The notes under the pieces are model-generated. The model ran no database searches. It saw only the letters and a list, made by a program, of their open reading frames with translations, and was not told the origin of the DNA. Below are positions 1 through 44,584 of a stretch of 44,584 nucleotides of DNA, piece by piece (the first letter of the stretch is position 1; every line of letters begins with the position of its first letter). The stretch is from a virus, in the IMG/VR virus record IMGVR_UViG_3300002307_000022, positions 1 through 44,584 of that record; one strand, written 5' to 3'. A program made the position numbers and the translations under genes.

Positions 1-1
1 T

Positions 2-1924
2 CCAGCAGTAGGTGTTAGCAGCACACTCACACAAGGTGGTGCTGGTAGTGGCGGGTTAGGCGGCGGTAACAGCAAGCCCAATGGACAGAATAACGGACAA
101 GACGGTGGATTATACGGCGGTGGTGGAGGCGGTGCCGCTCAAGGGTTTACCGGTTTGCAATTTGCTGGTAGCGGAGCTGATGGCGGTATAAGAATTATTT
201 GGCCAGCAACAAAATTAACAGACGGATCTACTGTTAGAGCCTTTCCGAGCACATTAACAGCAGATCAATCAGGCACAGTAAGTGATACTTACGGTATCCT
301 AGCTTACGGTATATCAGTCTCATCATCTGCTATTACTAACCTAAACATCAACAATACTTGGACTATGCAGATGTGGGAGATTGATTTAATTAAGCAAGCA
401 AGTGTTATAACCAATATAGCACCAGCTAATCCTAGAGAGAGATACTATTACGCATTATTAGTAAAAGCAAAATATGGAACACGTATTCCTTTTGAATTGC
501 CTAGAGAATTAACAACTAATACTGTTGTTAGCAATATTAAAAACCTTAATCTACCAAGCAATCGATTTGTATCAACTAATCCTCTATTGTTAGACAATAA
601 ACTTTCAATAATTGATAGCCAATACTGGTATGATAAGATTAATCCTTTCGATGTTGTTGTTGGACAAATTAGTCCAAAAAATTCAGTTTCTTTTAATTCA
701 TTTTCAACATCAATAAATGGAAATAATGTATCAGTACTTACCACAGCAATAACATCAACTCTTCCAAAAATAAATGATTATCTATTATTAACTGACATAT
801 CAACAAACTGTCAAGCATTAGCACCAGTAGTTGCTGCTACTACAACGACTACTTATAGTGTCTCATTTAATGGTACCAGTCAATATCTAACTGTTCCATA
901 TAATAGTGCATGGAGCATTCCTGCTGGTGGTGCGTTTTCATTAGAAGTATGGATCTATACTACAAATTCCACTGCTGGATCAGCAATTATAGATTTGAAT
1001 TGGCCCTACGGTGGCAGTGGACCGACATGGGGATTATTTTTTAGTAACGCAGGTGCTGGTGCATATCCACAATTTGGTATCTCAGGTACTGGGCAGGGTG
1101 GCACATACAACATGTTTGCTAATACTAGTAGTAATTCGTATATCCCGTTAAGCCAATGGACACATATAGCAGTAACAAGAGATAGCACAGGAGCAATGAG
1201 ATCGTTCATTAACGGTAATATGAACAATTATTATTTTACTGCGTTAACTACAGGTTCTGGACAGGCACTTACAACAGCAAGTGGTTCAATATACATCGGT
1301 GCTTCAACAAACTTAGTGGCTCCATTCTTTAATGGATTTATGTCTAATATTAGGTTTATAAATGGGTCAGTACCTACTGGATATTCAACTACTGCTACTG
1401 TATTAGGTACACAAGTGTTTACTCCACCTGCAACTATAACAACTACAAGCCAAGGTGCTACAGCAGCCGATGTAAAATTATTAACATTACAAAATGCTAC
1501 GATCATTGATAACTCGAGTTTAAATAGTACTATTAGTAATCCAGTATTTTCTACTGTTTCTACTAATGCTCCAGGTCCTTTAAACTTAACAATTTTATCA
1601 TCATATGTTTCAAATCTAAATACGGCTAATACATGGGCCGTACAGTTATGGGATCCGGAAGTAATACCACAAAGTCTTGTAAGAACAGCAGCAGGCCCAG
1701 TTAATGCCCGCGAATTGTTATACTGGAGCAGCATATTACCAAACAAATACGGTACTATTTTTAATAATATTGGACCTATTAATAATCTTGTACAAGGAAT
1801 GTCCGAAAAAGTCAAGTACATAGATACCCAAGCTCCAGTATTAAAATTTACTACTGCTGCATTAGGAAAAGGTATATTTGACCCTACGTTTAAATCAACA
1901 CCTCCAATACAGTTCTGGAACTAG
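2..1924 (+). CDS. 5'-truncated virion structural/adhesin protein with Gly-rich domain and LamG (ConA-like lectin) domain
   Basis: The frame is open from base 2 (PAVGVSSTLTQGGAGSGGLGGG...GGGGGGAA...GADGGIRIIWP). LamG motifs: SVSFNGTSQYL, FSLEVWIY, WTHIAVTRD, FNGFMSNIRF. Thr/Ser/Asn-rich. Confidence 0.75.
   Translation, partial: PAVGVSSTLTQGGAGSGGLGGGNSKPNGQNNGQDGGLYGGGGGGAAQGFTGLQFAGSGADGGIRIIWPATKLTDGSTVRAFPSTLTADQSGTVSDTYGILAYGISVSSSAITNLNINNTWTMQMWEIDLIKQASVITNIAPANPRERYYYALLVKAKYGTRIPFELPRELTTNTVVSNIKNLNLPSNRFVSTNPLLLDNKLSIIDSQYWYDKINPFDVVVGQISPKNSVSFNSFSTSINGNNVSVLTTAITSTLPKINDYLLLTDISTNCQALAPVVAATTTTTYSVSFNGTSQYLTVPYNSAWSIPAGGAFSLEVWIYTTNSTAGSAIIDLNWPYGGSGPTWGLFFSNAGAGAYPQFGISGTGQGGTYNMFANTSSNSYIPLSQWTHIAVTRDSTGAMRSFINGNMNNYYFTALTTGSGQALTTASGSIYIGASTNLVAPFFNGFMSNIRFINGSVPTGYSTTATVLGTQVFTPPATITTTSQGATAADVKLLTLQNATIIDNSSLNSTISNPVFSTVSTNAPGPLNLTILSSYVSNLNTANTWAVQLWDPEVIPQSLVRTAAGPVNARELLYWSSILPNKYGTIFNNIGPINNLVQGMSEKVKYIDTQAPVLKFTTAALGKGIFDPTFKSTPPIQFWN
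320..1756 (+). repeat. Two copies of a ~55-aa protein module in the structural protein (~320-483 and ~1598-1756)
   Basis: SSAITNLNINNTWTMQMWEID...PANPRERYYY...KYGT versus SSYVSNLNTANTWAVQLWDPE...PVNARELLYW...KYGT. Confidence 0.75.
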
Positions 1925-1925
1925 A

Positions 1926-1932
1926 ATAAATA
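1926..1932 (+). promoter_or_regulatory. T4-late-like promoter box ATAAATA
   Basis: Intergenic; followed by SD AAGGAG and ATG at 1951. Confidence 0.55.
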
Positions 1933-1950
1933 TATTAAAGGAGACTTAGA

Positions 1951-2229
1951 ATGGCATTATACGAAGAATTGGACGCGATGTTCCCTTCACATACCCACTA
2001 CTATATAGTAGGTTTAACAGATATGAATGAAGCACTAGATAAATGTGCTAGATTATCTCATGGTATGGTGAATATAATTAATTATAATGGACAGATGATA
2101 TTGATATCACCGAACTCACTCGGAAGTCAGATTAGTTGGTTAACTGAAGTTATTGCACCAGTAGTTGAAGTGATCGAACCAGATCCTGTTGTTGAACCCG
2201 ACCCAGCTCCTACTAAAAAGGGCAAGTAA
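1951..2229 (+). CDS. hypothetical protein
   Basis: Strong SD; Pro/Glu-rich C-terminus. Confidence 0.7.
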   Translation: MALYEELDAMFPSHTHYYIVGLTDMNEALDKCARLSHGMVNIINYNGQMILISPNSLGSQISWLTEVIAPVVEVIEPDPVVEPDPAPTKKGK

Positions 2230-2463
2230 ATGGACGTTATACGACTCGATGTTCCTCTCTTTATAAGATTACTCGAGCTTGCTAGAGAGGAAATAAAAGA
2301 AGATGCTGACATCCACGATGTGACAGAAATCGTCACTAAGCTAAGTCAGCACGGAGTCGTAGGTATGGACAAATATAACGAGATCGTTAGATATATGACC
2401 AAGCAAGGTGACGATACAGAGCTTGCTAAGATTAGAAAGTTAAGTGGATTAGGAAATGACTGA
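2230..2463 (+). CDS. hypothetical phage protein
   Basis: Abuts the upstream stop codon; helical 77-aa ORF. Confidence 0.7.
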   Translation: MDVIRLDVPLFIRLLELAREEIKEDADIHDVTEIVTKLSQHGVVGMDKYNEIVRYMTKQGDDTELAKIRKLSGLGND

Positions 2464-2647
2464 TAACATATTAGACCCAGCAAAAGCACCTTCCGATTAT
2501 CCGATAACACCAAACAATTCCACTATGGATATCCGTAAGCAGCTTAGAGATCCACAGAGCGCAGGATCGAGAGGATTAGCAGACTTTGCAGAAAATAAAC
2601 TCAAAGATACTAATCCAATAAGGCGCTACACAGAAATTAAAAAATAA
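2456..2647 (+). CDS. hypothetical protein
   Basis: Overlapping start with AGGA SD. Confidence 0.55.
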   Translation: MTDNILDPAKAPSDYPITPNNSTMDIRKQLRDPQSAGSRGLADFAENKLKDTNPIRRYTEIKK

Positions 2648-2652
2648 AAAGC

Positions 2653-2681
2653 TTGAACTATTTTGTTTTTTCCTATATACT
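2653..2681 (+). promoter_or_regulatory. sigma70-type early promoter of the replication operon
   Basis: TTGAAC-N17-TATACT upstream of SD AAGGAG and ATG 2702. Confidence 0.65.
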
Positions 2682-2701
2682 ATTAAAATAAGGAGAAATA
2701 C

Positions 2702-2959
2702 ATGAGCAGAATTTATGGTCCCGAAGAAAAGGCCAAACTTATCAGTGTGATCGATCAAGGATCACAAGTATTGCAAGAAGTAGACGATCTCAAGGGAGGG
2801 CTACGTGATACTATCAAGGCTATCGCTGAAGAGCTCGACATCAAGCCCGGCTTGCTCACTAAAGCAGTAAACATCGCACACAAGCGTAACTGGTCCAAGG
2901 CTAGTGAAGAATATGATGAGCTCGAAACTATCCTAGTTACTACAGGTCGAGACGTTTGA
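2702..2959 (+). CDS. T4 DsbA/GapR-like double-stranded DNA-binding protein
   Basis: 85-aa helical protein; pattern DLKGGLRDTIKAIAEELDIKPGLLTKAVNIAHK resembles DsbA/GapR. Confidence 0.55.
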   Translation: MSRIYGPEEKAKLISVIDQGSQVLQEVDDLKGGLRDTIKAIAEELDIKPGLLTKAVNIAHKRNWSKASEEYDELETILVTTGRDV

Positions 2960-3240
2960 TACAAAAAATTAAAAACTTTTGGATTAACAGCTACACTTCA
3001 GATAAGACAGCATTTTACGTAGAAATGTTTAGTGCTGTACTTACTGTTTCTGGATCTCTAACGCTAGCATTACACGCAAGGCATCCAGATATGACAGTAG
3101 TCTATCCTATGTTCTTCTTAGGTAGTATCAGTCAAGTTGTAGCAGCTTATCGCAGAGGTGCAGCTTGGGTAATGGTGTTGACATTTTACTTTAGCTGTGC
3201 TAATATATTTGGATTCTGTGTTGCGAAGGGATGGATATGA
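2956..3240 (+). CDS. small membrane protein (about 3 TM helices)
   Basis: Hydrophobic segments; TTG start overlaps the upstream TGA. Confidence 0.7.
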   Translation: MIQKIKNFWINSYTSDKTAFYVEMFSAVLTVSGSLTLALHARHPDMTVVYPMFFLGSISQVVAAYRRGAAWVMVLTFYFSCANIFGFCVAKGWI

Positions 3241-5906
3241 GTTATGTAGATGCATTATACGATCGAGATAACGATCTAGTTAAAGTAGTTGAACGTAAAG
3301 ATGGTAAGAGGCAGTTTAGAGAATATCCTGCGAAGTATGTGATTTATTATCCGGATCCTAAGGGGAAGCACGATAGTGTCTATGGGGAGAAACTTAGCAA
3401 GATTGTTGCTAGGAATCAAAAAGATTTCCACAAAGAACTCAAGATCCATAGCGGTAAAAGGCTTTATGAAAGCGATATTAATCCAGCATTCCGCTGTTTA
3501 GAAGAGAATTATCTCAATCTTGATGCTCCCAAACTAAACATAGCGTTCTTCGATATTGAAACAGACTTTGATCCCGAAAGAGGATTTGCTGATCCCAGCG
3601 ATCCTTTTATGGGAATCACTGCTATCTCTATACATCTCAAATGGCTAAATCGTCTAGTAACGCTAGCTGTACCTCCAAAAAAGGTTAAGATCGACGATGC
3701 CAAGAAGCTCTGTGAGGAATTTACTGACTGTTTTCTCTTCGAAGACGAAGCAGATATGCTGGAAACTTTCCTAGATCTGATCGAAGATGCTGATATATTA
3801 ACAGGCTGGAATAGTGAAGGATATGATATCCCCTATACTGTTAATCGCGTAGCAAGAGTACTAAGCAAAGACGATACAAGACGTTTCTGTTTATGGAATC
3901 AATATCCTAAGAAACGCGAGTTCGAGAAATACGGTCGCCAACTTATTACGTACGACCTAGTTGGTAGAGTGCATCTCGATAGTCTTGAACTATATCGCAA
4001 GTATACTTACGAAGAACGGCACACTTATCGACTTGATGCTATCGGTGAAATGGAGATTGGTGAGAAGAAAACTGTCTATGAGGGTACGTTAGATAGCTTA
4101 TATAACAATGACTTCCGCAAGTTTATCGAATATAACAGACAAGATACAGCACTATTAAATAAACTAGACGATAAGTTGAAGTTTATTGATCTTAGTAACG
4201 AGCTTGCACACGCAAATACAGTTCTGCTACAGACTACTATGGGTGCTGTTGCTGTTACTGAACAAGCTATCATTAATGAAGCACATCGTAGAGGATTAGT
4301 TGTTCCTAATCGTCCAAAACGTGATGAAAGCGAAAGCACTCAAGCAGCCGGAGCGTATGTTGCGTATCCAAAGAAAGGTCTTCATGATTGGATCGGGTCT
4401 ATGGATTTGAACAGTCTCTATCCAAGTGCGATTAGAGCACTTAACATGGCTCCTGAATCTATTATCGGGCAAGTAAGACCAAATTATACTGACGCTTATA
4501 TCGAAGAACAGATGACTGTACATAAGAAAAGCTTTGCTGCTGCTTGGGAAGGTATGTTTGGTTCTCTCGAATACGAATACGTTATGACCCAGGATAAAGC
4601 AAAAGATCTCCATGTTGATTGGGAAAACGGTGAAAGTGTCGTAATGAGCGGCGCTGAAATCTATAAAATGATCTACGATAGCAATCAACCCTGGATGCTA
4701 AGTGCCAATGGTACTATCTTTACTTACGAGTTTGAAGGAGTTATACCTGGATTGCTCAAGAGATGGTATGCAGAACGTAAGGAATTACAGGCTAAATTGA
4801 AGATAGCTAAGGATGCAGGCAACTATATAGAGGAAGAGTTCTGGGATAAGCGCCAGTTAGTCAAAAAGATTAACCTTAATAGCTTGTACGGAGCAATCCT
4901 TAATCCTGGTTGCCGCTTCTTTGATAAGAGAATCGGACAGAGTACTACGCTAACCGGTCGTTCTATCGCTAGACATATGGCAGGTAAGACAAACGAGATC
5001 ATAACTGGTAATTTTGATCATATCGGTAAAAGTATTATCTATGGAGATACAGACTCTGTTTATTTCAGTGCCTATAATGTGCTAAAGAAGGACATTGAAA
5101 AAGGACTGATTCCGTGGAGCAAAGACAGTGTAATCCAGCTATATGACCAGATCGCCGATGAAGTAAATGCTACATTCCCTAAGTTTATGTTAGATGCGTT
5201 CCATTGCCCCAAGAGTAGAGGTGATGTTATCAAGGCGGGACGTGAAATCGTAGCTATCAAGGGCTTGTTTATCACTAAAAAGCGATATGCAGTGCTATAT
5301 TATGATAAAGACTCCAAGAGATATGACACAGAAGGCAAGCCAGGTAAGATCAAAGCCATGGGGCTAGACCTAAAACGCTCAGATACTCCTGAATTCATCC
5401 AAAACTTCCTTAGTACTATCCTAGAAAAGGTGCTTAACGGTCACGGAGAAGCAGAAGTGCTGGAAATGATAACTGATTTCCGTACTGAGTTCAAGAATAG
5501 ACCTGGCTGGGAGAAAGGATCTCCCAAGAGAGCCAACAATATCACCGAATATATGCGTAAAGAGGACAAGGCAGGCAAGGCTAATATGCCTGGGCACGTC
5601 AGAGCATCTATTAATTGGAATACACTCAAGCGTATGTATAATGACAACTATGCTATTAACATTAGTGATGGTGCTAAAGTTATCGTATGTAAGCTAAAGA
5701 ACAATCCCATAGGCTTTACTAGTGTAGCATATCCAGTCGATGAGCTGAGATTACCACAGTGGTTCAAGGATTTACCGTTTGACGATGCTGAAATGGAAGC
5801 CACTATCATTGATGCCAAGCTAGACAATCTAATAGGTGTTCTAGATTGGGACATTATTAGCACCGAACAGACAAACACATTTAACAAACTATTCAGCTTT
5901 GAATGA
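3237..5906 (+). CDS. polB: family B DNA polymerase (T4 gp43-like)
   Basis: Exo motifs FDIET, GWNSEGYD, YNRQD; polymerase motifs DLNSLYPS, KKINLNSLYG, YGDTDS; hydrophobic clamp-binding-like C-terminus. Start at 3237 (ATGA overlap) preferred over 3231. Confidence 0.97.
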   Translation: MSYVDALYDRDNDLVKVVERKDGKRQFREYPAKYVIYYPDPKGKHDSVYGEKLSKIVARNQKDFHKELKIHSGKRLYESDINPAFRCLEENYLNLDAPKLNIAFFDIETDFDPERGFADPSDPFMGITAISIHLKWLNRLVTLAVPPKKVKIDDAKKLCEEFTDCFLFEDEADMLETFLDLIEDADILTGWNSEGYDIPYTVNRVARVLSKDDTRRFCLWNQYPKKREFEKYGRQLITYDLVGRVHLDSLELYRKYTYEERHTYRLDAIGEMEIGEKKTVYEGTLDSLYNNDFRKFIEYNRQDTALLNKLDDKLKFIDLSNELAHANTVLLQTTMGAVAVTEQAIINEAHRRGLVVPNRPKRDESESTQAAGAYVAYPKKGLHDWIGSMDLNSLYPSAIRALNMAPESIIGQVRPNYTDAYIEEQMTVHKKSFAAAWEGMFGSLEYEYVMTQDKAKDLHVDWENGESVVMSGAEIYKMIYDSNQPWMLSANGTIFTYEFEGVIPGLLKRWYAERKELQAKLKIAKDAGNYIEEEFWDKRQLVKKINLNSLYGAILNPGCRFFDKRIGQSTTLTGRSIARHMAGKTNEIITGNFDHIGKSIIYGDTDSVYFSAYNVLKKDIEKGLIPWSKDSVIQLYDQIADEVNATFPKFMLDAFHCPKSRGDVIKAGREIVAIKGLFITKKRYAVLYYDKDSKRYDTEGKPGKIKAMGLDLKRSDTPEFIQNFLSTILEKVLNGHGEAEVLEMITDFRTEFKNRPGWEKGSPKRANNITEYMRKEDKAGKANMPGHVRASINWNTLKRMYNDNYAINISDGAKVIVCKLKNNPIGFTSVAYPVDELRLPQWFKDLPFDDAEMEATIIDAKLDNLIGVLDWDIISTEQTNTFNKLFSFE

Positions 5907-6661
5907 AAATACTATTAACAGGACACAAAGGGTTCATAGGATCGCATCTAATCGAAAGATTGGATAATCTTGGACATAGTATTATAGGTATCGATATAGC
6001 CGATGGTAATGATATGTTAACTTGTCAGCTAGAGTTTGAGGTAGATGTAGTAATACATCTAGCAGGCAAGAGTGGAGTTAGGGATAGTTTCAATAATCCA
6101 AGTGAATATTGGATTAATAACGTAGAAGCTACCCGACGGTTGTTTGATTTATATCCTAATACTAGGATATTATACGCTAGCAGTAGTACTGTATATGAAC
6201 CTAATCTAAATCCTTATGCTAATTCTAAAAGAGTGATAGAAGAAATAGCACCAAAAAAGAGTCTAGGGCTTAGATTCCATACTGTTTATAGTGATATTCC
6301 GAGACAAGGAATGTTTATGGACAAACTATTAAATGGTACATTAGAATATGTAACCGATCACACTAGAGATTTTATACACTTAGAAGATGTGTGCGATGCT
6401 ATCATTAAATTGTTAGATTACAATATTAGTGGTGTAGTGGATATAGGTACCGGTGAAAATATACTTATAAAAGAACTAGCTCCAGAGGGATTACCTGTAA
6501 AATACGATACTCCCGGAGAAAGAAAGGATACAAAAGCCTATACAAAAGTTTTAGAGAGCATAGGCTTCAAACCTAAATATTCGATAAGAAAATTCTTGTA
6601 TAACAAACAAATATCAAGTATAATAAAAACACATGGAGAAAATTATGAAAGACATTCTTAA
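5903..6661 (+). CDS. NAD-dependent NDP-sugar epimerase/dehydratase (extended SDR)
   Basis: TGHKGFIG Rossmann motif, HLAG, ASSSTVY, catalytic YANSK, RDFIHLEDV. Confidence 0.9.
   Translation: MKILLTGHKGFIGSHLIERLDNLGHSIIGIDIADGNDMLTCQLEFEVDVVIHLAGKSGVRDSFNNPSEYWINNVEATRRLFDLYPNTRILYASSSTVYEPNLNPYANSKRVIEEIAPKKSLGLRFHTVYSDIPRQGMFMDKLLNGTLEYVTDHTRDFIHLEDVCDAIIKLLDYNISGVVDIGTGENILIKELAPEGLPVKYDTPGERKDTKAYTKVLESIGFKPKYSIRKFLYNKQISSIIKTHGENYERHS
6596..6624 (+). promoter_or_regulatory. sigma70-type promoter for the clamp gene, inside the epimerase 3' end
   Basis: TTGTAT-N17-TATAAT, then SD GGAG and ATG 6645. Confidence 0.5.
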
Positions 6662-7376
6662 AGACTTAGTAGCACATACACATTCATTGGGATTTATCGA
6701 CTTAATCCGCATTACGGGCGACGATGCTAGTACAGCAATCGATGCTATGGAAGAAAATCGAGCAGTTATTATCAACGCAAAGACCAAGAATCCCTATCCC
6801 GAGTTTAAGGGTACATTTGGTATGCCAAATCTCAATAAGCTAGACTTACATCTCAAGAATCCCGAATATAAGGAAGGTGAAGAGATCAAAGTAGTCTGGG
6901 AAATACGAAATAATGAAAATCGTCCAGTCGCCATTCACTTTGAAAACGCAGCAGGCGATTTCAAAAACGATTACAGGCTTATGGGACAGGAACTAATCAA
7001 CGAAAAACTAAAGAAGGCTATGTTTAATGGCTCAACTTGGCAAGTTGAAGTACAGCCAAGTGTTTCTAGTATTAATAGGCTCAAGTTACAAGCAGCAGCA
7101 CACAACGAAGAGAATAAGTTCCTAGTTTCAACTAGTGGAGACCAGTTAAACATCTCATTTGGTGATGCTAGCACACACGAAGGCAGTTTTGTTTTCCAAT
7201 CAGGTATCACAGGCAAGCTAAAGCAGTCGTGGAGCTTTCCAGTCACACACTTTATCAGCATCTTAAACCTTAGTGGTGATAAGACTATTAAGTTTGGCGA
7301 CAATGGTATTGCACTAATCCATGTTGACAGCGGATTAACTGAATATGATTATCTTATTCCAGCAATGACAAAATAA
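6645..7376 (+). CDS. DNA polymerase sliding clamp (gp45/PCNA-like)
   Basis: ~243 aa two-domain alpha/beta pattern ending YDYLIPA; next to the polymerase; SD GGAG favours start 6645. Confidence 0.7.
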   Translation: MKDILKDLVAHTHSLGFIDLIRITGDDASTAIDAMEENRAVIINAKTKNPYPEFKGTFGMPNLNKLDLHLKNPEYKEGEEIKVVWEIRNNENRPVAIHFENAAGDFKNDYRLMGQELINEKLKKAMFNGSTWQVEVQPSVSSINRLKLQAAAHNEENKFLVSTSGDQLNISFGDASTHEGSFVFQSGITGKLKQSWSFPVTHFISILNLSGDKTIKFGDNGIALIHVDSGLTEYDYLIPAMTK

Positions 7377-7549
7377 TGGAAACACATTTACGTACTGTTG
7401 TTAGGACAATATGCTATAGAATTGCAGCTCTACTGATCACTTCTGTATGGACAGGATTAGGAGAAGCAGTTGCTATACATTTTGTTTTAGCAATAGTACA
7501 ATATGTTATGGAACGTATATGGTTAAAAATTAATTGGGGTAAAATATGA
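7376..7549 (+). CDS. DUF2061-like small membrane protein (57 aa, absent from the ORF track)
   Basis: METHLRTVVRTICYRIAALLITSVWTG...YVMERIWLKINWGKI; TAATG and ATGA couplings at both ends. Confidence 0.75.
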   Translation: METHLRTVVRTICYRIAALLITSVWTGLGEAVAIHFVLAIVQYVMERIWLKINWGKI

Positions 7550-9081
7550 ATAAGAATCTCACTGCAACACAAAACGACTATGCTGTATTCCTGCCTGCAG
7601 TGAGTAGTTTTTATAGCACATTTATTGGCAAGCAACGATACGGGAACTATGTAGATCCTGCTCGTTTGCCTGCACAATTTACACAAGGTGTTGAAGGATT
7701 AAACTTTTTTGATCCAGAAAAAGGCTATTTCTATTATAAGTGGGGGCTGTATTCAGCAGGACACGCTGAGATTGATATTAACAAGATATCAGAAAAAGAA
7801 GATATGTTCCGCAAACGTCCGCGAGACGGTACGAGTCTCGTAGTTGGTGATAGTGGAGGATTCCAGATCGGTAAGGGCGTGTGGGAAGGTGATTGGAAAG
7901 ATCCTAATTGCCCAAAAGCTATGAAAAAGCGTAGCCAGGTGTTGTCTTGGATGGATAATATGATGGATTATGGAATGACCCTCGATATTCCTGCATGGGT
8001 GGCCCGCAGTCCTGCAGGAATGAAGGCGACGGGCATCTCCTCATATAACGAAGCAGTTGATGCTACCTTTATTAATAACGACTATTTTATTAACAATCGT
8101 AACGGTAATTGTAAATTCTTAAACGTGTTACAGGGAGAAAATCATACAGAAGCCGACGATTGGTATCAGCATATGAAGAAATATTGCGATCCTAAGCAAT
8201 ACACTAACCATTTTAATGGTTGGTCTATGGGTGGTCAGAATATGTGTGATGTACACCTAACACTGAAGATGTTAGTCAATATGCGGTTTGACGGGCTGCT
8301 GGAAAGTGGTAAGCAAGATTGGATGCATTTTCTAGGTACGAGCAAACTAGAATGGGCTTGCTTGCTAACAGACATACAACGTGCTGTTCGAAAGCATCAT
8401 AACCCAACATTTACTGTAAGCTTCGATTGTGCTAGTCCTTTCCTAGCAACTGCAAACGGCCAATTGTATATTACTAACGAGATAGAACATTTTAAGAAAT
8501 GGACCTATCGAATGGTTCCTAGTGTTGATAATAGAAAATACGCATTAGATACCCGTAAATTTAGTGATGTTGTAATAAATGACAAGATCTTTAAAACGTT
8601 TATAGAATCACCAATCAGTGATCTCTGTTTAGTCAAGGATGTCTGTATATATAAGCCCGGCGACACGAACAAGAATGGAAAAATTGGTAAAACCAGTTGG
8701 GATAGTTTTAGTTATGCTATACAGATGGGACATAATGTATGGATGCACATTAATGCAGTACAAGAAGCAAATAGACAATATGATCAGAGTATAGTACCAA
8801 ATATGTTACACTTTGAATCGTATGATAGAGAATATTTCCGTGATGTAGTAGATCGTATATTTGCTACTGACGATAGGGATAAGGCTTTAGCATTAGTTGA
8901 AAACTTTAATAGGTTTTGGTTAAAGATTATCGGAACACGCGGTGCTACTGGTAAAAAGACAATCAACAGTTCAACTTATGTGAATAAGAATTTTGTGTTT
9001 GAAGATGTGGCAGAACATAAACGAGACGATAGTGACCTAGATGAATCACTATTAGACAAACTAGAGGAGTCGATTGAATGA
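7546..9081 (+). CDS. dpdA: TGT-fold DNA-guanine transglycosylase (DpdA-like, 7-deazaguanine insertion)
   Basis: TGT motifs GDSGGFQ, MTLDIP, VLQG, SMGG, HFLG, SFDCASP, GHN; no CxCxxC zinc site; clustered with folE and queE. Confidence 0.8.
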   Translation: MNKNLTATQNDYAVFLPAVSSFYSTFIGKQRYGNYVDPARLPAQFTQGVEGLNFFDPEKGYFYYKWGLYSAGHAEIDINKISEKEDMFRKRPRDGTSLVVGDSGGFQIGKGVWEGDWKDPNCPKAMKKRSQVLSWMDNMMDYGMTLDIPAWVARSPAGMKATGISSYNEAVDATFINNDYFINNRNGNCKFLNVLQGENHTEADDWYQHMKKYCDPKQYTNHFNGWSMGGQNMCDVHLTLKMLVNMRFDGLLESGKQDWMHFLGTSKLEWACLLTDIQRAVRKHHNPTFTVSFDCASPFLATANGQLYITNEIEHFKKWTYRMVPSVDNRKYALDTRKFSDVVINDKIFKTFIESPISDLCLVKDVCIYKPGDTNKNGKIGKTSWDSFSYAIQMGHNVWMHINAVQEANRQYDQSIVPNMLHFESYDREYFRDVVDRIFATDDRDKALALVENFNRFWLKIIGTRGATGKKTINSSTYVNKNFVFEDVAEHKRDDSDLDESLLDKLEESIE

Positions 9082-9299
9082 GTACGCCAGAAAAGATAAA
9101 AGGGCATTACGAAAGTTTGAAATCCAAGCACGATCTGCTTGACAAACAAATAGAAGAAGCATATAATCATCATGAAGACGATTTAAAAATACAGCAGATG
9201 AAGAGTCAAAAACTTCATCTCAAAGAACAAATGTTTGAATTTGAAAAGAAGTTAGGAACAACAAATGGAAAGACCATACTCCACGGGAACAAAGGATAA
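9078..9299 (+). CDS. DUF465/YdcH-like coiled-coil protein
   Basis: LKSKHDLLDKQIEE...MKSQKLHLKEQM pattern. Confidence 0.75.
   Translation: MSTPEKIKGHYESLKSKHDLLDKQIEEAYNHHEDDLKIQQMKSQKLHLKEQMFEFEKKLGTTNGKTILHGNKG
9139..9167 (+). promoter_or_regulatory. perfect sigma70 consensus promoter embedded in a CDS
   Basis: TTGACA-N17-TATAAT, about 100 nt upstream of the 9265 gene. Confidence 0.65.
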
Positions 9300-9783
9300 T
9301 GTAGTTTTCTTTGTCGGTGACGAAGTAGAGAAAACTCCAGCGTTTGGTAGGAAAACTCTTTTTGTAGTAGGATTACAGCCTGTAGAAGATATAGTTGCAA
9401 TGGCTACACGTAGGCGTTGTGATCATATCTATATTGGTGCTAATCAGAGTTTTGCATTCAATATTGAAACTATTGGATCCTGGGAAACAATGATTTGCGA
9501 ATTGTTAAAATTAGATTTCTGGGTTACTTGGGATTTTGATATCGTAGACTATCAAAGCATCTGTGATTCACTAGTGTTTACTTGTGAGTATGATAGATTC
9601 ATTCCACAGATATCTGTTAAACTTCCATACATATCAAATCTAAATTATAATGCTACTATAAAGATTGATGATAGAGATTTCCGTTCTACTAATCCTGGAG
9701 TATGGGTACACACACTACACAATCTAATGGACCGAAAAGTATTCACTGATTGGTCTGAATATACAAACGACAGCATCATCTAA
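9265..9783 (+). CDS. hypothetical alpha/beta protein in the deazaguanine cluster
   Basis: Motifs FFVGDEVEKTPAFGRKTLFVVG, HIYIGANQSF, KIDDRDFRSTNPGVW; AGGA SD. Confidence 0.8.
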   Translation: MERPYSTGTKDNVVFFVGDEVEKTPAFGRKTLFVVGLQPVEDIVAMATRRRCDHIYIGANQSFAFNIETIGSWETMICELLKLDFWVTWDFDIVDYQSICDSLVFTCEYDRFIPQISVKLPYISNLNYNATIKIDDRDFRSTNPGVWVHTLHNLMDRKVFTDWSEYTNDSII

Positions 9784-9795
9784 GGAGAAGATTAA

Positions 9796-10110
9796 ATGTC
9801 AGAAGATACAAGCGAAACTATCTATATCGGTTGCCAGTGTCATTCACCATATCACATAATGCGAGTTTCGCTTTATGACTGGATGGCAGATGATGCTCCG
9901 GAGTTGTTTTTTGAGCTGCAAGCAGATCGCCATTTGGGATTCTGGGCTCGTTTAAAAGCAGCAACGCTATACCTATTTGGAGGCGAAAACTTAGGGTGGC
10001 ACGATGTTATCCCCAACCACGACGAGATTATTAATCTCAAAAGAGTGATTGACAAGTATACCGAGGCTCATATATTATATAATAAGAAGGAAGATGAAAT
10101 AAATGGCTAA
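9796..10110 (+). CDS. hypothetical protein with CxCxxxxH motif
   Basis: SD AAGGAG; CQCHSPYH. Confidence 0.7.
   Translation: MSEDTSETIYIGCQCHSPYHIMRVSLYDWMADDAPELFFELQADRHLGFWARLKAATLYLFGGENLGWHDVIPNHDEIINLKRVIDKYTEAHILYNKKEDEING
10049..10078 (+). promoter_or_regulatory. possible sigma70-type promoter
   Basis: TTGACA followed 16-18 nt later by TATATT/TATTAT, upstream of 10103. Confidence 0.4.
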
Positions 10111-10303
10111 GAAAGCAACCGCAGCTGTAATGGAAGGGTTAACAGAAGTTAACCCTAAAGAACAAAAGATTGTAGACGGAGTAACTGTTGGAAAGACAGA
10201 ACAAACTGATACACAGCGTATGATTGAATTGCTAGAAGCTATTGATTGGAAGCTTTGGACTATCTATAAGAAATATGTAGAACAAGAGGAAGAGCATCAA
10301 TGA
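10103..10303 (+). CDS. hypothetical protein
   Basis: Coupled to both neighbours; LEAIDWKLW motif. Confidence 0.7.
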   Translation: MAKKATAAVMEGLTEVNPKEQKIVDGVTVGKTEQTDTQRMIELLEAIDWKLWTIYKKYVEQEEEHQ

Positions 10304-10692
10304 TAATCAAGCAGGACATACGACCAAAGAAAATGATCTGGGTTACCTTTACTCAGGAAGGCGTACATCGTTATCCAGCAGCAGCAACAGATCCTAAACT
10401 AGCAACAGGCAGTTGGGATGATGTTAGTTTCTTAGCTAGTCCGCATCGTCATATCTTCCACTTTAAGGTTTATCTCGAAGTGTTCCATGATGATCGAGAT
10501 GTTGAGTTTATCCAATTCAAGCGTTGGATGCAACGCCTCTACAGTGTAGATCAAGTTCTAAATCTCGATTACAAGAGCTGCGAAATGATCGCAGAGGAAC
10601 TATATAACGTAATCATTACAAACTATCCAGATAGAGAAATTTGGATTGATGTCAGTGAAGATGGCGAAAACGGCACCTTTATTAAATTTTAA
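10300..10692 (+). CDS. dpdL: QueD-like T-fold protein, DpdL-type (putative CDG decarboxylase)
   Basis: LASPHRHIF fits LxxxHRHxF instead of the QueD CxxxHGH; N-terminal His (EGVH), SCEMIA, VSEDGENG. The DpdL signature is recalled from the literature, not searched. Confidence 0.7.
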   Translation: MIIKQDIRPKKMIWVTFTQEGVHRYPAAATDPKLATGSWDDVSFLASPHRHIFHFKVYLEVFHDDRDVEFIQFKRWMQRLYSVDQVLNLDYKSCEMIAEELYNVIITNYPDREIWIDVSEDGENGTFIKF

Positions 10693-10706
10693 CAGGGAAA
10701 ATAAAA

Positions 10707-10919
10707 ATGGCATATAAGTATCCAGAAATTAATAAGATTTTTGACGACCTAGACACATACAGAGAATTCTGTAAGGATTTCGGTCACGTATTTAACGAAG
10801 CTCATCTTTATGACGCACGTACCCCATGGGGGCAGTACAATCGTTATAAGCAAGGGCAGCGTGTAGTTAACAACTGGAAGGAAGACCGACGTGCCTTCAA
10901 CACCGCAAAACGACACTAA
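10707..10919 (+). CDS. hypothetical phage protein
   Basis: KIFDDLDTYREFC..FG.VFNEAHLY motif. Confidence 0.7.
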   Translation: MAYKYPEINKIFDDLDTYREFCKDFGHVFNEAHLYDARTPWGQYNRYKQGQRVVNNWKEDRRAFNTAKRH

Positions 10920-11136
10920 GAGCTGGGCGGTTACTTTAGAACAAGACCCAGAGACGGGAGAATTACTTCTTCCGTTTCCGGTTGATCTATTAAATCAGAT
11001 GGGCTGGAGCGAGGGTACAGATATTTTTTGGGATGTGCAAGATAATGGTTCAATCATCATCAGGGAAAAGAAACCCGACGATACCACAGAACAGCCTGCG
11101 GCGGAGGAGTCTAGCAGAATTGAACGATGTCCTTGA
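10891..11136 (+). CDS. AbrB/MazE/SpoVT-like DNA-binding protein
   Basis: GELLLPFPVDLLNQMGWSEGTDIFWDVQDNGSIIIR swapped-hairpin pattern; GTG start. Confidence 0.7.
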   Translation: MPSTPQNDTKSWAVTLEQDPETGELLLPFPVDLLNQMGWSEGTDIFWDVQDNGSIIIREKKPDDTTEQPAAEESSRIERCP

Positions 11137-11239
11137 CGAGATTGTTGCGCGAAATCCAGTAGAAATGAAACAATTAGAAGATTATATCGAAGAGCAGATT
11201 AGGAAAGCTAACGATGACCGTATATCTAGTAGATCTTGA
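11033..11239 (+). CDS. hypothetical protein (start uncertain)
   Basis: Fills the gap to the glycosyltransferase but overlaps the upstream gene substantially. Confidence 0.35.
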   Translation: MCKIMVQSSSGKRNPTIPQNSLRRRSLAELNDVLDEIVARNPVEMKQLEDYIEEQIRKANDDRISSRS

Positions 11240-12320
11240 AGCAGTTGATACACGTTACACTAAGCAATGGAAAGACTATCTTCCGCAACAGATGCAAGAT
11301 AGTGGGTTAGATGTTGTTGTTATATCCGGTGGAAGTGTTCCACAAGCAACAACGCCTGGAGCATTTTTAAACTTTGCTGGCACTAATAATTACAAAAGCC
11401 AACAGATGCTTAAGATATCAAATCTATTTGCAGGAGGAGATATTAAGGATGGCGATTATTTCCTCTATACCGATGCTTGGAACCCAACCGTTATACAATT
11501 AAAGTATATGGCAGAGCTGCTTGGTATCAAGATCAATATCGGGGGGATGTGGCATGCCGGTAGTTATGATCCTCAAGACTTCCTTGGTCGGTTAATTGGA
11601 GATACTCCCTGGGTGCGCAACGCTGAGTCTAGTATGTTCTATTGCTATAATGATAACTTCTTTGCTACAAGATTCCACGCTAATATGTTTTTACGTAATC
11701 TATTTGATGTTGAAGTATTATTTGGAGATGACGAACTTGATGAATGGGGAACTTCAACTTATCCAAACGAACCTAACATTAAAATCGTTGGGTGGCCCAT
11801 GGAGTATATGAAGGATGTGTTATCTCATTATAATAATGCTAAGAAAGACAAGATTATATTTCCACATCGCTTGGCTCCGGAGAAACAGGTAGAAATCTTC
11901 CGCGATCTTGCAACTAATATGCCCGAGTATGAATGGTTTATCGCGCAGGATCATAAATTAACCAAAGACGAATACCATACACATCTTGCAGAAAGCAAGA
12001 TCGTGTTTAGTGCTAATCTACAAGAAACCCTGGGTATCTCAGTATACGAAGGTGCGCTAGTTGGAACATATCCGCTAATGCCAGATAGACTTTCGTATTC
12101 AGAAATGTGGCCAGATAAGGCACTTTATCCAAGTGAGTGGACTGAGAGTTTTGACAGCTATTCAAAGCATAAGACAGAACTAATGGATATCATCCATCGC
12201 ATAATGAAGAACAATAGTCCAGTCATGCCGATGGCTGCTAAAGAAACAGCGGCAACTGTTGGAACTAAATTTTTTAATGGAAGTGAATTATATAAAGCAA
12301 TAGTTGACTCTACGACCTAA
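11214..12320 (+). CDS. GT-B fold glycosyltransferase (GT4/GT1-like)
   Basis: IIFPHRLAPEKQ and QETLGISVYEGALVG (ExxGxxxxE nucleotide-sugar motif), P.RLSYSEM. Confidence 0.85.
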   Translation: MTVYLVDLEAVDTRYTKQWKDYLPQQMQDSGLDVVVISGGSVPQATTPGAFLNFAGTNNYKSQQMLKISNLFAGGDIKDGDYFLYTDAWNPTVIQLKYMAELLGIKINIGGMWHAGSYDPQDFLGRLIGDTPWVRNAESSMFYCYNDNFFATRFHANMFLRNLFDVEVLFGDDELDEWGTSTYPNEPNIKIVGWPMEYMKDVLSHYNNAKKDKIIFPHRLAPEKQVEIFRDLATNMPEYEWFIAQDHKLTKDEYHTHLAESKIVFSANLQETLGISVYEGALVGTYPLMPDRLSYSEMWPDKALYPSEWTESFDSYSKHKTELMDIIHRIMKNNSPVMPMAAKETAATVGTKFFNGSELYKAIVDSTT

Positions 12321-12332
12321 ATAATCTATAAT
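12304..12332 (+). promoter_or_regulatory. sigma70-type promoter for folE
   Basis: TTGACT-N17-TATAAT; the spacer also holds a late-like CTAAATA. Confidence 0.65.
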
Positions 12333-12373
12333 AAAACTTTAGCAATCCACTGCTTTAACATCGGAGATTAAAA

Positions 12374-13060
12374 TTGAGCATTTCAGAAACTATTCGTAAT
12401 CGTATTAAGTCTAATAACGGTCGGTATTGGGCTGGAGATAATATCTCAGAGTATATTCATTTTGAAGAATTCGACCAATTGATTGATGAAACAACATTAG
12501 CATTTGAAAAGGTATTAGATGCATTAGTGATCGATCGTGAAAATGATCCTAATAGCAAAGGCACAGCAAGGCGTCTTGCTAAAATGTACTTCAATGAAGT
12601 AATGAGTGGTAGATATGCTCCGGCGCCAGACGCTACTGCTTTTCCAAACGACGGGAATGATCGATATGAAGGTATGTTGGTTGTGCGCAGTGAATTGCGC
12701 AGTATGTGTAGTCATCATCATCAGCCTGTTACTGGAGTGGCCTACATCGGCATCATTGCTGCACAGAAGCTCATTGGGCTTAGTAAGTATACTAGGATTG
12801 CTCAATGGTGCGCTCGCCGCGGCACACTACAGGAAGAACTTTGCAATGATATCGCCCGCGAAATCCAAAAGGCAACAGGCAGCGATAACGTAGCAGTCTA
12901 TATCCAAGCACAACACGGGTGTTGCGAAAATCGAGGCATCATGGCAAAGAGTAGCCTTACACAAACTACAGTATTACGTGGTGCATTTTATAACGACCCA
13001 GCTACTAAGAATGAATTTTTTGAAAATGTTAAATTACAACAAGGATTTGCCTGCAGATGA
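12374..13060 (+). CDS. folE: GTP cyclohydrolase I
   Basis: TARRLAKMY, SMCSHH, IGLSKYTRI, QEEL, HGCCENRG; TTG start with GGAG SD. Confidence 0.95.
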   Translation: MSISETIRNRIKSNNGRYWAGDNISEYIHFEEFDQLIDETTLAFEKVLDALVIDRENDPNSKGTARRLAKMYFNEVMSGRYAPAPDATAFPNDGNDRYEGMLVVRSELRSMCSHHHQPVTGVAYIGIIAAQKLIGLSKYTRIAQWCARRGTLQEELCNDIAREIQKATGSDNVAVYIQAQHGCCENRGIMAKSSLTQTTVLRGAFYNDPATKNEFFENVKLQQGFACR

Positions 13061-13515
13061 CGATAACAACAAGTACTGTAACAATTCCACCTCCCGGTGT
13101 CGGCAGTAGCGGTAGCTACCTCGTAACAGGTGCTGGAGGTGGAGGTGGTAGTATGGGATACGGGTATCTTCCAGGTTATGGAGCAACGCCGCCGGGGCCT
13201 GTAACTACAATTACTACAGGAGGAACTGGATATTATTCTACTCCCATAACTACTACTAATAATATTGGTTGGACACAGTCTAATAATTTTAACGCTAATC
13301 TTAAGATCACTGGCAAGAATCCTATCATTACTACAGATAAAAATGAGATCAACCTAGATGAATTAGCAGATATGATGAAGACAATGCGCGAACGTTTACT
13401 CATATTAGTTCCAGATTTTGAAAAGCATGAGAAATATGCCGCCTTAAAAAAGGCATATGATCACTATAAACTCATAGAAGCTATGCTACAAGAGGAGACA
13501 AAGGATGACAAATAA
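13057..13515 (+). CDS. hypothetical protein, Gly/Thr-rich N-terminus and helical C-terminus
   Basis: Coupled by ATGA overlap. Confidence 0.7.
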   Translation: MTITTSTVTIPPPGVGSSGSYLVTGAGGGGGSMGYGYLPGYGATPPGPVTTITTGGTGYYSTPITTTNNIGWTQSNNFNANLKITGKNPIITTDKNEINLDELADMMKTMRERLLILVPDFEKHEKYAALKKAYDHYKLIEAMLQEETKDDK

Positions 13516-14044
13516 ACTATATCTAGAATGGAATCAGGTAGAAAAGACTTGTTATTCTCTTTCGATTGATATTTTGAAAAGCGGGTTTATGCCCGACTAT
13601 ATTGTTGGTATCACTCGCGGTGGACTTACTCCTGCAGTAATGTTAAGTCATATGCTAAATGTTCCAATGCACGCCTTGCACGTCTCTCTTAGAGATGGAG
13701 GGGATAGTGAAAGTAATTGCTGGATGAGTGAAGATGCATTTGGCTATGTTCCAGATGAAAAGCGTGATCTAATCAAAAGTCGATGGGATTCACAGTTCCA
13801 AAAAAATATACTCATAGTAGACGATATTAATGATAGCGGCGACACGATTGCTTGGATTAAGAAAGACTGGCAAAGTACTTGTTTACCAAACGAAGATAGT
13901 TGGAAGAAAGTATGGGGTAATAACGTTAGATTTGCTACCCTAGTAAACAATCTAGCTAGCAATGAAACTGTAGATTATACATTTCTAGAGATTAATAAAG
14001 CAGAGAAAGATGTTTGGATCGTTTTTCCTTGGGAACGTAGTTGA
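13505..14044 (+). CDS. type I phosphoribosyltransferase (xanthine/guanine PRT-like)
   Basis: IVGITRGGL, PRPP loop ILIVDDINDSGDT, WIVFPWE. Confidence 0.92.
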   Translation: MTNKLYLEWNQVEKTCYSLSIDILKSGFMPDYIVGITRGGLTPAVMLSHMLNVPMHALHVSLRDGGDSESNCWMSEDAFGYVPDEKRDLIKSRWDSQFQKNILIVDDINDSGDTIAWIKKDWQSTCLPNEDSWKKVWGNNVRFATLVNNLASNETVDYTFLEINKAEKDVWIVFPWERS

Positions 14045-14069
14045 CAAGTCTTGAAGAACGTAGTATACT
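14041..14069 (+). promoter_or_regulatory. sigma70-type promoter for queE
   Basis: TTGACA-N17-TATACT. Confidence 0.7.
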
Positions 14070-14087
14070 TAATAATAGGAAAATTAA

Positions 14088-14927
14088 ATGTTTGGAAAAA
14101 ATGAGATCGTCGGACAGAAATATTTCAACGATGCTGGTGATAAGCTCTTTATCACCAGTATTTTTTATACACTACAGGGAGAAGGCCCGTATCGTGGAGA
14201 ACCCGCAGTATTTGTTCGTTTGGCTAAGTGCAATTTGGCTTGTAGTTTTTGCGATACTTATTTCGATGGGGGAGACTGGCTAACTTTTGACGAGATTGAT
14301 TTCCGTATCGGAAATGTCTTACGTGAGTATTTTGACGGTTATGTTCCAGAGTGGGCTGAACAGAAGATTGGACTAGTAGTTACTGGCGGCGAACCTATGC
14401 TACAGAAGAATCTTAGCGTATTCCTTGGACGTATGGAAGGTCACTTTGCTTGGACACAGATCGAAAGCAACGGTACCGTATGGCAAGATCTACCGGAACG
14501 TACAACTCTAGTTTGTAGTCCAAAATGTTTAGAAAAGGATGGTAAACCTGTAAAGTATCTCAAGCCTAACACCGATGTATTAGATCGTGCTGATTGTTTA
14601 AAGTTTGTAATGAACGCAAATCAAGATAGTCCATACAGCGAGATCCCGGACTGGGCACACGAATATGCGCTAGCTGGTAAGAAAGTGTTTATTAGCCCAA
14701 TGAACATTTACAATAGAGAACCACAGAAAAGCAAGCAGATCCGCAGTGAGAAGAATAGCATTAGTATAGAAGAGCGTAGTGCTGTTGATGAAGTGATCAG
14801 CTTTTGGGAAGAAGGCCTGCTGGATATGAAGGCTAATCAAATAAATCACGAATACGCAGCACAGTATTGTGCTAAGAATGGATTCATACTGAATCTACAG
14901 ATACATTTATATGCTAGTTTAGCATAA
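14088..14927 (+). CDS. queE: 7-carboxy-7-deazaguanine synthase (radical SAM)
   Basis: IFYTLQGEG, FVRLAKCNLACSFCDT, VTGGEP, IESNG, CSPK, LQIH. Confidence 0.93.
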   Translation: MFGKNEIVGQKYFNDAGDKLFITSIFYTLQGEGPYRGEPAVFVRLAKCNLACSFCDTYFDGGDWLTFDEIDFRIGNVLREYFDGYVPEWAEQKIGLVVTGGEPMLQKNLSVFLGRMEGHFAWTQIESNGTVWQDLPERTTLVCSPKCLEKDGKPVKYLKPNTDVLDRADCLKFVMNANQDSPYSEIPDWAHEYALAGKKVFISPMNIYNREPQKSKQIRSEKNSISIEERSAVDEVISFWEEGLLDMKANQINHEYAAQYCAKNGFILNLQIHLYASLA

Positions 14928-14938
14928 GGAGATAGACA

Positions 14939-15247
14939 ATGGCTTGGAATTTTTTTCCTTTTAAGAAAACTTTGAGTTCTAATGAACCCAAAAAAGAAAT
15001 AACTGAAAAAGAAATAGCAACTATGAAAAAGTTACCTTATATCAAAGTGTTAGATACACAAGTTGATAGAGGAAATCCCAGTAATGGGTTCTTTGAATTA
15101 GATTGGAATGAATTTTTCCTTGACGATTTAAAGAAAGCAGGGTATACTGGTAATACAGACGAAGAGATAGTAGACAAGTGGTTTAAGGCTCTTTGTCAAT
15201 CTATCGCAAGTGAAAATCAACTCGAACAAGAGATCAGGATCGTATGA
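14939..15247 (+). CDS. hypothetical phage protein
   Basis: SD AAGGAG; GFFELDWNE, EEIVDKWF. Confidence 0.75.
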   Translation: MAWNFFPFKKTLSSNEPKKEITEKEIATMKKLPYIKVLDTQVDRGNPSNGFFELDWNEFFLDDLKKAGYTGNTDEEIVDKWFKALCQSIASENQLEQEIRIV

Positions 15248-16209
15248 ACTATATCATCGTAGACACCGCTAATTGTTTTTTCCGTGCTCGCCATGTTGTA
15301 CGTGGTAACGCAGATGAAAAGATTGGTATGGCATTACACGTAACACTCTCGAGCATTAAGAAGGCTTGGCAAGACTTCAAGGGTGATCACGTGGTTTTTT
15401 GTTTAGAAGGACGTAGTTGGCGTAAGGATTACTATGCACCATATAAGCGTAACCGAACAGAGGCCCGAGCAGCTCTTACTGAGAAAGAAGCTGAGGAAGA
15501 TAAGATGTTTTGGGAAACCTTTGACAAGCTCAAGGAGTTTATCAATGAAAAGACTAACTGTACTGTCTTACAAAACCCAAGACTCGAAGCAGATGACCTT
15601 ATCGCAGGATGGATTGAAAGCCATCCCAATGATAGTCACATCATTATTTCTACAGACAGTGATTTTGTCCAGCTTATTGCACCAAATGTTAAGCAATACA
15701 ACGGGGTTATGGAAACAACAACTACGCACGAAGGCATTTTTGACAAGAAGGGCAAACGTGTCATTGACAATAAGACGAAGGAACCAAAAGTTATTCCTAA
15801 CCCTGATTGGCTTCTTTTTGAGAAGTGTATGCGTGGGGATCCTACTGATAATGTGTTTAGTGCGTTTCCTAAAGTAAGAAAGAACAAACTTGAAGAAGCA
15901 TACGAGGATCGTAAGAACAAAGGATTTGCTTGGAACAACATGATGTTGCAGCGTTGGGTAGATCACAATGGTGAAGAACATCGTGTGCTTGATGATTACG
16001 AACGCAATCGGCAATTAATTGATCTCAAGGCACAGCCTGATGATATTAAGGCTATTATCGTAGAAACTATTAAGACAAACAGCATACCAAAGTCTGTAGA
16101 TCAAGTAGGAATGAGATTTTTAAAGTTTTGCGGACTGTTTGACTTAGTTAAAATGGCTGAACAAGCACAATCGTATGCTGAGCCATTAAATGCAAAATAC
16201 CCGGAGTAA
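15244..16209 (+). CDS. rnh: RNase H / 5'-3' exonuclease (T4 rnh/FEN family)
   Basis: IVDTAN, SWRK..Y..YKRNR, EADDLI, STDSDFVQL, GDPTDNV. Confidence 0.93.
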   Translation: MNYIIVDTANCFFRARHVVRGNADEKIGMALHVTLSSIKKAWQDFKGDHVVFCLEGRSWRKDYYAPYKRNRTEARAALTEKEAEEDKMFWETFDKLKEFINEKTNCTVLQNPRLEADDLIAGWIESHPNDSHIIISTDSDFVQLIAPNVKQYNGVMETTTTHEGIFDKKGKRVIDNKTKEPKVIPNPDWLLFEKCMRGDPTDNVFSAFPKVRKNKLEEAYEDRKNKGFAWNNMMLQRWVDHNGEEHRVLDDYERNRQLIDLKAQPDDIKAIIVETIKTNSIPKSVDQVGMRFLKFCGLFDLVKMAEQAQSYAEPLNAKYPE

Positions 16210-16213
16210 GAAA

Positions 16214-16681
16214 ATGGATATGAAAGCTAAACCAGTAATTGATGGAAAATTTTGGATACTAGAGAATAACGGTATCAAGGTTGGAATCTTGCAAAAAGAT
16301 GAAACAGACAAATTTGTTTTGTCTAGCAAGCAAGATGCTAGTGTTTTTAAAGATATCAAGAGCATAGAAAAGCGATTTGGTAAGAACTTTTTTGTTAGTA
16401 CTACTAAAGAAAAGAAGACAGCCCCTAACGAAATATATGGCTTTGCTACTAATTGCGAGCCGCATAACCCAATGTATGATGTAAAGAAAAAACTTCCTCT
16501 GTTTACTAAAAGTGATGCTAGCAAGAGCGTTTATTGTGCTGGCTACTATGCAATCAAGTTTGACAAGGGATGGGTTAAAAGTTTCTGTCCTAAACTAATA
16601 ACAGTGCAGAGATACGAGTCTAGAGGCCCATTTAAGACCGAGATTGAGTTAAAACAGGAAATAGCTAATGTCAACCGATAG
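16214..16681 (+). CDS. hypothetical phage protein
   Basis: SD GGAG favours start 16214. Confidence 0.75.
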   Translation: MDMKAKPVIDGKFWILENNGIKVGILQKDETDKFVLSSKQDASVFKDIKSIEKRFGKNFFVSTTKEKKTAPNEIYGFATNCEPHNPMYDVKKKLPLFTKSDASKSVYCAGYYAIKFDKGWVKSFCPKLITVQRYESRGPFKTEIELKQEIANVNR

Positions 16682-16913
16682 GATATCGATAGCTATATTA
16701 GAGGATTTTGTTAAAAAGGTAAGAACTGCTAGCAGATCTAATCAAAAAAACATTACCATGCCTATTTTTGAAGCAGAAGCACTAGTTTATAACTTAAATC
16801 TTGTAGTTTTGCAGCTTTTGGACAAGAATCAGGTGCAGGATGTTAAGAAAACTGCACAAGATGATACTATTGTAGTGGCGATGGACGGGGGAGGATTCGA
16901 CGATAAGCGATAA
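16668..16913 (+). CDS. hypothetical protein
   Basis: Coupled ORF ending MDGGGF. Confidence 0.7.
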   Translation: MSTDRISIAILEDFVKKVRTASRSNQKNITMPIFEAEALVYNLNLVVLQLLDKNQVQDVKKTAQDDTIVVAMDGGGFDDKR

Positions 16914-16916
16914 ATA
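16910..16916 (+). promoter_or_regulatory. late-like promoter ATAAATA, probably giving a leaderless mRNA
   Basis: 5 nt before ATG 16922; no SD. Confidence 0.55.
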
Positions 16917-16921
16917 TGCTT

Positions 16922-17215
16922 ATGAGTCGACCAAAACCCACTGTGATATTAGAGTATGCTAATAAAAAAACTTATAAAGTAGAGCAGATCCTCGAAGCAG
17001 ATGCCATATGGGCTGTGTTCTTCCAAGAAAAACCTTTCAATCTCAAAAGCAGCAGTTTAGTAAGCAACTATCCAGGACCTAAATATAAAAAGACTAGTTT
17101 CAGTAATCCAGGTCACGCTATCAATCTAGCAAAAAAATTGAATCATCTTTTTAAATCAGAAGATTTCAAAGTTGTCAAACTAACAAGCGGAGAGATAATG
17201 GAATGGCAGACTTAA
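16922..17215 (+). CDS. hypothetical basic phage protein
   Basis: MSRPKP..., PGPKYKKTSFSNPGHA. Confidence 0.8.
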   Translation: MSRPKPTVILEYANKKTYKVEQILEADAIWAVFFQEKPFNLKSSSLVSNYPGPKYKKTSFSNPGHAINLAKKLNHLFKSEDFKVVKLTSGEIMEWQT

Positions 17216-17601
17216 AAAAAACTCTCACTGCTATTTTCTTAAAACAAGCCGATCTTCCGAGTGGCGAAGAAGACGTGAAGAAGATGATGTTTGCTTGGTG
17301 GAAGAATCCCCGAAAGAAATTAGATAGTGGATTTAGTCTCACACAGGAAGGCTACGACTTCCTGTCTAACACGATAAAATTAAAAAGTTACAAAGTACCG
17401 TTGCCCAAAGACTTTGAATGGACTACGCAAGTGATATTGTTTATGGATCAATATCTAGATTGCCCTCACTACTTTACTAAAAAAGAAATCATCCTGTTTA
17501 ATGAAAGGCGGGCGTGTGAGCTATTGCTTTTCTCAGGCGACATAAGAAAATATGGAACTGCTAAAGCTTTGGCAAGGCAGAGACAATTAAATCCTGATTA
17601 A
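17203..17601 (+). CDS. hypothetical phage protein
   Basis: Coupled ORF with GGAG SD. Confidence 0.75.
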   Translation: MADLKKTLTAIFLKQADLPSGEEDVKKMMFAWWKNPRKKLDSGFSLTQEGYDFLSNTIKLKSYKVPLPKDFEWTTQVILFMDQYLDCPHYFTKKEIILFNERRACELLLFSGDIRKYGTAKALARQRQLNPD

Positions 17602-17604
17602 CCG

Positions 17605-17632
17605 TTGACGTACTTGTATATTCTGCTATTAT
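17605..17632 (+). promoter_or_regulatory. sigma70-type promoter with extended -10
   Basis: TTGACG-N13-TGC-TATTAT; same architecture at 18768 and 29815. Confidence 0.7.
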
Positions 17633-17667
17633 GTATATATAGACATTAACGCAGAGGAGCAAACACA

Positions 17668-18750
17668 ATGTCAGATTTTAGCACACGTACAGTTAGCATC
17701 AATGGCGCCAAAGCAGCATTGCGTCATGCATTCAAGAAAAAACGTCCAGTGTTTATTTGGGGACCCCCAGGTATCGGTAAATCCGATGCAGTACATCAGC
17801 TAGGTGATGAGATGGACTCTTATGTTATTGACGTCCGACTTTCTTTGTGGGAACCTACAGATATTAAGGGTATCCCTTATTTTAATGCTAATGATAATAC
17901 AATGAGCTGGGCTCCACCTGTAGAATTGCCTACTGAGGAATTTGCTTCTAAGTACAAAAATGTTATTTTGTTCCTAGATGAAATGAACTCAGCACCGCCG
18001 AGCGTACAAGCGGCTGCTTATCAACTTATCCTCAACCGCCGCGTTGGTACATATCACCTTCCAAAGAATGTAATCGTTGTTGCTGCTGGTAACCGTGAGG
18101 CAGATAAGGGTGTTACTTACCGTATGCCTGCTCCGCTTGCTAATCGCTTTGTACATCTTGAACTACGTGTAGATTTTGAAGATTGGTTTCAGTGGGCTAT
18201 TAACAACAACATCCACAAGGATGTCGTTGGTTATATTAGCTTTGCCAAACAGGATTTGTATGACTTTGATCCCAAGACTGCTAGCCGTTCATTTGCTACT
18301 CCGCGTTCGTGGAGCTTTGTTAGCGAGTTGCTCGAAGATGACATCAACGAAGGCACACTATCAGATCTTGTAAGCGGTGCTGTTGGTGAAGGTACTGGTG
18401 TTAAGTTTATGGCGCATCGCAAGGTTGCAAGCCGTATGCCTAACCCAAGCGACATCTTGGCAGGTAAGGTTAAGGAGCTTAAGGTTAAAGAAATCTCAGC
18501 AATGTATTCACTTACTGTGTCTATGTGCTATGAGCTTAAGGACGGCGCTGAGAAGAAAGTTAAGAACTGGGACGAAATGGCAGACAATTTTTTCCGCTTT
18601 ATGATGGATAATTTTGAGACTGAACTCACTGTCATGGGTGCTAAGATTGCACTTACTAACTACGACTTGCCACTAGATCCTAGCAAACTTAAGAACTTTG
18701 ATGAGTTTCACGATCGCTTTGGCAAGTATGTTATCGCTGCCAATCAGTAA
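17668..18750 (+). CDS. MoxR-like AAA+ ATPase
   Basis: Walker A GPPGIGKS, Walker B LFLDE, AAGNR, LANRF, TPRSW. Confidence 0.92.
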   Translation: MSDFSTRTVSINGAKAALRHAFKKKRPVFIWGPPGIGKSDAVHQLGDEMDSYVIDVRLSLWEPTDIKGIPYFNANDNTMSWAPPVELPTEEFASKYKNVILFLDEMNSAPPSVQAAAYQLILNRRVGTYHLPKNVIVVAAGNREADKGVTYRMPAPLANRFVHLELRVDFEDWFQWAINNNIHKDVVGYISFAKQDLYDFDPKTASRSFATPRSWSFVSELLEDDINEGTLSDLVSGAVGEGTGVKFMAHRKVASRMPNPSDILAGKVKELKVKEISAMYSLTVSMCYELKDGAEKKVKNWDEMADNFFRFMMDNFETELTVMGAKIALTNYDLPLDPSKLKNFDEFHDRFGKYVIAANQ

Positions 18751-18757
18751 TAGTTCA

Positions 18758-18795
18758 AATAGCACAGTTGACAATCCAGTTAACTGTGCTATTAT
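18758..18795 (+). promoter_or_regulatory. promoter TTGACA-N13-TGC-TATTAT overlapped by a 12-bp inverted repeat
   Basis: AATAGCACAGTT...AACTGTGCTATT brackets the -35 box and overlaps the -10 box. Confidence 0.7.
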
Positions 18796-18819
18796 ATATA
18801 CATAACACAGGAGCAAGAA

Positions 18820-20034
18820 ATGACAACCGCAGTAGCTGAACGCCGAGACGTCCGTAAATATGAAGAGAAACTAATCACTAGCCGCGTAGGCCTTTTGTTG
18901 CGTCATAGTTTTTTTGGTAATCTCGCTACACGTTTGAAAATGGTAGACTGTACAGACGATCCACGTATTAATACAGCGGCGACTGATGGTCGTCATTTCT
19001 ATTTTGATACTAAGTTTATTGACAAGCTAAGTCCTAAACAAACTGAATTTTTGTTTGCTCATGAAGTACTACATAATGTGTTCGATCATATGGGGCGGCG
19101 GGACAGTCGAGATCCTGACATCTGGAATATTGCAGCTGACTATGCTATCAATCAAATCCTCGTTGATGATAAGATTGGTGACAAGATTACACAGGTTAAA
19201 ATCTTCCAAGACAACAAATATCGCGGCAAGAGTGCTGAGGAAATCTACGACATCATTTTTGAGAAGTATGATCTCCAGCAGTTACAATCACTTGGTGAAT
19301 TGCTTGATCAACATCTTGATCCTGAGAAAGACGGCGGACCAGATGGTAAGGGTGGCAAGAAGAAACCCTATTCTAAAGAAGAGCTACGTAAAATCCGCGA
19401 TGAGATGAAAGAAGCAATGATTAGTGCTGCACAATCTGCAGGTGCTGGTAACATTCCTGCAGGTGTCCGTCGTATGATCCAAGAACTTACAGAGCCAAAG
19501 ATTAACTGGCGTGAATTGCTTCGTCAGCAGATCCAGTCAACTATCCGTAGCGATTATACTTGGATGCGTCCTAGCCGCAAGGGATGGCATACTGGTGCTG
19601 TATTGCCTGGTATGAATTATGATCAAACTATCGATGTTGCTATTGCTATTGATATGAGCGGCTCTATTAGCAATAAACAAGGTCGAGACTTCCTTAGCGA
19701 GGTACAAGGTATTATGGATCAGTTTAAGGACTTCCATATTAAACTATGGTGTTTTGATACTGCAATTTATAATCCAGTCGATATTACTGCTGATACTATT
19801 AGCGAGTTTGAAACATACGAACTCAAAGGTGGCGGTGGCACAGACTTTGATGCTAACTGGACGTTTATGAAAGACGAAAACTTTGTTCCAAAGAAATTTA
19901 TCATGTTTACTGACGGTATGCCTTGGAGCAGCTGGGGTGATGAAGACTATTGCGACACAGTGTTTATCATCCACGGTAACGAAACTATTACTCCGCCGTT
20001 TGGTGCGTACAGTCACTACGAGTTCAAAGAATGA
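18820..20034 (+). CDS. metallopeptidase-like plus VWA domain protein (DUF2201-like, MoxR partner)
   Basis: TAATDG, HEVLH, WNIAADYAIN, MIDAS DMSGS, GGGTDF, FTDG. Confidence 0.9.
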   Translation: MTTAVAERRDVRKYEEKLITSRVGLLLRHSFFGNLATRLKMVDCTDDPRINTAATDGRHFYFDTKFIDKLSPKQTEFLFAHEVLHNVFDHMGRRDSRDPDIWNIAADYAINQILVDDKIGDKITQVKIFQDNKYRGKSAEEIYDIIFEKYDLQQLQSLGELLDQHLDPEKDGGPDGKGGKKKPYSKEELRKIRDEMKEAMISAAQSAGAGNIPAGVRRMIQELTEPKINWRELLRQQIQSTIRSDYTWMRPSRKGWHTGAVLPGMNYDQTIDVAIAIDMSGSISNKQGRDFLSEVQGIMDQFKDFHIKLWCFDTAIYNPVDITADTISEFETYELKGGGGTDFDANWTFMKDENFVPKKFIMFTDGMPWSSWGDEDYCDTVFIIHGNETITPPFGAYSHYEFKE

Positions 20035-20306
20035 AGGACATTACACTTAATCCTCTAGATATATTGGAGAAGAGGAGGTTAAACTTCCTCTCTCCTCACC
20101 TCGAACCTATACACATAACCGGCAATTACAAAAAACCAATAAACGACTGGATAACCCTAAAACTAAAGGGTAGATATTTTCTAGGTGAAGATATACAGTT
20201 AGAAAACAATCGATTAGTTTCAAAAGAAATAGTAGCATTTGAAGATCCAAAGGAAGCCACTATATTTTTATTGTCTTGTCCGTATACGGCCAAAAATAAG
20301 GTATAG
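20031..20306 (+). CDS. hypothetical phage protein
   Basis: Coupled; AFEDPKEATIF. Confidence 0.7.
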   Translation: MKDITLNPLDILEKRRLNFLSPHLEPIHITGNYKKPINDWITLKLKGRYFLGEDIQLENNRLVSKEIVAFEDPKEATIFLLSCPYTAKNKV

Positions 20307-20351
20307 GGTTTTCTTTTTAGATTAAGTAGTATAGTCGAAAAGGAGACCATT

Positions 20352-20573
20352 ATGGACGACACAAATATTGAACAAAATAAGCCAACCGATGCTGCTAGTG
20401 GAGAACTTACTATTAATGATTTAGCTGCTGTTAGATCAATCATTGATGTTGCTAGTCAGCGTGGCGCATTTAAGCCAAACGAAATGGTAGCCGTTGGCAC
20501 TGTATACAGCAAGATCGATGTGTTTCTAACTGCTGCAACTGCTGCACAGAAAGCACCAGCAGACAATGCTTAA
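20352..20573 (+). CDS. hypothetical phage protein
   Basis: SD AAGGAG; LTINDL..IIDVASQRGAFK. Confidence 0.75.
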   Translation: MDDTNIEQNKPTDAASGELTINDLAAVRSIIDVASQRGAFKPNEMVAVGTVYSKIDVFLTAATAAQKAPADNA

Positions 20574-21228
20574 ACACGTTGGAAAAATGAAGCATAATGG
20601 GGCTAAGGTGTGCGTCGTGTATCGCACACTCCCCGGCGATGCTTTCGGAGCACTAGTAGTAGGAACTGCTAGTCTCAGTGAACAACACCATAACACGCTA
20701 ATGAGTGAAGTTGAATCTTCTCTCGGTCAGCAGGCTAACGAGCTAGGTGACCATTTATCTAATCGCTATTTCCAAGATGGATCTAATATTTTAGAATCAT
20801 TACACTTACAAGGAAAGCTACGTAGAGTAGATACCAAGGACGTTGTAATGACTCCAACTATGAGTGACGAGGTTAGCTTAGATGAAATAAATGTAATGAT
20901 CGCTGAACAGAAGGGCGTAACATTAGACGAACTTTCTATCAAGAGTGATATGCCTCATATGCAGAGAAAGACAAATGTACAAGATATCTCTGTAAAGGAT
21001 CATTCTGGCAATCATCCTCGAGTTGCTGAGAAGCAGAAAGAGTATCCTGAAATTCCTAGGGAATCTCCAACAGTTGCTAAATCATCACCTGCTGATCTAA
21101 GAGGCGAAGCAGAAAAACTTCTTCTAGAAGCTGCTAAGTTACAGAAAATGGCTGACGAGTTAGAAGCCCCTAAGAAGAAAATCAGTGCCAAGTCCAAACA
21201 AAAAACAACTAAATCAGAATATAATTGA
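20566..21228 (+). CDS. hypothetical phage protein
   Basis: Long coupled ORF with charged C-terminus. Confidence 0.8.
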   Translation: MLKHVGKMKHNGAKVCVVYRTLPGDAFGALVVGTASLSEQHHNTLMSEVESSLGQQANELGDHLSNRYFQDGSNILESLHLQGKLRRVDTKDVVMTPTMSDEVSLDEINVMIAEQKGVTLDELSIKSDMPHMQRKTNVQDISVKDHSGNHPRVAEKQKEYPEIPRESPTVAKSSPADLRGEAEKLLLEAAKLQKMADELEAPKKKISAKSKQKTTKSEYN

Positions 21229-21505
21229 TCAATGGCCTGAGATATTTGCTGACATAGACCTATCGTCCATACCTTTAGATTATTTACATAATGTTGTAAT
21301 AACTTTTAAGGATGGCAATCAATGGAATGTAATTATTAAAAAGAGAGATCGAGAAGTAATGAAAGGCAATCTGCCTAAAGAACTTACAGAACTTTTTAAT
21401 AATTATGAAAAGAATATAGCTAACGTTGATTTTCAGTTAGATATACCTCAGATGAAAAAAGATGTAGAGAAATCTACTAAAAAATTCCTTAGAGGAAAGA
21501 AGTGA
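21185..21505 (+). CDS. hypothetical phage protein
   Basis: GTG start; WPEIF..IPLDYL motif; last gene of the + strand core block. Confidence 0.7.
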   Translation: MPSPNKKQLNQNIIDQWPEIFADIDLSSIPLDYLHNVVITFKDGNQWNVIIKKRDREVMKGNLPKELTELFNNYEKNIANVDFQLDIPQMKKDVEKSTKKFLRGKK

Positions 21506-21506
21506 T

Positions 21507-22661
21507 TTAGCTGCTTCTTTCCTCTAATCTAACCATATTTCTTTCAATAAGTTTTAAATTTTCAATAAAATTATTCTTCTTATTGAGCAACCTATACAGA
21601 TCTAAGTTGTGCTTGCAGATCTTTTCCATTTCTTTTCTAACATTGATTTTTGTTAAATCGTCCATTTTAGCTATTGTGCGTAGATTTTCTATCATAATAG
21701 CTATTCTTTTTTCTAATGGAATATTACAATCATAACTCTCATCTATCCAATCTGAAAAAGTAACATAACCTTTCTCTCTGAGAAATTCTAGTGTTCCAGG
21801 ATTTCCTAATATCATAAAGGGCATACCTATGCTAATCGGCTTATATGATTTTTCACTTATAAAAAAACTTTCGTTATCTACATGAGTTTCGGTAACGATA
21901 TAGATAAATGAATTTTCGCAGAAGCGCATTGGTGTTTTTGCTGTAGGATTAGCACTGCCTATATCTTCAAAATCTAATGTATCATATGTTTGGTTAGCTA
22001 TTGTAGTATCTGGATTATTCATTTTAAATCTCTCGAATAATCTGTTAGATTGTAATGAGTCTTTCCAATTGGCATTTGCCCAAGTATTGTATCCATTCCT
22101 CAATAGATTATTATCTATTATCTTTTGCATCAATATACATCTATGGAGTCGAGGCATCCTGTTGAGGTTTATATAATCTTTTCCTGGTGTATATTTTGTT
22201 AGTATATCTTGTGCGTCAAGGTGTTGCTGCCACTGCTCTACGTAAAGGAATTTAAAAAGATTAGTCCTATTTTTTAGTTTATGATCGCTGCTTATATAAT
22301 AAGTGGGGATCGACGTGTGGAAATAATTAACAAAATAGTCAACTATGTATGCCATGTTAGCATTACCTTCTAGAGGATCTAGAAAAACCGGAACCAGTTT
22401 CCTATTAGTAAACAGCTCTATATAGTCTTCAACAAACTTAACTAATTCATTGATAAATTTGCTTTGATATTCTAAAAATATAGGAAATATATAACTGACA
22501 TTCCTTTCAAAATCCCAAGTAGTATCAACTTCTAGATATTTAAAAAAATGGAATTTATTATTATCATCGATTACATTATCGTTTTCTAGTTGCCAACCTA
22601 CACTCATATTGTCTCTAAACAGTTGGGTTTTTTGGAATTCTGCCAATATCTTAATTTTCAT
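21507..22661 (-). CDS. GT10 (fucosyltransferase)-like GT-B protein
   Basis: LNRMPRLHR, IVTETH..FISEKSYKPI..PFMILG..LREKGYVTF..IDESYD; paralog of 25550-26893. Confidence 0.5.
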   Translation of the reverse strand: MKIKILAEFQKTQLFRDNMSVGWQLENDNVIDDNNKFHFFKYLEVDTTWDFERNVSYIFPIFLEYQSKFINELVKFVEDYIELFTNRKLVPVFLDPLEGNANMAYIVDYFVNYFHTSIPTYYISSDHKLKNRTNLFKFLYVEQWQQHLDAQDILTKYTPGKDYINLNRMPRLHRCILMQKIIDNNLLRNGYNTWANANWKDSLQSNRLFERFKMNNPDTTIANQTYDTLDFEDIGSANPTAKTPMRFCENSFIYIVTETHVDNESFFISEKSYKPISIGMPFMILGNPGTLEFLREKGYVTFSDWIDESYDCNIPLEKRIAIMIENLRTIAKMDDLTKINVRKEMEKICKHNLDLYRLLNKKNNFIENLKLIERNMVRLEERSS

Positions 22662-23400
22662 TTATAATTCCTAATATATGTTCTGCAAATTGCTTATGGG
22701 AAAGAATTCCCTTGTGCATATCGTCCCTTGCTAAGTCTATATCTTTCATATTACCTATTTCTTTAAAATCAAATTTTTCTAACAGTGGTTTTATTTTATC
22801 ATGGAAATCTCGTATCCAACATCTAAAATATACTTCAATATTTTTTTCCTTTAGCAAAACAAATAAAGAATATAGATTCCAATATGTTTTTAATAAGATA
22901 GTCTGTTCAAATAAGATAGAGTGTTCCATAAATGCGATTTGCGATCTATCACTAGGAACAAAATTAGGACCGTGTAGTTGTAGATATTTTTCACAAGACA
23001 TCTGTCTCATCGGATCACTCATATACCAAACCAATTTATCTATTTTAAAATTATCCAACGCCCAAGCCAGGTTAATTATCTGCATATCAGGACCGCTTCC
23101 AGGAACGCCTAAATTAATACAGTGCCAATTATTTCCTAATCCTCGAGTTACTATTTCTGGAAATATATCATTCTGAGACAATCCAACACCAAAAGTTATA
23201 CTGCATCCTACAAAACATATAGTTTTTTCTTTAGGTGTCGAATCATATCTAAATCCATGTTCATTTATTTTATAAGTGAATGGTTCCCAATCTGGTAATA
23301 CTTTTTCAACTGATGTTGTTACATCCGCTTCCTGAGAAGGATGAAATAAACTACAAGGAATATGCGTATCATTAGGATAGCTTGCGTCTAGCACTTTCAT
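22651..23400 (-). CDS. SGNH/GDSL-like hydrolase or acyltransferase
   Basis: VGCSITFG, NLGVPGSG, DLARDDMH. Confidence 0.65.
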   Translation of the reverse strand: MKVLDASYPNDTHIPCSLFHPSQEADVTTSVEKVLPDWEPFTYKINEHGFRYDSTPKEKTICFVGCSITFGVGLSQNDIFPEIVTRGLGNNWHCINLGVPGSGPDMQIINLAWALDNFKIDKLVWYMSDPMRQMSCEKYLQLHGPNFVPSDRSQIAFMEHSILFEQTILLKTYWNLYSLFVLLKEKNIEVYFRCWIRDFHDKIKPLLEKFDFKEIGNMKDIDLARDDMHKGILSHKQFAEHILGIINEN

Positions 23401-24662
23401 AAAAATAAATCCTTTAAAAATGGAAAAACTTCTTTGCTTTTATCATTCCTGATGAGGTCTAATTTAGCTGTCATAGATCGCATCTTGGAAATTTGAGGAG
23501 TTTTATCTTCCGAATTCATATATGAAACAATATTCCTAAACGGGTTAGCATTGATCCTATATAGTCGTTCAATCTCATCTGCATATGCTAAAAGCTTTTC
23601 TGAAACTTGTTCTTTATATTCTGCAGGCAATAACTGACAGTTATAATATTCCGGATGTATTAAATTATTAAGATGGAATGTAGTACTAAAATGATTTTGC
23701 ATTTCTCGTAGGTCAACCATACCAAGTCTTATACATTCTCTATGGAAATCTGGCATATAGTAAACATTCCAAAAGCTTATAGTTGGATGCATACCCCATC
23801 TTATATTTCTACTATTAAATAATCCGCTAGACTTTAGACTATTAAAATTTTCAACTACTTGATTCCAATCTCCGCCCTTGCGTAGATAATTATAACGATC
23901 TCCACAATCATCAATACTTGCCATTAATTCTATGCTATCAAAATGTTTCCACATTTCTAAGAGATCATGTTTTTTATATTTTAATACACCAAAATTTGTG
24001 CTGTATCTTATCTTTATATTGCGTCGATTTTCTTTTATCAATCTTTCTAGAACGCGATAATGTTCGTCAGTTATTAATGGTTCTCCACCAGCAAAATGTA
24101 TGTATTCTACTTTATCAAATAAATTTTCAAAATCTTCTTCAAATGCTTCTACAGTATTCCATATTTTTTTAACTTTGGGCGGAGCTTTGTCACTATCAAT
24201 ATCCCATAATTTTATATAATCATCGTGCCACTGTGTAGAAAATTCAATACCACAAGTCCGACAACGTTGATTACAGATGTTTGAAAACCTAAAATCCCAA
24301 TGCACTAGATTTAATTCGTCAACTGTTCCGTCATCTTTTGTACTTTCTACAATTTCTTTATGCTTGCTTGCATAACTATCATTCATATGAGTACGTAGAC
24401 TTGTAAATCCATCTTCTTCTTTTTCATAGCAGCGACTACAAAAATTATCTGCTGGATTTCCTTCTAACATATCTAACCGTAGCTTTTTCATCTGCTCGCT
24501 ATTCCATACTTCGGCTATTGTTTGAGTTTCCATATTTCCAATAGTTTCGTTAATAGGTGACAGACAACAAGGATTAACTGCTTTGTTGGGCATAAAATGC
24601 ATATGTGTCCACGGAGCCATACAAAAAGTTTTATTTGATTTTAAATTTGGAATTGTTTTCAT
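23397..24662 (-). CDS. radical SAM enzyme with N-terminal twitch/SPASM-like domain
   Basis: FCMAPW..PCC..CSRC precedes CNQRCRTC; FAGGEP; YSTN. Confidence 0.9.
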   Translation of the reverse strand: MKTIPNLKSNKTFCMAPWTHMHFMPNKAVNPCCLSPINETIGNMETQTIAEVWNSEQMKKLRLDMLEGNPADNFCSRCYEKEEDGFTSLRTHMNDSYASKHKEIVESTKDDGTVDELNLVHWDFRFSNICNQRCRTCGIEFSTQWHDDYIKLWDIDSDKAPPKVKKIWNTVEAFEEDFENLFDKVEYIHFAGGEPLITDEHYRVLERLIKENRRNIKIRYSTNFGVLKYKKHDLLEMWKHFDSIELMASIDDCGDRYNYLRKGGDWNQVVENFNSLKSSGLFNSRNIRWGMHPTISFWNVYYMPDFHRECIRLGMVDLREMQNHFSTTFHLNNLIHPEYYNCQLLPAEYKEQVSEKLLAYADEIERLYRINANPFRNIVSYMNSEDKTPQISKMRSMTAKLDLIRNDKSKEVFPFLKDLFL

Positions 24663-24667
24663 ATATT

Positions 24668-24674
24668 AATTTAT
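24668..24674 (-). promoter_or_regulatory. late-like box ATAAATT, probably leaderless
   Basis: 5 nt before ATG 24662; no SD. Confidence 0.4.
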
Positions 24675-24687
24675 TCATTCCCGTAGG

Positions 24688-25575
24688 TTAGTCTGACCAA
24701 AACCATCCCTCTGGTCTACGTTCGTATTCTTCTGCTATATTGGTTTTTTGATATAATAATTGGTGAGGATATACACTGCTCCTGTTAGGATCAGCAGCCC
24801 ACTCGTATAATATCTTTTCCCAAGTATTGTGTGCATCTTGGACTTTAGTTATAGTGTTATTATGAAATTCATATTCAAGGACTGTTTTGATATATTGATA
24901 ATGCTCATTTGGCGAAGGATGTGAATCGCTAAATTTGCTTTCAAATTGTTTCCAAAGACTCTGCGTTTTAGTATCTATCTTGCCATCCCAAAGCACATCA
25001 TAAAAGCTAGGGCGTATCTTAGATAAAGAATCATTAAACGTTTCTTTCAATTTATCAATCATTGTTTTCTTATCTTTATTTAGAAACGTATCGATTAATC
25101 CATAATTATATTGATTAAACACCTTGGTTATATCAATCATAGATAGAAAATGATATTGACAACCTTTGTTTTTTAAGAAATCGTCAGTAGCACTGATCGT
25201 AGCATAATCTCTCAATGCCATACCGGCAGGGTCAGCAAATTTTTCAACCCAATCATCGTTATAAATGTTTTGTGTATAGATATTTCCCGGGCAGATCCAA
25301 TTATCTTCAACATACCTGTCCTCTCTGCATACATTAGTCCAACAAACAATAACTAAATCATCGCTGTTAAATTTAAAAAAAGCATCTGCTTGTATTATCG
25401 TATTAAAAATATATTGATTGCCAGCACCAGCAGTAGCATAATTCCAATAAGGAACCTTAGCTTCTATAGCAACAATCATTGGCCAAGTCATCCATCCGTA
25501 TCTAGTAAAACTACATCCAAATGCAAAAAATCTCTTTATTCCGTTCACATTAAAGGATTGCATTGTATTTTCCAT
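24688..25575 (-). CDS. SGNH/GDSL-like protein
   Basis: FGCSFT, NYATAGAGN, WT..RED, DSHPSP..H. Confidence 0.65.
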   Translation of the reverse strand: MENTMQSFNVNGIKRFFAFGCSFTRYGWMTWPMIVAIEAKVPYWNYATAGAGNQYIFNTIIQADAFFKFNSDDLVIVCWTNVCREDRYVEDNWICPGNIYTQNIYNDDWVEKFADPAGMALRDYATISATDDFLKNKGCQYHFLSMIDITKVFNQYNYGLIDTFLNKDKKTMIDKLKETFNDSLSKIRPSFYDVLWDGKIDTKTQSLWKQFESKFSDSHPSPNEHYQYIKTVLEYEFHNNTITKVQDAHNTWEKILYEWAADPNRSSVYPHQLLYQKTNIAEEYERRPEGWFWSD

Positions 25576-26893
25576 TTAATTGTCCAAATAATATATCAAA
25601 TTTATCTTTATGGTTTTTATTATAAAACAGTTCTCTATTTTCTTTCAATTTATATTTTATCGAATCTAATATGTCATATAGCTGGGATTGTGGCATAGCA
25701 ACCAAACGTTCTACATTATCGCATATCATACTAATCCTTTTTATGAGATCCGGTTCACTATCATATGATTCATCAAACAGTTCTTCAAATGTATGGTATC
25801 CTTGTTCTTTTAGATATCGAATAGTACCTAAAGATCCTAACACTATAAATGGATGTCCAATAGCTATAGGTTTCCATGTTTTCTCCGTAGTCCACAACGT
25901 ATTATATTCATTGTTTGGATAATTTTTGTTTTCACAAGGAGAAAATGTTTCAGTTACTATACTAAAAGCCGAATCATAAAAATGTTTAGAATCGTATCTC
26001 CTATCATCACCGTCAAAAAATTCGTGTCCATCACCATCTAATATAAATTTTTCTGCTTCTAATCTTCTCATTGAGGATATCTTTAATTCTACATCTATCC
26101 GTTGATGATCAACTATACGTTCATCATCAACATTAAACATAAACGGTCCCGGATGTGTACCCCAACTTACATATCCACTATCTATCAATCCTCTAGATAA
26201 TAACTCACTAACTAACCCTGCTCTATGAATACGCTTATTACCATTATAATTTAGGAATATTTTAGATGGTTTATTCCAATTATCGATCTCAAAACTTTCT
26301 CTAAGTTTATCTTTGTCAGACAACAGATGATCGTACAACCTAGCACTGCGGCATTCACTCCCTAGATAACGTGTATAACAGGTCATCTGATGTTTGGGTT
26401 GCCACCAATCTATGCCAAATATCTTAAAACCCTTGAAATATTCTGTATACGTAACGTTTAGATCTCCCAGTACTATGTAAATATTGTCTATTGCTACACC
26501 GTTTTCTATAAATTGGTTTGCAAAATCTTTTATAGGCGAAAATGCCCAACCGTCTGCACCTTCTTCTTGGAACAATATCAAAACTTTTATCATACCTTGT
26601 CTAATAAAATCCAAAGTTAAGTTTGGTATAGTATCTTTGATACTAAACTCAGGACGTATCACTTCTATAGGATAAAATAAATTAGGAACAATACTACCGT
26701 TAGTAAAAATGTTAACAGCGCATCCTTGTGCAATCGCAAGATCATAGAACATTGCTACCGAATTGATATGATTTGTTTTATTTAGATAAGGCAAAAAAGG
26801 AAATTTAATATCTCCGTTTGTAATCTCAAACTCAACTGCACAATTAGGAACTGGACCATACTCAGTTATCTGATCATAATAAAAATTAATCAT
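25550..26893 (-). CDS. GT10-like GT-B protein
   Basis: YNGNKRIHR, IVTET..TEKTWKPI..HPFIVLG..LKEQGYHTF..DESYD. Confidence 0.5.
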   Translation of the reverse strand: MINFYYDQITEYGPVPNCAVEFEITNGDIKFPFLPYLNKTNHINSVAMFYDLAIAQGCAVNIFTNGSIVPNLFYPIEVIRPEFSIKDTIPNLTLDFIRQGMIKVLILFQEEGADGWAFSPIKDFANQFIENGVAIDNIYIVLGDLNVTYTEYFKGFKIFGIDWWQPKHQMTCYTRYLGSECRSARLYDHLLSDKDKLRESFEIDNWNKPSKIFLNYNGNKRIHRAGLVSELLSRGLIDSGYVSWGTHPGPFMFNVDDERIVDHQRIDVELKISSMRRLEAEKFILDGDGHEFFDGDDRRYDSKHFYDSAFSIVTETFSPCENKNYPNNEYNTLWTTEKTWKPIAIGHPFIVLGSLGTIRYLKEQGYHTFEELFDESYDSEPDLIKRISMICDNVERLVAMPQSQLYDILDSIKYKLKENRELFYNKNHKDKFDILFGQLNGKYNAIL

Positions 26894-28388
26894 ATGTTGC
26901 TAATGGATCTTCTATGTTCCTATCTTTAGGAGTCAATATCCACCCTTCTTTTTTCGCTAATTCTTGTAGCTGTATATCCGAATCCCACTGTTGGCTACTA
27001 TCACCATTTACTAAATTGTTAGATCCTGTATTCGTGATAGGTAATTTATCAAACCAATCAGTTAATATTTCAGGAAATACATAGATACTCTTATCACGAC
27101 GCTGATCATATTGGGTATAGAATGTTTTAAAGTCTCTCCATAATGTTATCTTATTGCTTGTGTGTCGGTGTGGTGCATCAACTGTATCTAAATAGTCTAT
27201 CAATCTCTCCATAGAGGCTAACTCAAACTCGTGCCAAAGAGGATTATGTTTGTTATTATTATACCAAGTTTCTAGTTTATCCTTACAGTAACTCTTTATG
27301 TGATCAGGTAGTGCTAAAGGACTTTGAAAACTAGGAAACCTCAATAGATTTAAACTTACACTAGGATTCTTAGTTCCAGACAAGATCTTTAAGCTATAAA
27401 TTTCATCTAAAAATTCAGTAATACTAAAGAGACAGAGGCTGTTTATAGTCATCATCACGTGTAAACCTTTTAGATTAGCTTGTGTACCCAATCGTATTAC
27501 ATTACGTTTCCACATATCATAATCAAATCCGTCCCTTATATACTCTGCTTGAGGACCAAATGCTTCGCAACTTGTATACAAGTGGAAGTGCTTAACTTTT
27601 TTGCTCTTTTCAATGAGCTTATCTATGATATCATCTTTAGCTATGAGGTTACTGTTAATAGCAAATCTCATATCGCTGTCTTGTGCGTTAAACCAATCAA
27701 ATAATTTCCAAGTATTAGCACTCATTAGAGGTTCACCGCCAGTGATTCGCAGTTCTTCCAAACTTTCACTTAGCCCATTATCCCACCATTTCCAAAAGGC
27801 TTCTACATATGGATTGTCTTCATCTCGTTTAAATGGTTCAGCCCAGCTGCCATCTTGCTTAAAAGCATTGGCTCCGTCGCTTACTAGATTTTTATATACC
27901 CCATTCTGCTTGATATCACGTGCCCAAGTAGTACTAAAACTAGCATTACAATAGCTACAAGCTAAGTTGCATACCCTATCAAAGCTTATTTCAAGTGTCT
28001 TTAGCTGTTCATTGTGAGTCCAGGATTGTTTAGCTATAGTTTCTATCTCTTCATCACTATATATAATGGTTTTAAACACACGATCGCTTACTGTATCTTT
28101 GCCTATATCTTCAATCTTCCAGCAATATTCACACTCTGCAGGTCGTTCACCTTCCTGCATCATTTTGCGCATTAGCTTCTTATGCTTAGTATTGTGTATG
28201 GCTGTATAACTTTCTTGTACTTCCTCTAATGGGATCTTGTGTGCTGGCGGGTGATGACAGCTAGCAGTAGTGCCGCTACCTAACCAAGTAGTGGCATTTA
28301 GCCACTTGGCGGCACAGAAGCTTTTGCTCTTAGTATCAATAACACGGTCTCTATATTCAATCAGCGTTTCGTTGGGGGTTTTAGGCAT
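26886..28388 (-). CDS. radical SAM enzyme with N-terminal twitch domain
   Basis: FCAAKW..SCHHP..CEYCW; CNLACSYC; ITGGEP; INSN. Confidence 0.9.
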   Translation of the reverse strand: MPKTPNETLIEYRDRVIDTKSKSFCAAKWLNATTWLGSGTTASCHHPPAHKIPLEEVQESYTAIHNTKHKKLMRKMMQEGERPAECEYCWKIEDIGKDTVSDRVFKTIIYSDEEIETIAKQSWTHNEQLKTLEISFDRVCNLACSYCNASFSTTWARDIKQNGVYKNLVSDGANAFKQDGSWAEPFKRDEDNPYVEAFWKWWDNGLSESLEELRITGGEPLMSANTWKLFDWFNAQDSDMRFAINSNLIAKDDIIDKLIEKSKKVKHFHLYTSCEAFGPQAEYIRDGFDYDMWKRNVIRLGTQANLKGLHVMMTINSLCLFSITEFLDEIYSLKILSGTKNPSVSLNLLRFPSFQSPLALPDHIKSYCKDKLETWYNNNKHNPLWHEFELASMERLIDYLDTVDAPHRHTSNKITLWRDFKTFYTQYDQRRDKSIYVFPEILTDWFDKLPITNTGSNNLVNGDSSQQWDSDIQLQELAKKEGWILTPKDRNIEDPLATYD

Positions 28389-29754
28389 TCCATTCCTCTA
28401 AAAATTTTGCATACTCTGGAAATGTAGCTGAGAAGTCTGTTTTCCTGCGCTTATCATATTCGTTTATATACTTTACAAAGTCCTGTTTAGCAACGGTTGT
28501 ATTTTCGTCCTGTAATAGAAAATCACAAAATCTCTTTATTTGATCCCATTCTTCTAAATATATACGAGCAAATCTCTCAGTAGTGTGATATTTTAAGCAG
28601 CTCTCTGATTTGTTAAGTATCTCTGCAACGTATTGCTCTCTTATATCTCTAGGCAATAGTGTAGCACTTAGATAAGTAGGCCATCTTAAAAAATTAATAG
28701 ACAATGGTACACGATTGTACTCAAACGCCTTGTTAAATTCTTTCCTAAATTCCATAATCACATCTATAAAATCAACCATAGTAGGTAGACTTAGTATGTT
28801 TATAGTGGTCATTACAGCTACATTTACTTCAGTTTGTTCTAAAACCTTCCTAACATTTCGAGACCATAACTCATAATCTAACCCAAACCTAGAATACTCT
28901 GCTTGTATACCTGTACTTTCTAAGCTAGTATAAACATCTATTTTTTTTACACATCCTTTTATATTGTTTATTTCAGCTATAAATCTATCTATCAATTTGT
29001 CATCAACACATAGATTGCTGTTTATAGCTATCTCTAGCCCAGGTTTCGGATTTTCTTTTATATAGGTAAAGACTTTCCATAAATCTTTACTCATTAAAGG
29101 TTCGCCTCCGGTAATCCTAAACACCTTAAGTGTGTCAATAGCAGCCGGAAACCATTTCCAAAAAGCATCAACATAGGGATTGTGTTCATTATTCTTGTAA
29201 GGGTATCGACCTATCTGTTTAAGCCATCCTAGATCGTGGTTTCCTTGAGTAGTAGGGTAGGGGCCAAACTGCTTTATCTCCTCTAACCACTTGCTGCTAA
29301 CTTCAGAGCTACAATAAGAACACTTTAAGTTGCAAGCATTGCTAAAACTAACTTCTAAGTAAGTTGGGTTAATGTCTAAATTAGGATCAGATTTTGCTAT
29401 TTTATCTACATCGTTCCAAGCCCAATGATCTGCTGTTTTATAATGCCTATCTGAGAAATAGTCTTTTCCTAAATCTTCTACTTTCCAACAATAGTCACAC
29501 TCTGCTGGACGCTTGCCTGCTAACATTAACTTACGCTGTTCTTTTTTAAACGAAGAATTATGTAATGCAGCAGGATTAGCTAGTACTTCATTTACAGGAA
29601 TCTTGTGGGGAGCAGGATGATGGCAACTATGGTTATACCCGTTTTGTAAATAAAGGGTAGTCTGTAACCATTTAGCAGCACAAAACGACGGACTTATAGT
29701 ATCTATTATCTGACGTTTGTCCTTGAGTATCTGGATTTTTTCTTCATTGCTCAT
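28381..29754 (-). CDS. radical SAM enzyme with N-terminal twitch domain (tandem paralog of 26886)
   Basis: FCAAKW..SCHHP..CDYCW; CNLKCSYC; ITGGEP; ATG 29754 is the likely start. Confidence 0.9.
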   Translation of the reverse strand: MSNEEKIQILKDKRQIIDTISPSFCAAKWLQTTLYLQNGYNHSCHHPAPHKIPVNEVLANPAALHNSSFKKEQRKLMLAGKRPAECDYCWKVEDLGKDYFSDRHYKTADHWAWNDVDKIAKSDPNLDINPTYLEVSFSNACNLKCSYCSSEVSSKWLEEIKQFGPYPTTQGNHDLGWLKQIGRYPYKNNEHNPYVDAFWKWFPAAIDTLKVFRITGGEPLMSKDLWKVFTYIKENPKPGLEIAINSNLCVDDKLIDRFIAEINNIKGCVKKIDVYTSLESTGIQAEYSRFGLDYELWSRNVRKVLEQTEVNVAVMTTINILSLPTMVDFIDVIMEFRKEFNKAFEYNRVPLSINFLRWPTYLSATLLPRDIREQYVAEILNKSESCLKYHTTERFARIYLEEWDQIKRFCDFLLQDENTTVAKQDFVKYINEYDKRRKTDFSATFPEYAKFLEEWNA

Positions 29755-29814
29755 ATATAAGATAATTATCAATGATTTGCCAGCATAGTTAGCGGTCCTG
29801 GTTATAGAAAACAC

Positions 29815-29845
29815 TTGACATAGAATCTAGATATGCTATTATAAT
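29815..29845 (+). promoter_or_regulatory. sigma70-type promoter for thyX
   Basis: TTGACA-N13-TGC-TATTAT(AAT). Confidence 0.7.
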
Positions 29846-29864
29846 ACTTTAGAAGGATAGATAT

Positions 29865-30734
29865 ATGACGCTCCGTACAGAAATAGATTTTGAAACAGAT
29901 ACAAAATATAAACCAGTATTAGATCACGGGTTTGTAGGCTTAGTTGATCACATGGGTAGTGACGATGCTATAGTACGTGCTGCTAGGGTAAGCTACGGTG
30001 AAGGTACTAAGAAGGTACAGGGAGATCGAGGACTAATACGCTATCTTATGCGGCACGAACATACTACACCTTTTGAAATGTGCGAAGTCAAATTCCACAT
30101 CAAGCTGCCTATTTTCGTTATGAGGCAGCTAGTTAGACACAGGACAGCAAGCTTAAATGAATATTCCGCCCGTTACTCGGTCATCACGGACGAGTTCTAT
30201 GTACCCGAGCCAGATAAGCTCAACCCGCAAAGTACAACCAATAAGCAAGGTCGAGAAGGTGAGCTTACTGACGAACAGCGAGCGCACATTATTGCAGATC
30301 AGATCGAATCATGGGATCACGCTTACAGCGTCTACGAACAACATATCAACAACGATGGGTTGGCTAGAGAAACTGCTCGCACGATTCTCCCGGTAGGAGG
30401 GTATACTGAGTGCTACTGGAAGGCTAACTTAAAGAACTTCTTACACATGGCTCGCTTACGTATGGATAGTCACGCACAGTGGGAGATCCAAGAGTTTGCC
30501 CGTGCTATGTACGATCTAGCCAGACCATTGTTTCCACTAGCTTGCGAGGCATTTGAAGATTATGCCGTCGATTCAGTTAGGGTCAGTCGACAAGATTACG
30601 CTTTGTTAAAGAAGCTGATAAACAAAAACAAATGGGATGATTTAGTGGACAGGCTACGTTCTGAAGAAAATGTAGCTAAAACATATGATCTTAGCAAGCG
30701 AGAGTTGGAAGATTTTAAAAATCTTTGGTTATAA
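29865..30734 (+). CDS. thyX: flavin-dependent thymidylate synthase
   Basis: AARVSY, HTTPFE, RHRTASLNEYSARY, AR.ILP, HAQWEI. Confidence 0.97.
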   Translation: MTLRTEIDFETDTKYKPVLDHGFVGLVDHMGSDDAIVRAARVSYGEGTKKVQGDRGLIRYLMRHEHTTPFEMCEVKFHIKLPIFVMRQLVRHRTASLNEYSARYSVITDEFYVPEPDKLNPQSTTNKQGREGELTDEQRAHIIADQIESWDHAYSVYEQHINNDGLARETARTILPVGGYTECYWKANLKNFLHMARLRMDSHAQWEIQEFARAMYDLARPLFPLACEAFEDYAVDSVRVSRQDYALLKKLINKNKWDDLVDRLRSEENVAKTYDLSKRELEDFKNLWL

Positions 30735-30748
30735 GTAACACTATAGAA

Positions 30749-30781
30749 TCCTATATTGATAAATAGATTATCAATATAGGA
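30749..30781 (+). promoter_or_regulatory. perfect 14-bp hairpin sequestering the SD, with late promoter ATAAATA in its left arm and loop
   Basis: TCCTATATTGATAA-ATAGA-TTATCAATATAGGA; ATAAATA 30759-30765; SD AGGAG 30778-30782. Confidence 0.8.
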
Positions 30782-30788
30782 GTTAGAT

Positions 30789-31934
30789 ATGTCAATACAG
30801 TTACGTCGTGGAACTAACGCAGAAAGAGGATCTATTACACCATTAGAAGGTGAGTTAATATACGCTACTGATACTAAACTAATGTATGTTGGAGATGGTG
30901 TAACTTTAGGAGGTGTGCAAGTTTCGGGCTCAGGTGGATTAAGCGGATCGTTAGCTGGATTAGTTGATCTAGGTAACTATAGCATAACAGGAACCGGTCT
31001 AACTATTAACGGTAATACTGGAGATATAACAGCTACATCTTTTAATGGTGTAATTAATGCATCGTTAGGTAGTAATCTTACAATTGGTACTCGATCTGTA
31101 ACAAACGGAACTAACTTAACATTAAATGGCGCAACTGGAAAAATCGAAGCTGCAACATTATCTATAAGTGGCGGGTTGGCAGCAAATTTATCTACAGGCG
31201 CACATTCAATAACTAATGGTACTAATTTAACACTAAATGGTACAACTGGAAACATATCAACTGCAACACTAAATGTTAGTGATAGTGTAACTGCAAATAA
31301 ATTATATAGCGATAATATAACAACAGATCAGCTTGTATCGTACGGAACGATAGAAATCGGTGATGCAGACAATAATAATCAATTATTAATACATTGGGAA
31401 AAAGAAAATGCAACTATTCCGTTTATGAAGGTAGTTGGAGTTAATAAATCAACATTTGAAACACCTCGTATAGTTGCATATTCATCTAGAGGTTCACTTG
31501 CAGCACCCACTGCTAATATGATCGGTGATGCTCAAATAAAAATTGAAAGTTTTGGGTATGACGGTTCAACCTATTTAGGATGTGCCGGAATAGTACTTAA
31601 CATTGACCAAAGCGGCAATGTTTCTTCAGGACATGTTCCGGGCAGTATAGTATTTTATACTCAAACCGATGGGACAAGTAATACTGTAAAAGCTATGTCA
31701 TTTGATGCTAGCGGAAGACTAGCGATCAATAAAATCACTGCTGCCACAGCTACCTTAGATGTAAACGGAACCGCAAAGTTTGCTGGATTTGTTCAATTTG
31801 GTAGTTTAACTGGAACAGAAAGAACTGCGCTTACTCCAGTCAACGGAATGGTAATATATAATACCACTTCAAACAGATTTGAAGGTTATCAGAACGGTGG
31901 ATGGATACATTTAGATAATGGTACTGCTGCGTAA
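30789..31934 (+). CDS. tail-fibre/virion decoration protein
   Basis: N-terminal IQLRRGT..P.EGEL.Y.TDT..YVGDG fibre motif; Gly/Thr/Asn repeats; C-terminal GMVIYNTTSNRFEGY..GW. Confidence 0.8.
   Translation: MSIQLRRGTNAERGSITPLEGELIYATDTKLMYVGDGVTLGGVQVSGSGGLSGSLAGLVDLGNYSITGTGLTINGNTGDITATSFNGVINASLGSNLTIGTRSVTNGTNLTLNGATGKIEAATLSISGGLAANLSTGAHSITNGTNLTLNGTTGNISTATLNVSDSVTANKLYSDNITTDQLVSYGTIEIGDADNNNQLLIHWEKENATIPFMKVVGVNKSTFETPRIVAYSSRGSLAAPTANMIGDAQIKIESFGYDGSTYLGCAGIVLNIDQSGNVSSGHVPGSIVFYTQTDGTSNTVKAMSFDASGRLAINKITAATATLDVNGTAKFAGFVQFGSLTGTERTALTPVNGMVIYNTTSNRFEGYQNGGWIHLDNGTAA
30951..31280 (+). repeat. three imperfect ~37-aa fibre repeats
   Basis: LAGLVDLGNYSITG.GLTINGNTG / LGSNLTIGTRSVTNGTNLTLNGATG / LAANLSTGAHSITNGTNLTLNGTTG. 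Confidence 0.75.
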
Positions 31935-31945
31935 TTGCAACAGTA

Positions 31946-32245
31946 CTATAATACTTCTTTCGTTGTAGAAAAATCTATACGATGGTGTATATTATATAAT
32001 AGCCTAACGTGTAATGCGTAAGCAATCACTTCATTTTTTATAAAATCTTCGATACTTTGTTCAGTATCGAAGATATATATTTCGTTTAATATTGCACTAT
32101 CATCTGATATAGATGAAGTAATATCAATTATTTTTCCAGTTTTTATAAAATCTTCCTTTATTAGATTTAATATATCATCATCAAATGCAAAAAAAGGTGA
32201 GGGTGTTTTGTCAATTTTTAAAGATTTGTATACTAATTTTATCAT
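31946..32245 (-). CDS. hypothetical protein
   Basis: Coupled to the upstream minus-strand gene. Confidence 0.6.
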   Translation of the reverse strand: MIKLVYKSLKIDKTPSPFFAFDDDILNLIKEDFIKTGKIIDITSSISDDSAILNEIYIFDTEQSIEDFIKNEVIAYALHVRLLYNIHHRIDFSTTKEVL

Positions 32246-33177
32246 GCCAATACTTTTATAAATTCCTTTGATAATTTTGGACGACTAGTGATAATTTTAG
32301 TGTTAAATGGATGCCAATTAAACGGCTTTGAATTATCATACCTCTTACCAATGCAAATAAAAGTACGCATAACATAATTGTTAATATCTATGTCTTCGTA
32401 TTTCATATGTAATACATCTTCAACACGCTTAAATCTAGGATCTTCGTAATTGAAGCAATTATTAAATCCAGTGTGATATCCTGCATCAACAGCTGTTAAT
32501 CCAATCTTAGAATATAATCTTCCAGTATTATAAAGGTAACTCTTAAAATTATTATCTAAGTGTTTTGGAGGTATTGATAATATCATAGGAGCCATCATTT
32601 GTTGTTGTTTTAGATTAAAATTTTCACTGATTGCAAATTGTGTGGTTGCTGCTAATGTATATAAATTGTTAATAGTTTTTCGATCTGTAACAAAAATCTT
32701 ATATACTTCAGGATATTCAACTATAAAATCATCTATTATTTTATGTATAGAATTAACAGTAGAATCATCAACCGGTGACATATCAAACCCACGATTAGTA
32801 TGATTGTATTGAGTATATTTCTTTATGTCAAATCTTAAATCTAATATATCAACATCATTTATCAAAATTTCTACATAATTTTCTATATCACTGTCATTAA
32901 TGGTGTAAGAAATATTATTTTCATTTAAAAAGTATTCTAATGTACCAATTGCCATACCTGTTTGATGCCACTGCTCATGTATCTTTAAACAATCCGGAAA
33001 GAGTCTATCATTTCGCAATCTGTGATCAGAATCTATATATTTGTTAGTAAAAACAAATTTAACAGAAAGTCCCAAATGCTCTTGCTGAATTAAACATTCA
33101 TAAAAAGTTCTACCGCATCGAGACGGTGCTAGATATATAACATTTTCTAATGTTTCTACAAATTTACTCTTATCCAT
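32242..33177 (-). CDS. nitroreductase-fold flavoprotein-like
   Basis: LAPS motif, R.F..PV, IGLTAVDAGYHTGF..CF, ICIGK; SD GGAGG. Confidence 0.5.
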   Translation of the reverse strand: MDKSKFVETLENVIYLAPSRCGRTFYECLIQQEHLGLSVKFVFTNKYIDSDHRLRNDRLFPDCLKIHEQWHQTGMAIGTLEYFLNENNISYTINDSDIENYVEILINDVDILDLRFDIKKYTQYNHTNRGFDMSPVDDSTVNSIHKIIDDFIVEYPEVYKIFVTDRKTINNLYTLAATTQFAISENFNLKQQQMMAPMILSIPPKHLDNNFKSYLYNTGRLYSKIGLTAVDAGYHTGFNNCFNYEDPRFKRVEDVLHMKYEDIDINNYVMRTFICIGKRYDNSKPFNWHPFNTKIITSRPKLSKEFIKVLA

Positions 33178-33197
33178 GGTAATTTACCCTCCAACAT

Positions 33198-33205
33198 TAT
33201 TTATG
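33198..33205 (-). promoter_or_regulatory. late-like promoter CATAAATA
   Basis: Intergenic, upstream of the SD for 33177. Confidence 0.55.
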
Positions 33206-33218
33206 CATCAAAATAAGG

Positions 33219-33809
33219 TTAGCACCATCTTGGCTTTTCATTCAATTTTTCTAAAAATTTATCTGGAAATAATTGCCATACTGTTTGTACTGTTCCCCTA
33301 TATTCTACATCTTTAATGCGTTTCATTTGCCCGGTTTTTTCCATAGCAGGTCCAAAAATACGGTGTACAAGTCGCTGTGTACCTGCAGAATTTTCATTGC
33401 TAGTGATATAAAGATTAGAGCCGCTAGGTGCCCATTCTATACATACCGGTATTAAAAATTGAGATGTTATATTTTGATGAGTAGTTATTTGATTAACGGT
33501 CCTAAGTCCATTTATTTTTAAATAATCAGATTGTCTTTGTATAGTTTCAGGTAAAAGATCTGAAAATACACAAGTCCTAGTAGCTATTCGATAACTATTT
33601 GGCCCCATAATGTCATCGAAGCTATGTGCTGCTACACTTCCTAATGCTATATCATCATTATAAAGTATCCAAACTTGCTTTTCACGTTCGTTTTTAAAAC
33701 AATCAATTAACATTGCTTGACTTGAATTATTAACAAATCCTTTAATTTCGGCATGTTTATAAAATTCAGATAAATCTAAATCTAAAGACCAAGGAACTAC
33801 TTTATACAT
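33219..33809 (-). CDS. putative GNAT-fold transferase
   Basis: WILYNDDIALGSVAAH, YRIATRTCVF, LYITSN secondary-structure pattern. Confidence 0.4.
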   Translation of the reverse strand: MYKVVPWSLDLDLSEFYKHAEIKGFVNNSSQAMLIDCFKNEREKQVWILYNDDIALGSVAAHSFDDIMGPNSYRIATRTCVFSDLLPETIQRQSDYLKINGLRTVNQITTHQNITSQFLIPVCIEWAPSGSNLYITSNENSAGTQRLVHRIFGPAMEKTGQMKRIKDVEYRGTVQTVWQLFPDKFLEKLNEKPRWC

Positions 33810-34497
33810 TCCAGTTATTCTTTTTAATTATTTCTATAATTTTATCTGCTATTAAACAATTACCTTCGTCCGTAATATTGTTAGGGTTAGGATCGGTATT
33901 GTAATGAGTTTTAACTAATTCGGCTATTTCTTTTGAAACTATTCCAGATTTAAAATTAAACCAAGGCATTGCTATATGATACGGATAATCTGAAATATGT
34001 ATTGTATATGGTATCTTAGCAGAACAATATGTATCAACCATTAATGTTGCTGCTTCAAATCTATTTCTTTGTAGGTCCGGATGATGAAGATAATTTTTAT
34101 AGTAATGCATACATTCAATAAAAATTTTAGGAGTTTCAAATACTTCTTTTATTTTTCCATAAGTAAAAAATTCATTTTCAAACATCTGTTGATCAATTTG
34201 TATATCTGCATCGCTTTCAGACCATAATATTTTAGATTTATTTTCTGGAATAGTATCTACAGTGATATCTCTGTTACATTTAGGTAAGAACATATACCTA
34301 GGACCGTGTTGATGGAATATTATAGCAATGTCGAGTTTTTTAGTTTTTTTAAGATCAAATAAAACACGCTCTTCTGATCCCTGGGCAACCCCAACATTAA
34401 CGATATTACAATTTAATCTTTCTTTTACTTGGTCAATAAAACTCTTTGGATTTCCGTACCAAGATGCAGCACTATGTCCATAAAATCCAATATTCAT
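33802..34497 (-). CDS. SGNH-like protein lacking the block V His
   Basis: GFYGHSA, NVGVAQGSEER; PNNITDEGN in place of DxxH. Confidence 0.5.
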   Translation of the reverse strand: MNIGFYGHSAASWYGNPKSFIDQVKERLNCNIVNVGVAQGSEERVLFDLKKTKKLDIAIIFHQHGPRYMFLPKCNRDITVDTIPENKSKILWSESDADIQIDQQMFENEFFTYGKIKEVFETPKIFIECMHYYKNYLHHPDLQRNRFEAATLMVDTYCSAKIPYTIHISDYPYHIAMPWFNFKSGIVSKEIAELVKTHYNTDPNPNNITDEGNCLIADKIIEIIKKNNWNV

Positions 34498-34507
34498 TTG
34501 TGTTCTC

Positions 34508-34522
34508 CATAAATATATTTAA
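34508..34522. promoter_or_regulatory. abutting oppositely oriented late-like boxes (CATAAATA on +, TTAAATA on -)
   Basis: The + box points to the tRNA-like gene; the - box points to the 34497 operon. Confidence 0.5.
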
Positions 34523-34525
34523 TAA

Positions 34526-34600
34526 GCGGCTCGTAGCATAGAGGTTTATGTGCTAGATGACCAATTTAGAGACGGAGGTTCGAATCCCCCAGCCGCTCCA
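34526..34600 (+). tRNA. non-canonical tRNA-Gly-like gene (anticodon ACC, encoded CCA)
   Basis: GCGGCT(C)G/CAGCCGC acceptor stem, U73, CCA; D arm GCAT/ATGT with GG; anticodon arm CTAGA-TGACCAA-TTTAG; 4-nt variable loop AGAC; GG(A)GG-TTCGAAT-CCCC T arm. Confidence 0.75.
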
Positions 34601-35300
34601 TATCTTTAACTTTTTCTATAAAATCTACCGGATAGTTGCTTCTAAAGCTTTCCCAACATAACTGATCTAATACAGAAAATGGTTGAGGTACGTCCCATTT
34701 GATTCCTAAATTATCTAAATGTTTTTTCATTTCTATTTGCCGATTAGTATGTATATGACTTTCAACATCTTTAATACTAACTAAAGATTCAGTATTGTGA
34801 TACGTAAAAAAATAATTTATACTTTTTAATTTTTCATTTACTATAAAATAGCTGCTAGGGTGCATAGAATATTTGTGCAGCCCTAAATTCTTATGAGCTT
34901 GAATAATGTCTAACATTTGTTGTTGCCAGTCAGGTAATATCTCATCAAATGAACAATAGTTTTTATCCAAACTCCGTTGCCAAAAATCCGGGCCTGCTAT
35001 TTCTAAATATATTTTCTTTTCTTTATGATCAATATCTAAGATCTTAGGGATCATATCTGGATAGTGTTTTTCCATTAAAGATAAAAATGTCACTTCTCTC
35101 TGCCATTTTTCTTCCATTAATCTAGGATCTATTACTTGGTTTTGCCCAGCGTGATATACTCCATCATTATAATACCACTGTACGAAAACGTTGAGATCAG
35201 TTGATACTAAACTTGTATAGATTAAATTATTTCTCCAAGGAGAGTTACCCGGAACAGTATTGTAATAATACATATATTCTAAATTTCTAAATGTTTTCAT
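34566..35300 (-). CDS. protein-kinase-like/APH-fold protein with atypical catalytic loop
   Basis: WQREV.FL, IPKILDID..KIYLE, KYSMHPSSYF, KSINYF; 3' end overlaps the tRNA-like gene antisense. Confidence 0.55.
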   Translation of the reverse strand: MKTFRNLEYMYYYNTVPGNSPWRNNLIYTSLVSTDLNVFVQWYYNDGVYHAGQNQVIDPRLMEEKWQREVTFLSLMEKHYPDMIPKILDIDHKEKKIYLEIAGPDFWQRSLDKNYCSFDEILPDWQQQMLDIIQAHKNLGLHKYSMHPSSYFIVNEKLKSINYFFTYHNTESLVSIKDVESHIHTNRQIEMKKHLDNLGIKWDVPQPFSVLDQLCWESFRSNYPVDFIEKVKDMERLGDSNLRL

Positions 35301-35328
35301 CTAATATAATTTATCATAAATATCACTA
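35301..35328. promoter_or_regulatory. divergent late-like promoters (ATTTAT-C-ATAAAT), probably leaderless both ways
   Basis: CATAAATA 6 nt before ATG 35329; ATAAATT 7 nt before ATG 35300; no SD on either side. Confidence 0.5.
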
Positions 35329-36378
35329 ATGTTAAAATTAAATGATACTATTACTCTATGTGAACATTGTTACCGGCACGTTCCTGCTGAAAAATTTGAG
35401 AGAGATGGTAGTATATGGTTAGGTAAAATTTGTCCAGCCCACGGATATATTGAAAATTTAATAGAACCCGATGCTGAGTTTTATATGAATTATGATTATA
35501 AAATTAAACTACCAAAAGGATATTTTATAGACATTACCAATCGATGTAATCTTAAATGTCAGCATTGTTATCAAGTACCAGATAATATGTCTACAGATAG
35601 ATCACTCAATGCTATATTAGATCAAATAATGTCTTGGGAAGACGATGCATACGGACTAGCATTAGTTGGTGCTGAACCAACTATGCGTAAAGATTTAGAT
35701 ATATTAGTTAAATCTGTTTTTGAATTGCCTATAAAAACTCGAAGAACAATAATACTTTCAAATGGAGTTCGATTATCTGATATAGATTATGCTAGAAAAT
35801 TTGTAGGAATTGAAAAACTAATTTGGACTTTTGGATTAAATCATCCAGATTATCACGGATCAAAAATAAGAAACAAACAGATGATTGGTATTGAAAATTG
35901 TATTAAATTAGGATTAACTATAAAAGATATTAGTTACACGTTAGATGATATGTCTCAAATAGAATATTGTTTAGAAGAGATACAAGAGCTTTATAAAAAA
36001 ACTTCTGCAAATTTTAGAATAAGATGTAGTGCTGATATCGGCAGAAATCCAAAACAGCCACAAATTTATTTAAGCCAGTTAGTACAAAGAACAAAAGAAA
36101 TAGCAGCTAAAAATAATTGGTCTATTACTCCGTTAGAAAAAGATGGCATTAGAGCGCATTATCCATTTATGATTAACGGTATATATGTTAAGATTATACA
36201 GTGGCCAGATTCTGGTACATTAGATTTAGAAGAGATACAAACCGAAGCGTGGGCAGATATATTGCCAGATTATCCAATTTCGCCATTGGTGCATCAGGTT
36301 ATACTAAGAGATGCATTATTGAATAAGGGATTACCGTTACCAGATTTAGTTCCTGAAAAATATAGGAGACATCCATGA
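35329..36378 (+). CDS. radical SAM enzyme with N-terminal CxxC..CxxH metal ribbon (Tes/GDGT-MAS/MJ0619-like N-terminus)
   Basis: TLCEHC...KICPAHG; DITNRCNLKCQHCY; GAEPT; SNG. Confidence 0.8.
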   Translation: MLKLNDTITLCEHCYRHVPAEKFERDGSIWLGKICPAHGYIENLIEPDAEFYMNYDYKIKLPKGYFIDITNRCNLKCQHCYQVPDNMSTDRSLNAILDQIMSWEDDAYGLALVGAEPTMRKDLDILVKSVFELPIKTRRTIILSNGVRLSDIDYARKFVGIEKLIWTFGLNHPDYHGSKIRNKQMIGIENCIKLGLTIKDISYTLDDMSQIEYCLEEIQELYKKTSANFRIRCSADIGRNPKQPQIYLSQLVQRTKEIAAKNNWSITPLEKDGIRAHYPFMINGIYVKIIQWPDSGTLDLEEIQTEAWADILPDYPISPLVHQVILRDALLNKGLPLPDLVPEKYRRHP

Positions 36379-37181
36379 TTAGAGGAATCAACAATCAACC
36401 ATATATTAATATGGAACCATATTTAGATATGGATGCATTTGAAAAAATGCAACCAGAAATATACAGAGGATTTAGCGAAGCTAGAGAATTTGCCAAAGAA
36501 GGCACATGGATGAAACCTGGTTTTAATTTTAAAGATATGAGTTATAACATACACTGGAAACCAATTTATAAGGCAATTGAAGAATTTTTAGCTCTTCCAG
36601 ATACTGATCCTATAAAATTAGGAGGTATTGATCTGTATAGAGATTTTCACGATTTTCGAATTAGAAATAAATTTACTAGATACATAAAAATGGCTATGGG
36701 AGCTTATGATCCGTATATCTATTATTTTTTATGGGAGCAAGGCAGCTGGGATGATAGATCTGCTGTTAGAAAACTAACAGAAGAAGCAGTATATTTTCCA
36801 AATGTTGTTAAATGGATAGAAAAAATGATAGACGACAATATCTTTGAAAGCATTGGTAGAGTAATATTCTTTCACTGTGAAGCAGACGGTATACCATTTG
36901 AACATCGAGATCTTGACGGTAATAAAGGAACTAATCAAACATACAGTATGCATAGGAATGAATATATACATATTCGACCAAATACTAAAAAAGCATTTTA
37001 TTTATGGGATCCGGAAAAGAAAAATAAAATTTATTTAAACACTCGTGCGGCATGGTGGAATGATCAAGACTGGCACGGTGGTGAAAAGATTATGGAACAA
37101 AGCTATGGTCTTAGAATAGATGGAACATTTACAGAAGATTTTAGAAAAAAATTAGGAATAGCACATCTGGAGGGCTACTGA
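36375..37181 (+). CDS. 2OG-Fe(II)/cupin oxygenase-like protein
   Basis: IGRV, EHRD, DWHGG, LRIDG (HxD..H..R). Confidence 0.65.
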   Translation: MIRGINNQPYINMEPYLDMDAFEKMQPEIYRGFSEAREFAKEGTWMKPGFNFKDMSYNIHWKPIYKAIEEFLALPDTDPIKLGGIDLYRDFHDFRIRNKFTRYIKMAMGAYDPYIYYFLWEQGSWDDRSAVRKLTEEAVYFPNVVKWIEKMIDDNIFESIGRVIFFHCEADGIPFEHRDLDGNKGTNQTYSMHRNEYIHIRPNTKKAFYLWDPEKKNKIYLNTRAAWWNDQDWHGGEKIMEQSYGLRIDGTFTEDFRKKLGIAHLEGY

Positions 37182-37675
37182 TGAAATTTATAGGAAACTT
37201 TAGTAACTGGATTGATCCGGAATGGGTTAACTATATAATGAACAACACCGGAATGGAAAGACCCGGAAAAAGTGTAAATCCAGATACAGAAGAATTCCGT
37301 AAAGCAACTGCATCGGGGTATGATCTTAGTAAAACATATTGGCATTCGTATGATACTAGATCGTTTCCCTTTAATGTTACTCTACCGTTTAAAACAGATA
37401 CTATAGAACAATGGTGGTTTATTAAAATGATGCCTGGAAATTTTATGCCAATACATAGAGATGTGTTTTTACCAGAAAGAAAAAATTATACTCGATACTG
37501 GATGCCTTTACAAGATTACCAACCTGGGCATATTTTTGTATACGATAAACTATTTGTGACTGATTATAAGGCTGGAGATATGTGGGTATACGACGATCCG
37601 GATACATTGCATGGAGCTTGTAACATAGGATATACACCTAGACTAACATTTCAATGTTCAACATATGAGGAGTAA
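37181..37675 (+). CDS. 2OG-Fe(II) oxygenase (AspH-like)
   Basis: PG..MPIHRD, LHGACN, PRLTFQ. Confidence 0.75.
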   Translation: MKFIGNFSNWIDPEWVNYIMNNTGMERPGKSVNPDTEEFRKATASGYDLSKTYWHSYDTRSFPFNVTLPFKTDTIEQWWFIKMMPGNFMPIHRDVFLPERKNYTRYWMPLQDYQPGHIFVYDKLFVTDYKAGDMWVYDDPDTLHGACNIGYTPRLTFQCSTYEE

Positions 37676-37679
37676 AAAG

Positions 37680-38207
37680 ATGATGAAATTTATAGACAAT
37701 GTTAAAGATCAATTAAATTTAGATATATTAGAACATTTAGAAAAATCAAATGGTGATACTGTACCAGTATGGCAACCTGATAGATGGAAGGGACATCCTA
37801 TGCTAGATGAAGCTAGGGAAAGAGCTAGGTGGGGATATAGTAATAAAGATCACGATTTTCAACAATTTAATGAGCGGTCTACTGATATGATAGCGTACAA
37901 TTTAAAATTGCCGCGCATACCCAATGACGATCGAAAAATGCTTTGGTGGTTTATAAAATTATTACCTGGACAAATGCAAGCTATGCACTTTGATCCTCAT
38001 TTGTTAGAAACTAAAAATCCAAAAAGATACACTGTATTTTTACAAGATTTTATTTCAGGACATATATTTGTGTGGAACGATCAAATAATTTCAAATTATA
38101 AAGCAGGAGATTTATTTGAATGGACCGATCCAATGTGCTATCACGGGTGTGTAAATATTGGGTATGATACTAGATACACATTACAAATTACTACTATCGA
38201 TAGCTAA
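37680..38207 (+). CDS. 2OG-Fe(II) oxygenase (AspH-like)
   Basis: PGQMQAMHFD, YHGCVN, TRYTLQ; SD GAGGAG favours start 37680. Confidence 0.75.
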   Translation: MMKFIDNVKDQLNLDILEHLEKSNGDTVPVWQPDRWKGHPMLDEARERARWGYSNKDHDFQQFNERSTDMIAYNLKLPRIPNDDRKMLWWFIKLLPGQMQAMHFDPHLLETKNPKRYTVFLQDFISGHIFVWNDQIISNYKAGDLFEWTDPMCYHGCVNIGYDTRYTLQITTIDS

Positions 38208-38735
38208 TAAATGTAGCATATACTTGGGAGTTAATCCTGCATTAATTCCACTGTGCCAATTTTTATAATCAGCCCACTGATATATAGTACCTTGCTCTTG
38301 GTTAAAGAGATATTCATCCTCTACTATAAAGATATGACCGTGGACTGGTTTCTCTATAAAACAACTAATTCTTTTTGGATATCCTTTTTTTAGATATTCC
38401 AATTCATTATCATCAACATCCCAATGCCAAGGAGCAAAATATCCAGGATTAATTCTACTAATCCAAGAACGCAATGGTATCATTTTTAAATAATTGCTTA
38501 ATTTTAAAGTTACATCGTTTGAATAATGTACACCTGGATAATAATTTATCCATTCAATTGCTTGAGTATTAAATTTAGCATCATTCCAATTTTTATATAT
38601 TTCAGTATATCCTGGAGTATCTAATTTCCATTTTATTGGATCAGGAGTTATACTAATACCATCGTTAACAGAAAGTGTTTTTATTAAAGTATCCCAATCT
38701 TCTAAATGATTACAATTTCCAATAAATTTATTCAA
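38181..38735 (-). CDS. 2OG-Fe(II) oxygenase (AspH-like)
   Basis: ISRINPGYFAPWHWD, WHSGIN, PKYML. Confidence 0.75.
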   Translation of the reverse strand: MNKFIGNCNHLEDWDTLIKTLSVNDGISITPDPIKWKLDTPGYTEIYKNWNDAKFNTQAIEWINYYPGVHYSNDVTLKLSNYLKMIPLRSWISRINPGYFAPWHWDVDDNELEYLKKGYPKRISCFIEKPVHGHIFIVEDEYLFNQEQGTIYQWADYKNWHSGINAGLTPKYMLHLLAIDSSNL

Positions 38736-39306
38736 TTATATCTCCCATAAAACATTCTATATGAAATAGATACTGGGGTTTATTACTTGTATTTGAAGAT
38801 GAATGTAATTGATACATATTATCCCATTCATATATATTTCCTAAATCAATATTATGGAAACATTCATTATCTAATGTAAATACCTGCCCTATTATTGCAG
38901 GAGAAATAAAGCACACATAACGTTTAACTATTTTACCTGGTTTAACATTTGGTGTAGAATCTTCGTGCATAGGAACTAATGCGCCCGACGGTACTCGACT
39001 AATACTAGATGTTAATTCTATTCCACCAATAAATTTAGATACCTCAGTTGATATATCTAATCTATAATGTTTTTTAGGCCTATATAATTGAAAGTTAAAA
39101 CTATCTAAATTATATCCGTTTTCTATCCATTTTTTTGCAGTTGATCTATTATGATCTTTATCATCACAGTTATCACTATTTGTAGTTGTTAATATTTTAG
39201 TTATTAATTCCTTATCAAAATTTTCACCCGGCGATGTATCTTCTAAATGATCTATTACATCTTTCCAATTAATAAGGTGTGAACAGTTACCTAGATATTT
39301 ACTCAT
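38728..39306 (-). CDS. 2OG-Fe(II) oxygenase (AspH-like)
   Basis: ISRVPSG..VPMHED, LHSSSN; start 39306 chosen by paralog alignment. Confidence 0.7.
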   Translation of the reverse strand: MSKYLGNCSHLINWKDVIDHLEDTSPGENFDKELITKILTTTNSDNCDDKDHNRSTAKKWIENGYNLDSFNFQLYRPKKHYRLDISTEVSKFIGGIELTSSISRVPSGALVPMHEDSTPNVKPGKIVKRYVCFISPAIIGQVFTLDNECFHNIDLGNIYEWDNMYQLHSSSNTSNKPQYLFHIECFMGDIIE

Positions 39307-39982
39307 TAAATTTTTTCCAGTAAAACTCATTCAATGCATCTTCAGGCCATTTTATATAAGATTTAATTGCTTGTTTAAAAAATAATTCAAAATTTACACT
39401 ATCTCCATCTATAGCTTCTTTAAACCTACCAGATGAATCTTCGCCCATCATTCCGGTTAATCTAGATAATTTTAAAAAAGGGTTATTAATTTCAATACAA
39501 GCGTAGAAATCAAAAGTTTTTAATATTCCTAATTTGTTTATAAAAAAACAATGAGGATAAAGGCTCATTTTATAATATCCGGAATCAATTATATCATTTA
39601 AAATACAAAATAATTGTTCTTTCCAATTAGGGCAAAATTCTTCCAATTTACCTCCTTTGTTTATAATATCATTACAAGTTTCAGAGTTCCATTCGAAAAA
39701 TATTTTTTTATTATCAGTATCAATTTCTAAAAAATCCGGAGACCAAGAATAATTTTTGAAAATATTGATATTCATTAATTCTCTAGAAAAGAAATACTCA
39801 ATTAACTCATTATTAAATCCATTTCTAGGATTTCCATTGTCGAGTTGATACGGATCGTTAGCGTCCCAAGACATACATAATATATCTTTTGATGTATTCA
39901 TCTTAGGTGTATATAACAGATTAGATCTATGATATTTTCCATCCATAAATTTACCGTAGTTATTCCAATTTTCTGTATCCAT
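39299..39982 (-). CDS. protein-kinase-like/APH-fold protein, paralog of 34566
   Basis: NLLYTP, FSREL, P.FLEID..KKIFFE, KMSLYPHCFF, KTFDFY. Confidence 0.55.
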   Translation of the reverse strand: MDTENWNNYGKFMDGKYHRSNLLYTPKMNTSKDILCMSWDANDPYQLDNGNPRNGFNNELIEYFFSRELMNINIFKNYSWSPDFLEIDTDNKKIFFEWNSETCNDIINKGGKLEEFCPNWKEQLFCILNDIIDSGYYKMSLYPHCFFINKLGILKTFDFYACIEINNPFLKLSRLTGMMGEDSSGRFKEAIDGDSVNFELFFKQAIKSYIKWPEDALNEFYWKKFNE

Positions 39983-39987
39983 GTATA

Positions 39988-39995
39988 TATTTATA
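39988..39995 (-). promoter_or_regulatory. exact T4 late promoter consensus TATAAATA, leaderless
   Basis: 5 nt before ATG 39982; no SD. Confidence 0.65.
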
Positions 39996-40038
39996 GCCAT
40001 TAAATATGATACAAAAAAAATATAAAAATAAGTACAAT

Positions 40039-41424
40039 ATGAAAGACAAAATACAAGAATATGTTTCTCAAATAAAAGCTAAGACTGGAACTCCTACATT
40101 CTGTGCGCTACCTTGGATACATTTAGCTACTAGGCCAAACGGTGATGCTAGATTATGTTGTGTTACAAATGCTAGCGGAGCACATACTGGAGACCATACG
40201 GTTGGATTAGTTAAAAAAGAAAACGGACAACCTGCTAATTTTGGCGAAGATACTCCGCTAAGTGCATTTAATAACGAATATATGAGAGATGTTAGAAAGA
40301 CCATGCTAGCTGGTCAAATTCCAGCTAGTTGTACAAAGTGTTTTGAAGAAGAAACAAACGGTGTAATTAGTAAACGTCTGTGGGAATTGTACGAATGGAA
40401 TAAAGAAGGATTAAATTTTCAAGAGTTAATCGATAATACAAAAGAAGATGGAGAAATTCCACCGATAATACGATATTTGGATTTGAGATTAGGACATACT
40501 TGTAATCTCAAATGTGTAATGTGTAGTCCACACGATAGTAGTCGATGGGTACAAGATTATCCTAAGATGATAAGTGCGACAAAAAGTGAAACTGTGCTTA
40601 AACAAATTACTTGGGATAAGAAGAAATTTAATAATTATTGGTACCAAAAGCCCGAATTTTGGAATGAAATTTTTGATCAGATCCCCAATATAAGTCAAAT
40701 ATATTTTGCAGGCGGCGAGCCATTAATGATTGCCGAACATCGAAATTTCTTAGATGAAATAATTAGACGCGGATATAATAATAAAATTATGTTAAGATAT
40801 AATTCTAATGGTATAATGGTTAATGATGAAATAATAGAGCTCTGGTCTAAATTTAAACAAGTTAGATTTGCATTTAGCATAGATGCGATAATGGAAAAAA
40901 ATTGGTATATTAGATATCCAACTGCTTGGAAAGATATAGAAAAAAGTCTTACATTATTAGACAACACACCAGACAATATTCATGTACATATCGCGTGTGC
41001 TGTACAAGTATTCAATATAAAGCATATAATAGATTTCGCTAAGTGGAAATTAAATCAAAATTTTAAAAAAATAAACAAATTTAAAATGGATCAGTACGAA
41101 GCAGGTGGTGGAATTATAAATCTACATCTATTGTATATTCCTACATTCCTTAGTGCTAGAATTTTACCAAAAGAAGATAAAGACAAAATACGAATTATGT
41201 TTATAGAATTTAAACAATGGTTATGGGACAATTATAGACAAGATGATGCATTTTGGATAGATAATCCGTATGGGTGGAAAAGATGGGAAGCTATATTACG
41301 GTTTATTGAAACTGAAGATCACTCACATCTACTTCCGGATTTTAAAGAATATGTAAATAATTTGGATCGCATAAGAAATACTAATTCTAAAGATGTATTT
41401 CCCGAATTAAGTCATCTATTATAA
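40039..41424 (+). CDS. radical SAM enzyme with N-terminal twitch domain
   Basis: FCALPW..LCC..CTKC; CNLKCVMC; FAGGEP; ATAAGTA 4 nt upstream of ATG 40039. Confidence 0.9.
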   Translation: MKDKIQEYVSQIKAKTGTPTFCALPWIHLATRPNGDARLCCVTNASGAHTGDHTVGLVKKENGQPANFGEDTPLSAFNNEYMRDVRKTMLAGQIPASCTKCFEEETNGVISKRLWELYEWNKEGLNFQELIDNTKEDGEIPPIIRYLDLRLGHTCNLKCVMCSPHDSSRWVQDYPKMISATKSETVLKQITWDKKKFNNYWYQKPEFWNEIFDQIPNISQIYFAGGEPLMIAEHRNFLDEIIRRGYNNKIMLRYNSNGIMVNDEIIELWSKFKQVRFAFSIDAIMEKNWYIRYPTAWKDIEKSLTLLDNTPDNIHVHIACAVQVFNIKHIIDFAKWKLNQNFKKINKFKMDQYEAGGGIINLHLLYIPTFLSARILPKEDKDKIRIMFIEFKQWLWDNYRQDDAFWIDNPYGWKRWEAILRFIETEDHSHLLPDFKEYVNNLDRIRNTNSKDVFPELSHLL

Positions 41425-42321
41425 TTATTTCCATTTAGATATAGGAATATCTGCTTCACACGTACACCAGTTACGTGTACATATTACAGGATCTTCTGTA
41501 GATTTAAATGATCCTTGATATATATTACCTAATGATTCACCTACACGACAAGTAGCTCTATGCACCTCGCCGTCCCAGTTTATCATTAGGCTTTCTAATC
41601 CAGCATTACAAGACCATCCCTTAAATTGATTCATGTGGAGTTTTATTATATCATTAGCATGGTATTGTTCCATATCATTTATTAAACAATTTGGTACAGC
41701 AGTTGCAGTACTATCTTTAATCCATTCTAAATCCTGTGGATCGTATCTCATATCATCAAATAGATCGTGATTACCTTCAGTCCATCTTATACGGCGAATT
41801 ACATATGGAATTTTAAACATATGCAATGAAAATACATCCTCCTTTACAGCTTCCATATGTTTATGGTGTGCCATAACGTGTACTAGTATCTTAGTATCAG
41901 TTTTAGCAGAAGCAAATGCCAGTATATGATCAAACACTTGATCTTTATTTTTTTCATAATGTAAACTGAATACGTATTGATCCAAATATTTAGATTGATC
42001 CACATACCACTTTCCAGTTCGTGTACCGTTAGTAGTCATGCTTAACCAAACTATGTTCTTAGCATCGTTTATAGAAGCTAATAGCTCTTCTATATGAGGG
42101 TGTACGCTAGGCTCGCCGCCAGTAAGACTTAGACGCACAGGAGCGTCTAATGCGTTTAAAACCGCCACTGTAGCCCTGAGCTGTTCTATATCTATATGAG
42201 AACTATGATTATCGTGGATATATTCTGGACAATATGCACAATCTAGATTGCAGCGTTTTCCTAAATTCCATTCAATCTTTATTTTATCTTGATGTGGCCA
42301 TCGACTGGTTATTTTATACAT
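41425..42321 (-). CDS. radical SAM enzyme with C-terminal SPASM/twitch domain
   Basis: CNLDCAYC, LTGGEP, TTNG; C-terminal CNAG..TC..LGNIY..C...CTC. Confidence 0.9.
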   Translation of the reverse strand: MYKITSRWPHQDKIKIEWNLGKRCNLDCAYCPEYIHDNHSSHIDIEQLRATVAVLNALDAPVRLSLTGGEPSVHPHIEELLASINDAKNIVWLSMTTNGTRTGKWYVDQSKYLDQYVFSLHYEKNKDQVFDHILAFASAKTDTKILVHVMAHHKHMEAVKEDVFSLHMFKIPYVIRRIRWTEGNHDLFDDMRYDPQDLEWIKDSTATAVPNCLINDMEQYHANDIIKLHMNQFKGWSCNAGLESLMINWDGEVHRATCRVGESLGNIYQGSFKSTEDPVICTRNWCTCEADIPISKWK

Positions 42322-43222
42322 CTAAATTACTGTGTTTAAGCAAAGTATCCAAATATAAATCACTATTAAAAAAATCTATTCGTGTTACTACTGGATCGTT
42401 GCCTAAAACATCCTTCCCCCAATTAAATTTGCATTTATGATTTATCACATACCAATCACTTATTGTAGAATGATGATCTAAAAATGTATCAGTTATTATT
42501 ATTTCTCCTAAAAGATAATTTCCTAGTGATAGTGCATTTAGATTAGATAATGGTACAGTAAAATTAGAATTTTTAGCCCAATAATAGAATTTTCTAATAT
42601 CTCCAAATGCAAAGGGATAATCAATATCAAAAATTAATAAACTTTCAGAACTAATAGTGCTTTGAATATTTAAATCAGTTGTATCATCATCATTGTCTGA
42701 TATATCTTTCCAATCTTTTCCTAATGTTCCATAACCTAACAACAACCTTCCCCATTTTCTTTCAGTAGTTAACCAAAGTTTATATTCATCGGCAATTGGT
42801 ATATACTCAGTATTGGGTTGTTTATAAAATACCATAGATCGTTTATATTTAGAAAATCGTTCGTCTAATCTAGATTCTATAATGTGTATTAGTTTATTCA
42901 TTTCTAATAATTCAGAAGATACATCATTAAATGACACAATTACGTGATGTAAATCATTAAGCATTTTCTGCGTAACAGGAAAAGTTAATAATGGATATTC
43001 AATTTTTTTACATAATTTGTTTAATCTTTCAACTAAAGTTTCAATGTCAGTTGTAATAGAAATACCCATTTTAAAATTTTTAGAATCTTTATGTATATTT
43101 TGCCATATATGCTGTACTGGATTATCATTAAGGTGGTAATATAACTCTATTTCTTTCCCTAAAGATTCAATAGTAATTTTTGCAGTATTATATCCATTAG
43201 AATTATAAAATAAATCTTTCAT
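42314..43222 (-). CDS. hypothetical protein
   Basis: 302-aa ORF coupled on both sides; GYGTLGKDW. Confidence 0.75.
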   Translation of the reverse strand: MKDLFYNSNGYNTAKITIESLGKEIELYYHLNDNPVQHIWQNIHKDSKNFKMGISITTDIETLVERLNKLCKKIEYPLLTFPVTQKMLNDLHHVIVSFNDVSSELLEMNKLIHIIESRLDERFSKYKRSMVFYKQPNTEYIPIADEYKLWLTTERKWGRLLLGYGTLGKDWKDISDNDDDTTDLNIQSTISSESLLIFDIDYPFAFGDIRKFYYWAKNSNFTVPLSNLNALSLGNYLLGEIIITDTFLDHHSTISDWYVINHKCKFNWGKDVLGNDPVVTRIDFFNSDLYLDTLLKHSNLDV

Positions 43223-44481
43223 AGAAATTGTTTAAACTCCGGTATAATTTCTACTATTGATTTTTGTTTTCTAGAGATATCCAATCTTTCATTAAATTTT
43301 AAATAATTTTGCCAAAGACAACTTTGATCTGTTGAGTTTAGATAATTAATATTTCCGTCAATAACATTTGTAGTAATCCCTAAAAGAACAGGATTTTGTT
43401 TCACTAATTTAAAATCTTTTAACCTAGGTTTAATTAACTCTAACCTTTCAACTGCTATTTTTTTTAATTCTATAGGCAACACTTGTGCAGATAATAATTT
43501 AGGATATTCACAATAATTGTTGTAAAATACTATACCGAGATCATCTAGAAAATATTCAATCATTTTATCTAATATCATAATATTTCCGGCTTGGACACAA
43601 ACAGCACCAACTATACGAGAAATATTAGGAATAGTTTGTATTAATTTAATATTCTCTATCATAGTATTCCAATTAGCATTTCCTCTAATATGTTCATATG
43701 ATTCGCCTAATCCGTCAATACTAACATTTACTGCAACACTTTTAAATTTAGGCCAGTAATCCCAAACACTACGACCACCTTTTATTCCTAAAACACTCAT
43801 ATTAGTAGCGTACTTTATTTCAATTTGATGACCATAAAAAGCAAGCATATCTAAAATTCGATAATGTTGTGGATCCATAAGAGGTTCACCACCAGCAAAT
43901 TCAGCACGTCTAAAATATGGAATAATTTTTTCAAAACTATTCCACCAATTTGGATTATCATCAAATTTATCTAGATATGGTCTCTTCTTAAGGTTAAGAT
44001 CATTTATAGCATCTACCATAAAGTTACCTTCGGCTTTATAAAAATCTTCTACTTGATCCCAATCATTCCAGCTAGTACTATCCATTGGGTGACACATTTT
44101 ACATTTAAGATTACAAAGATTATTAAGTTTAATTTCCATAGTAGGAATTTCAAATGGCATAGTATAATCATCTCGCATATTTGATAATGCATTTGGATAT
44201 AAATTAATACGAGCTTCTGGAATAATACCTTTAATATGTCGCTGTCTTAGACTTTCAACTCCTTGATCCTCTATATTAAAACAAGAAGAACATGCTAACG
44301 GCCTTTGATCATTTAATACCTTTTGTCGTATATCTCGCATGGTACTATTATTCCATATATTTTCTAAAGTTTCGTCCTGTATCCATCCAACAGGTTGGCT
44401 TCGGCAACAAGCTAATATAGCACCATCTTCTCTAGTTGCTAATCCGGTAAAAGGATGCATACAAAATGTTTTACTTTTCAT
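43219..44481 (-). CDS. radical SAM enzyme with N-terminal twitch domain
   Basis: FCMHPF..ACC..CSSC; CNLKCKMC; FAGGEP. Confidence 0.9.
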   Translation of the reverse strand: MKSKTFCMHPFTGLATREDGAILACCRSQPVGWIQDETLENIWNNSTMRDIRQKVLNDQRPLACSSCFNIEDQGVESLRQRHIKGIIPEARINLYPNALSNMRDDYTMPFEIPTMEIKLNNLCNLKCKMCHPMDSTSWNDWDQVEDFYKAEGNFMVDAINDLNLKKRPYLDKFDDNPNWWNSFEKIIPYFRRAEFAGGEPLMDPQHYRILDMLAFYGHQIEIKYATNMSVLGIKGGRSVWDYWPKFKSVAVNVSIDGLGESYEHIRGNANWNTMIENIKLIQTIPNISRIVGAVCVQAGNIMILDKMIEYFLDDLGIVFYNNYCEYPKLLSAQVLPIELKKIAVERLELIKPRLKDFKLVKQNPVLLGITTNVIDGNINYLNSTDQSCLWQNYLKFNERLDISRKQKSIVEIIPEFKQFL

Positions 44482-44584
44482 TTAAAATCCGAAATATGTT
44501 ATCAGCTGTTAATTTATTTGATTCTAAACCAGGATGATAATCTTCTGTTTTATCAATTATAAAAAATCCATCTGTATATAAATT
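44471..44584 (-). CDS. C-terminal fragment of an SGNH-like protein (starts beyond the window)
   Basis: ...IDKTEDYHPGLESNKLTADNIF...NEK*, a block V D.HPG motif. Confidence 0.55.
   Translation of the reverse strand, partial: NLYTDGFFIIDKTEDYHPGLESNKLTADNIFRILNEK

Follow-up and report, generated by a model that had tools for sequence, protein, structure and literature searches.

The enzyme island adjoining the tail-fibre genes of an uncultured T4-like jumbo phage from lake freshwater is genuine and phage-borne. The window is the whole stretch of 44,584 nucleotides, and the analysis extended to a 145-kb fragment of the ~360 kb genome, which is assigned as T4-like by the presence of gp23. Positions 21507-44584 make up the half of the fibre module that is rich in enzymes, a region comparable to a host recognition cluster. 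The island consists of a conserved cassette (33.2-50 kb) and a strain-variable arm (21.5-29.8 kb). This two-part structure is new here, as is an ATAAATA box at the heads of cassette operons and fibre genes. The whole looks like a putative late-expressed biosynthetic pathway, with the timing read from this motif.

One gene order is common to 80 compared loci from independently assembled contigs. The chimeric, host-derived assembly considered in an earlier note on this DNA is therefore excluded. As that note proposed, the island is AT-richer than the core (GC 0.26-0.36 versus 0.35-0.43) and runs past the window, with three further radical SAM genes. The AT-rich island reaches ~59 kb, where further fibre genes start, and low GC stretches to ~86 kb. 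A relative with a 70% identical PolB (G003) shows the layout core, fibre, cassette, N_Twi array and fibres. The features are as follows.

21507..22661, minus: GT-like protein A, 384 aa, paralog of 25550 (blastp 3e-22)
22651..23400, minus: SGNH-like protein, 249 aa; G-x-S, Asn and DxxH(P) blocks conserved in a pooled alignment (A8)
23397..24662, minus: N_Twi_rSAM copy 1, 421 aa; NF033640 371 bits
24688..25575, minus: SGNH-like protein, 295 aa, paralog of 44471; Lipase_GDSL E 0.0086; in the A8 pool
25550..26893, minus: GT-like protein B, 447 aa, paralog of 21507
26886..28388, minus: N_Twi_rSAM copy 2, 500 aa; NF033640 303 bits
28381..29814, minus: N_Twi_rSAM copy 3; NF033640 333 bits
29865..30734, plus: ThyX, flavin-dependent thymidylate synthase; Pfam Thy1 186 bits
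30789..31934, plus: fibre-like protein with Mtd_N head (42.8 bits); ATAAATA box at 30759
31946..33177, minus: two genes of 99 and 311 aa without family match; ATAAATA box at 33198
33219..33809, minus: possible GNAT/FeeM-like protein, 196 aa, cassette gene; orthologs in 57-60 of 80 loci
33802..34497, minus: SGNH-like protein, 231 aa; G-H-S block I motif
34527..34596, plus: aberrant tRNA-like element, anticodon ACC; Rfam RF00005 29.3 bits
34566..35300, minus: kinase-fold protein A, 244 aa, cassette gene; profile against PDB kinases E 4e-4
35329..36378, plus: zinc-ribbon radical SAM of Tes/HMPTM type, operon head; Zn_ribbon_HMPTM 49 bits plus Radical_SAM
36375..37181, plus: HxD..H protein, 268 aa, cassette gene; invariant H177, D179, H234
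37181..38207, plus: two predicted small Fe(II)/2OG oxygenases (37181, 37665), 164 and 180 aa; invariant H108, D110, H160
38181..39330, minus: two predicted small Fe(II)/2OG oxygenases, 184 aa (TTG start) and 200 aa; blastp paralogy with 37665
39299..40000, minus: kinase-fold protein B, 233 aa, cassette gene; profile against PDB kinases/Bud32 E 3e-3
40006..41424, plus: N_Twi_rSAM copy 4, 472 aa, cassette gene; NF033640 380 bits
41425..42321, minus: short radical SAM, 298 aa, C-terminal Cys-rich tail, cassette gene; Radical_SAM 48.6 bits
42314..43222, minus: sporadic protein, 302 aa, without family match; orthologs in only 4 of 80 loci
43219..44481, minus: N_Twi_rSAM copy 5, 420 aa, cassette gene; NF033640 306 bits
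44471..44584, minus: fourth SGNH-like gene, of which the window includes only the 3' end (full extent 44471-45094 in the genome); paralog of 24688
45070: QueC-like PP-loop ATPase; QueC model matched by 20 of 23 orthologs
45791: compact PLP enzyme of amino-acid aminotransferase/C-S-lyase type
46690: AspH; Pfam AspH match
47363, 48402 and 50079: radical SAM genes in the cassette extension

The seven radical SAM ORFs reported earlier (starting at 23397, 26886, 28381, 35329, 40006, 41425 and 43219) all reach Pfam PF04055 and carry CxxxCxxC. Five are full-length N_Twi_rSAM members, matching NCBIfam NF033640 end to end (303-380 bits, cut-off 170 bits) and sharing conserved N-terminal cysteines. NF033640 has no assigned reaction, and differs here in being expanded to two to seven copies per phage contig, with no member above the cut-off in 14 control cellular genomes. 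Copies 4 and 5 have orthologs in 79 of 80 loci each (median 58% and 66% identity). Copy 1 additionally matches the Pfam SPASM domain N-terminally. Copy 2 shares 38% identity with copy 3 and 71% with one copy in the tandem array of G003. The match of copy 3 starts at residue 41 of a GTG-started ORF, with an ATG at 29754 as the more probable start. Outside this family, 35329 matches GDGT-MAS (PDB 7tol, E 1.3e-16) behind an ATAAATA box at 35316, and 41425, a paralog of 50079, weakly matches STM4011 and AlbA.

The cassette spans ~17 kb in five operons and recurs in at least 209 IMG/VR contigs. Its radical SAM enzymes number six, including two N_Twi_rSAM members, and its oxygenases of Fe(II)/2OG or AspH type about six. 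Also encoded are the compact PLP enzyme, the QueC-like ATPase and two kinase-fold paralogs; weak matches suggest that an acyltransferase and a methyltransferase may be included. Four of the five HxD..H oxygenases proposed earlier (37181, 37665, 38181 and 38728, the latter two covered by alignment A1) are paralogs by blastp and are predicted to fold as Fe(II)/2OG oxygenases. The family model (AF2 pLDDT 92.6) structurally matches only such enzymes (VIA Z 13.5-9.6), including PiuC (Z 13.5) and prolyl hydroxylases (11.6), and the family is encoded in at least 209 IMG/VR contigs. The fifth, 36375, is the best-conserved cassette gene (median 71% identity) and might be related through its invariant residues and a strong Atlas lead to AspH clusters; its profile shows no similarity to the other oxygenase families (A1, A12). 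Support for the kinase-fold calls is weak, though consistent. By hhalign the two families are paralogs of each other (99.7% probability), with orthologs in 76 (A) and 80 (B) of 80 loci, and the catalytic-loop Asp is missing from both. The GNAT-like call for 33219 remains a lead, with weak FeeM and Acetyltransf_1 matches (best FeeM E 0.013). The proposed tRNA-Gly scores at the Rfam gathering threshold of 29, but ARAGORN detects none and the 80 loci hold no counterpart. A nitroreductase-like call for 32242 was not borne out by any family match.

In the variable arm, additional N_Twi_rSAM copies are interspersed among GT-like and SGNH-like genes. The two GT-like proteins are genuine paralogs, but their proposed GT10 affiliation comes down to a weak Atlas lead for protein A, with no match in Pfam or the PDB. 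Protein A falls in virus-only Atlas clusters, some with fusions to Epimerase/GDP_Man_Dehyd or methyltransferase domains, and protein B has no match among cultured phages. The four SGNH-like assignments (22651, 24688, 33802 and 44471) are weakly but consistently supported by conserved Ser/Asn/His blocks and by GDSL Pfam matches in 18 of 41 pooled members (best E 4e-6). The gene at 33802 is inserted here in comparison with the closest relatives and is missing in loci L001 and L002.

Between arm and cassette, the fibre gene recognized earlier does encode an Mtd_N domain, and G, T, S and N make up 45% of its residues. A search for a reverse transcriptase gene and template repeat accompanying it found neither. 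The adjacent thyX gene lies inside the span described by the earlier note, yet was missing from its list; it is not at the corresponding position in G003.

Late expression is predicted from a promoter-like motif and for part of the span only. ATAAATA occurs at only 29 sites in 145 kb, and 16 of these precede a gene start by 5-45 nt (against 1.7% expected), among them sites before fibre genes and three island operons. The box is kept before operon-first orthologs, as at 33198 (11 of 12 orthologs of the 311-aa gene), and is missing before internal genes. The thyX gene, however, is preceded by a sigma-70-like TTGACA-N17-TATTAT(AAT), and TTGACA/TATAAT-type sites also precede the QueE-like and MoxR genes. 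The earlier proposal of a late-expressed island thus probably holds for part of it but not as uniform lateness.

The proposed likeness to a glycan or natural-product cluster is similarly partial. The enzyme set in the fibre module is biosynthesis-like, but a glycan pathway is not an obvious reading of its conserved core, which combines a QueC-like ATPase with a PLP enzyme of amino-acid rather than sugar aminotransferase type. The PLP enzyme is of fold type I (Z 18 to MalY, PatB, OvoB and RohP), and its SLSK lysine is invariant. Its matches are aminotransferases of the amino-acid type and C-S lyases. Most sugar-related signals come from the variable arm and adjoining genes (GT-like, SGNH-like and UDP-glucose dehydrogenase genes).

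We tentatively suggest that the island encodes a putative late pathway that would decorate the fibre module with a tailored small molecule or sugar, at a probability clearly short of even. The N-x-S/T density of the fibre protein, the highest in the genome, counts for such a decoration. The GT assignments as weak leads, the resemblance of the PLP enzyme to amino-acid enzymes, the complete fibre ORF in only 8 of 50 short left flanks and the lack of an exact late box at the head of the variable arm count against it. Radical SAM enzymes are oxygen-sensitive and 2OG oxygenases require oxygen, hence their union in one pathway would be unusual. Conserved gene order may also reflect descent rather than functional coupling.

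Alternatively, the enzymes might act on cytoplasmic O-antigen, capsule or lipid A precursors and alter the surface of the infected cell, for example to exclude competing phages, which we consider unlikely. The AspH family includes lipid A hydroxylases, and a UDP-glucose/GDP-mannose dehydrogenase gene (52073) and epimerase genes accompany the SGNH-like and GT-like genes. Yet the fibre-type boxes point to a timing at which exclusion would no longer bring a benefit, and the core carries amino-acid-type PLP and QueC-like enzymes. All island enzymes look soluble, no membrane segments being found in them, and membrane-anchored or secreted enzymes, flippases and polymerases are absent. Surface change excluding competitors has been proposed for glycosyltransferases of the pelagimyophage host recognition cluster (HRC; PMC7029224), the closest published kind of system. 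HRCs, located between VrlC and gp14 (Zaragoza-Solas et al. 2020, PMC7029224), are likewise large islands in the fibre region of T4-like pelagimyophages and cyanomyophages, mixing tail-fibre genes with glycosyltransferase-like and sugar-nucleotide genes and being partly strain-variable. Radical SAM proteins and an Asp/Asn beta-hydroxylase are mentioned in HRC-bearing phages (PMC7029224). The island differs in the ~360 kb genome of its phage and in a 17-kb core that is conserved rather than hypervariable, and consists mostly of radical SAM enzymes and oxygenases with PLP and QueC-like enzymes.

Slightly more doubtful is that the cassette tailors a modified base in phage DNA or nucleotide precursors, such as a 7-deazaguanine derivative or amino-acid-adducted pyrimidine. 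FolE and a QueE-like radical SAM are encoded in the core, canonical QueC and TGT are missing by Pfam from the 145-kb fragment while the cassette holds a QueC-like ATPase, and thyX lies inside the span. Thymidine hypermodification clusters are also phage-encoded and multi-step, combining kinases, PLP enzymes, radical SAM isomerases and acetyltransferases (Lee et al. 2018, 2021; PMC5889632, PMC8989533). However, their defining P-loop 5-HMUDK, aGPT-Pplase and dUMP hydroxymethylase were not identified here, and the kinases are protein-kinase-fold without catalytic Asp. Cassette operons share the promoter type of fibre genes, in contrast to sigma-70-type sites around FolE, QueE and thyX. Six radical SAM enzymes and six oxygenases lie far above known base-modification routes, and FolE occurs in only one of five large cassette contigs (all fragments).

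Just as doubtful is a set of independent accessory enzymes without joint function, co-inherited through conserved gene order. All typable cassette-bearing contigs belong to one T4-like lineage (gp23 in three of five, PolB 70% identical in one), and cultured phages outside it hold only isolated, distant radical SAM matches. Against this stand complementary enzyme classes, tightly overlapping operons with boxes conserved only at their heads, and a gene order that has persisted through local inversions and changes of tandem copy number, at protein identities of 50-60%. Direct RiPP-like maturation of a ribosomal peptide or virion protein, without any small-molecule pathway, appears least probable: radical SAM enzymes of the SPASM/twitch kind and hydroxylases of the AspH type typically modify peptides, and weak NCBIfam matches to peptide maturases exist, but no (CHxS)3- or RGRR-tailed protein is encoded in the 145-kb fragment, abutting or overlapping cassette genes leave no space for a precursor gene, and the PLP enzyme and PP-loop ATPase indicate small-molecule chemistry.

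Mycobacteriophages offer a parallel to the putative decoration pathway: their virion proteins are decorated by phage-encoded transferases whose genes adjoin structural ones (Freeman et al. 2023, PMC10527164, via PMC12619734). The island likewise places putative phage-encoded transferases beside structural genes; as that work is relayed, the mycobacteriophages use one or two canonical glycosyltransferases, with no comparable radical SAM and oxygenase load reported. In a decoration pathway, several operons would fire late through the ATAAATA box common to fibre genes. The cassette would take a precursor resembling an amino acid and functionalise it heavily at C-H positions, and the variable arm would add or edit sugar and acyl groups. 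The product would be destined for proteins of the fibre or virion or, less probably, for host-surface precursors.

The island beside the fibre genes consists of two parts, a conserved cassette and a strain-variable arm, and this division is the main new result of the analysis.

Landmarks of the island and its surroundings
21507-29814 (-): variable arm with GT-like genes, SGNH-like genes and three N_Twi_rSAM genes
29815-29864: 50-bp divergent region between the arm and thyX
29865-30734 (+): thyX (186 bits, Pfam), missing from the gene list of the earlier note
30789-31934 (+): fibre 30789, with an Mtd_N head
About 33.2-50 kb: conserved cassette, extending beyond the window

When IMG/VR was searched with the cassette's small-oxygenase family, at least 209 contigs were returned, of which 80 were fetched for gene-order comparison. 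Nearly all 80 loci share the same gene order from 33219 (genes are named by their start coordinates) to about 50 kb, with 50-70% protein identity and an arrangement in five short operons. The agreement in gene order between so many independently assembled contigs excludes an assembly chimera, which was among the outcomes that the earlier note named as refuting its proposal. The segment 40006-47373 is inverted in this genome relative to most of the related loci, and the tandem copy number of the small oxygenases varies among them. The arm is common to few loci. In the relative G003 (PolB identity 70%), the counterparts of the arm's N_Twi genes are found on the opposite side of the cassette as a tandem array of five, and the overall layout is core, fibre, cassette, N_Twi array and fibres.

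The source record spans 144,976 bases with a CheckV completeness of 40%. It encodes the T4-type major capsid protein gp23 (265 bits), a family B DNA polymerase, FolE, a QueE-like radical SAM protein, a MoxR-type ATPase and a DUF2201 protein, and one island protein has an identical copy on a separate contig of 362,748 bases. The gp23, the other core genes and the longer contig together identify the source as a T4-like jumbo phage, uncultured and with a genome of about 360 kb. Megablast of the two window halves against cultured phages gave no DNA-level match. The earlier observation that the island is AT-richer than the core is confirmed (GC 0.26-0.36 vs 0.35-0.43), and the enzyme block does run on past the window end. 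Genes found beyond 44584 encode an SGNH-like protein, a QueC-like PP-loop ATPase, a PLP enzyme, an Asp/Asn hydroxylase supported by Pfam, three radical SAM proteins and a UDP-glucose/GDP-mannose dehydrogenase. A run of fibre paralogs starts at about 60 kb. Within this run, a single ORF of 5,518 residues (genome 66193-82749, locus L082) has repeats in common with an 800-residue fibre paralog at 63119-65521. Two more Mtd_N-headed proteins are encoded at 142178 and 144180.

The heptamer ATAAATA is strongly depleted across the genome and is a candidate for a late promoter in this lineage. It occurs at 29 sites in 145 kb, compared to 70-107 for similar AT-rich heptamers, and 16 of these sites (55%) lie 5-45 nt upstream of a same-strand gene start, where 1.7% would be expected. 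Among the genes headed by the box are fibre 30789 and further members of the fibre family, together with the first genes of three island operons (32242, 35329 and 46690). Related loci retain the box ahead of the operon-first orthologs of 32242 (11/12), 35329 (43/103) and 46690 (13/25) at a background of 0.5%, and the shorter form TAAATA precedes 32 of 40 orthologs of 45791 at a background of 2.1%. Orthologs of internal genes in these loci are never preceded by it (0/57, 0/77, 0/73 and 0/108). Examples in the window lie at 30759, 33198 and 35316, and genes so preceded are mostly fibre or structural genes. The late promoter of phage T4 is TATAAATA. We take the ATAAATA box to resemble this promoter; the exact TATAAATA octamer has only three occurrences, and the enriched form is the shorter ATAAATA. 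Genes for thyX, the QueE-like protein and MoxR have TTGACA-N17-TATAAT-like sites in place of ATAAATA. The sigma-70-like TTGACA/TATAAT pair in the divergent region faces thyX, and no late-type box faces the variable arm within 29815-29864. Late expression had been proposed for the island as a whole. Given the distribution of the box, it can reasonably be inferred for the cassette and for the fibre gene but does not apply to thyX, and the arm has no exact late box at its head.

Radical SAM enzymes are prominent in both parts. ORF calling and Pfam recovered the seven genes reported earlier for the window, each encoding a CxxxCxxC motif. Membership in N_Twi_rSAM was defined as a full-length match to NF033640 (NCBIfam) above the curated cut-off of 170 bits.

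N_Twi_rSAM genes of the window, all matching NF033640 end-to-end
23397: 371 bits
26886: 303 bits
28381: 333 bits
40006: 380 bits
43219: 306 bits

By the same measure 35329 and 41425 fall outside the family. The former is a zinc-ribbon radical SAM protein and kin of the tetraether synthase/HMPTM group (PDB 7tol, E 1.3e-16), the latter a short radical SAM protein with a Cys-rich tail. C166, C170, C173, C109 and C112 are invariant in the N_Twi_rSAM alignment, and Pfam places a SPASM domain at the N-terminus of 23397 and 43219. Full-length copies number 5, 3, 3, 7 and 2 across five large contigs. In 14 cellular genomes used as controls, no protein scored above the cut-off. Against cultured phages, the queries yielded only distant matches, at about 23% identity, to Ralstonia and Vibrio jumbo phages; in the Ralstonia neighbourhood inspected, every gene is annotated as hypothetical. 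A homolog from a Flavobacteriaceae MAG has no counterpart among species-representative genomes. PHROGs offered nothing beyond 'radical SAM' labels, and our literature search found no paper describing the cassette, this enzyme mix in phages or a reaction of N_Twi_rSAM.

The four small HxD..H proteins within 37181-39330 are mutual paralogs and belong to the Fe(II)/2OG-dependent oxygenase superfamily, as judged from the modelled double-stranded beta-helix fold and the HxD...H triad; catalysis is predicted. An AF2 model built from 47 family members reached a pLDDT of 92.6. The best 50 matches in an exhaustive PDB comparison (VIA) were all Fe(II)/2OG oxygenases (Z 13.5-9.6), with Z 13.5 to PiuC and about 11.6 to prolyl hydroxylases. 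H108, D110 and H160 are invariant in the family alignment, and the basic, 2OG-binding R170 is nearly so. Relatives carry one to four tandem copies of a small 2OG oxygenase akin to 37181 (L017, L040-L043). Five such oxygenases had been counted in the window, and the fifth, 36375, is suggested by its residues and an Atlas cluster lead: H-x-D and the distal His are invariant, and the lead to viral AspH clusters scores 0.95. The protein had no match in Pfam, among cultured-phage proteins or in the PDB profile search, and hhalign linked it to neither the small-oxygenase family nor the AspH family of 46690. The latter gene, beyond the window, matches PF05118 (Asp/Asn beta-hydroxylase) at 27.1 bits vs a gathering score of 22.6.

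Two further cassette enzymes lie beyond the window. The PLP enzyme 45791 is by its model a PLP-dependent protein of fold type I, aminotransferase class I/II (AF2 pLDDT 88.6). The top Foldseek and VIA matches are all class I/II (Z about 18) and comprise aminotransferases, C-S lyases and related amino-acid enzymes; no sugar aminotransferase occurs among the best 50. K188 in SLSK and D160 are invariant in the family. 45791 has no Pfam match, and the family none in the PDB profile search. The QueC-like PP-loop ATPase 45070 has invariant SGGADS and CxxC...C motifs, and PF06508 (QueC) is matched by 20 of 23 orthologs (best E 4.6e-7; 45070 itself E 0.077). Window 12374-14927 encodes FolE and the QueE-like radical SAM protein, which scores below the equivalog cut-offs.

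Other assignments of the earlier note hold in part. The block I Ser, block III Asn and block V His are conserved in the pooled SGNH-like proteins, and 18 of 41 pool members match GDSL models (best E 4e-6), but the proteins of the window themselves stay under the cut-off. The two proteins called GT10-like have an Atlas feature score of 0.80 to GT10 clusters, a weak lead, but no match in Pfam or the PDB profile search. They fall in large virus-only clusters, and their structural neighbours have the same domain fused to an epimerase/dehydratase; some cluster members fuse it to an epimerase/GDP-mannose dehydratase or a methyltransferase. No protein match to 25550 of this pair was found among cultured phages. 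The kinase-fold proteins (34566-35300 and 39299-40000) are clear paralogs (99.7%) with weak fold-level similarity to protein-kinase domains, but they lack the catalytic-loop Asp of an active ePK-like kinase: the HxD positions, aligned by eye, read HPSS and PHC. One possibility is that they are pseudokinases, another that their chemistry differs. Both are kept in nearly all loci, and a DFG-like Asp occurs only in the second. The GNAT-like call for 33219 finds weak matches only, with none in the PDB profile search, and no family match supports a nitroreductase-like protein. The aberrant tRNA-Gly just reaches the Rfam threshold (29.3 vs 29), but it is rejected by ARAGORN and has no counterpart in relatives. 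This element and the adjoining SGNH-like gene 33802 (window 33802-34596) are absent from the nearest relatives L001 and L002 and therefore look like a local insertion. Between the two lies an AT-rich box that reads TAAATA on either strand.

Among published loci, the closest in kind is found in pelagimyophages and cyanomyophages, T4-like aquatic phages whose host recognition cluster combines fibre genes with glycosyltransferases and LPS-type genes in one island (PMC7029224). The locus here likewise belongs to a T4-like phage and has fibres on both sides along with unrelated enzyme genes, and its variable arm and number of N_Twi copies change from relative to relative. Unlike the host recognition cluster, its core is conserved and dominated by radical SAM enzymes and oxygenases. 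The likeness is one of content and variability, while the published cluster is defined by its place between VrlC and the neck gene gp14.

No island enzyme has a membrane segment, and the enzymes therefore are expected to act in the cytoplasm. In the cassette, C-H chemistry of both the radical and the oxygen-dependent kind is combined with a PLP enzyme of the amino-acid type, a PP-loop enzyme that uses ATP, and possible acyl and methyl transferases. Such a mix points away from protein modification alone and towards a small-molecule pathway. Sugar-related signals come mostly from the variable arm and its neighbours. We tentatively favour a late pathway that would make a tailored decoration for the fibre module, based on the shared promoter type and the fibre genes bracketing the island, though we hold this to be somewhat short of an even chance. 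With 18 N-x-S/T motifs (4.7 per 100 residues; genome median 0.83), fibre 30789 shows the highest motif density of the genome, which is only suggestive of fibre decoration. The same gene was considered as an Mtd-type DGR target and rejected, as the 145-kb fragment has no RVT_1 (RT) match and no second copy of the fibre gene or template repeat. A more specific and rather doubtful version of the decoration reading is a self-contained late pathway of a kind undescribed so far, encoded by a lineage of T4-like aquatic phages of roughly 360 kb. Twitch radical SAM and Fe/2OG oxygenases would construct a heavily C-H-functionalised, amino-acid-derived group, and strain-variable GT-like and SGNH-like modules would join the group to sugars and attach it to tail-fibre proteins. 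The outcome would be a receptor-binding surface that the phage can tune chemically.

The product might instead remodel the host surface, which is the published view of such islands (PMC7029224). Nucleic-acid hypermodification (PMC8989533) would draw support from the cassette gene 45070, the sole QueC-like gene of the 145-kb fragment, in which Pfam found no canonical QueC, also in a six-frame search, and no TGT/DpdA. The thymidine type is marked by a P-loop 5-HMUDK, an aGPT-Pplase and a dUMP hydroxymethylase; the span here encodes ThyX and not a ThyA-type hydroxymethylase. A peptide-maturation kit is countered by the lack of any precursor peptide, as the earlier note had already remarked, and of a protein ending in (CHxS)3-RGRR in a six-frame motif search of the 145-kb fragment, which covers 40% of the genome. 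A further alternative is that the enzymes have no joint function.

If the cassette does make one product, it would rank among the largest known bacteriophage enzyme pathways, with about 20 enzymes, ten of them radical SAM proteins, and provide the first biological context for the uncharacterised N_Twi_rSAM family. For expression and for heterologous reconstitution, concrete handles are given by the late-type box, which is conserved, and by the division between cassette and arm. A chemical decoration made by the virus, on its fibres or on the host surface, would, if true, mean that host range in abundant aquatic phages is determined in part at a further, non-genetic level.

What the first reader, a model, noticed from the sequence alone, without database searches (positions are those of the whole stretch)
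34508..34600. tRNA-Gly-like RNA that looks chargeable but not usable in translation
Seen: a 75-nt cloverleaf with encoded CCA and its own late-like box. It keeps the bacterial GlyRS identity set (G1-C72, C2-G71, G3-C70, U73, C35, C36). It has G at the invariant U33, an ACC anticodon that is very rare in bacteria, a bulged A in the T-stem region read by EF-Tu, and a bulged C at the base of the acceptor stem. The defects fall on decoding and EF-Tu elements and spare aminoacylation elements, like the non-proteinogenic tRNA-Gly of staphylococcal cell-wall synthesis. Inference: a dedicated glycyl donor for the surrounding tailoring enzymes, or a decoy for anticodon nucleases.
Basis: partly seen in the sequence, partly recalled or inferred. 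Interest (0 to 1): 0.82.

Follow-up and report, generated by a model that had tools for sequence, protein, structure and literature searches.

The report
Odd phage tRNA paired with esterase-fold gene
The flagged sequence is a real, conserved but rule-breaking glycine-type tRNA of uncultured giant phages that nearly always sits beside one particular esterase-fold gene, so it probably works with that protein, not as an ordinary tRNA for translation.

Summary
Window 34526-34600 (+) is a 75-nt cloverleaf with an encoded CCA and the full bacterial Gly identity set. It also has G33, an ACC anticodon, one extra nucleotide in the 5' acceptor strand and an A51/C63 mismatch in the T stem. ARAGORN rejects it at default settings; Rfam scores it 29.3 bits against a cut-off of 29.

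It is not decay. I collected 44 distinct relatives from viral and metagenome contigs. They share the same 'chassis' (6-bp acceptor helix, a non-G nucleotide, invariant G8, GGAGG/CCCCC T arm), show stem covariation, and 32 of 43 lack U33. In 387 other tRNAs from the same loci, 382 have U33 and none has G33. The same chassis also carries Tyr-, Pro- and other anticodon arms.

The new result is linkage to ORF231 (33802-34497, -), an SGNH/GDSL-fold protein. A homolog lies within 100 nt in 40 of 45 loci found by DNA pattern alone, in three different gene arrangements. Distant ORF231 homologs carry only an acceptor/T-arm-like minihelix.

Best reading (0.4): a trans-acting, probably glycylated, non-decoding RNA partner of the SGNH-fold protein, with the aminoacyl ester as the likely business end. 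The function is inferred, not shown. A GNAT-fold gene follows ORF231.

The scan's notes show this RNA element only on this window, not on other DNA.

The parts
34526..34600 (+). Non-canonical tRNA-Gly-like RNA, 75 nt, with encoded CCA. It has an extra nucleotide C at 34532, G33 at 34559, the ACC anticodon at 34560-34562, and A51 (34576) opposite C63 (34588).
   Evidence: family and covariation
34509..34515 (+). ATAAATA box resembling a T4-type late promoter, 11 nt upstream of G1.
   Evidence: Sequence. TAAATA lies within 30 nt upstream of 18/44 family members against 16/379 other tRNAs; TATAAATA 7/44 against 0/379.
33802..34497 (-). ORF231, an SGNH/GDSL-fold protein. Ser9 in the GHS motif is kept, the block V His is lost, and a basic LKKTKK helix is conserved. 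It is divergent from the RNA, 28 nt away, and is the gene consistently linked to this RNA family.
   Evidence: AF2 pLDDT 88; VIA Z 12.7, all top hits SGNH; Foldseek; conservation; linkage
33219..33809 (-). ORF196, a GNAT-fold protein whose start overlaps the ORF231 stop by 8 nt. Homologs also occur without ORF231 or the RNA in related phages.
   Evidence: AF2 pLDDT 85; Foldseek 114 hits at E<=1e-3, top-ranked hits all GNAT; VIA Z 11.9; distribution
34566..35300 (-). ORF244, upstream neighbour on the minus strand. Its last 35 nt run antisense through the 3' part of the RNA gene. Homologs align only to about residue 231-234, so the tail is probably incidental.

Best explanation
The element is a functional, trans-acting, non-canonical tRNA(Gly)-like RNA. 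It belongs to a family of phage 'chassis' tRNAs whose conserved core is the acceptor/T-arm helix: six acceptor pairs, one unpaired non-G nucleotide, an invariant G, a GGAGG/CCCCC T stem with A51 opposite C63, and an encoded NCCA.

It is the dedicated RNA partner of the adjacent SGNH/GDSL-fold protein ORF231.

Proposed mechanism, all inferred:
1. The RNA is made from its own late-type promoter.
2. Host GlyRS glycylates it, because the full identity set is kept.
3. The altered anticodon loop (G33) and the altered acceptor/T junction keep it largely out of decoding.
4. The SGNH-fold protein recognises the special acceptor/T helix and acts on the aminoacyl ester at the CCA end. Most likely its conserved serine takes the glycyl group and passes it to an acceptor made by the surrounding tailoring-enzyme island. 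Here the next gene encodes a GNAT-fold protein.

Shown here: the structure, its conservation, and the gene linkage. Inferred: charging, exclusion from translation, and the chemistry.
For: 1. Real, selected RNA. There are 44 distinct homologs with covarying stems and conserved irregularities. Position 7 is C, U or A and never G. G8 and C65 never vary.

2. The anticodon loop is released from decoding rules. Position 33 is G 20, U 11, A 6, C 6. In 387 other tRNAs of the same loci, 382 have U33 and none has G33. A34 recurs in the family but occurs almost only in Arg-ACG among the controls.

3. The Gly identity set (U73, G1-C72, C2-G71, G3-C70, C35, C36; PMC9976931) is intact although position 34 varies between U and A. 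The Pro-type member L092 has C1-G72, A73, G35 G36 G37. The Tyr-type member L107 has A73 and GUA. So charging determinants follow the anticodon type on one chassis.

4. Several related phages also carry a canonical tRNA-Gly(UCC).

5. Linkage. An ORF231 homolog lies within 100 nt in 40 of 45 loci found by DNA pattern alone. It occurs in three arrangements: gene then RNA, RNA then gene, and divergent. All 21 loci found through the protein alone have a tRNA-like element within about 100 nt.

6. Within the +/-4 kb fetched, ORF231 plus the RNA are present or absent together between ORF244 and ORF196 homologs.

7. Seven distant ORF231 homologs keep only a minihelix like the acceptor/T arm: a covarying outer stem, a 5' bulge and an inner GGAG(G) stem. 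It abuts the 5' end of a normal tRNA. This points to function at the acceptor end, not the anticodon.

8. ORF231 has the fold of serine esterases and acyltransferases, and the nucleophile serine is invariant. The matches include the O-acetyltransferases PatB and OatA.

9. Precedents for tRNA-borne glycine used outside translation: the phage Mu Mom protein (PMC13219725) and the staphylococcal Fem enzymes with non-proteogenic tRNA-Gly (PMC7826273).

10. The TAAATA box is enriched at a fixed distance upstream.
Against: - No expression, charging, EF-Tu or binding data exist. All phages involved are uncultured.
- No SGNH-fold enzyme is known to use aminoacyl-tRNA.
- ORF231 has lost the canonical block V His, so it may not be catalytic.
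- A51/C63 also occurs in otherwise canonical phage tRNAs.
- In two contexts (L035, L049) the RNA sits in an ordinary tRNA array with no ORF231 nearby. In L071 and L086 the homolog is 1.4 kb away.
- The phage uses GGU (38%) and GGA (42%) heavily, so a decoding role for ACC or UCC is not excluded.
- Most Tyr-type and GUGAAA-type members have U73 or C73, not the A73 that TyrRS and PheRS prefer. Charging is therefore uncertain for those members.
- The invariance of the T arm is partly imposed by my search patterns. Members found through the protein alone do show the same T arm.
Confidence: 0.4

Rival explanations
1. It is a specialised but translating tRNA-Gly. Its altered anticodon loop (G33) and acceptor/T junction make it resistant to host tRNA-targeting defences, such as anticodon nucleases, tail-cleaving nucleases or acetylating toxins. 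Linkage to ORF231 would reflect co-inheritance in a cassette, or ORF231 being a helper such as a repair or deacylase enzyme.
For: - Phage tRNAs are known to escape anticodon nucleases through loop mutations (PMC10264068).
- The L-shape determinants U8, A14, G18 G19 and the T54-C56 loop are intact.
- The Gly identity set is kept.
- GGU and GGA are the main Gly codons.
- Members L035 and L049 sit inside ordinary tRNA arrays.
- Some members have U33 and fully canonical loops: L107, L092, L078.
- A51/C63 is tolerated in otherwise canonical phage tRNAs.
Against: - Related phages already encode a canonical tRNA-Gly(UCC).
- Anticodon loops of 9 nt, 6 nt or with G, A or C at position 33 are poor decoders, yet they are the majority.
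- Position 34 flips between U and A without constraint.
- The minihelix-only relatives have no anticodon at all.
- It does not explain the three-arrangement linkage to ORF231.
Confidence: 0.25
2. It is a cis-acting or genomic-architecture element, not a working RNA partner. The tRNA-like fold would serve as an RNase P/Z processing ('punctuation') or stabilising signal for the ORF231 transcript, or as the recombination or insertion site that moves the ORF231 cassette.
For: - In most gene-then-RNA loci the ORF231-homolog reading frame ends inside the element, with the stop 8-41 nt into it.
- In distant relatives a plain hairpin replaces it.
- ORF231 plus the element behave as an insertion/deletion unit between ORF244 and ORF196 homologs.
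Against: - The element is also found upstream of the gene on the same strand, and divergent on the opposite strand as in this window. In the divergent arrangement it cannot be part of the ORF231 mRNA in sense.
- A processing signal or recombination site does not need a full aaRS identity set, an encoded CCA, G18 G19 and T-loop tertiary elements, or its own TAAATA box.
- No direct repeats or integrase were seen. I did not search for them specifically.
Confidence: 0.13
3. It is a decoy or sponge. An abundant, late-expressed, chargeable but non-decoding tRNA-Gly mimic would soak up a host tRNA-directed toxin, for example a TacT-type GNAT that reads U73/G71 of Gly-tRNA-Gly, or an anticodon nuclease. 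The SGNH esterase might recycle the modified decoy.
For: - U73 and G71 are almost invariant in the family, even on non-Gly anticodon arms.
- TacT identity is specified by U73 and G71 (PMC9976931).
- A late-type promoter box is present.
- Phage tRNAs counteract tRNA-targeting immunity (PMC10264068, PMC11555353).
Against: - An anticodon-nuclease decoy should keep a native-like loop, but the loop is the least native part.
- The Pro-type member has a completely different acceptor stem on the same chassis.
- The cassette sits in biosynthetic islands or tRNA arrays, not among recognisable anti-defence genes.
- There is no direct evidence.
Confidence: 0.12
4. It is a decaying tRNA pseudogene, or the irregularities are assembly or sequencing indels.
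For: - ARAGORN default rejects it.
- Its Rfam score is borderline.
- It lies antisense to flanking genes and overlaps the end of ORF244.
Against: - The same irregularities recur in 44 distinct sequences from independent assemblies, with compensatory stem changes.
- The T loop, D loop and CCA are intact.
Confidence: 0.03

Closest known systems
Non-proteogenic tRNA-Gly isoacceptors of Staphylococcus (NP1-3) used by FmhB/FemA/FemB (PMC7826273)
   Same: - It is an extra tRNA-Gly paralog kept beside canonical tRNA-Gly.
- The GlyRS identity set is retained.
- The deviations lie in parts read by the translation machinery.
- A dedicated transferase partner is proposed.
   Different: - The staphylococcal species change the T loop (UGC/UGU for UUC) and the D/T determinants, and they keep a 7-bp acceptor stem. 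Here UUC and G18 G19 are kept. The changes are G33, an extra 5' acceptor-strand nucleotide and A51/C63.
- The linked protein has an SGNH fold, not a Fem-type GNAT fold.
- The chassis also carries Tyr- and Pro-type anticodon arms.
- The setting is a phage, not a cellular genome.
- Function is untested.
Phage Mu Mom: a GNAT that transfers glycine from Gly-tRNA-Gly to adenine N6 in DNA (PMC13219725)
   Same: - A phage uses tRNA-borne glycine for a non-translational modification late in infection.
- A GNAT-fold gene (ORF196) lies immediately after ORF231 here.
   Different: - Mom uses all host tRNA-Gly isoacceptors and encodes no tRNA of its own.
- ORF196 has no detectable sequence family (Pfam) and is only generically GNAT.
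- ORF196 homologs occur without the RNA.
- The tightly linked gene is the SGNH-fold one.
Phage tRNAs with anticodon-loop substitutions that evade anticodon nucleases (PMC10264068)
   Same: It is a phage-encoded tRNA with non-standard anticodon-loop nucleotides, alongside or instead of host species.
   Different: - Those tRNAs are otherwise canonical and decode. Here U33 itself is replaced and loop sizes vary.
- The acceptor/T junction is altered.
- Minihelix-only relatives exist.
- A specific protein gene is linked.
SGNH/GDSL-fold acyl- and aminoacyl-transferases (PatB and OatA O-acetyltransferases; DltD of the D-alanylation pathway, the latter from my own knowledge)
   Same: - The fold matches (Z 10-12.7) and the nucleophile serine is conserved.
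- These enzymes move an ester- or thioester-borne acyl group onto a hydroxyl through an acyl-serine intermediate. That is the chemistry proposed for ORF231 on an aminoacyl-tRNA ester.
   Different: - None is known to take its acyl group from tRNA.
- ORF231 lacks the block V Asp-x-x-His and has other invariant His/Asp residues (H62, H167, D155).
- It has no signal peptide or membrane context.

Membership tests
Canonical elongator tRNA (Rfam RF00005 / ARAGORN) | Detected by standard tRNA models | tested here: inconclusive
   Rfam scores 29.3 bits against a gathering score of 29. ARAGORN default finds none and calls it only at a relaxed threshold.
Canonical elongator tRNA (Rfam RF00005 / ARAGORN) | 7-bp acceptor stem with a 2-nt connector to the D stem | tested here: not met
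   Eight nucleotides precede U8. Only six pair with 66-71 of the alignment. The extra nucleotide is conserved as C, U or A in 44/44.
Canonical elongator tRNA (Rfam RF00005 / ARAGORN) | U33 in a 7-nt anticodon loop | tested here: not met
   G33 here. 32 of 43 family members lack U33, against 5 of 387 control tRNAs.
Canonical elongator tRNA (Rfam RF00005 / ARAGORN) | Tertiary-core nucleotides (U8, A14, G18 G19, T54 Psi55 C56, A58) | tested here: met
   All are present and conserved in the alignment.
Bacterial GlyRS substrate (tRNA-Gly identity) | U73, G1-C72, C2-G71, G3-C70, C35, C36 | tested here: met
   Read from the sequence. The identity set is from PMC9976931.
Bacterial GlyRS substrate (tRNA-Gly identity) | Actual glycylation | not testable with these tools
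   Needs an in vitro charging assay or acylation-sensitive sequencing.
Staphylococcal-type non-proteogenic tRNA-Gly | Coexists with proteogenic tRNA-Gly of the same anticodon | tested here: inconclusive
   Met in the relatives L031, L032, L033, L091 and L093. This record is only about 40% complete and shows no other tRNA.
Staphylococcal-type non-proteogenic tRNA-Gly | T loop UGC/UGU in place of UUC; altered D/T determinants (PMC7826273) | tested here: not met
   The T loop is UUCGAAU and G18 G19 are present.
Staphylococcal-type non-proteogenic tRNA-Gly | Weak EF-Tu-GTP and ribosome binding | not testable with these tools
   There is only the indirect A51/C63 and G33 argument. A51/C63 also occurs in canonical-looking phage tRNAs.
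Staphylococcal-type non-proteogenic tRNA-Gly | Fem-family (GNAT-type) aminoacyl-transferase partner | tested here: inconclusive
   The linked gene has an SGNH fold. The neighbouring ORF196 has a generic GNAT fold with no family match.
Mom-like tRNA-dependent DNA modification | Mom-family GNAT enzyme | tested here: inconclusive
   ORF196 has a GNAT fold but no Pfam family at E<=1. I made no direct comparison with Mom.
SGNH/GDSL hydrolase superfamily (for ORF231) | SGNH alpha/beta/alpha fold | tested here: met
   VIA Z 12.7, rmsd 3.1-3.6 over 144-155 residues, and all top 50 hits are SGNH. Foldseek agrees.
SGNH/GDSL hydrolase superfamily (for ORF231) | Catalytic Ser (block I), Gly (II), Asn (III), His (V) | tested here: inconclusive
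   Ser9 and Gly36/Gly40 are invariant. Block III has His62. Block V reads PNN..EGN without a His. Other invariant residues are H167 and D155. No Pfam hit.

The most novel reading that the evidence does not exclude
Uncultured giant aquatic phages carry a two-gene cassette that defines a new kind of tRNA-dependent transferase system. One gene encodes a ribosome-excluded aminoacyl-carrier RNA, either a 'chassis' tRNA or a bare acceptor/T minihelix, that host synthetases charge. The other encodes an SGNH-fold enzyme that recognises the special acceptor/T helix and moves the amino acid onto a phage-made target such as DNA, a glycan or a protein. The system would diversify simply by swapping the identity of the carrier tRNA (Gly, Tyr, Pro and others).
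Probability: 0.28. Interest if true: 0.9.

Novelty: new variant of a known kind. Interest (0 to 1): 0.72.

Why it matters
Dedicated non-translational tRNAs are known from very few systems, the staphylococcal cell-wall tRNA-Gly species being the classic case. Phage use of charged tRNA for chemistry outside translation was shown only recently, for the Mu Mom protein.

If the best reading holds, this family would add three things:
- the first phage-encoded dedicated carrier tRNA;
- a new protein fold (SGNH) among enzymes that handle aminoacyl-tRNA;
- a simple structural rule for how a cell-independent element keeps a chargeable tRNA out of translation: a bulged acceptor/T junction and loss of U33.

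It also matters for annotation. Standard tRNA finders miss or mislabel these genes. Gene callers extend neighbouring ORFs through them; 'GSNPP' tails in database proteins are translated T arms.

Even if the RNA does decode, a conserved G33 tRNA with a 6-bp acceptor helix would still be an unusual object for tRNA biology.

Tried and rejected
- Reverse strand as the tRNA: only the + strand matches the tRNA model and gives a proper T loop.
- Alternative registers. I tried G-1 (His-like), an 8/4 or 8/5 Sec- or allo-tRNA-like stem split, and an upstream base pairing with U73. None fits the 3' tail length or the homologs (worked by hand).
- Cultured-phage relatives: none by DNA and none by ORF231 protein.
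- Bacterial or archaeal genomes: the 3'-half pattern hits only ordinary tRNAs or chance sites, with no family member.
- Pfam and PHROGs for ORF231, ORF244, ORF196 and their neighbours: no hits. PDB sequence search: nothing. ESM Atlas: only viral hypothetical proteins.
- Paralogs of ORF231 in the 145-kb record, by tblastn and by a family HMM: none.
- Similarity between the conserved ORFs downstream of the element in other phages and the window's ORF164: not significant, and those ORFs are absent from this record.
- Thermodynamic support from the single sequence: z = -0.9, uninformative.
- Codon usage does not discriminate: GGA 42%, GGU 38%.
- A literature search for SGNH plus aminoacyl-tRNA plus phage found nothing relevant.
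- My first Rfam batch over loci exceeded the size limit. I replaced it with my own covariance model.

Full report
**What is at the coordinates.** The window is the first 44.6 kb of a 145-kb viral record that CheckV rates about 40% complete. It encodes a family B DNA polymerase, many radical SAM enzymes and other phage-type genes.

At 34526-34600 on the + strand lies a 75-nt cloverleaf.
- G1-C72, C2-G71, G3-C70, G4-C69, C5-G68 and U6-A67 pair.
- An extra C (34532) and a G (34533) follow, then U8 and A9.
- The D arm carries G18 G19.
- The anticodon arm is CUAGA / U-G-A-C-C-A-A / UUUAG.
- The variable loop is 4 nt.
- The T arm is GGAGG-UUCGAAU-CCCCC, followed by U73 and an encoded CCA.

So position 33 is G, the anticodon is ACC, A51 faces C63, and the 5' acceptor strand has one nucleotide too many. 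ARAGORN at default settings reports nothing. At a relaxed threshold it calls tRNA-Gly(acc) at exactly these coordinates. The Rfam tRNA model scores 29.3 bits against a gathering score of 29. It is the only tRNA hit in the 145 kb.

**It is a conserved family, not decay.** Loci fetched through the neighbouring proteins and through DNA patterns of the 3' half gave 44 distinct related sequences, mostly from freshwater and marine viral and metagenome contigs. No bacterial or archaeal species genome holds one. No cultured phage does either.

On 34 aligned class I members the cloverleaf is 90% paired, against 40-51% when partners are slid. All five anticodon-stem pairs, two acceptor pairs and a D-stem pair change on both sides. 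RNAalifold finds the same fold unaided.

The irregularities are the conserved part.
- The extra nucleotide is C, U or A and never G.
- The following G and C65 are invariant.
- A51/C63 is invariant.
- Position 33 is G in 20, A in 6, C in 6 and U in only 11.

Among 387 other distinct tRNAs in the same loci, 382 have U33, none has G33, and A34 is almost confined to Arg-ACG. A caveat: my DNA patterns fixed much of the T arm, so its invariance is partly by construction. However, members found only through the protein show the same arm.

The window's ACC is a local variant. Its closest relatives, with ORF231 64-81% identical, have UCC. A34 appears in several separate subgroups.

**The chassis is not glycine-specific.** The same acceptor/T architecture carries several anticodon-arm types:
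- Gly-type arms (U73, NCC);
- class II Tyr-type arms (GUA, mostly C33; L107 has U33 and A73);
- a Pro-type (L092: a wholly different acceptor sequence with C1-G72, A73, AGG and G37);
- a type with a 9-nt loop NGUGAAAYN;
- a further type, L116.

For the Gly-, Pro- and one Tyr-type, the synthetase identity elements listed in PMC9976931 match the anticodon type. That is what one expects of RNAs that are charged.

Several phages carry a canonical tRNA-Gly(UCC) as well. All tRNAs of these phages encode CCA, so the encoded CCA is not special.

**Linkage to an SGNH-fold gene.** ORF231 (33802-34497, minus strand) starts 28 nt from the RNA and is divergent from it. It has no Pfam or PHROG match. It folds confidently (pLDDT 88) into an SGNH/GDSL esterase/acyltransferase fold: VIA Z 12.7 with all top 50 hits SGNH, and Foldseek agrees. 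Its homologs keep Ser9 in a GHS motif, two glycines and a basic LKKTKK helix, but they lack the block V histidine.

Of 45 element-bearing loci found by DNA pattern alone, 40 have an ORF231 homolog within 100 nt. One has too little flank to tell. Two have the homolog 1.4 kb away. Two (L035, L049) are in plain tRNA arrays without it.

The pair occurs in three arrangements:
- gene then RNA on one strand (most loci);
- RNA then gene (L052, L058, L070, L092);
- divergent (this window, L036-L041, L080, L084).

In relatives whose ORF244 and ORF196 homologs are adjacent, both ORF231 and the RNA are missing within the +/-4 kb fetched. The two therefore come and go together.

All 21 loci found from the protein alone have a tRNA-like element within about 100 nt. 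Fourteen have the chassis. Seven distant ones have a GC-rich hairpin that looks like the acceptor/T helix alone: a covarying 6-7-bp outer stem, a 1-3-nt 5' bulge and an inner GGAG(G) stem. It sits directly against the 5' end of an ordinary-architecture tRNA. RNase P cleavage there would leave the hairpin with a discriminator-like 3' end; this step is an inference.

**Other anatomy.**
- A TAAATA box lies within 30 nt upstream of 18 of 44 elements, clustered at -10 to -16. The figure is 16 of 379 for other tRNAs. TATAAATA occurs in 7 of 44 against 0 of 379. The window has ATAAATA at 34509-34515. This fits a T4-type late promoter that would start transcription near the mature 5' end, which is an inference.
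- In most gene-then-RNA loci the ORF231-homolog frame ends inside the RNA gene.
- In the window the last 35 nt of ORF244 run antisense through the RNA gene. Homologs stop aligning before that.
- ORF196, which overlaps the ORF231 stop, is a generic GNAT-fold protein with no sequence family. Its homologs exist without the cassette.
- The cassette recurs next to the same island of radical SAM and unassigned enzymes in L028, L032, L034 and L036-L041. Elsewhere it sits in tRNA arrays, followed by two conserved small ORFs.

**Interpretation.** The evidence for a trans-acting RNA whose business end is the acceptor/T helix, working with ORF231, comes from several observations:
- the acceptor/T helix is conserved;
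- the anticodon loop is free to vary;
- synthetase identity sets are retained;
- minihelix-only relatives exist;
- the linkage survives inversion.

An aminoacyl-tRNA is an ester, and SGNH enzymes are serine esterases and acyltransferases. The most economical mechanism is therefore that ORF231 handles the glycyl ester, either transferring it to a target made by the neighbouring enzymes or hydrolysing it. There are precedents for glycine drawn from Gly-tRNA-Gly outside translation: the phage Mu Mom protein (PMC13219725) and the staphylococcal Fem enzymes with their non-proteogenic tRNAs (PMC7826273). The determinants here differ from both. I put this reading at 0.4.

The rivals are:
- a defence-resistant but translating tRNA (0.25; compare PMC10264068);
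- a cis-acting processing or mobility element (0.13);
- a decoy for tRNA-directed toxins (0.12);
- a pseudogene or assembly artefact (0.03).

No charging, EF-Tu, expression or binding data exist. Codon usage does not discriminate.

**Verdict.** This is a new variant of a known kind (dedicated, non-canonical tRNA). It has a previously unreported RNA-protein gene pair and a testable mechanism.

Noticed in passing
L095:2179-2207, L096:2197-2227, L102:2203-2236, L105:2319-2348, L110:2343-2379: GC-rich hairpins sit directly after distant ORF231 homologs and look like an acceptor/T-arm minihelix. They have a covarying outer stem, a 1-3-nt 5' bulge and an inner GGAG(G)...CCC(Y) stem. Each abuts the 5' end of a normal-architecture tRNA.
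   Followed up: partly
L102:2235-2320, L104:2426-2511, L109:2439-2528, L110:2381-2468: Class II (long variable arm, G73) tRNAs next to ORF231 homologs carry anticodons UCA (reads UGA), UCG, CUU and CAU. They may be suppressor or recoding tRNAs on a Ser-like body.
   Followed up: no
L019:4758-5180 and 5168-5686, and 11 other loci: Two conserved small ORFs (about 140 and 172 aa, no Pfam hit) follow the element in 12 gene-then-RNA loci. The second has an H-x-D...H pattern suggestive of a 2OG/Fe(II) oxygenase. They are absent from this 145-kb record.
   Followed up: partly
database proteins P0035 (N-terminus) and P0050 (C-terminus): Gene callers have extended ORF231 homologs through the RNA gene. 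This gives spurious 'GGSNPP' peptides that are translated T arms.
   Followed up: partly
L020, L024, L025, L028, L034, L048, L050, L056 and other gene-then-RNA loci: The ORF231-homolog reading frame ends at a stop codon 8-41 nt inside the tRNA-like gene. RNase P cleavage of a co-transcript would therefore leave a non-stop mRNA. The consequence is unexplained.
   Followed up: partly
window 30789-31934 (+): A 381-aa protein has a major tropism determinant N-terminal domain (Mtd_N, E 4.8e-11). This suggests a receptor-binding protein of the type diversified by diversity-generating retroelements. I did not look for a reverse transcriptase or template repeat.
   Followed up: no
window 21507-29814 (-) and 35329-36378 (+): There are five radical SAM proteins. 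One has a SPASM domain and one (35329-36378) has an HMPTM-type N-terminal zinc ribbon. They are interleaved with unassigned ORFs and form a large tailoring island around the cassette.
   Followed up: no
window 34498-34525: The 28-nt spacer between the ORF231 start and the RNA 5' end contains the palindrome AAATATATTT. A TAAATA hexamer therefore reads on both strands, which could mean back-to-back late-type promoters.
   Followed up: no
L111, L112, L113, L120, L125, L129, L131: Otherwise canonical phage tRNAs (7-bp acceptor, no ORF231 nearby) also carry the GGAGG/CCCCC T stem with A51 opposite C63. This mismatch alone is therefore not diagnostic.
   Followed up: yes
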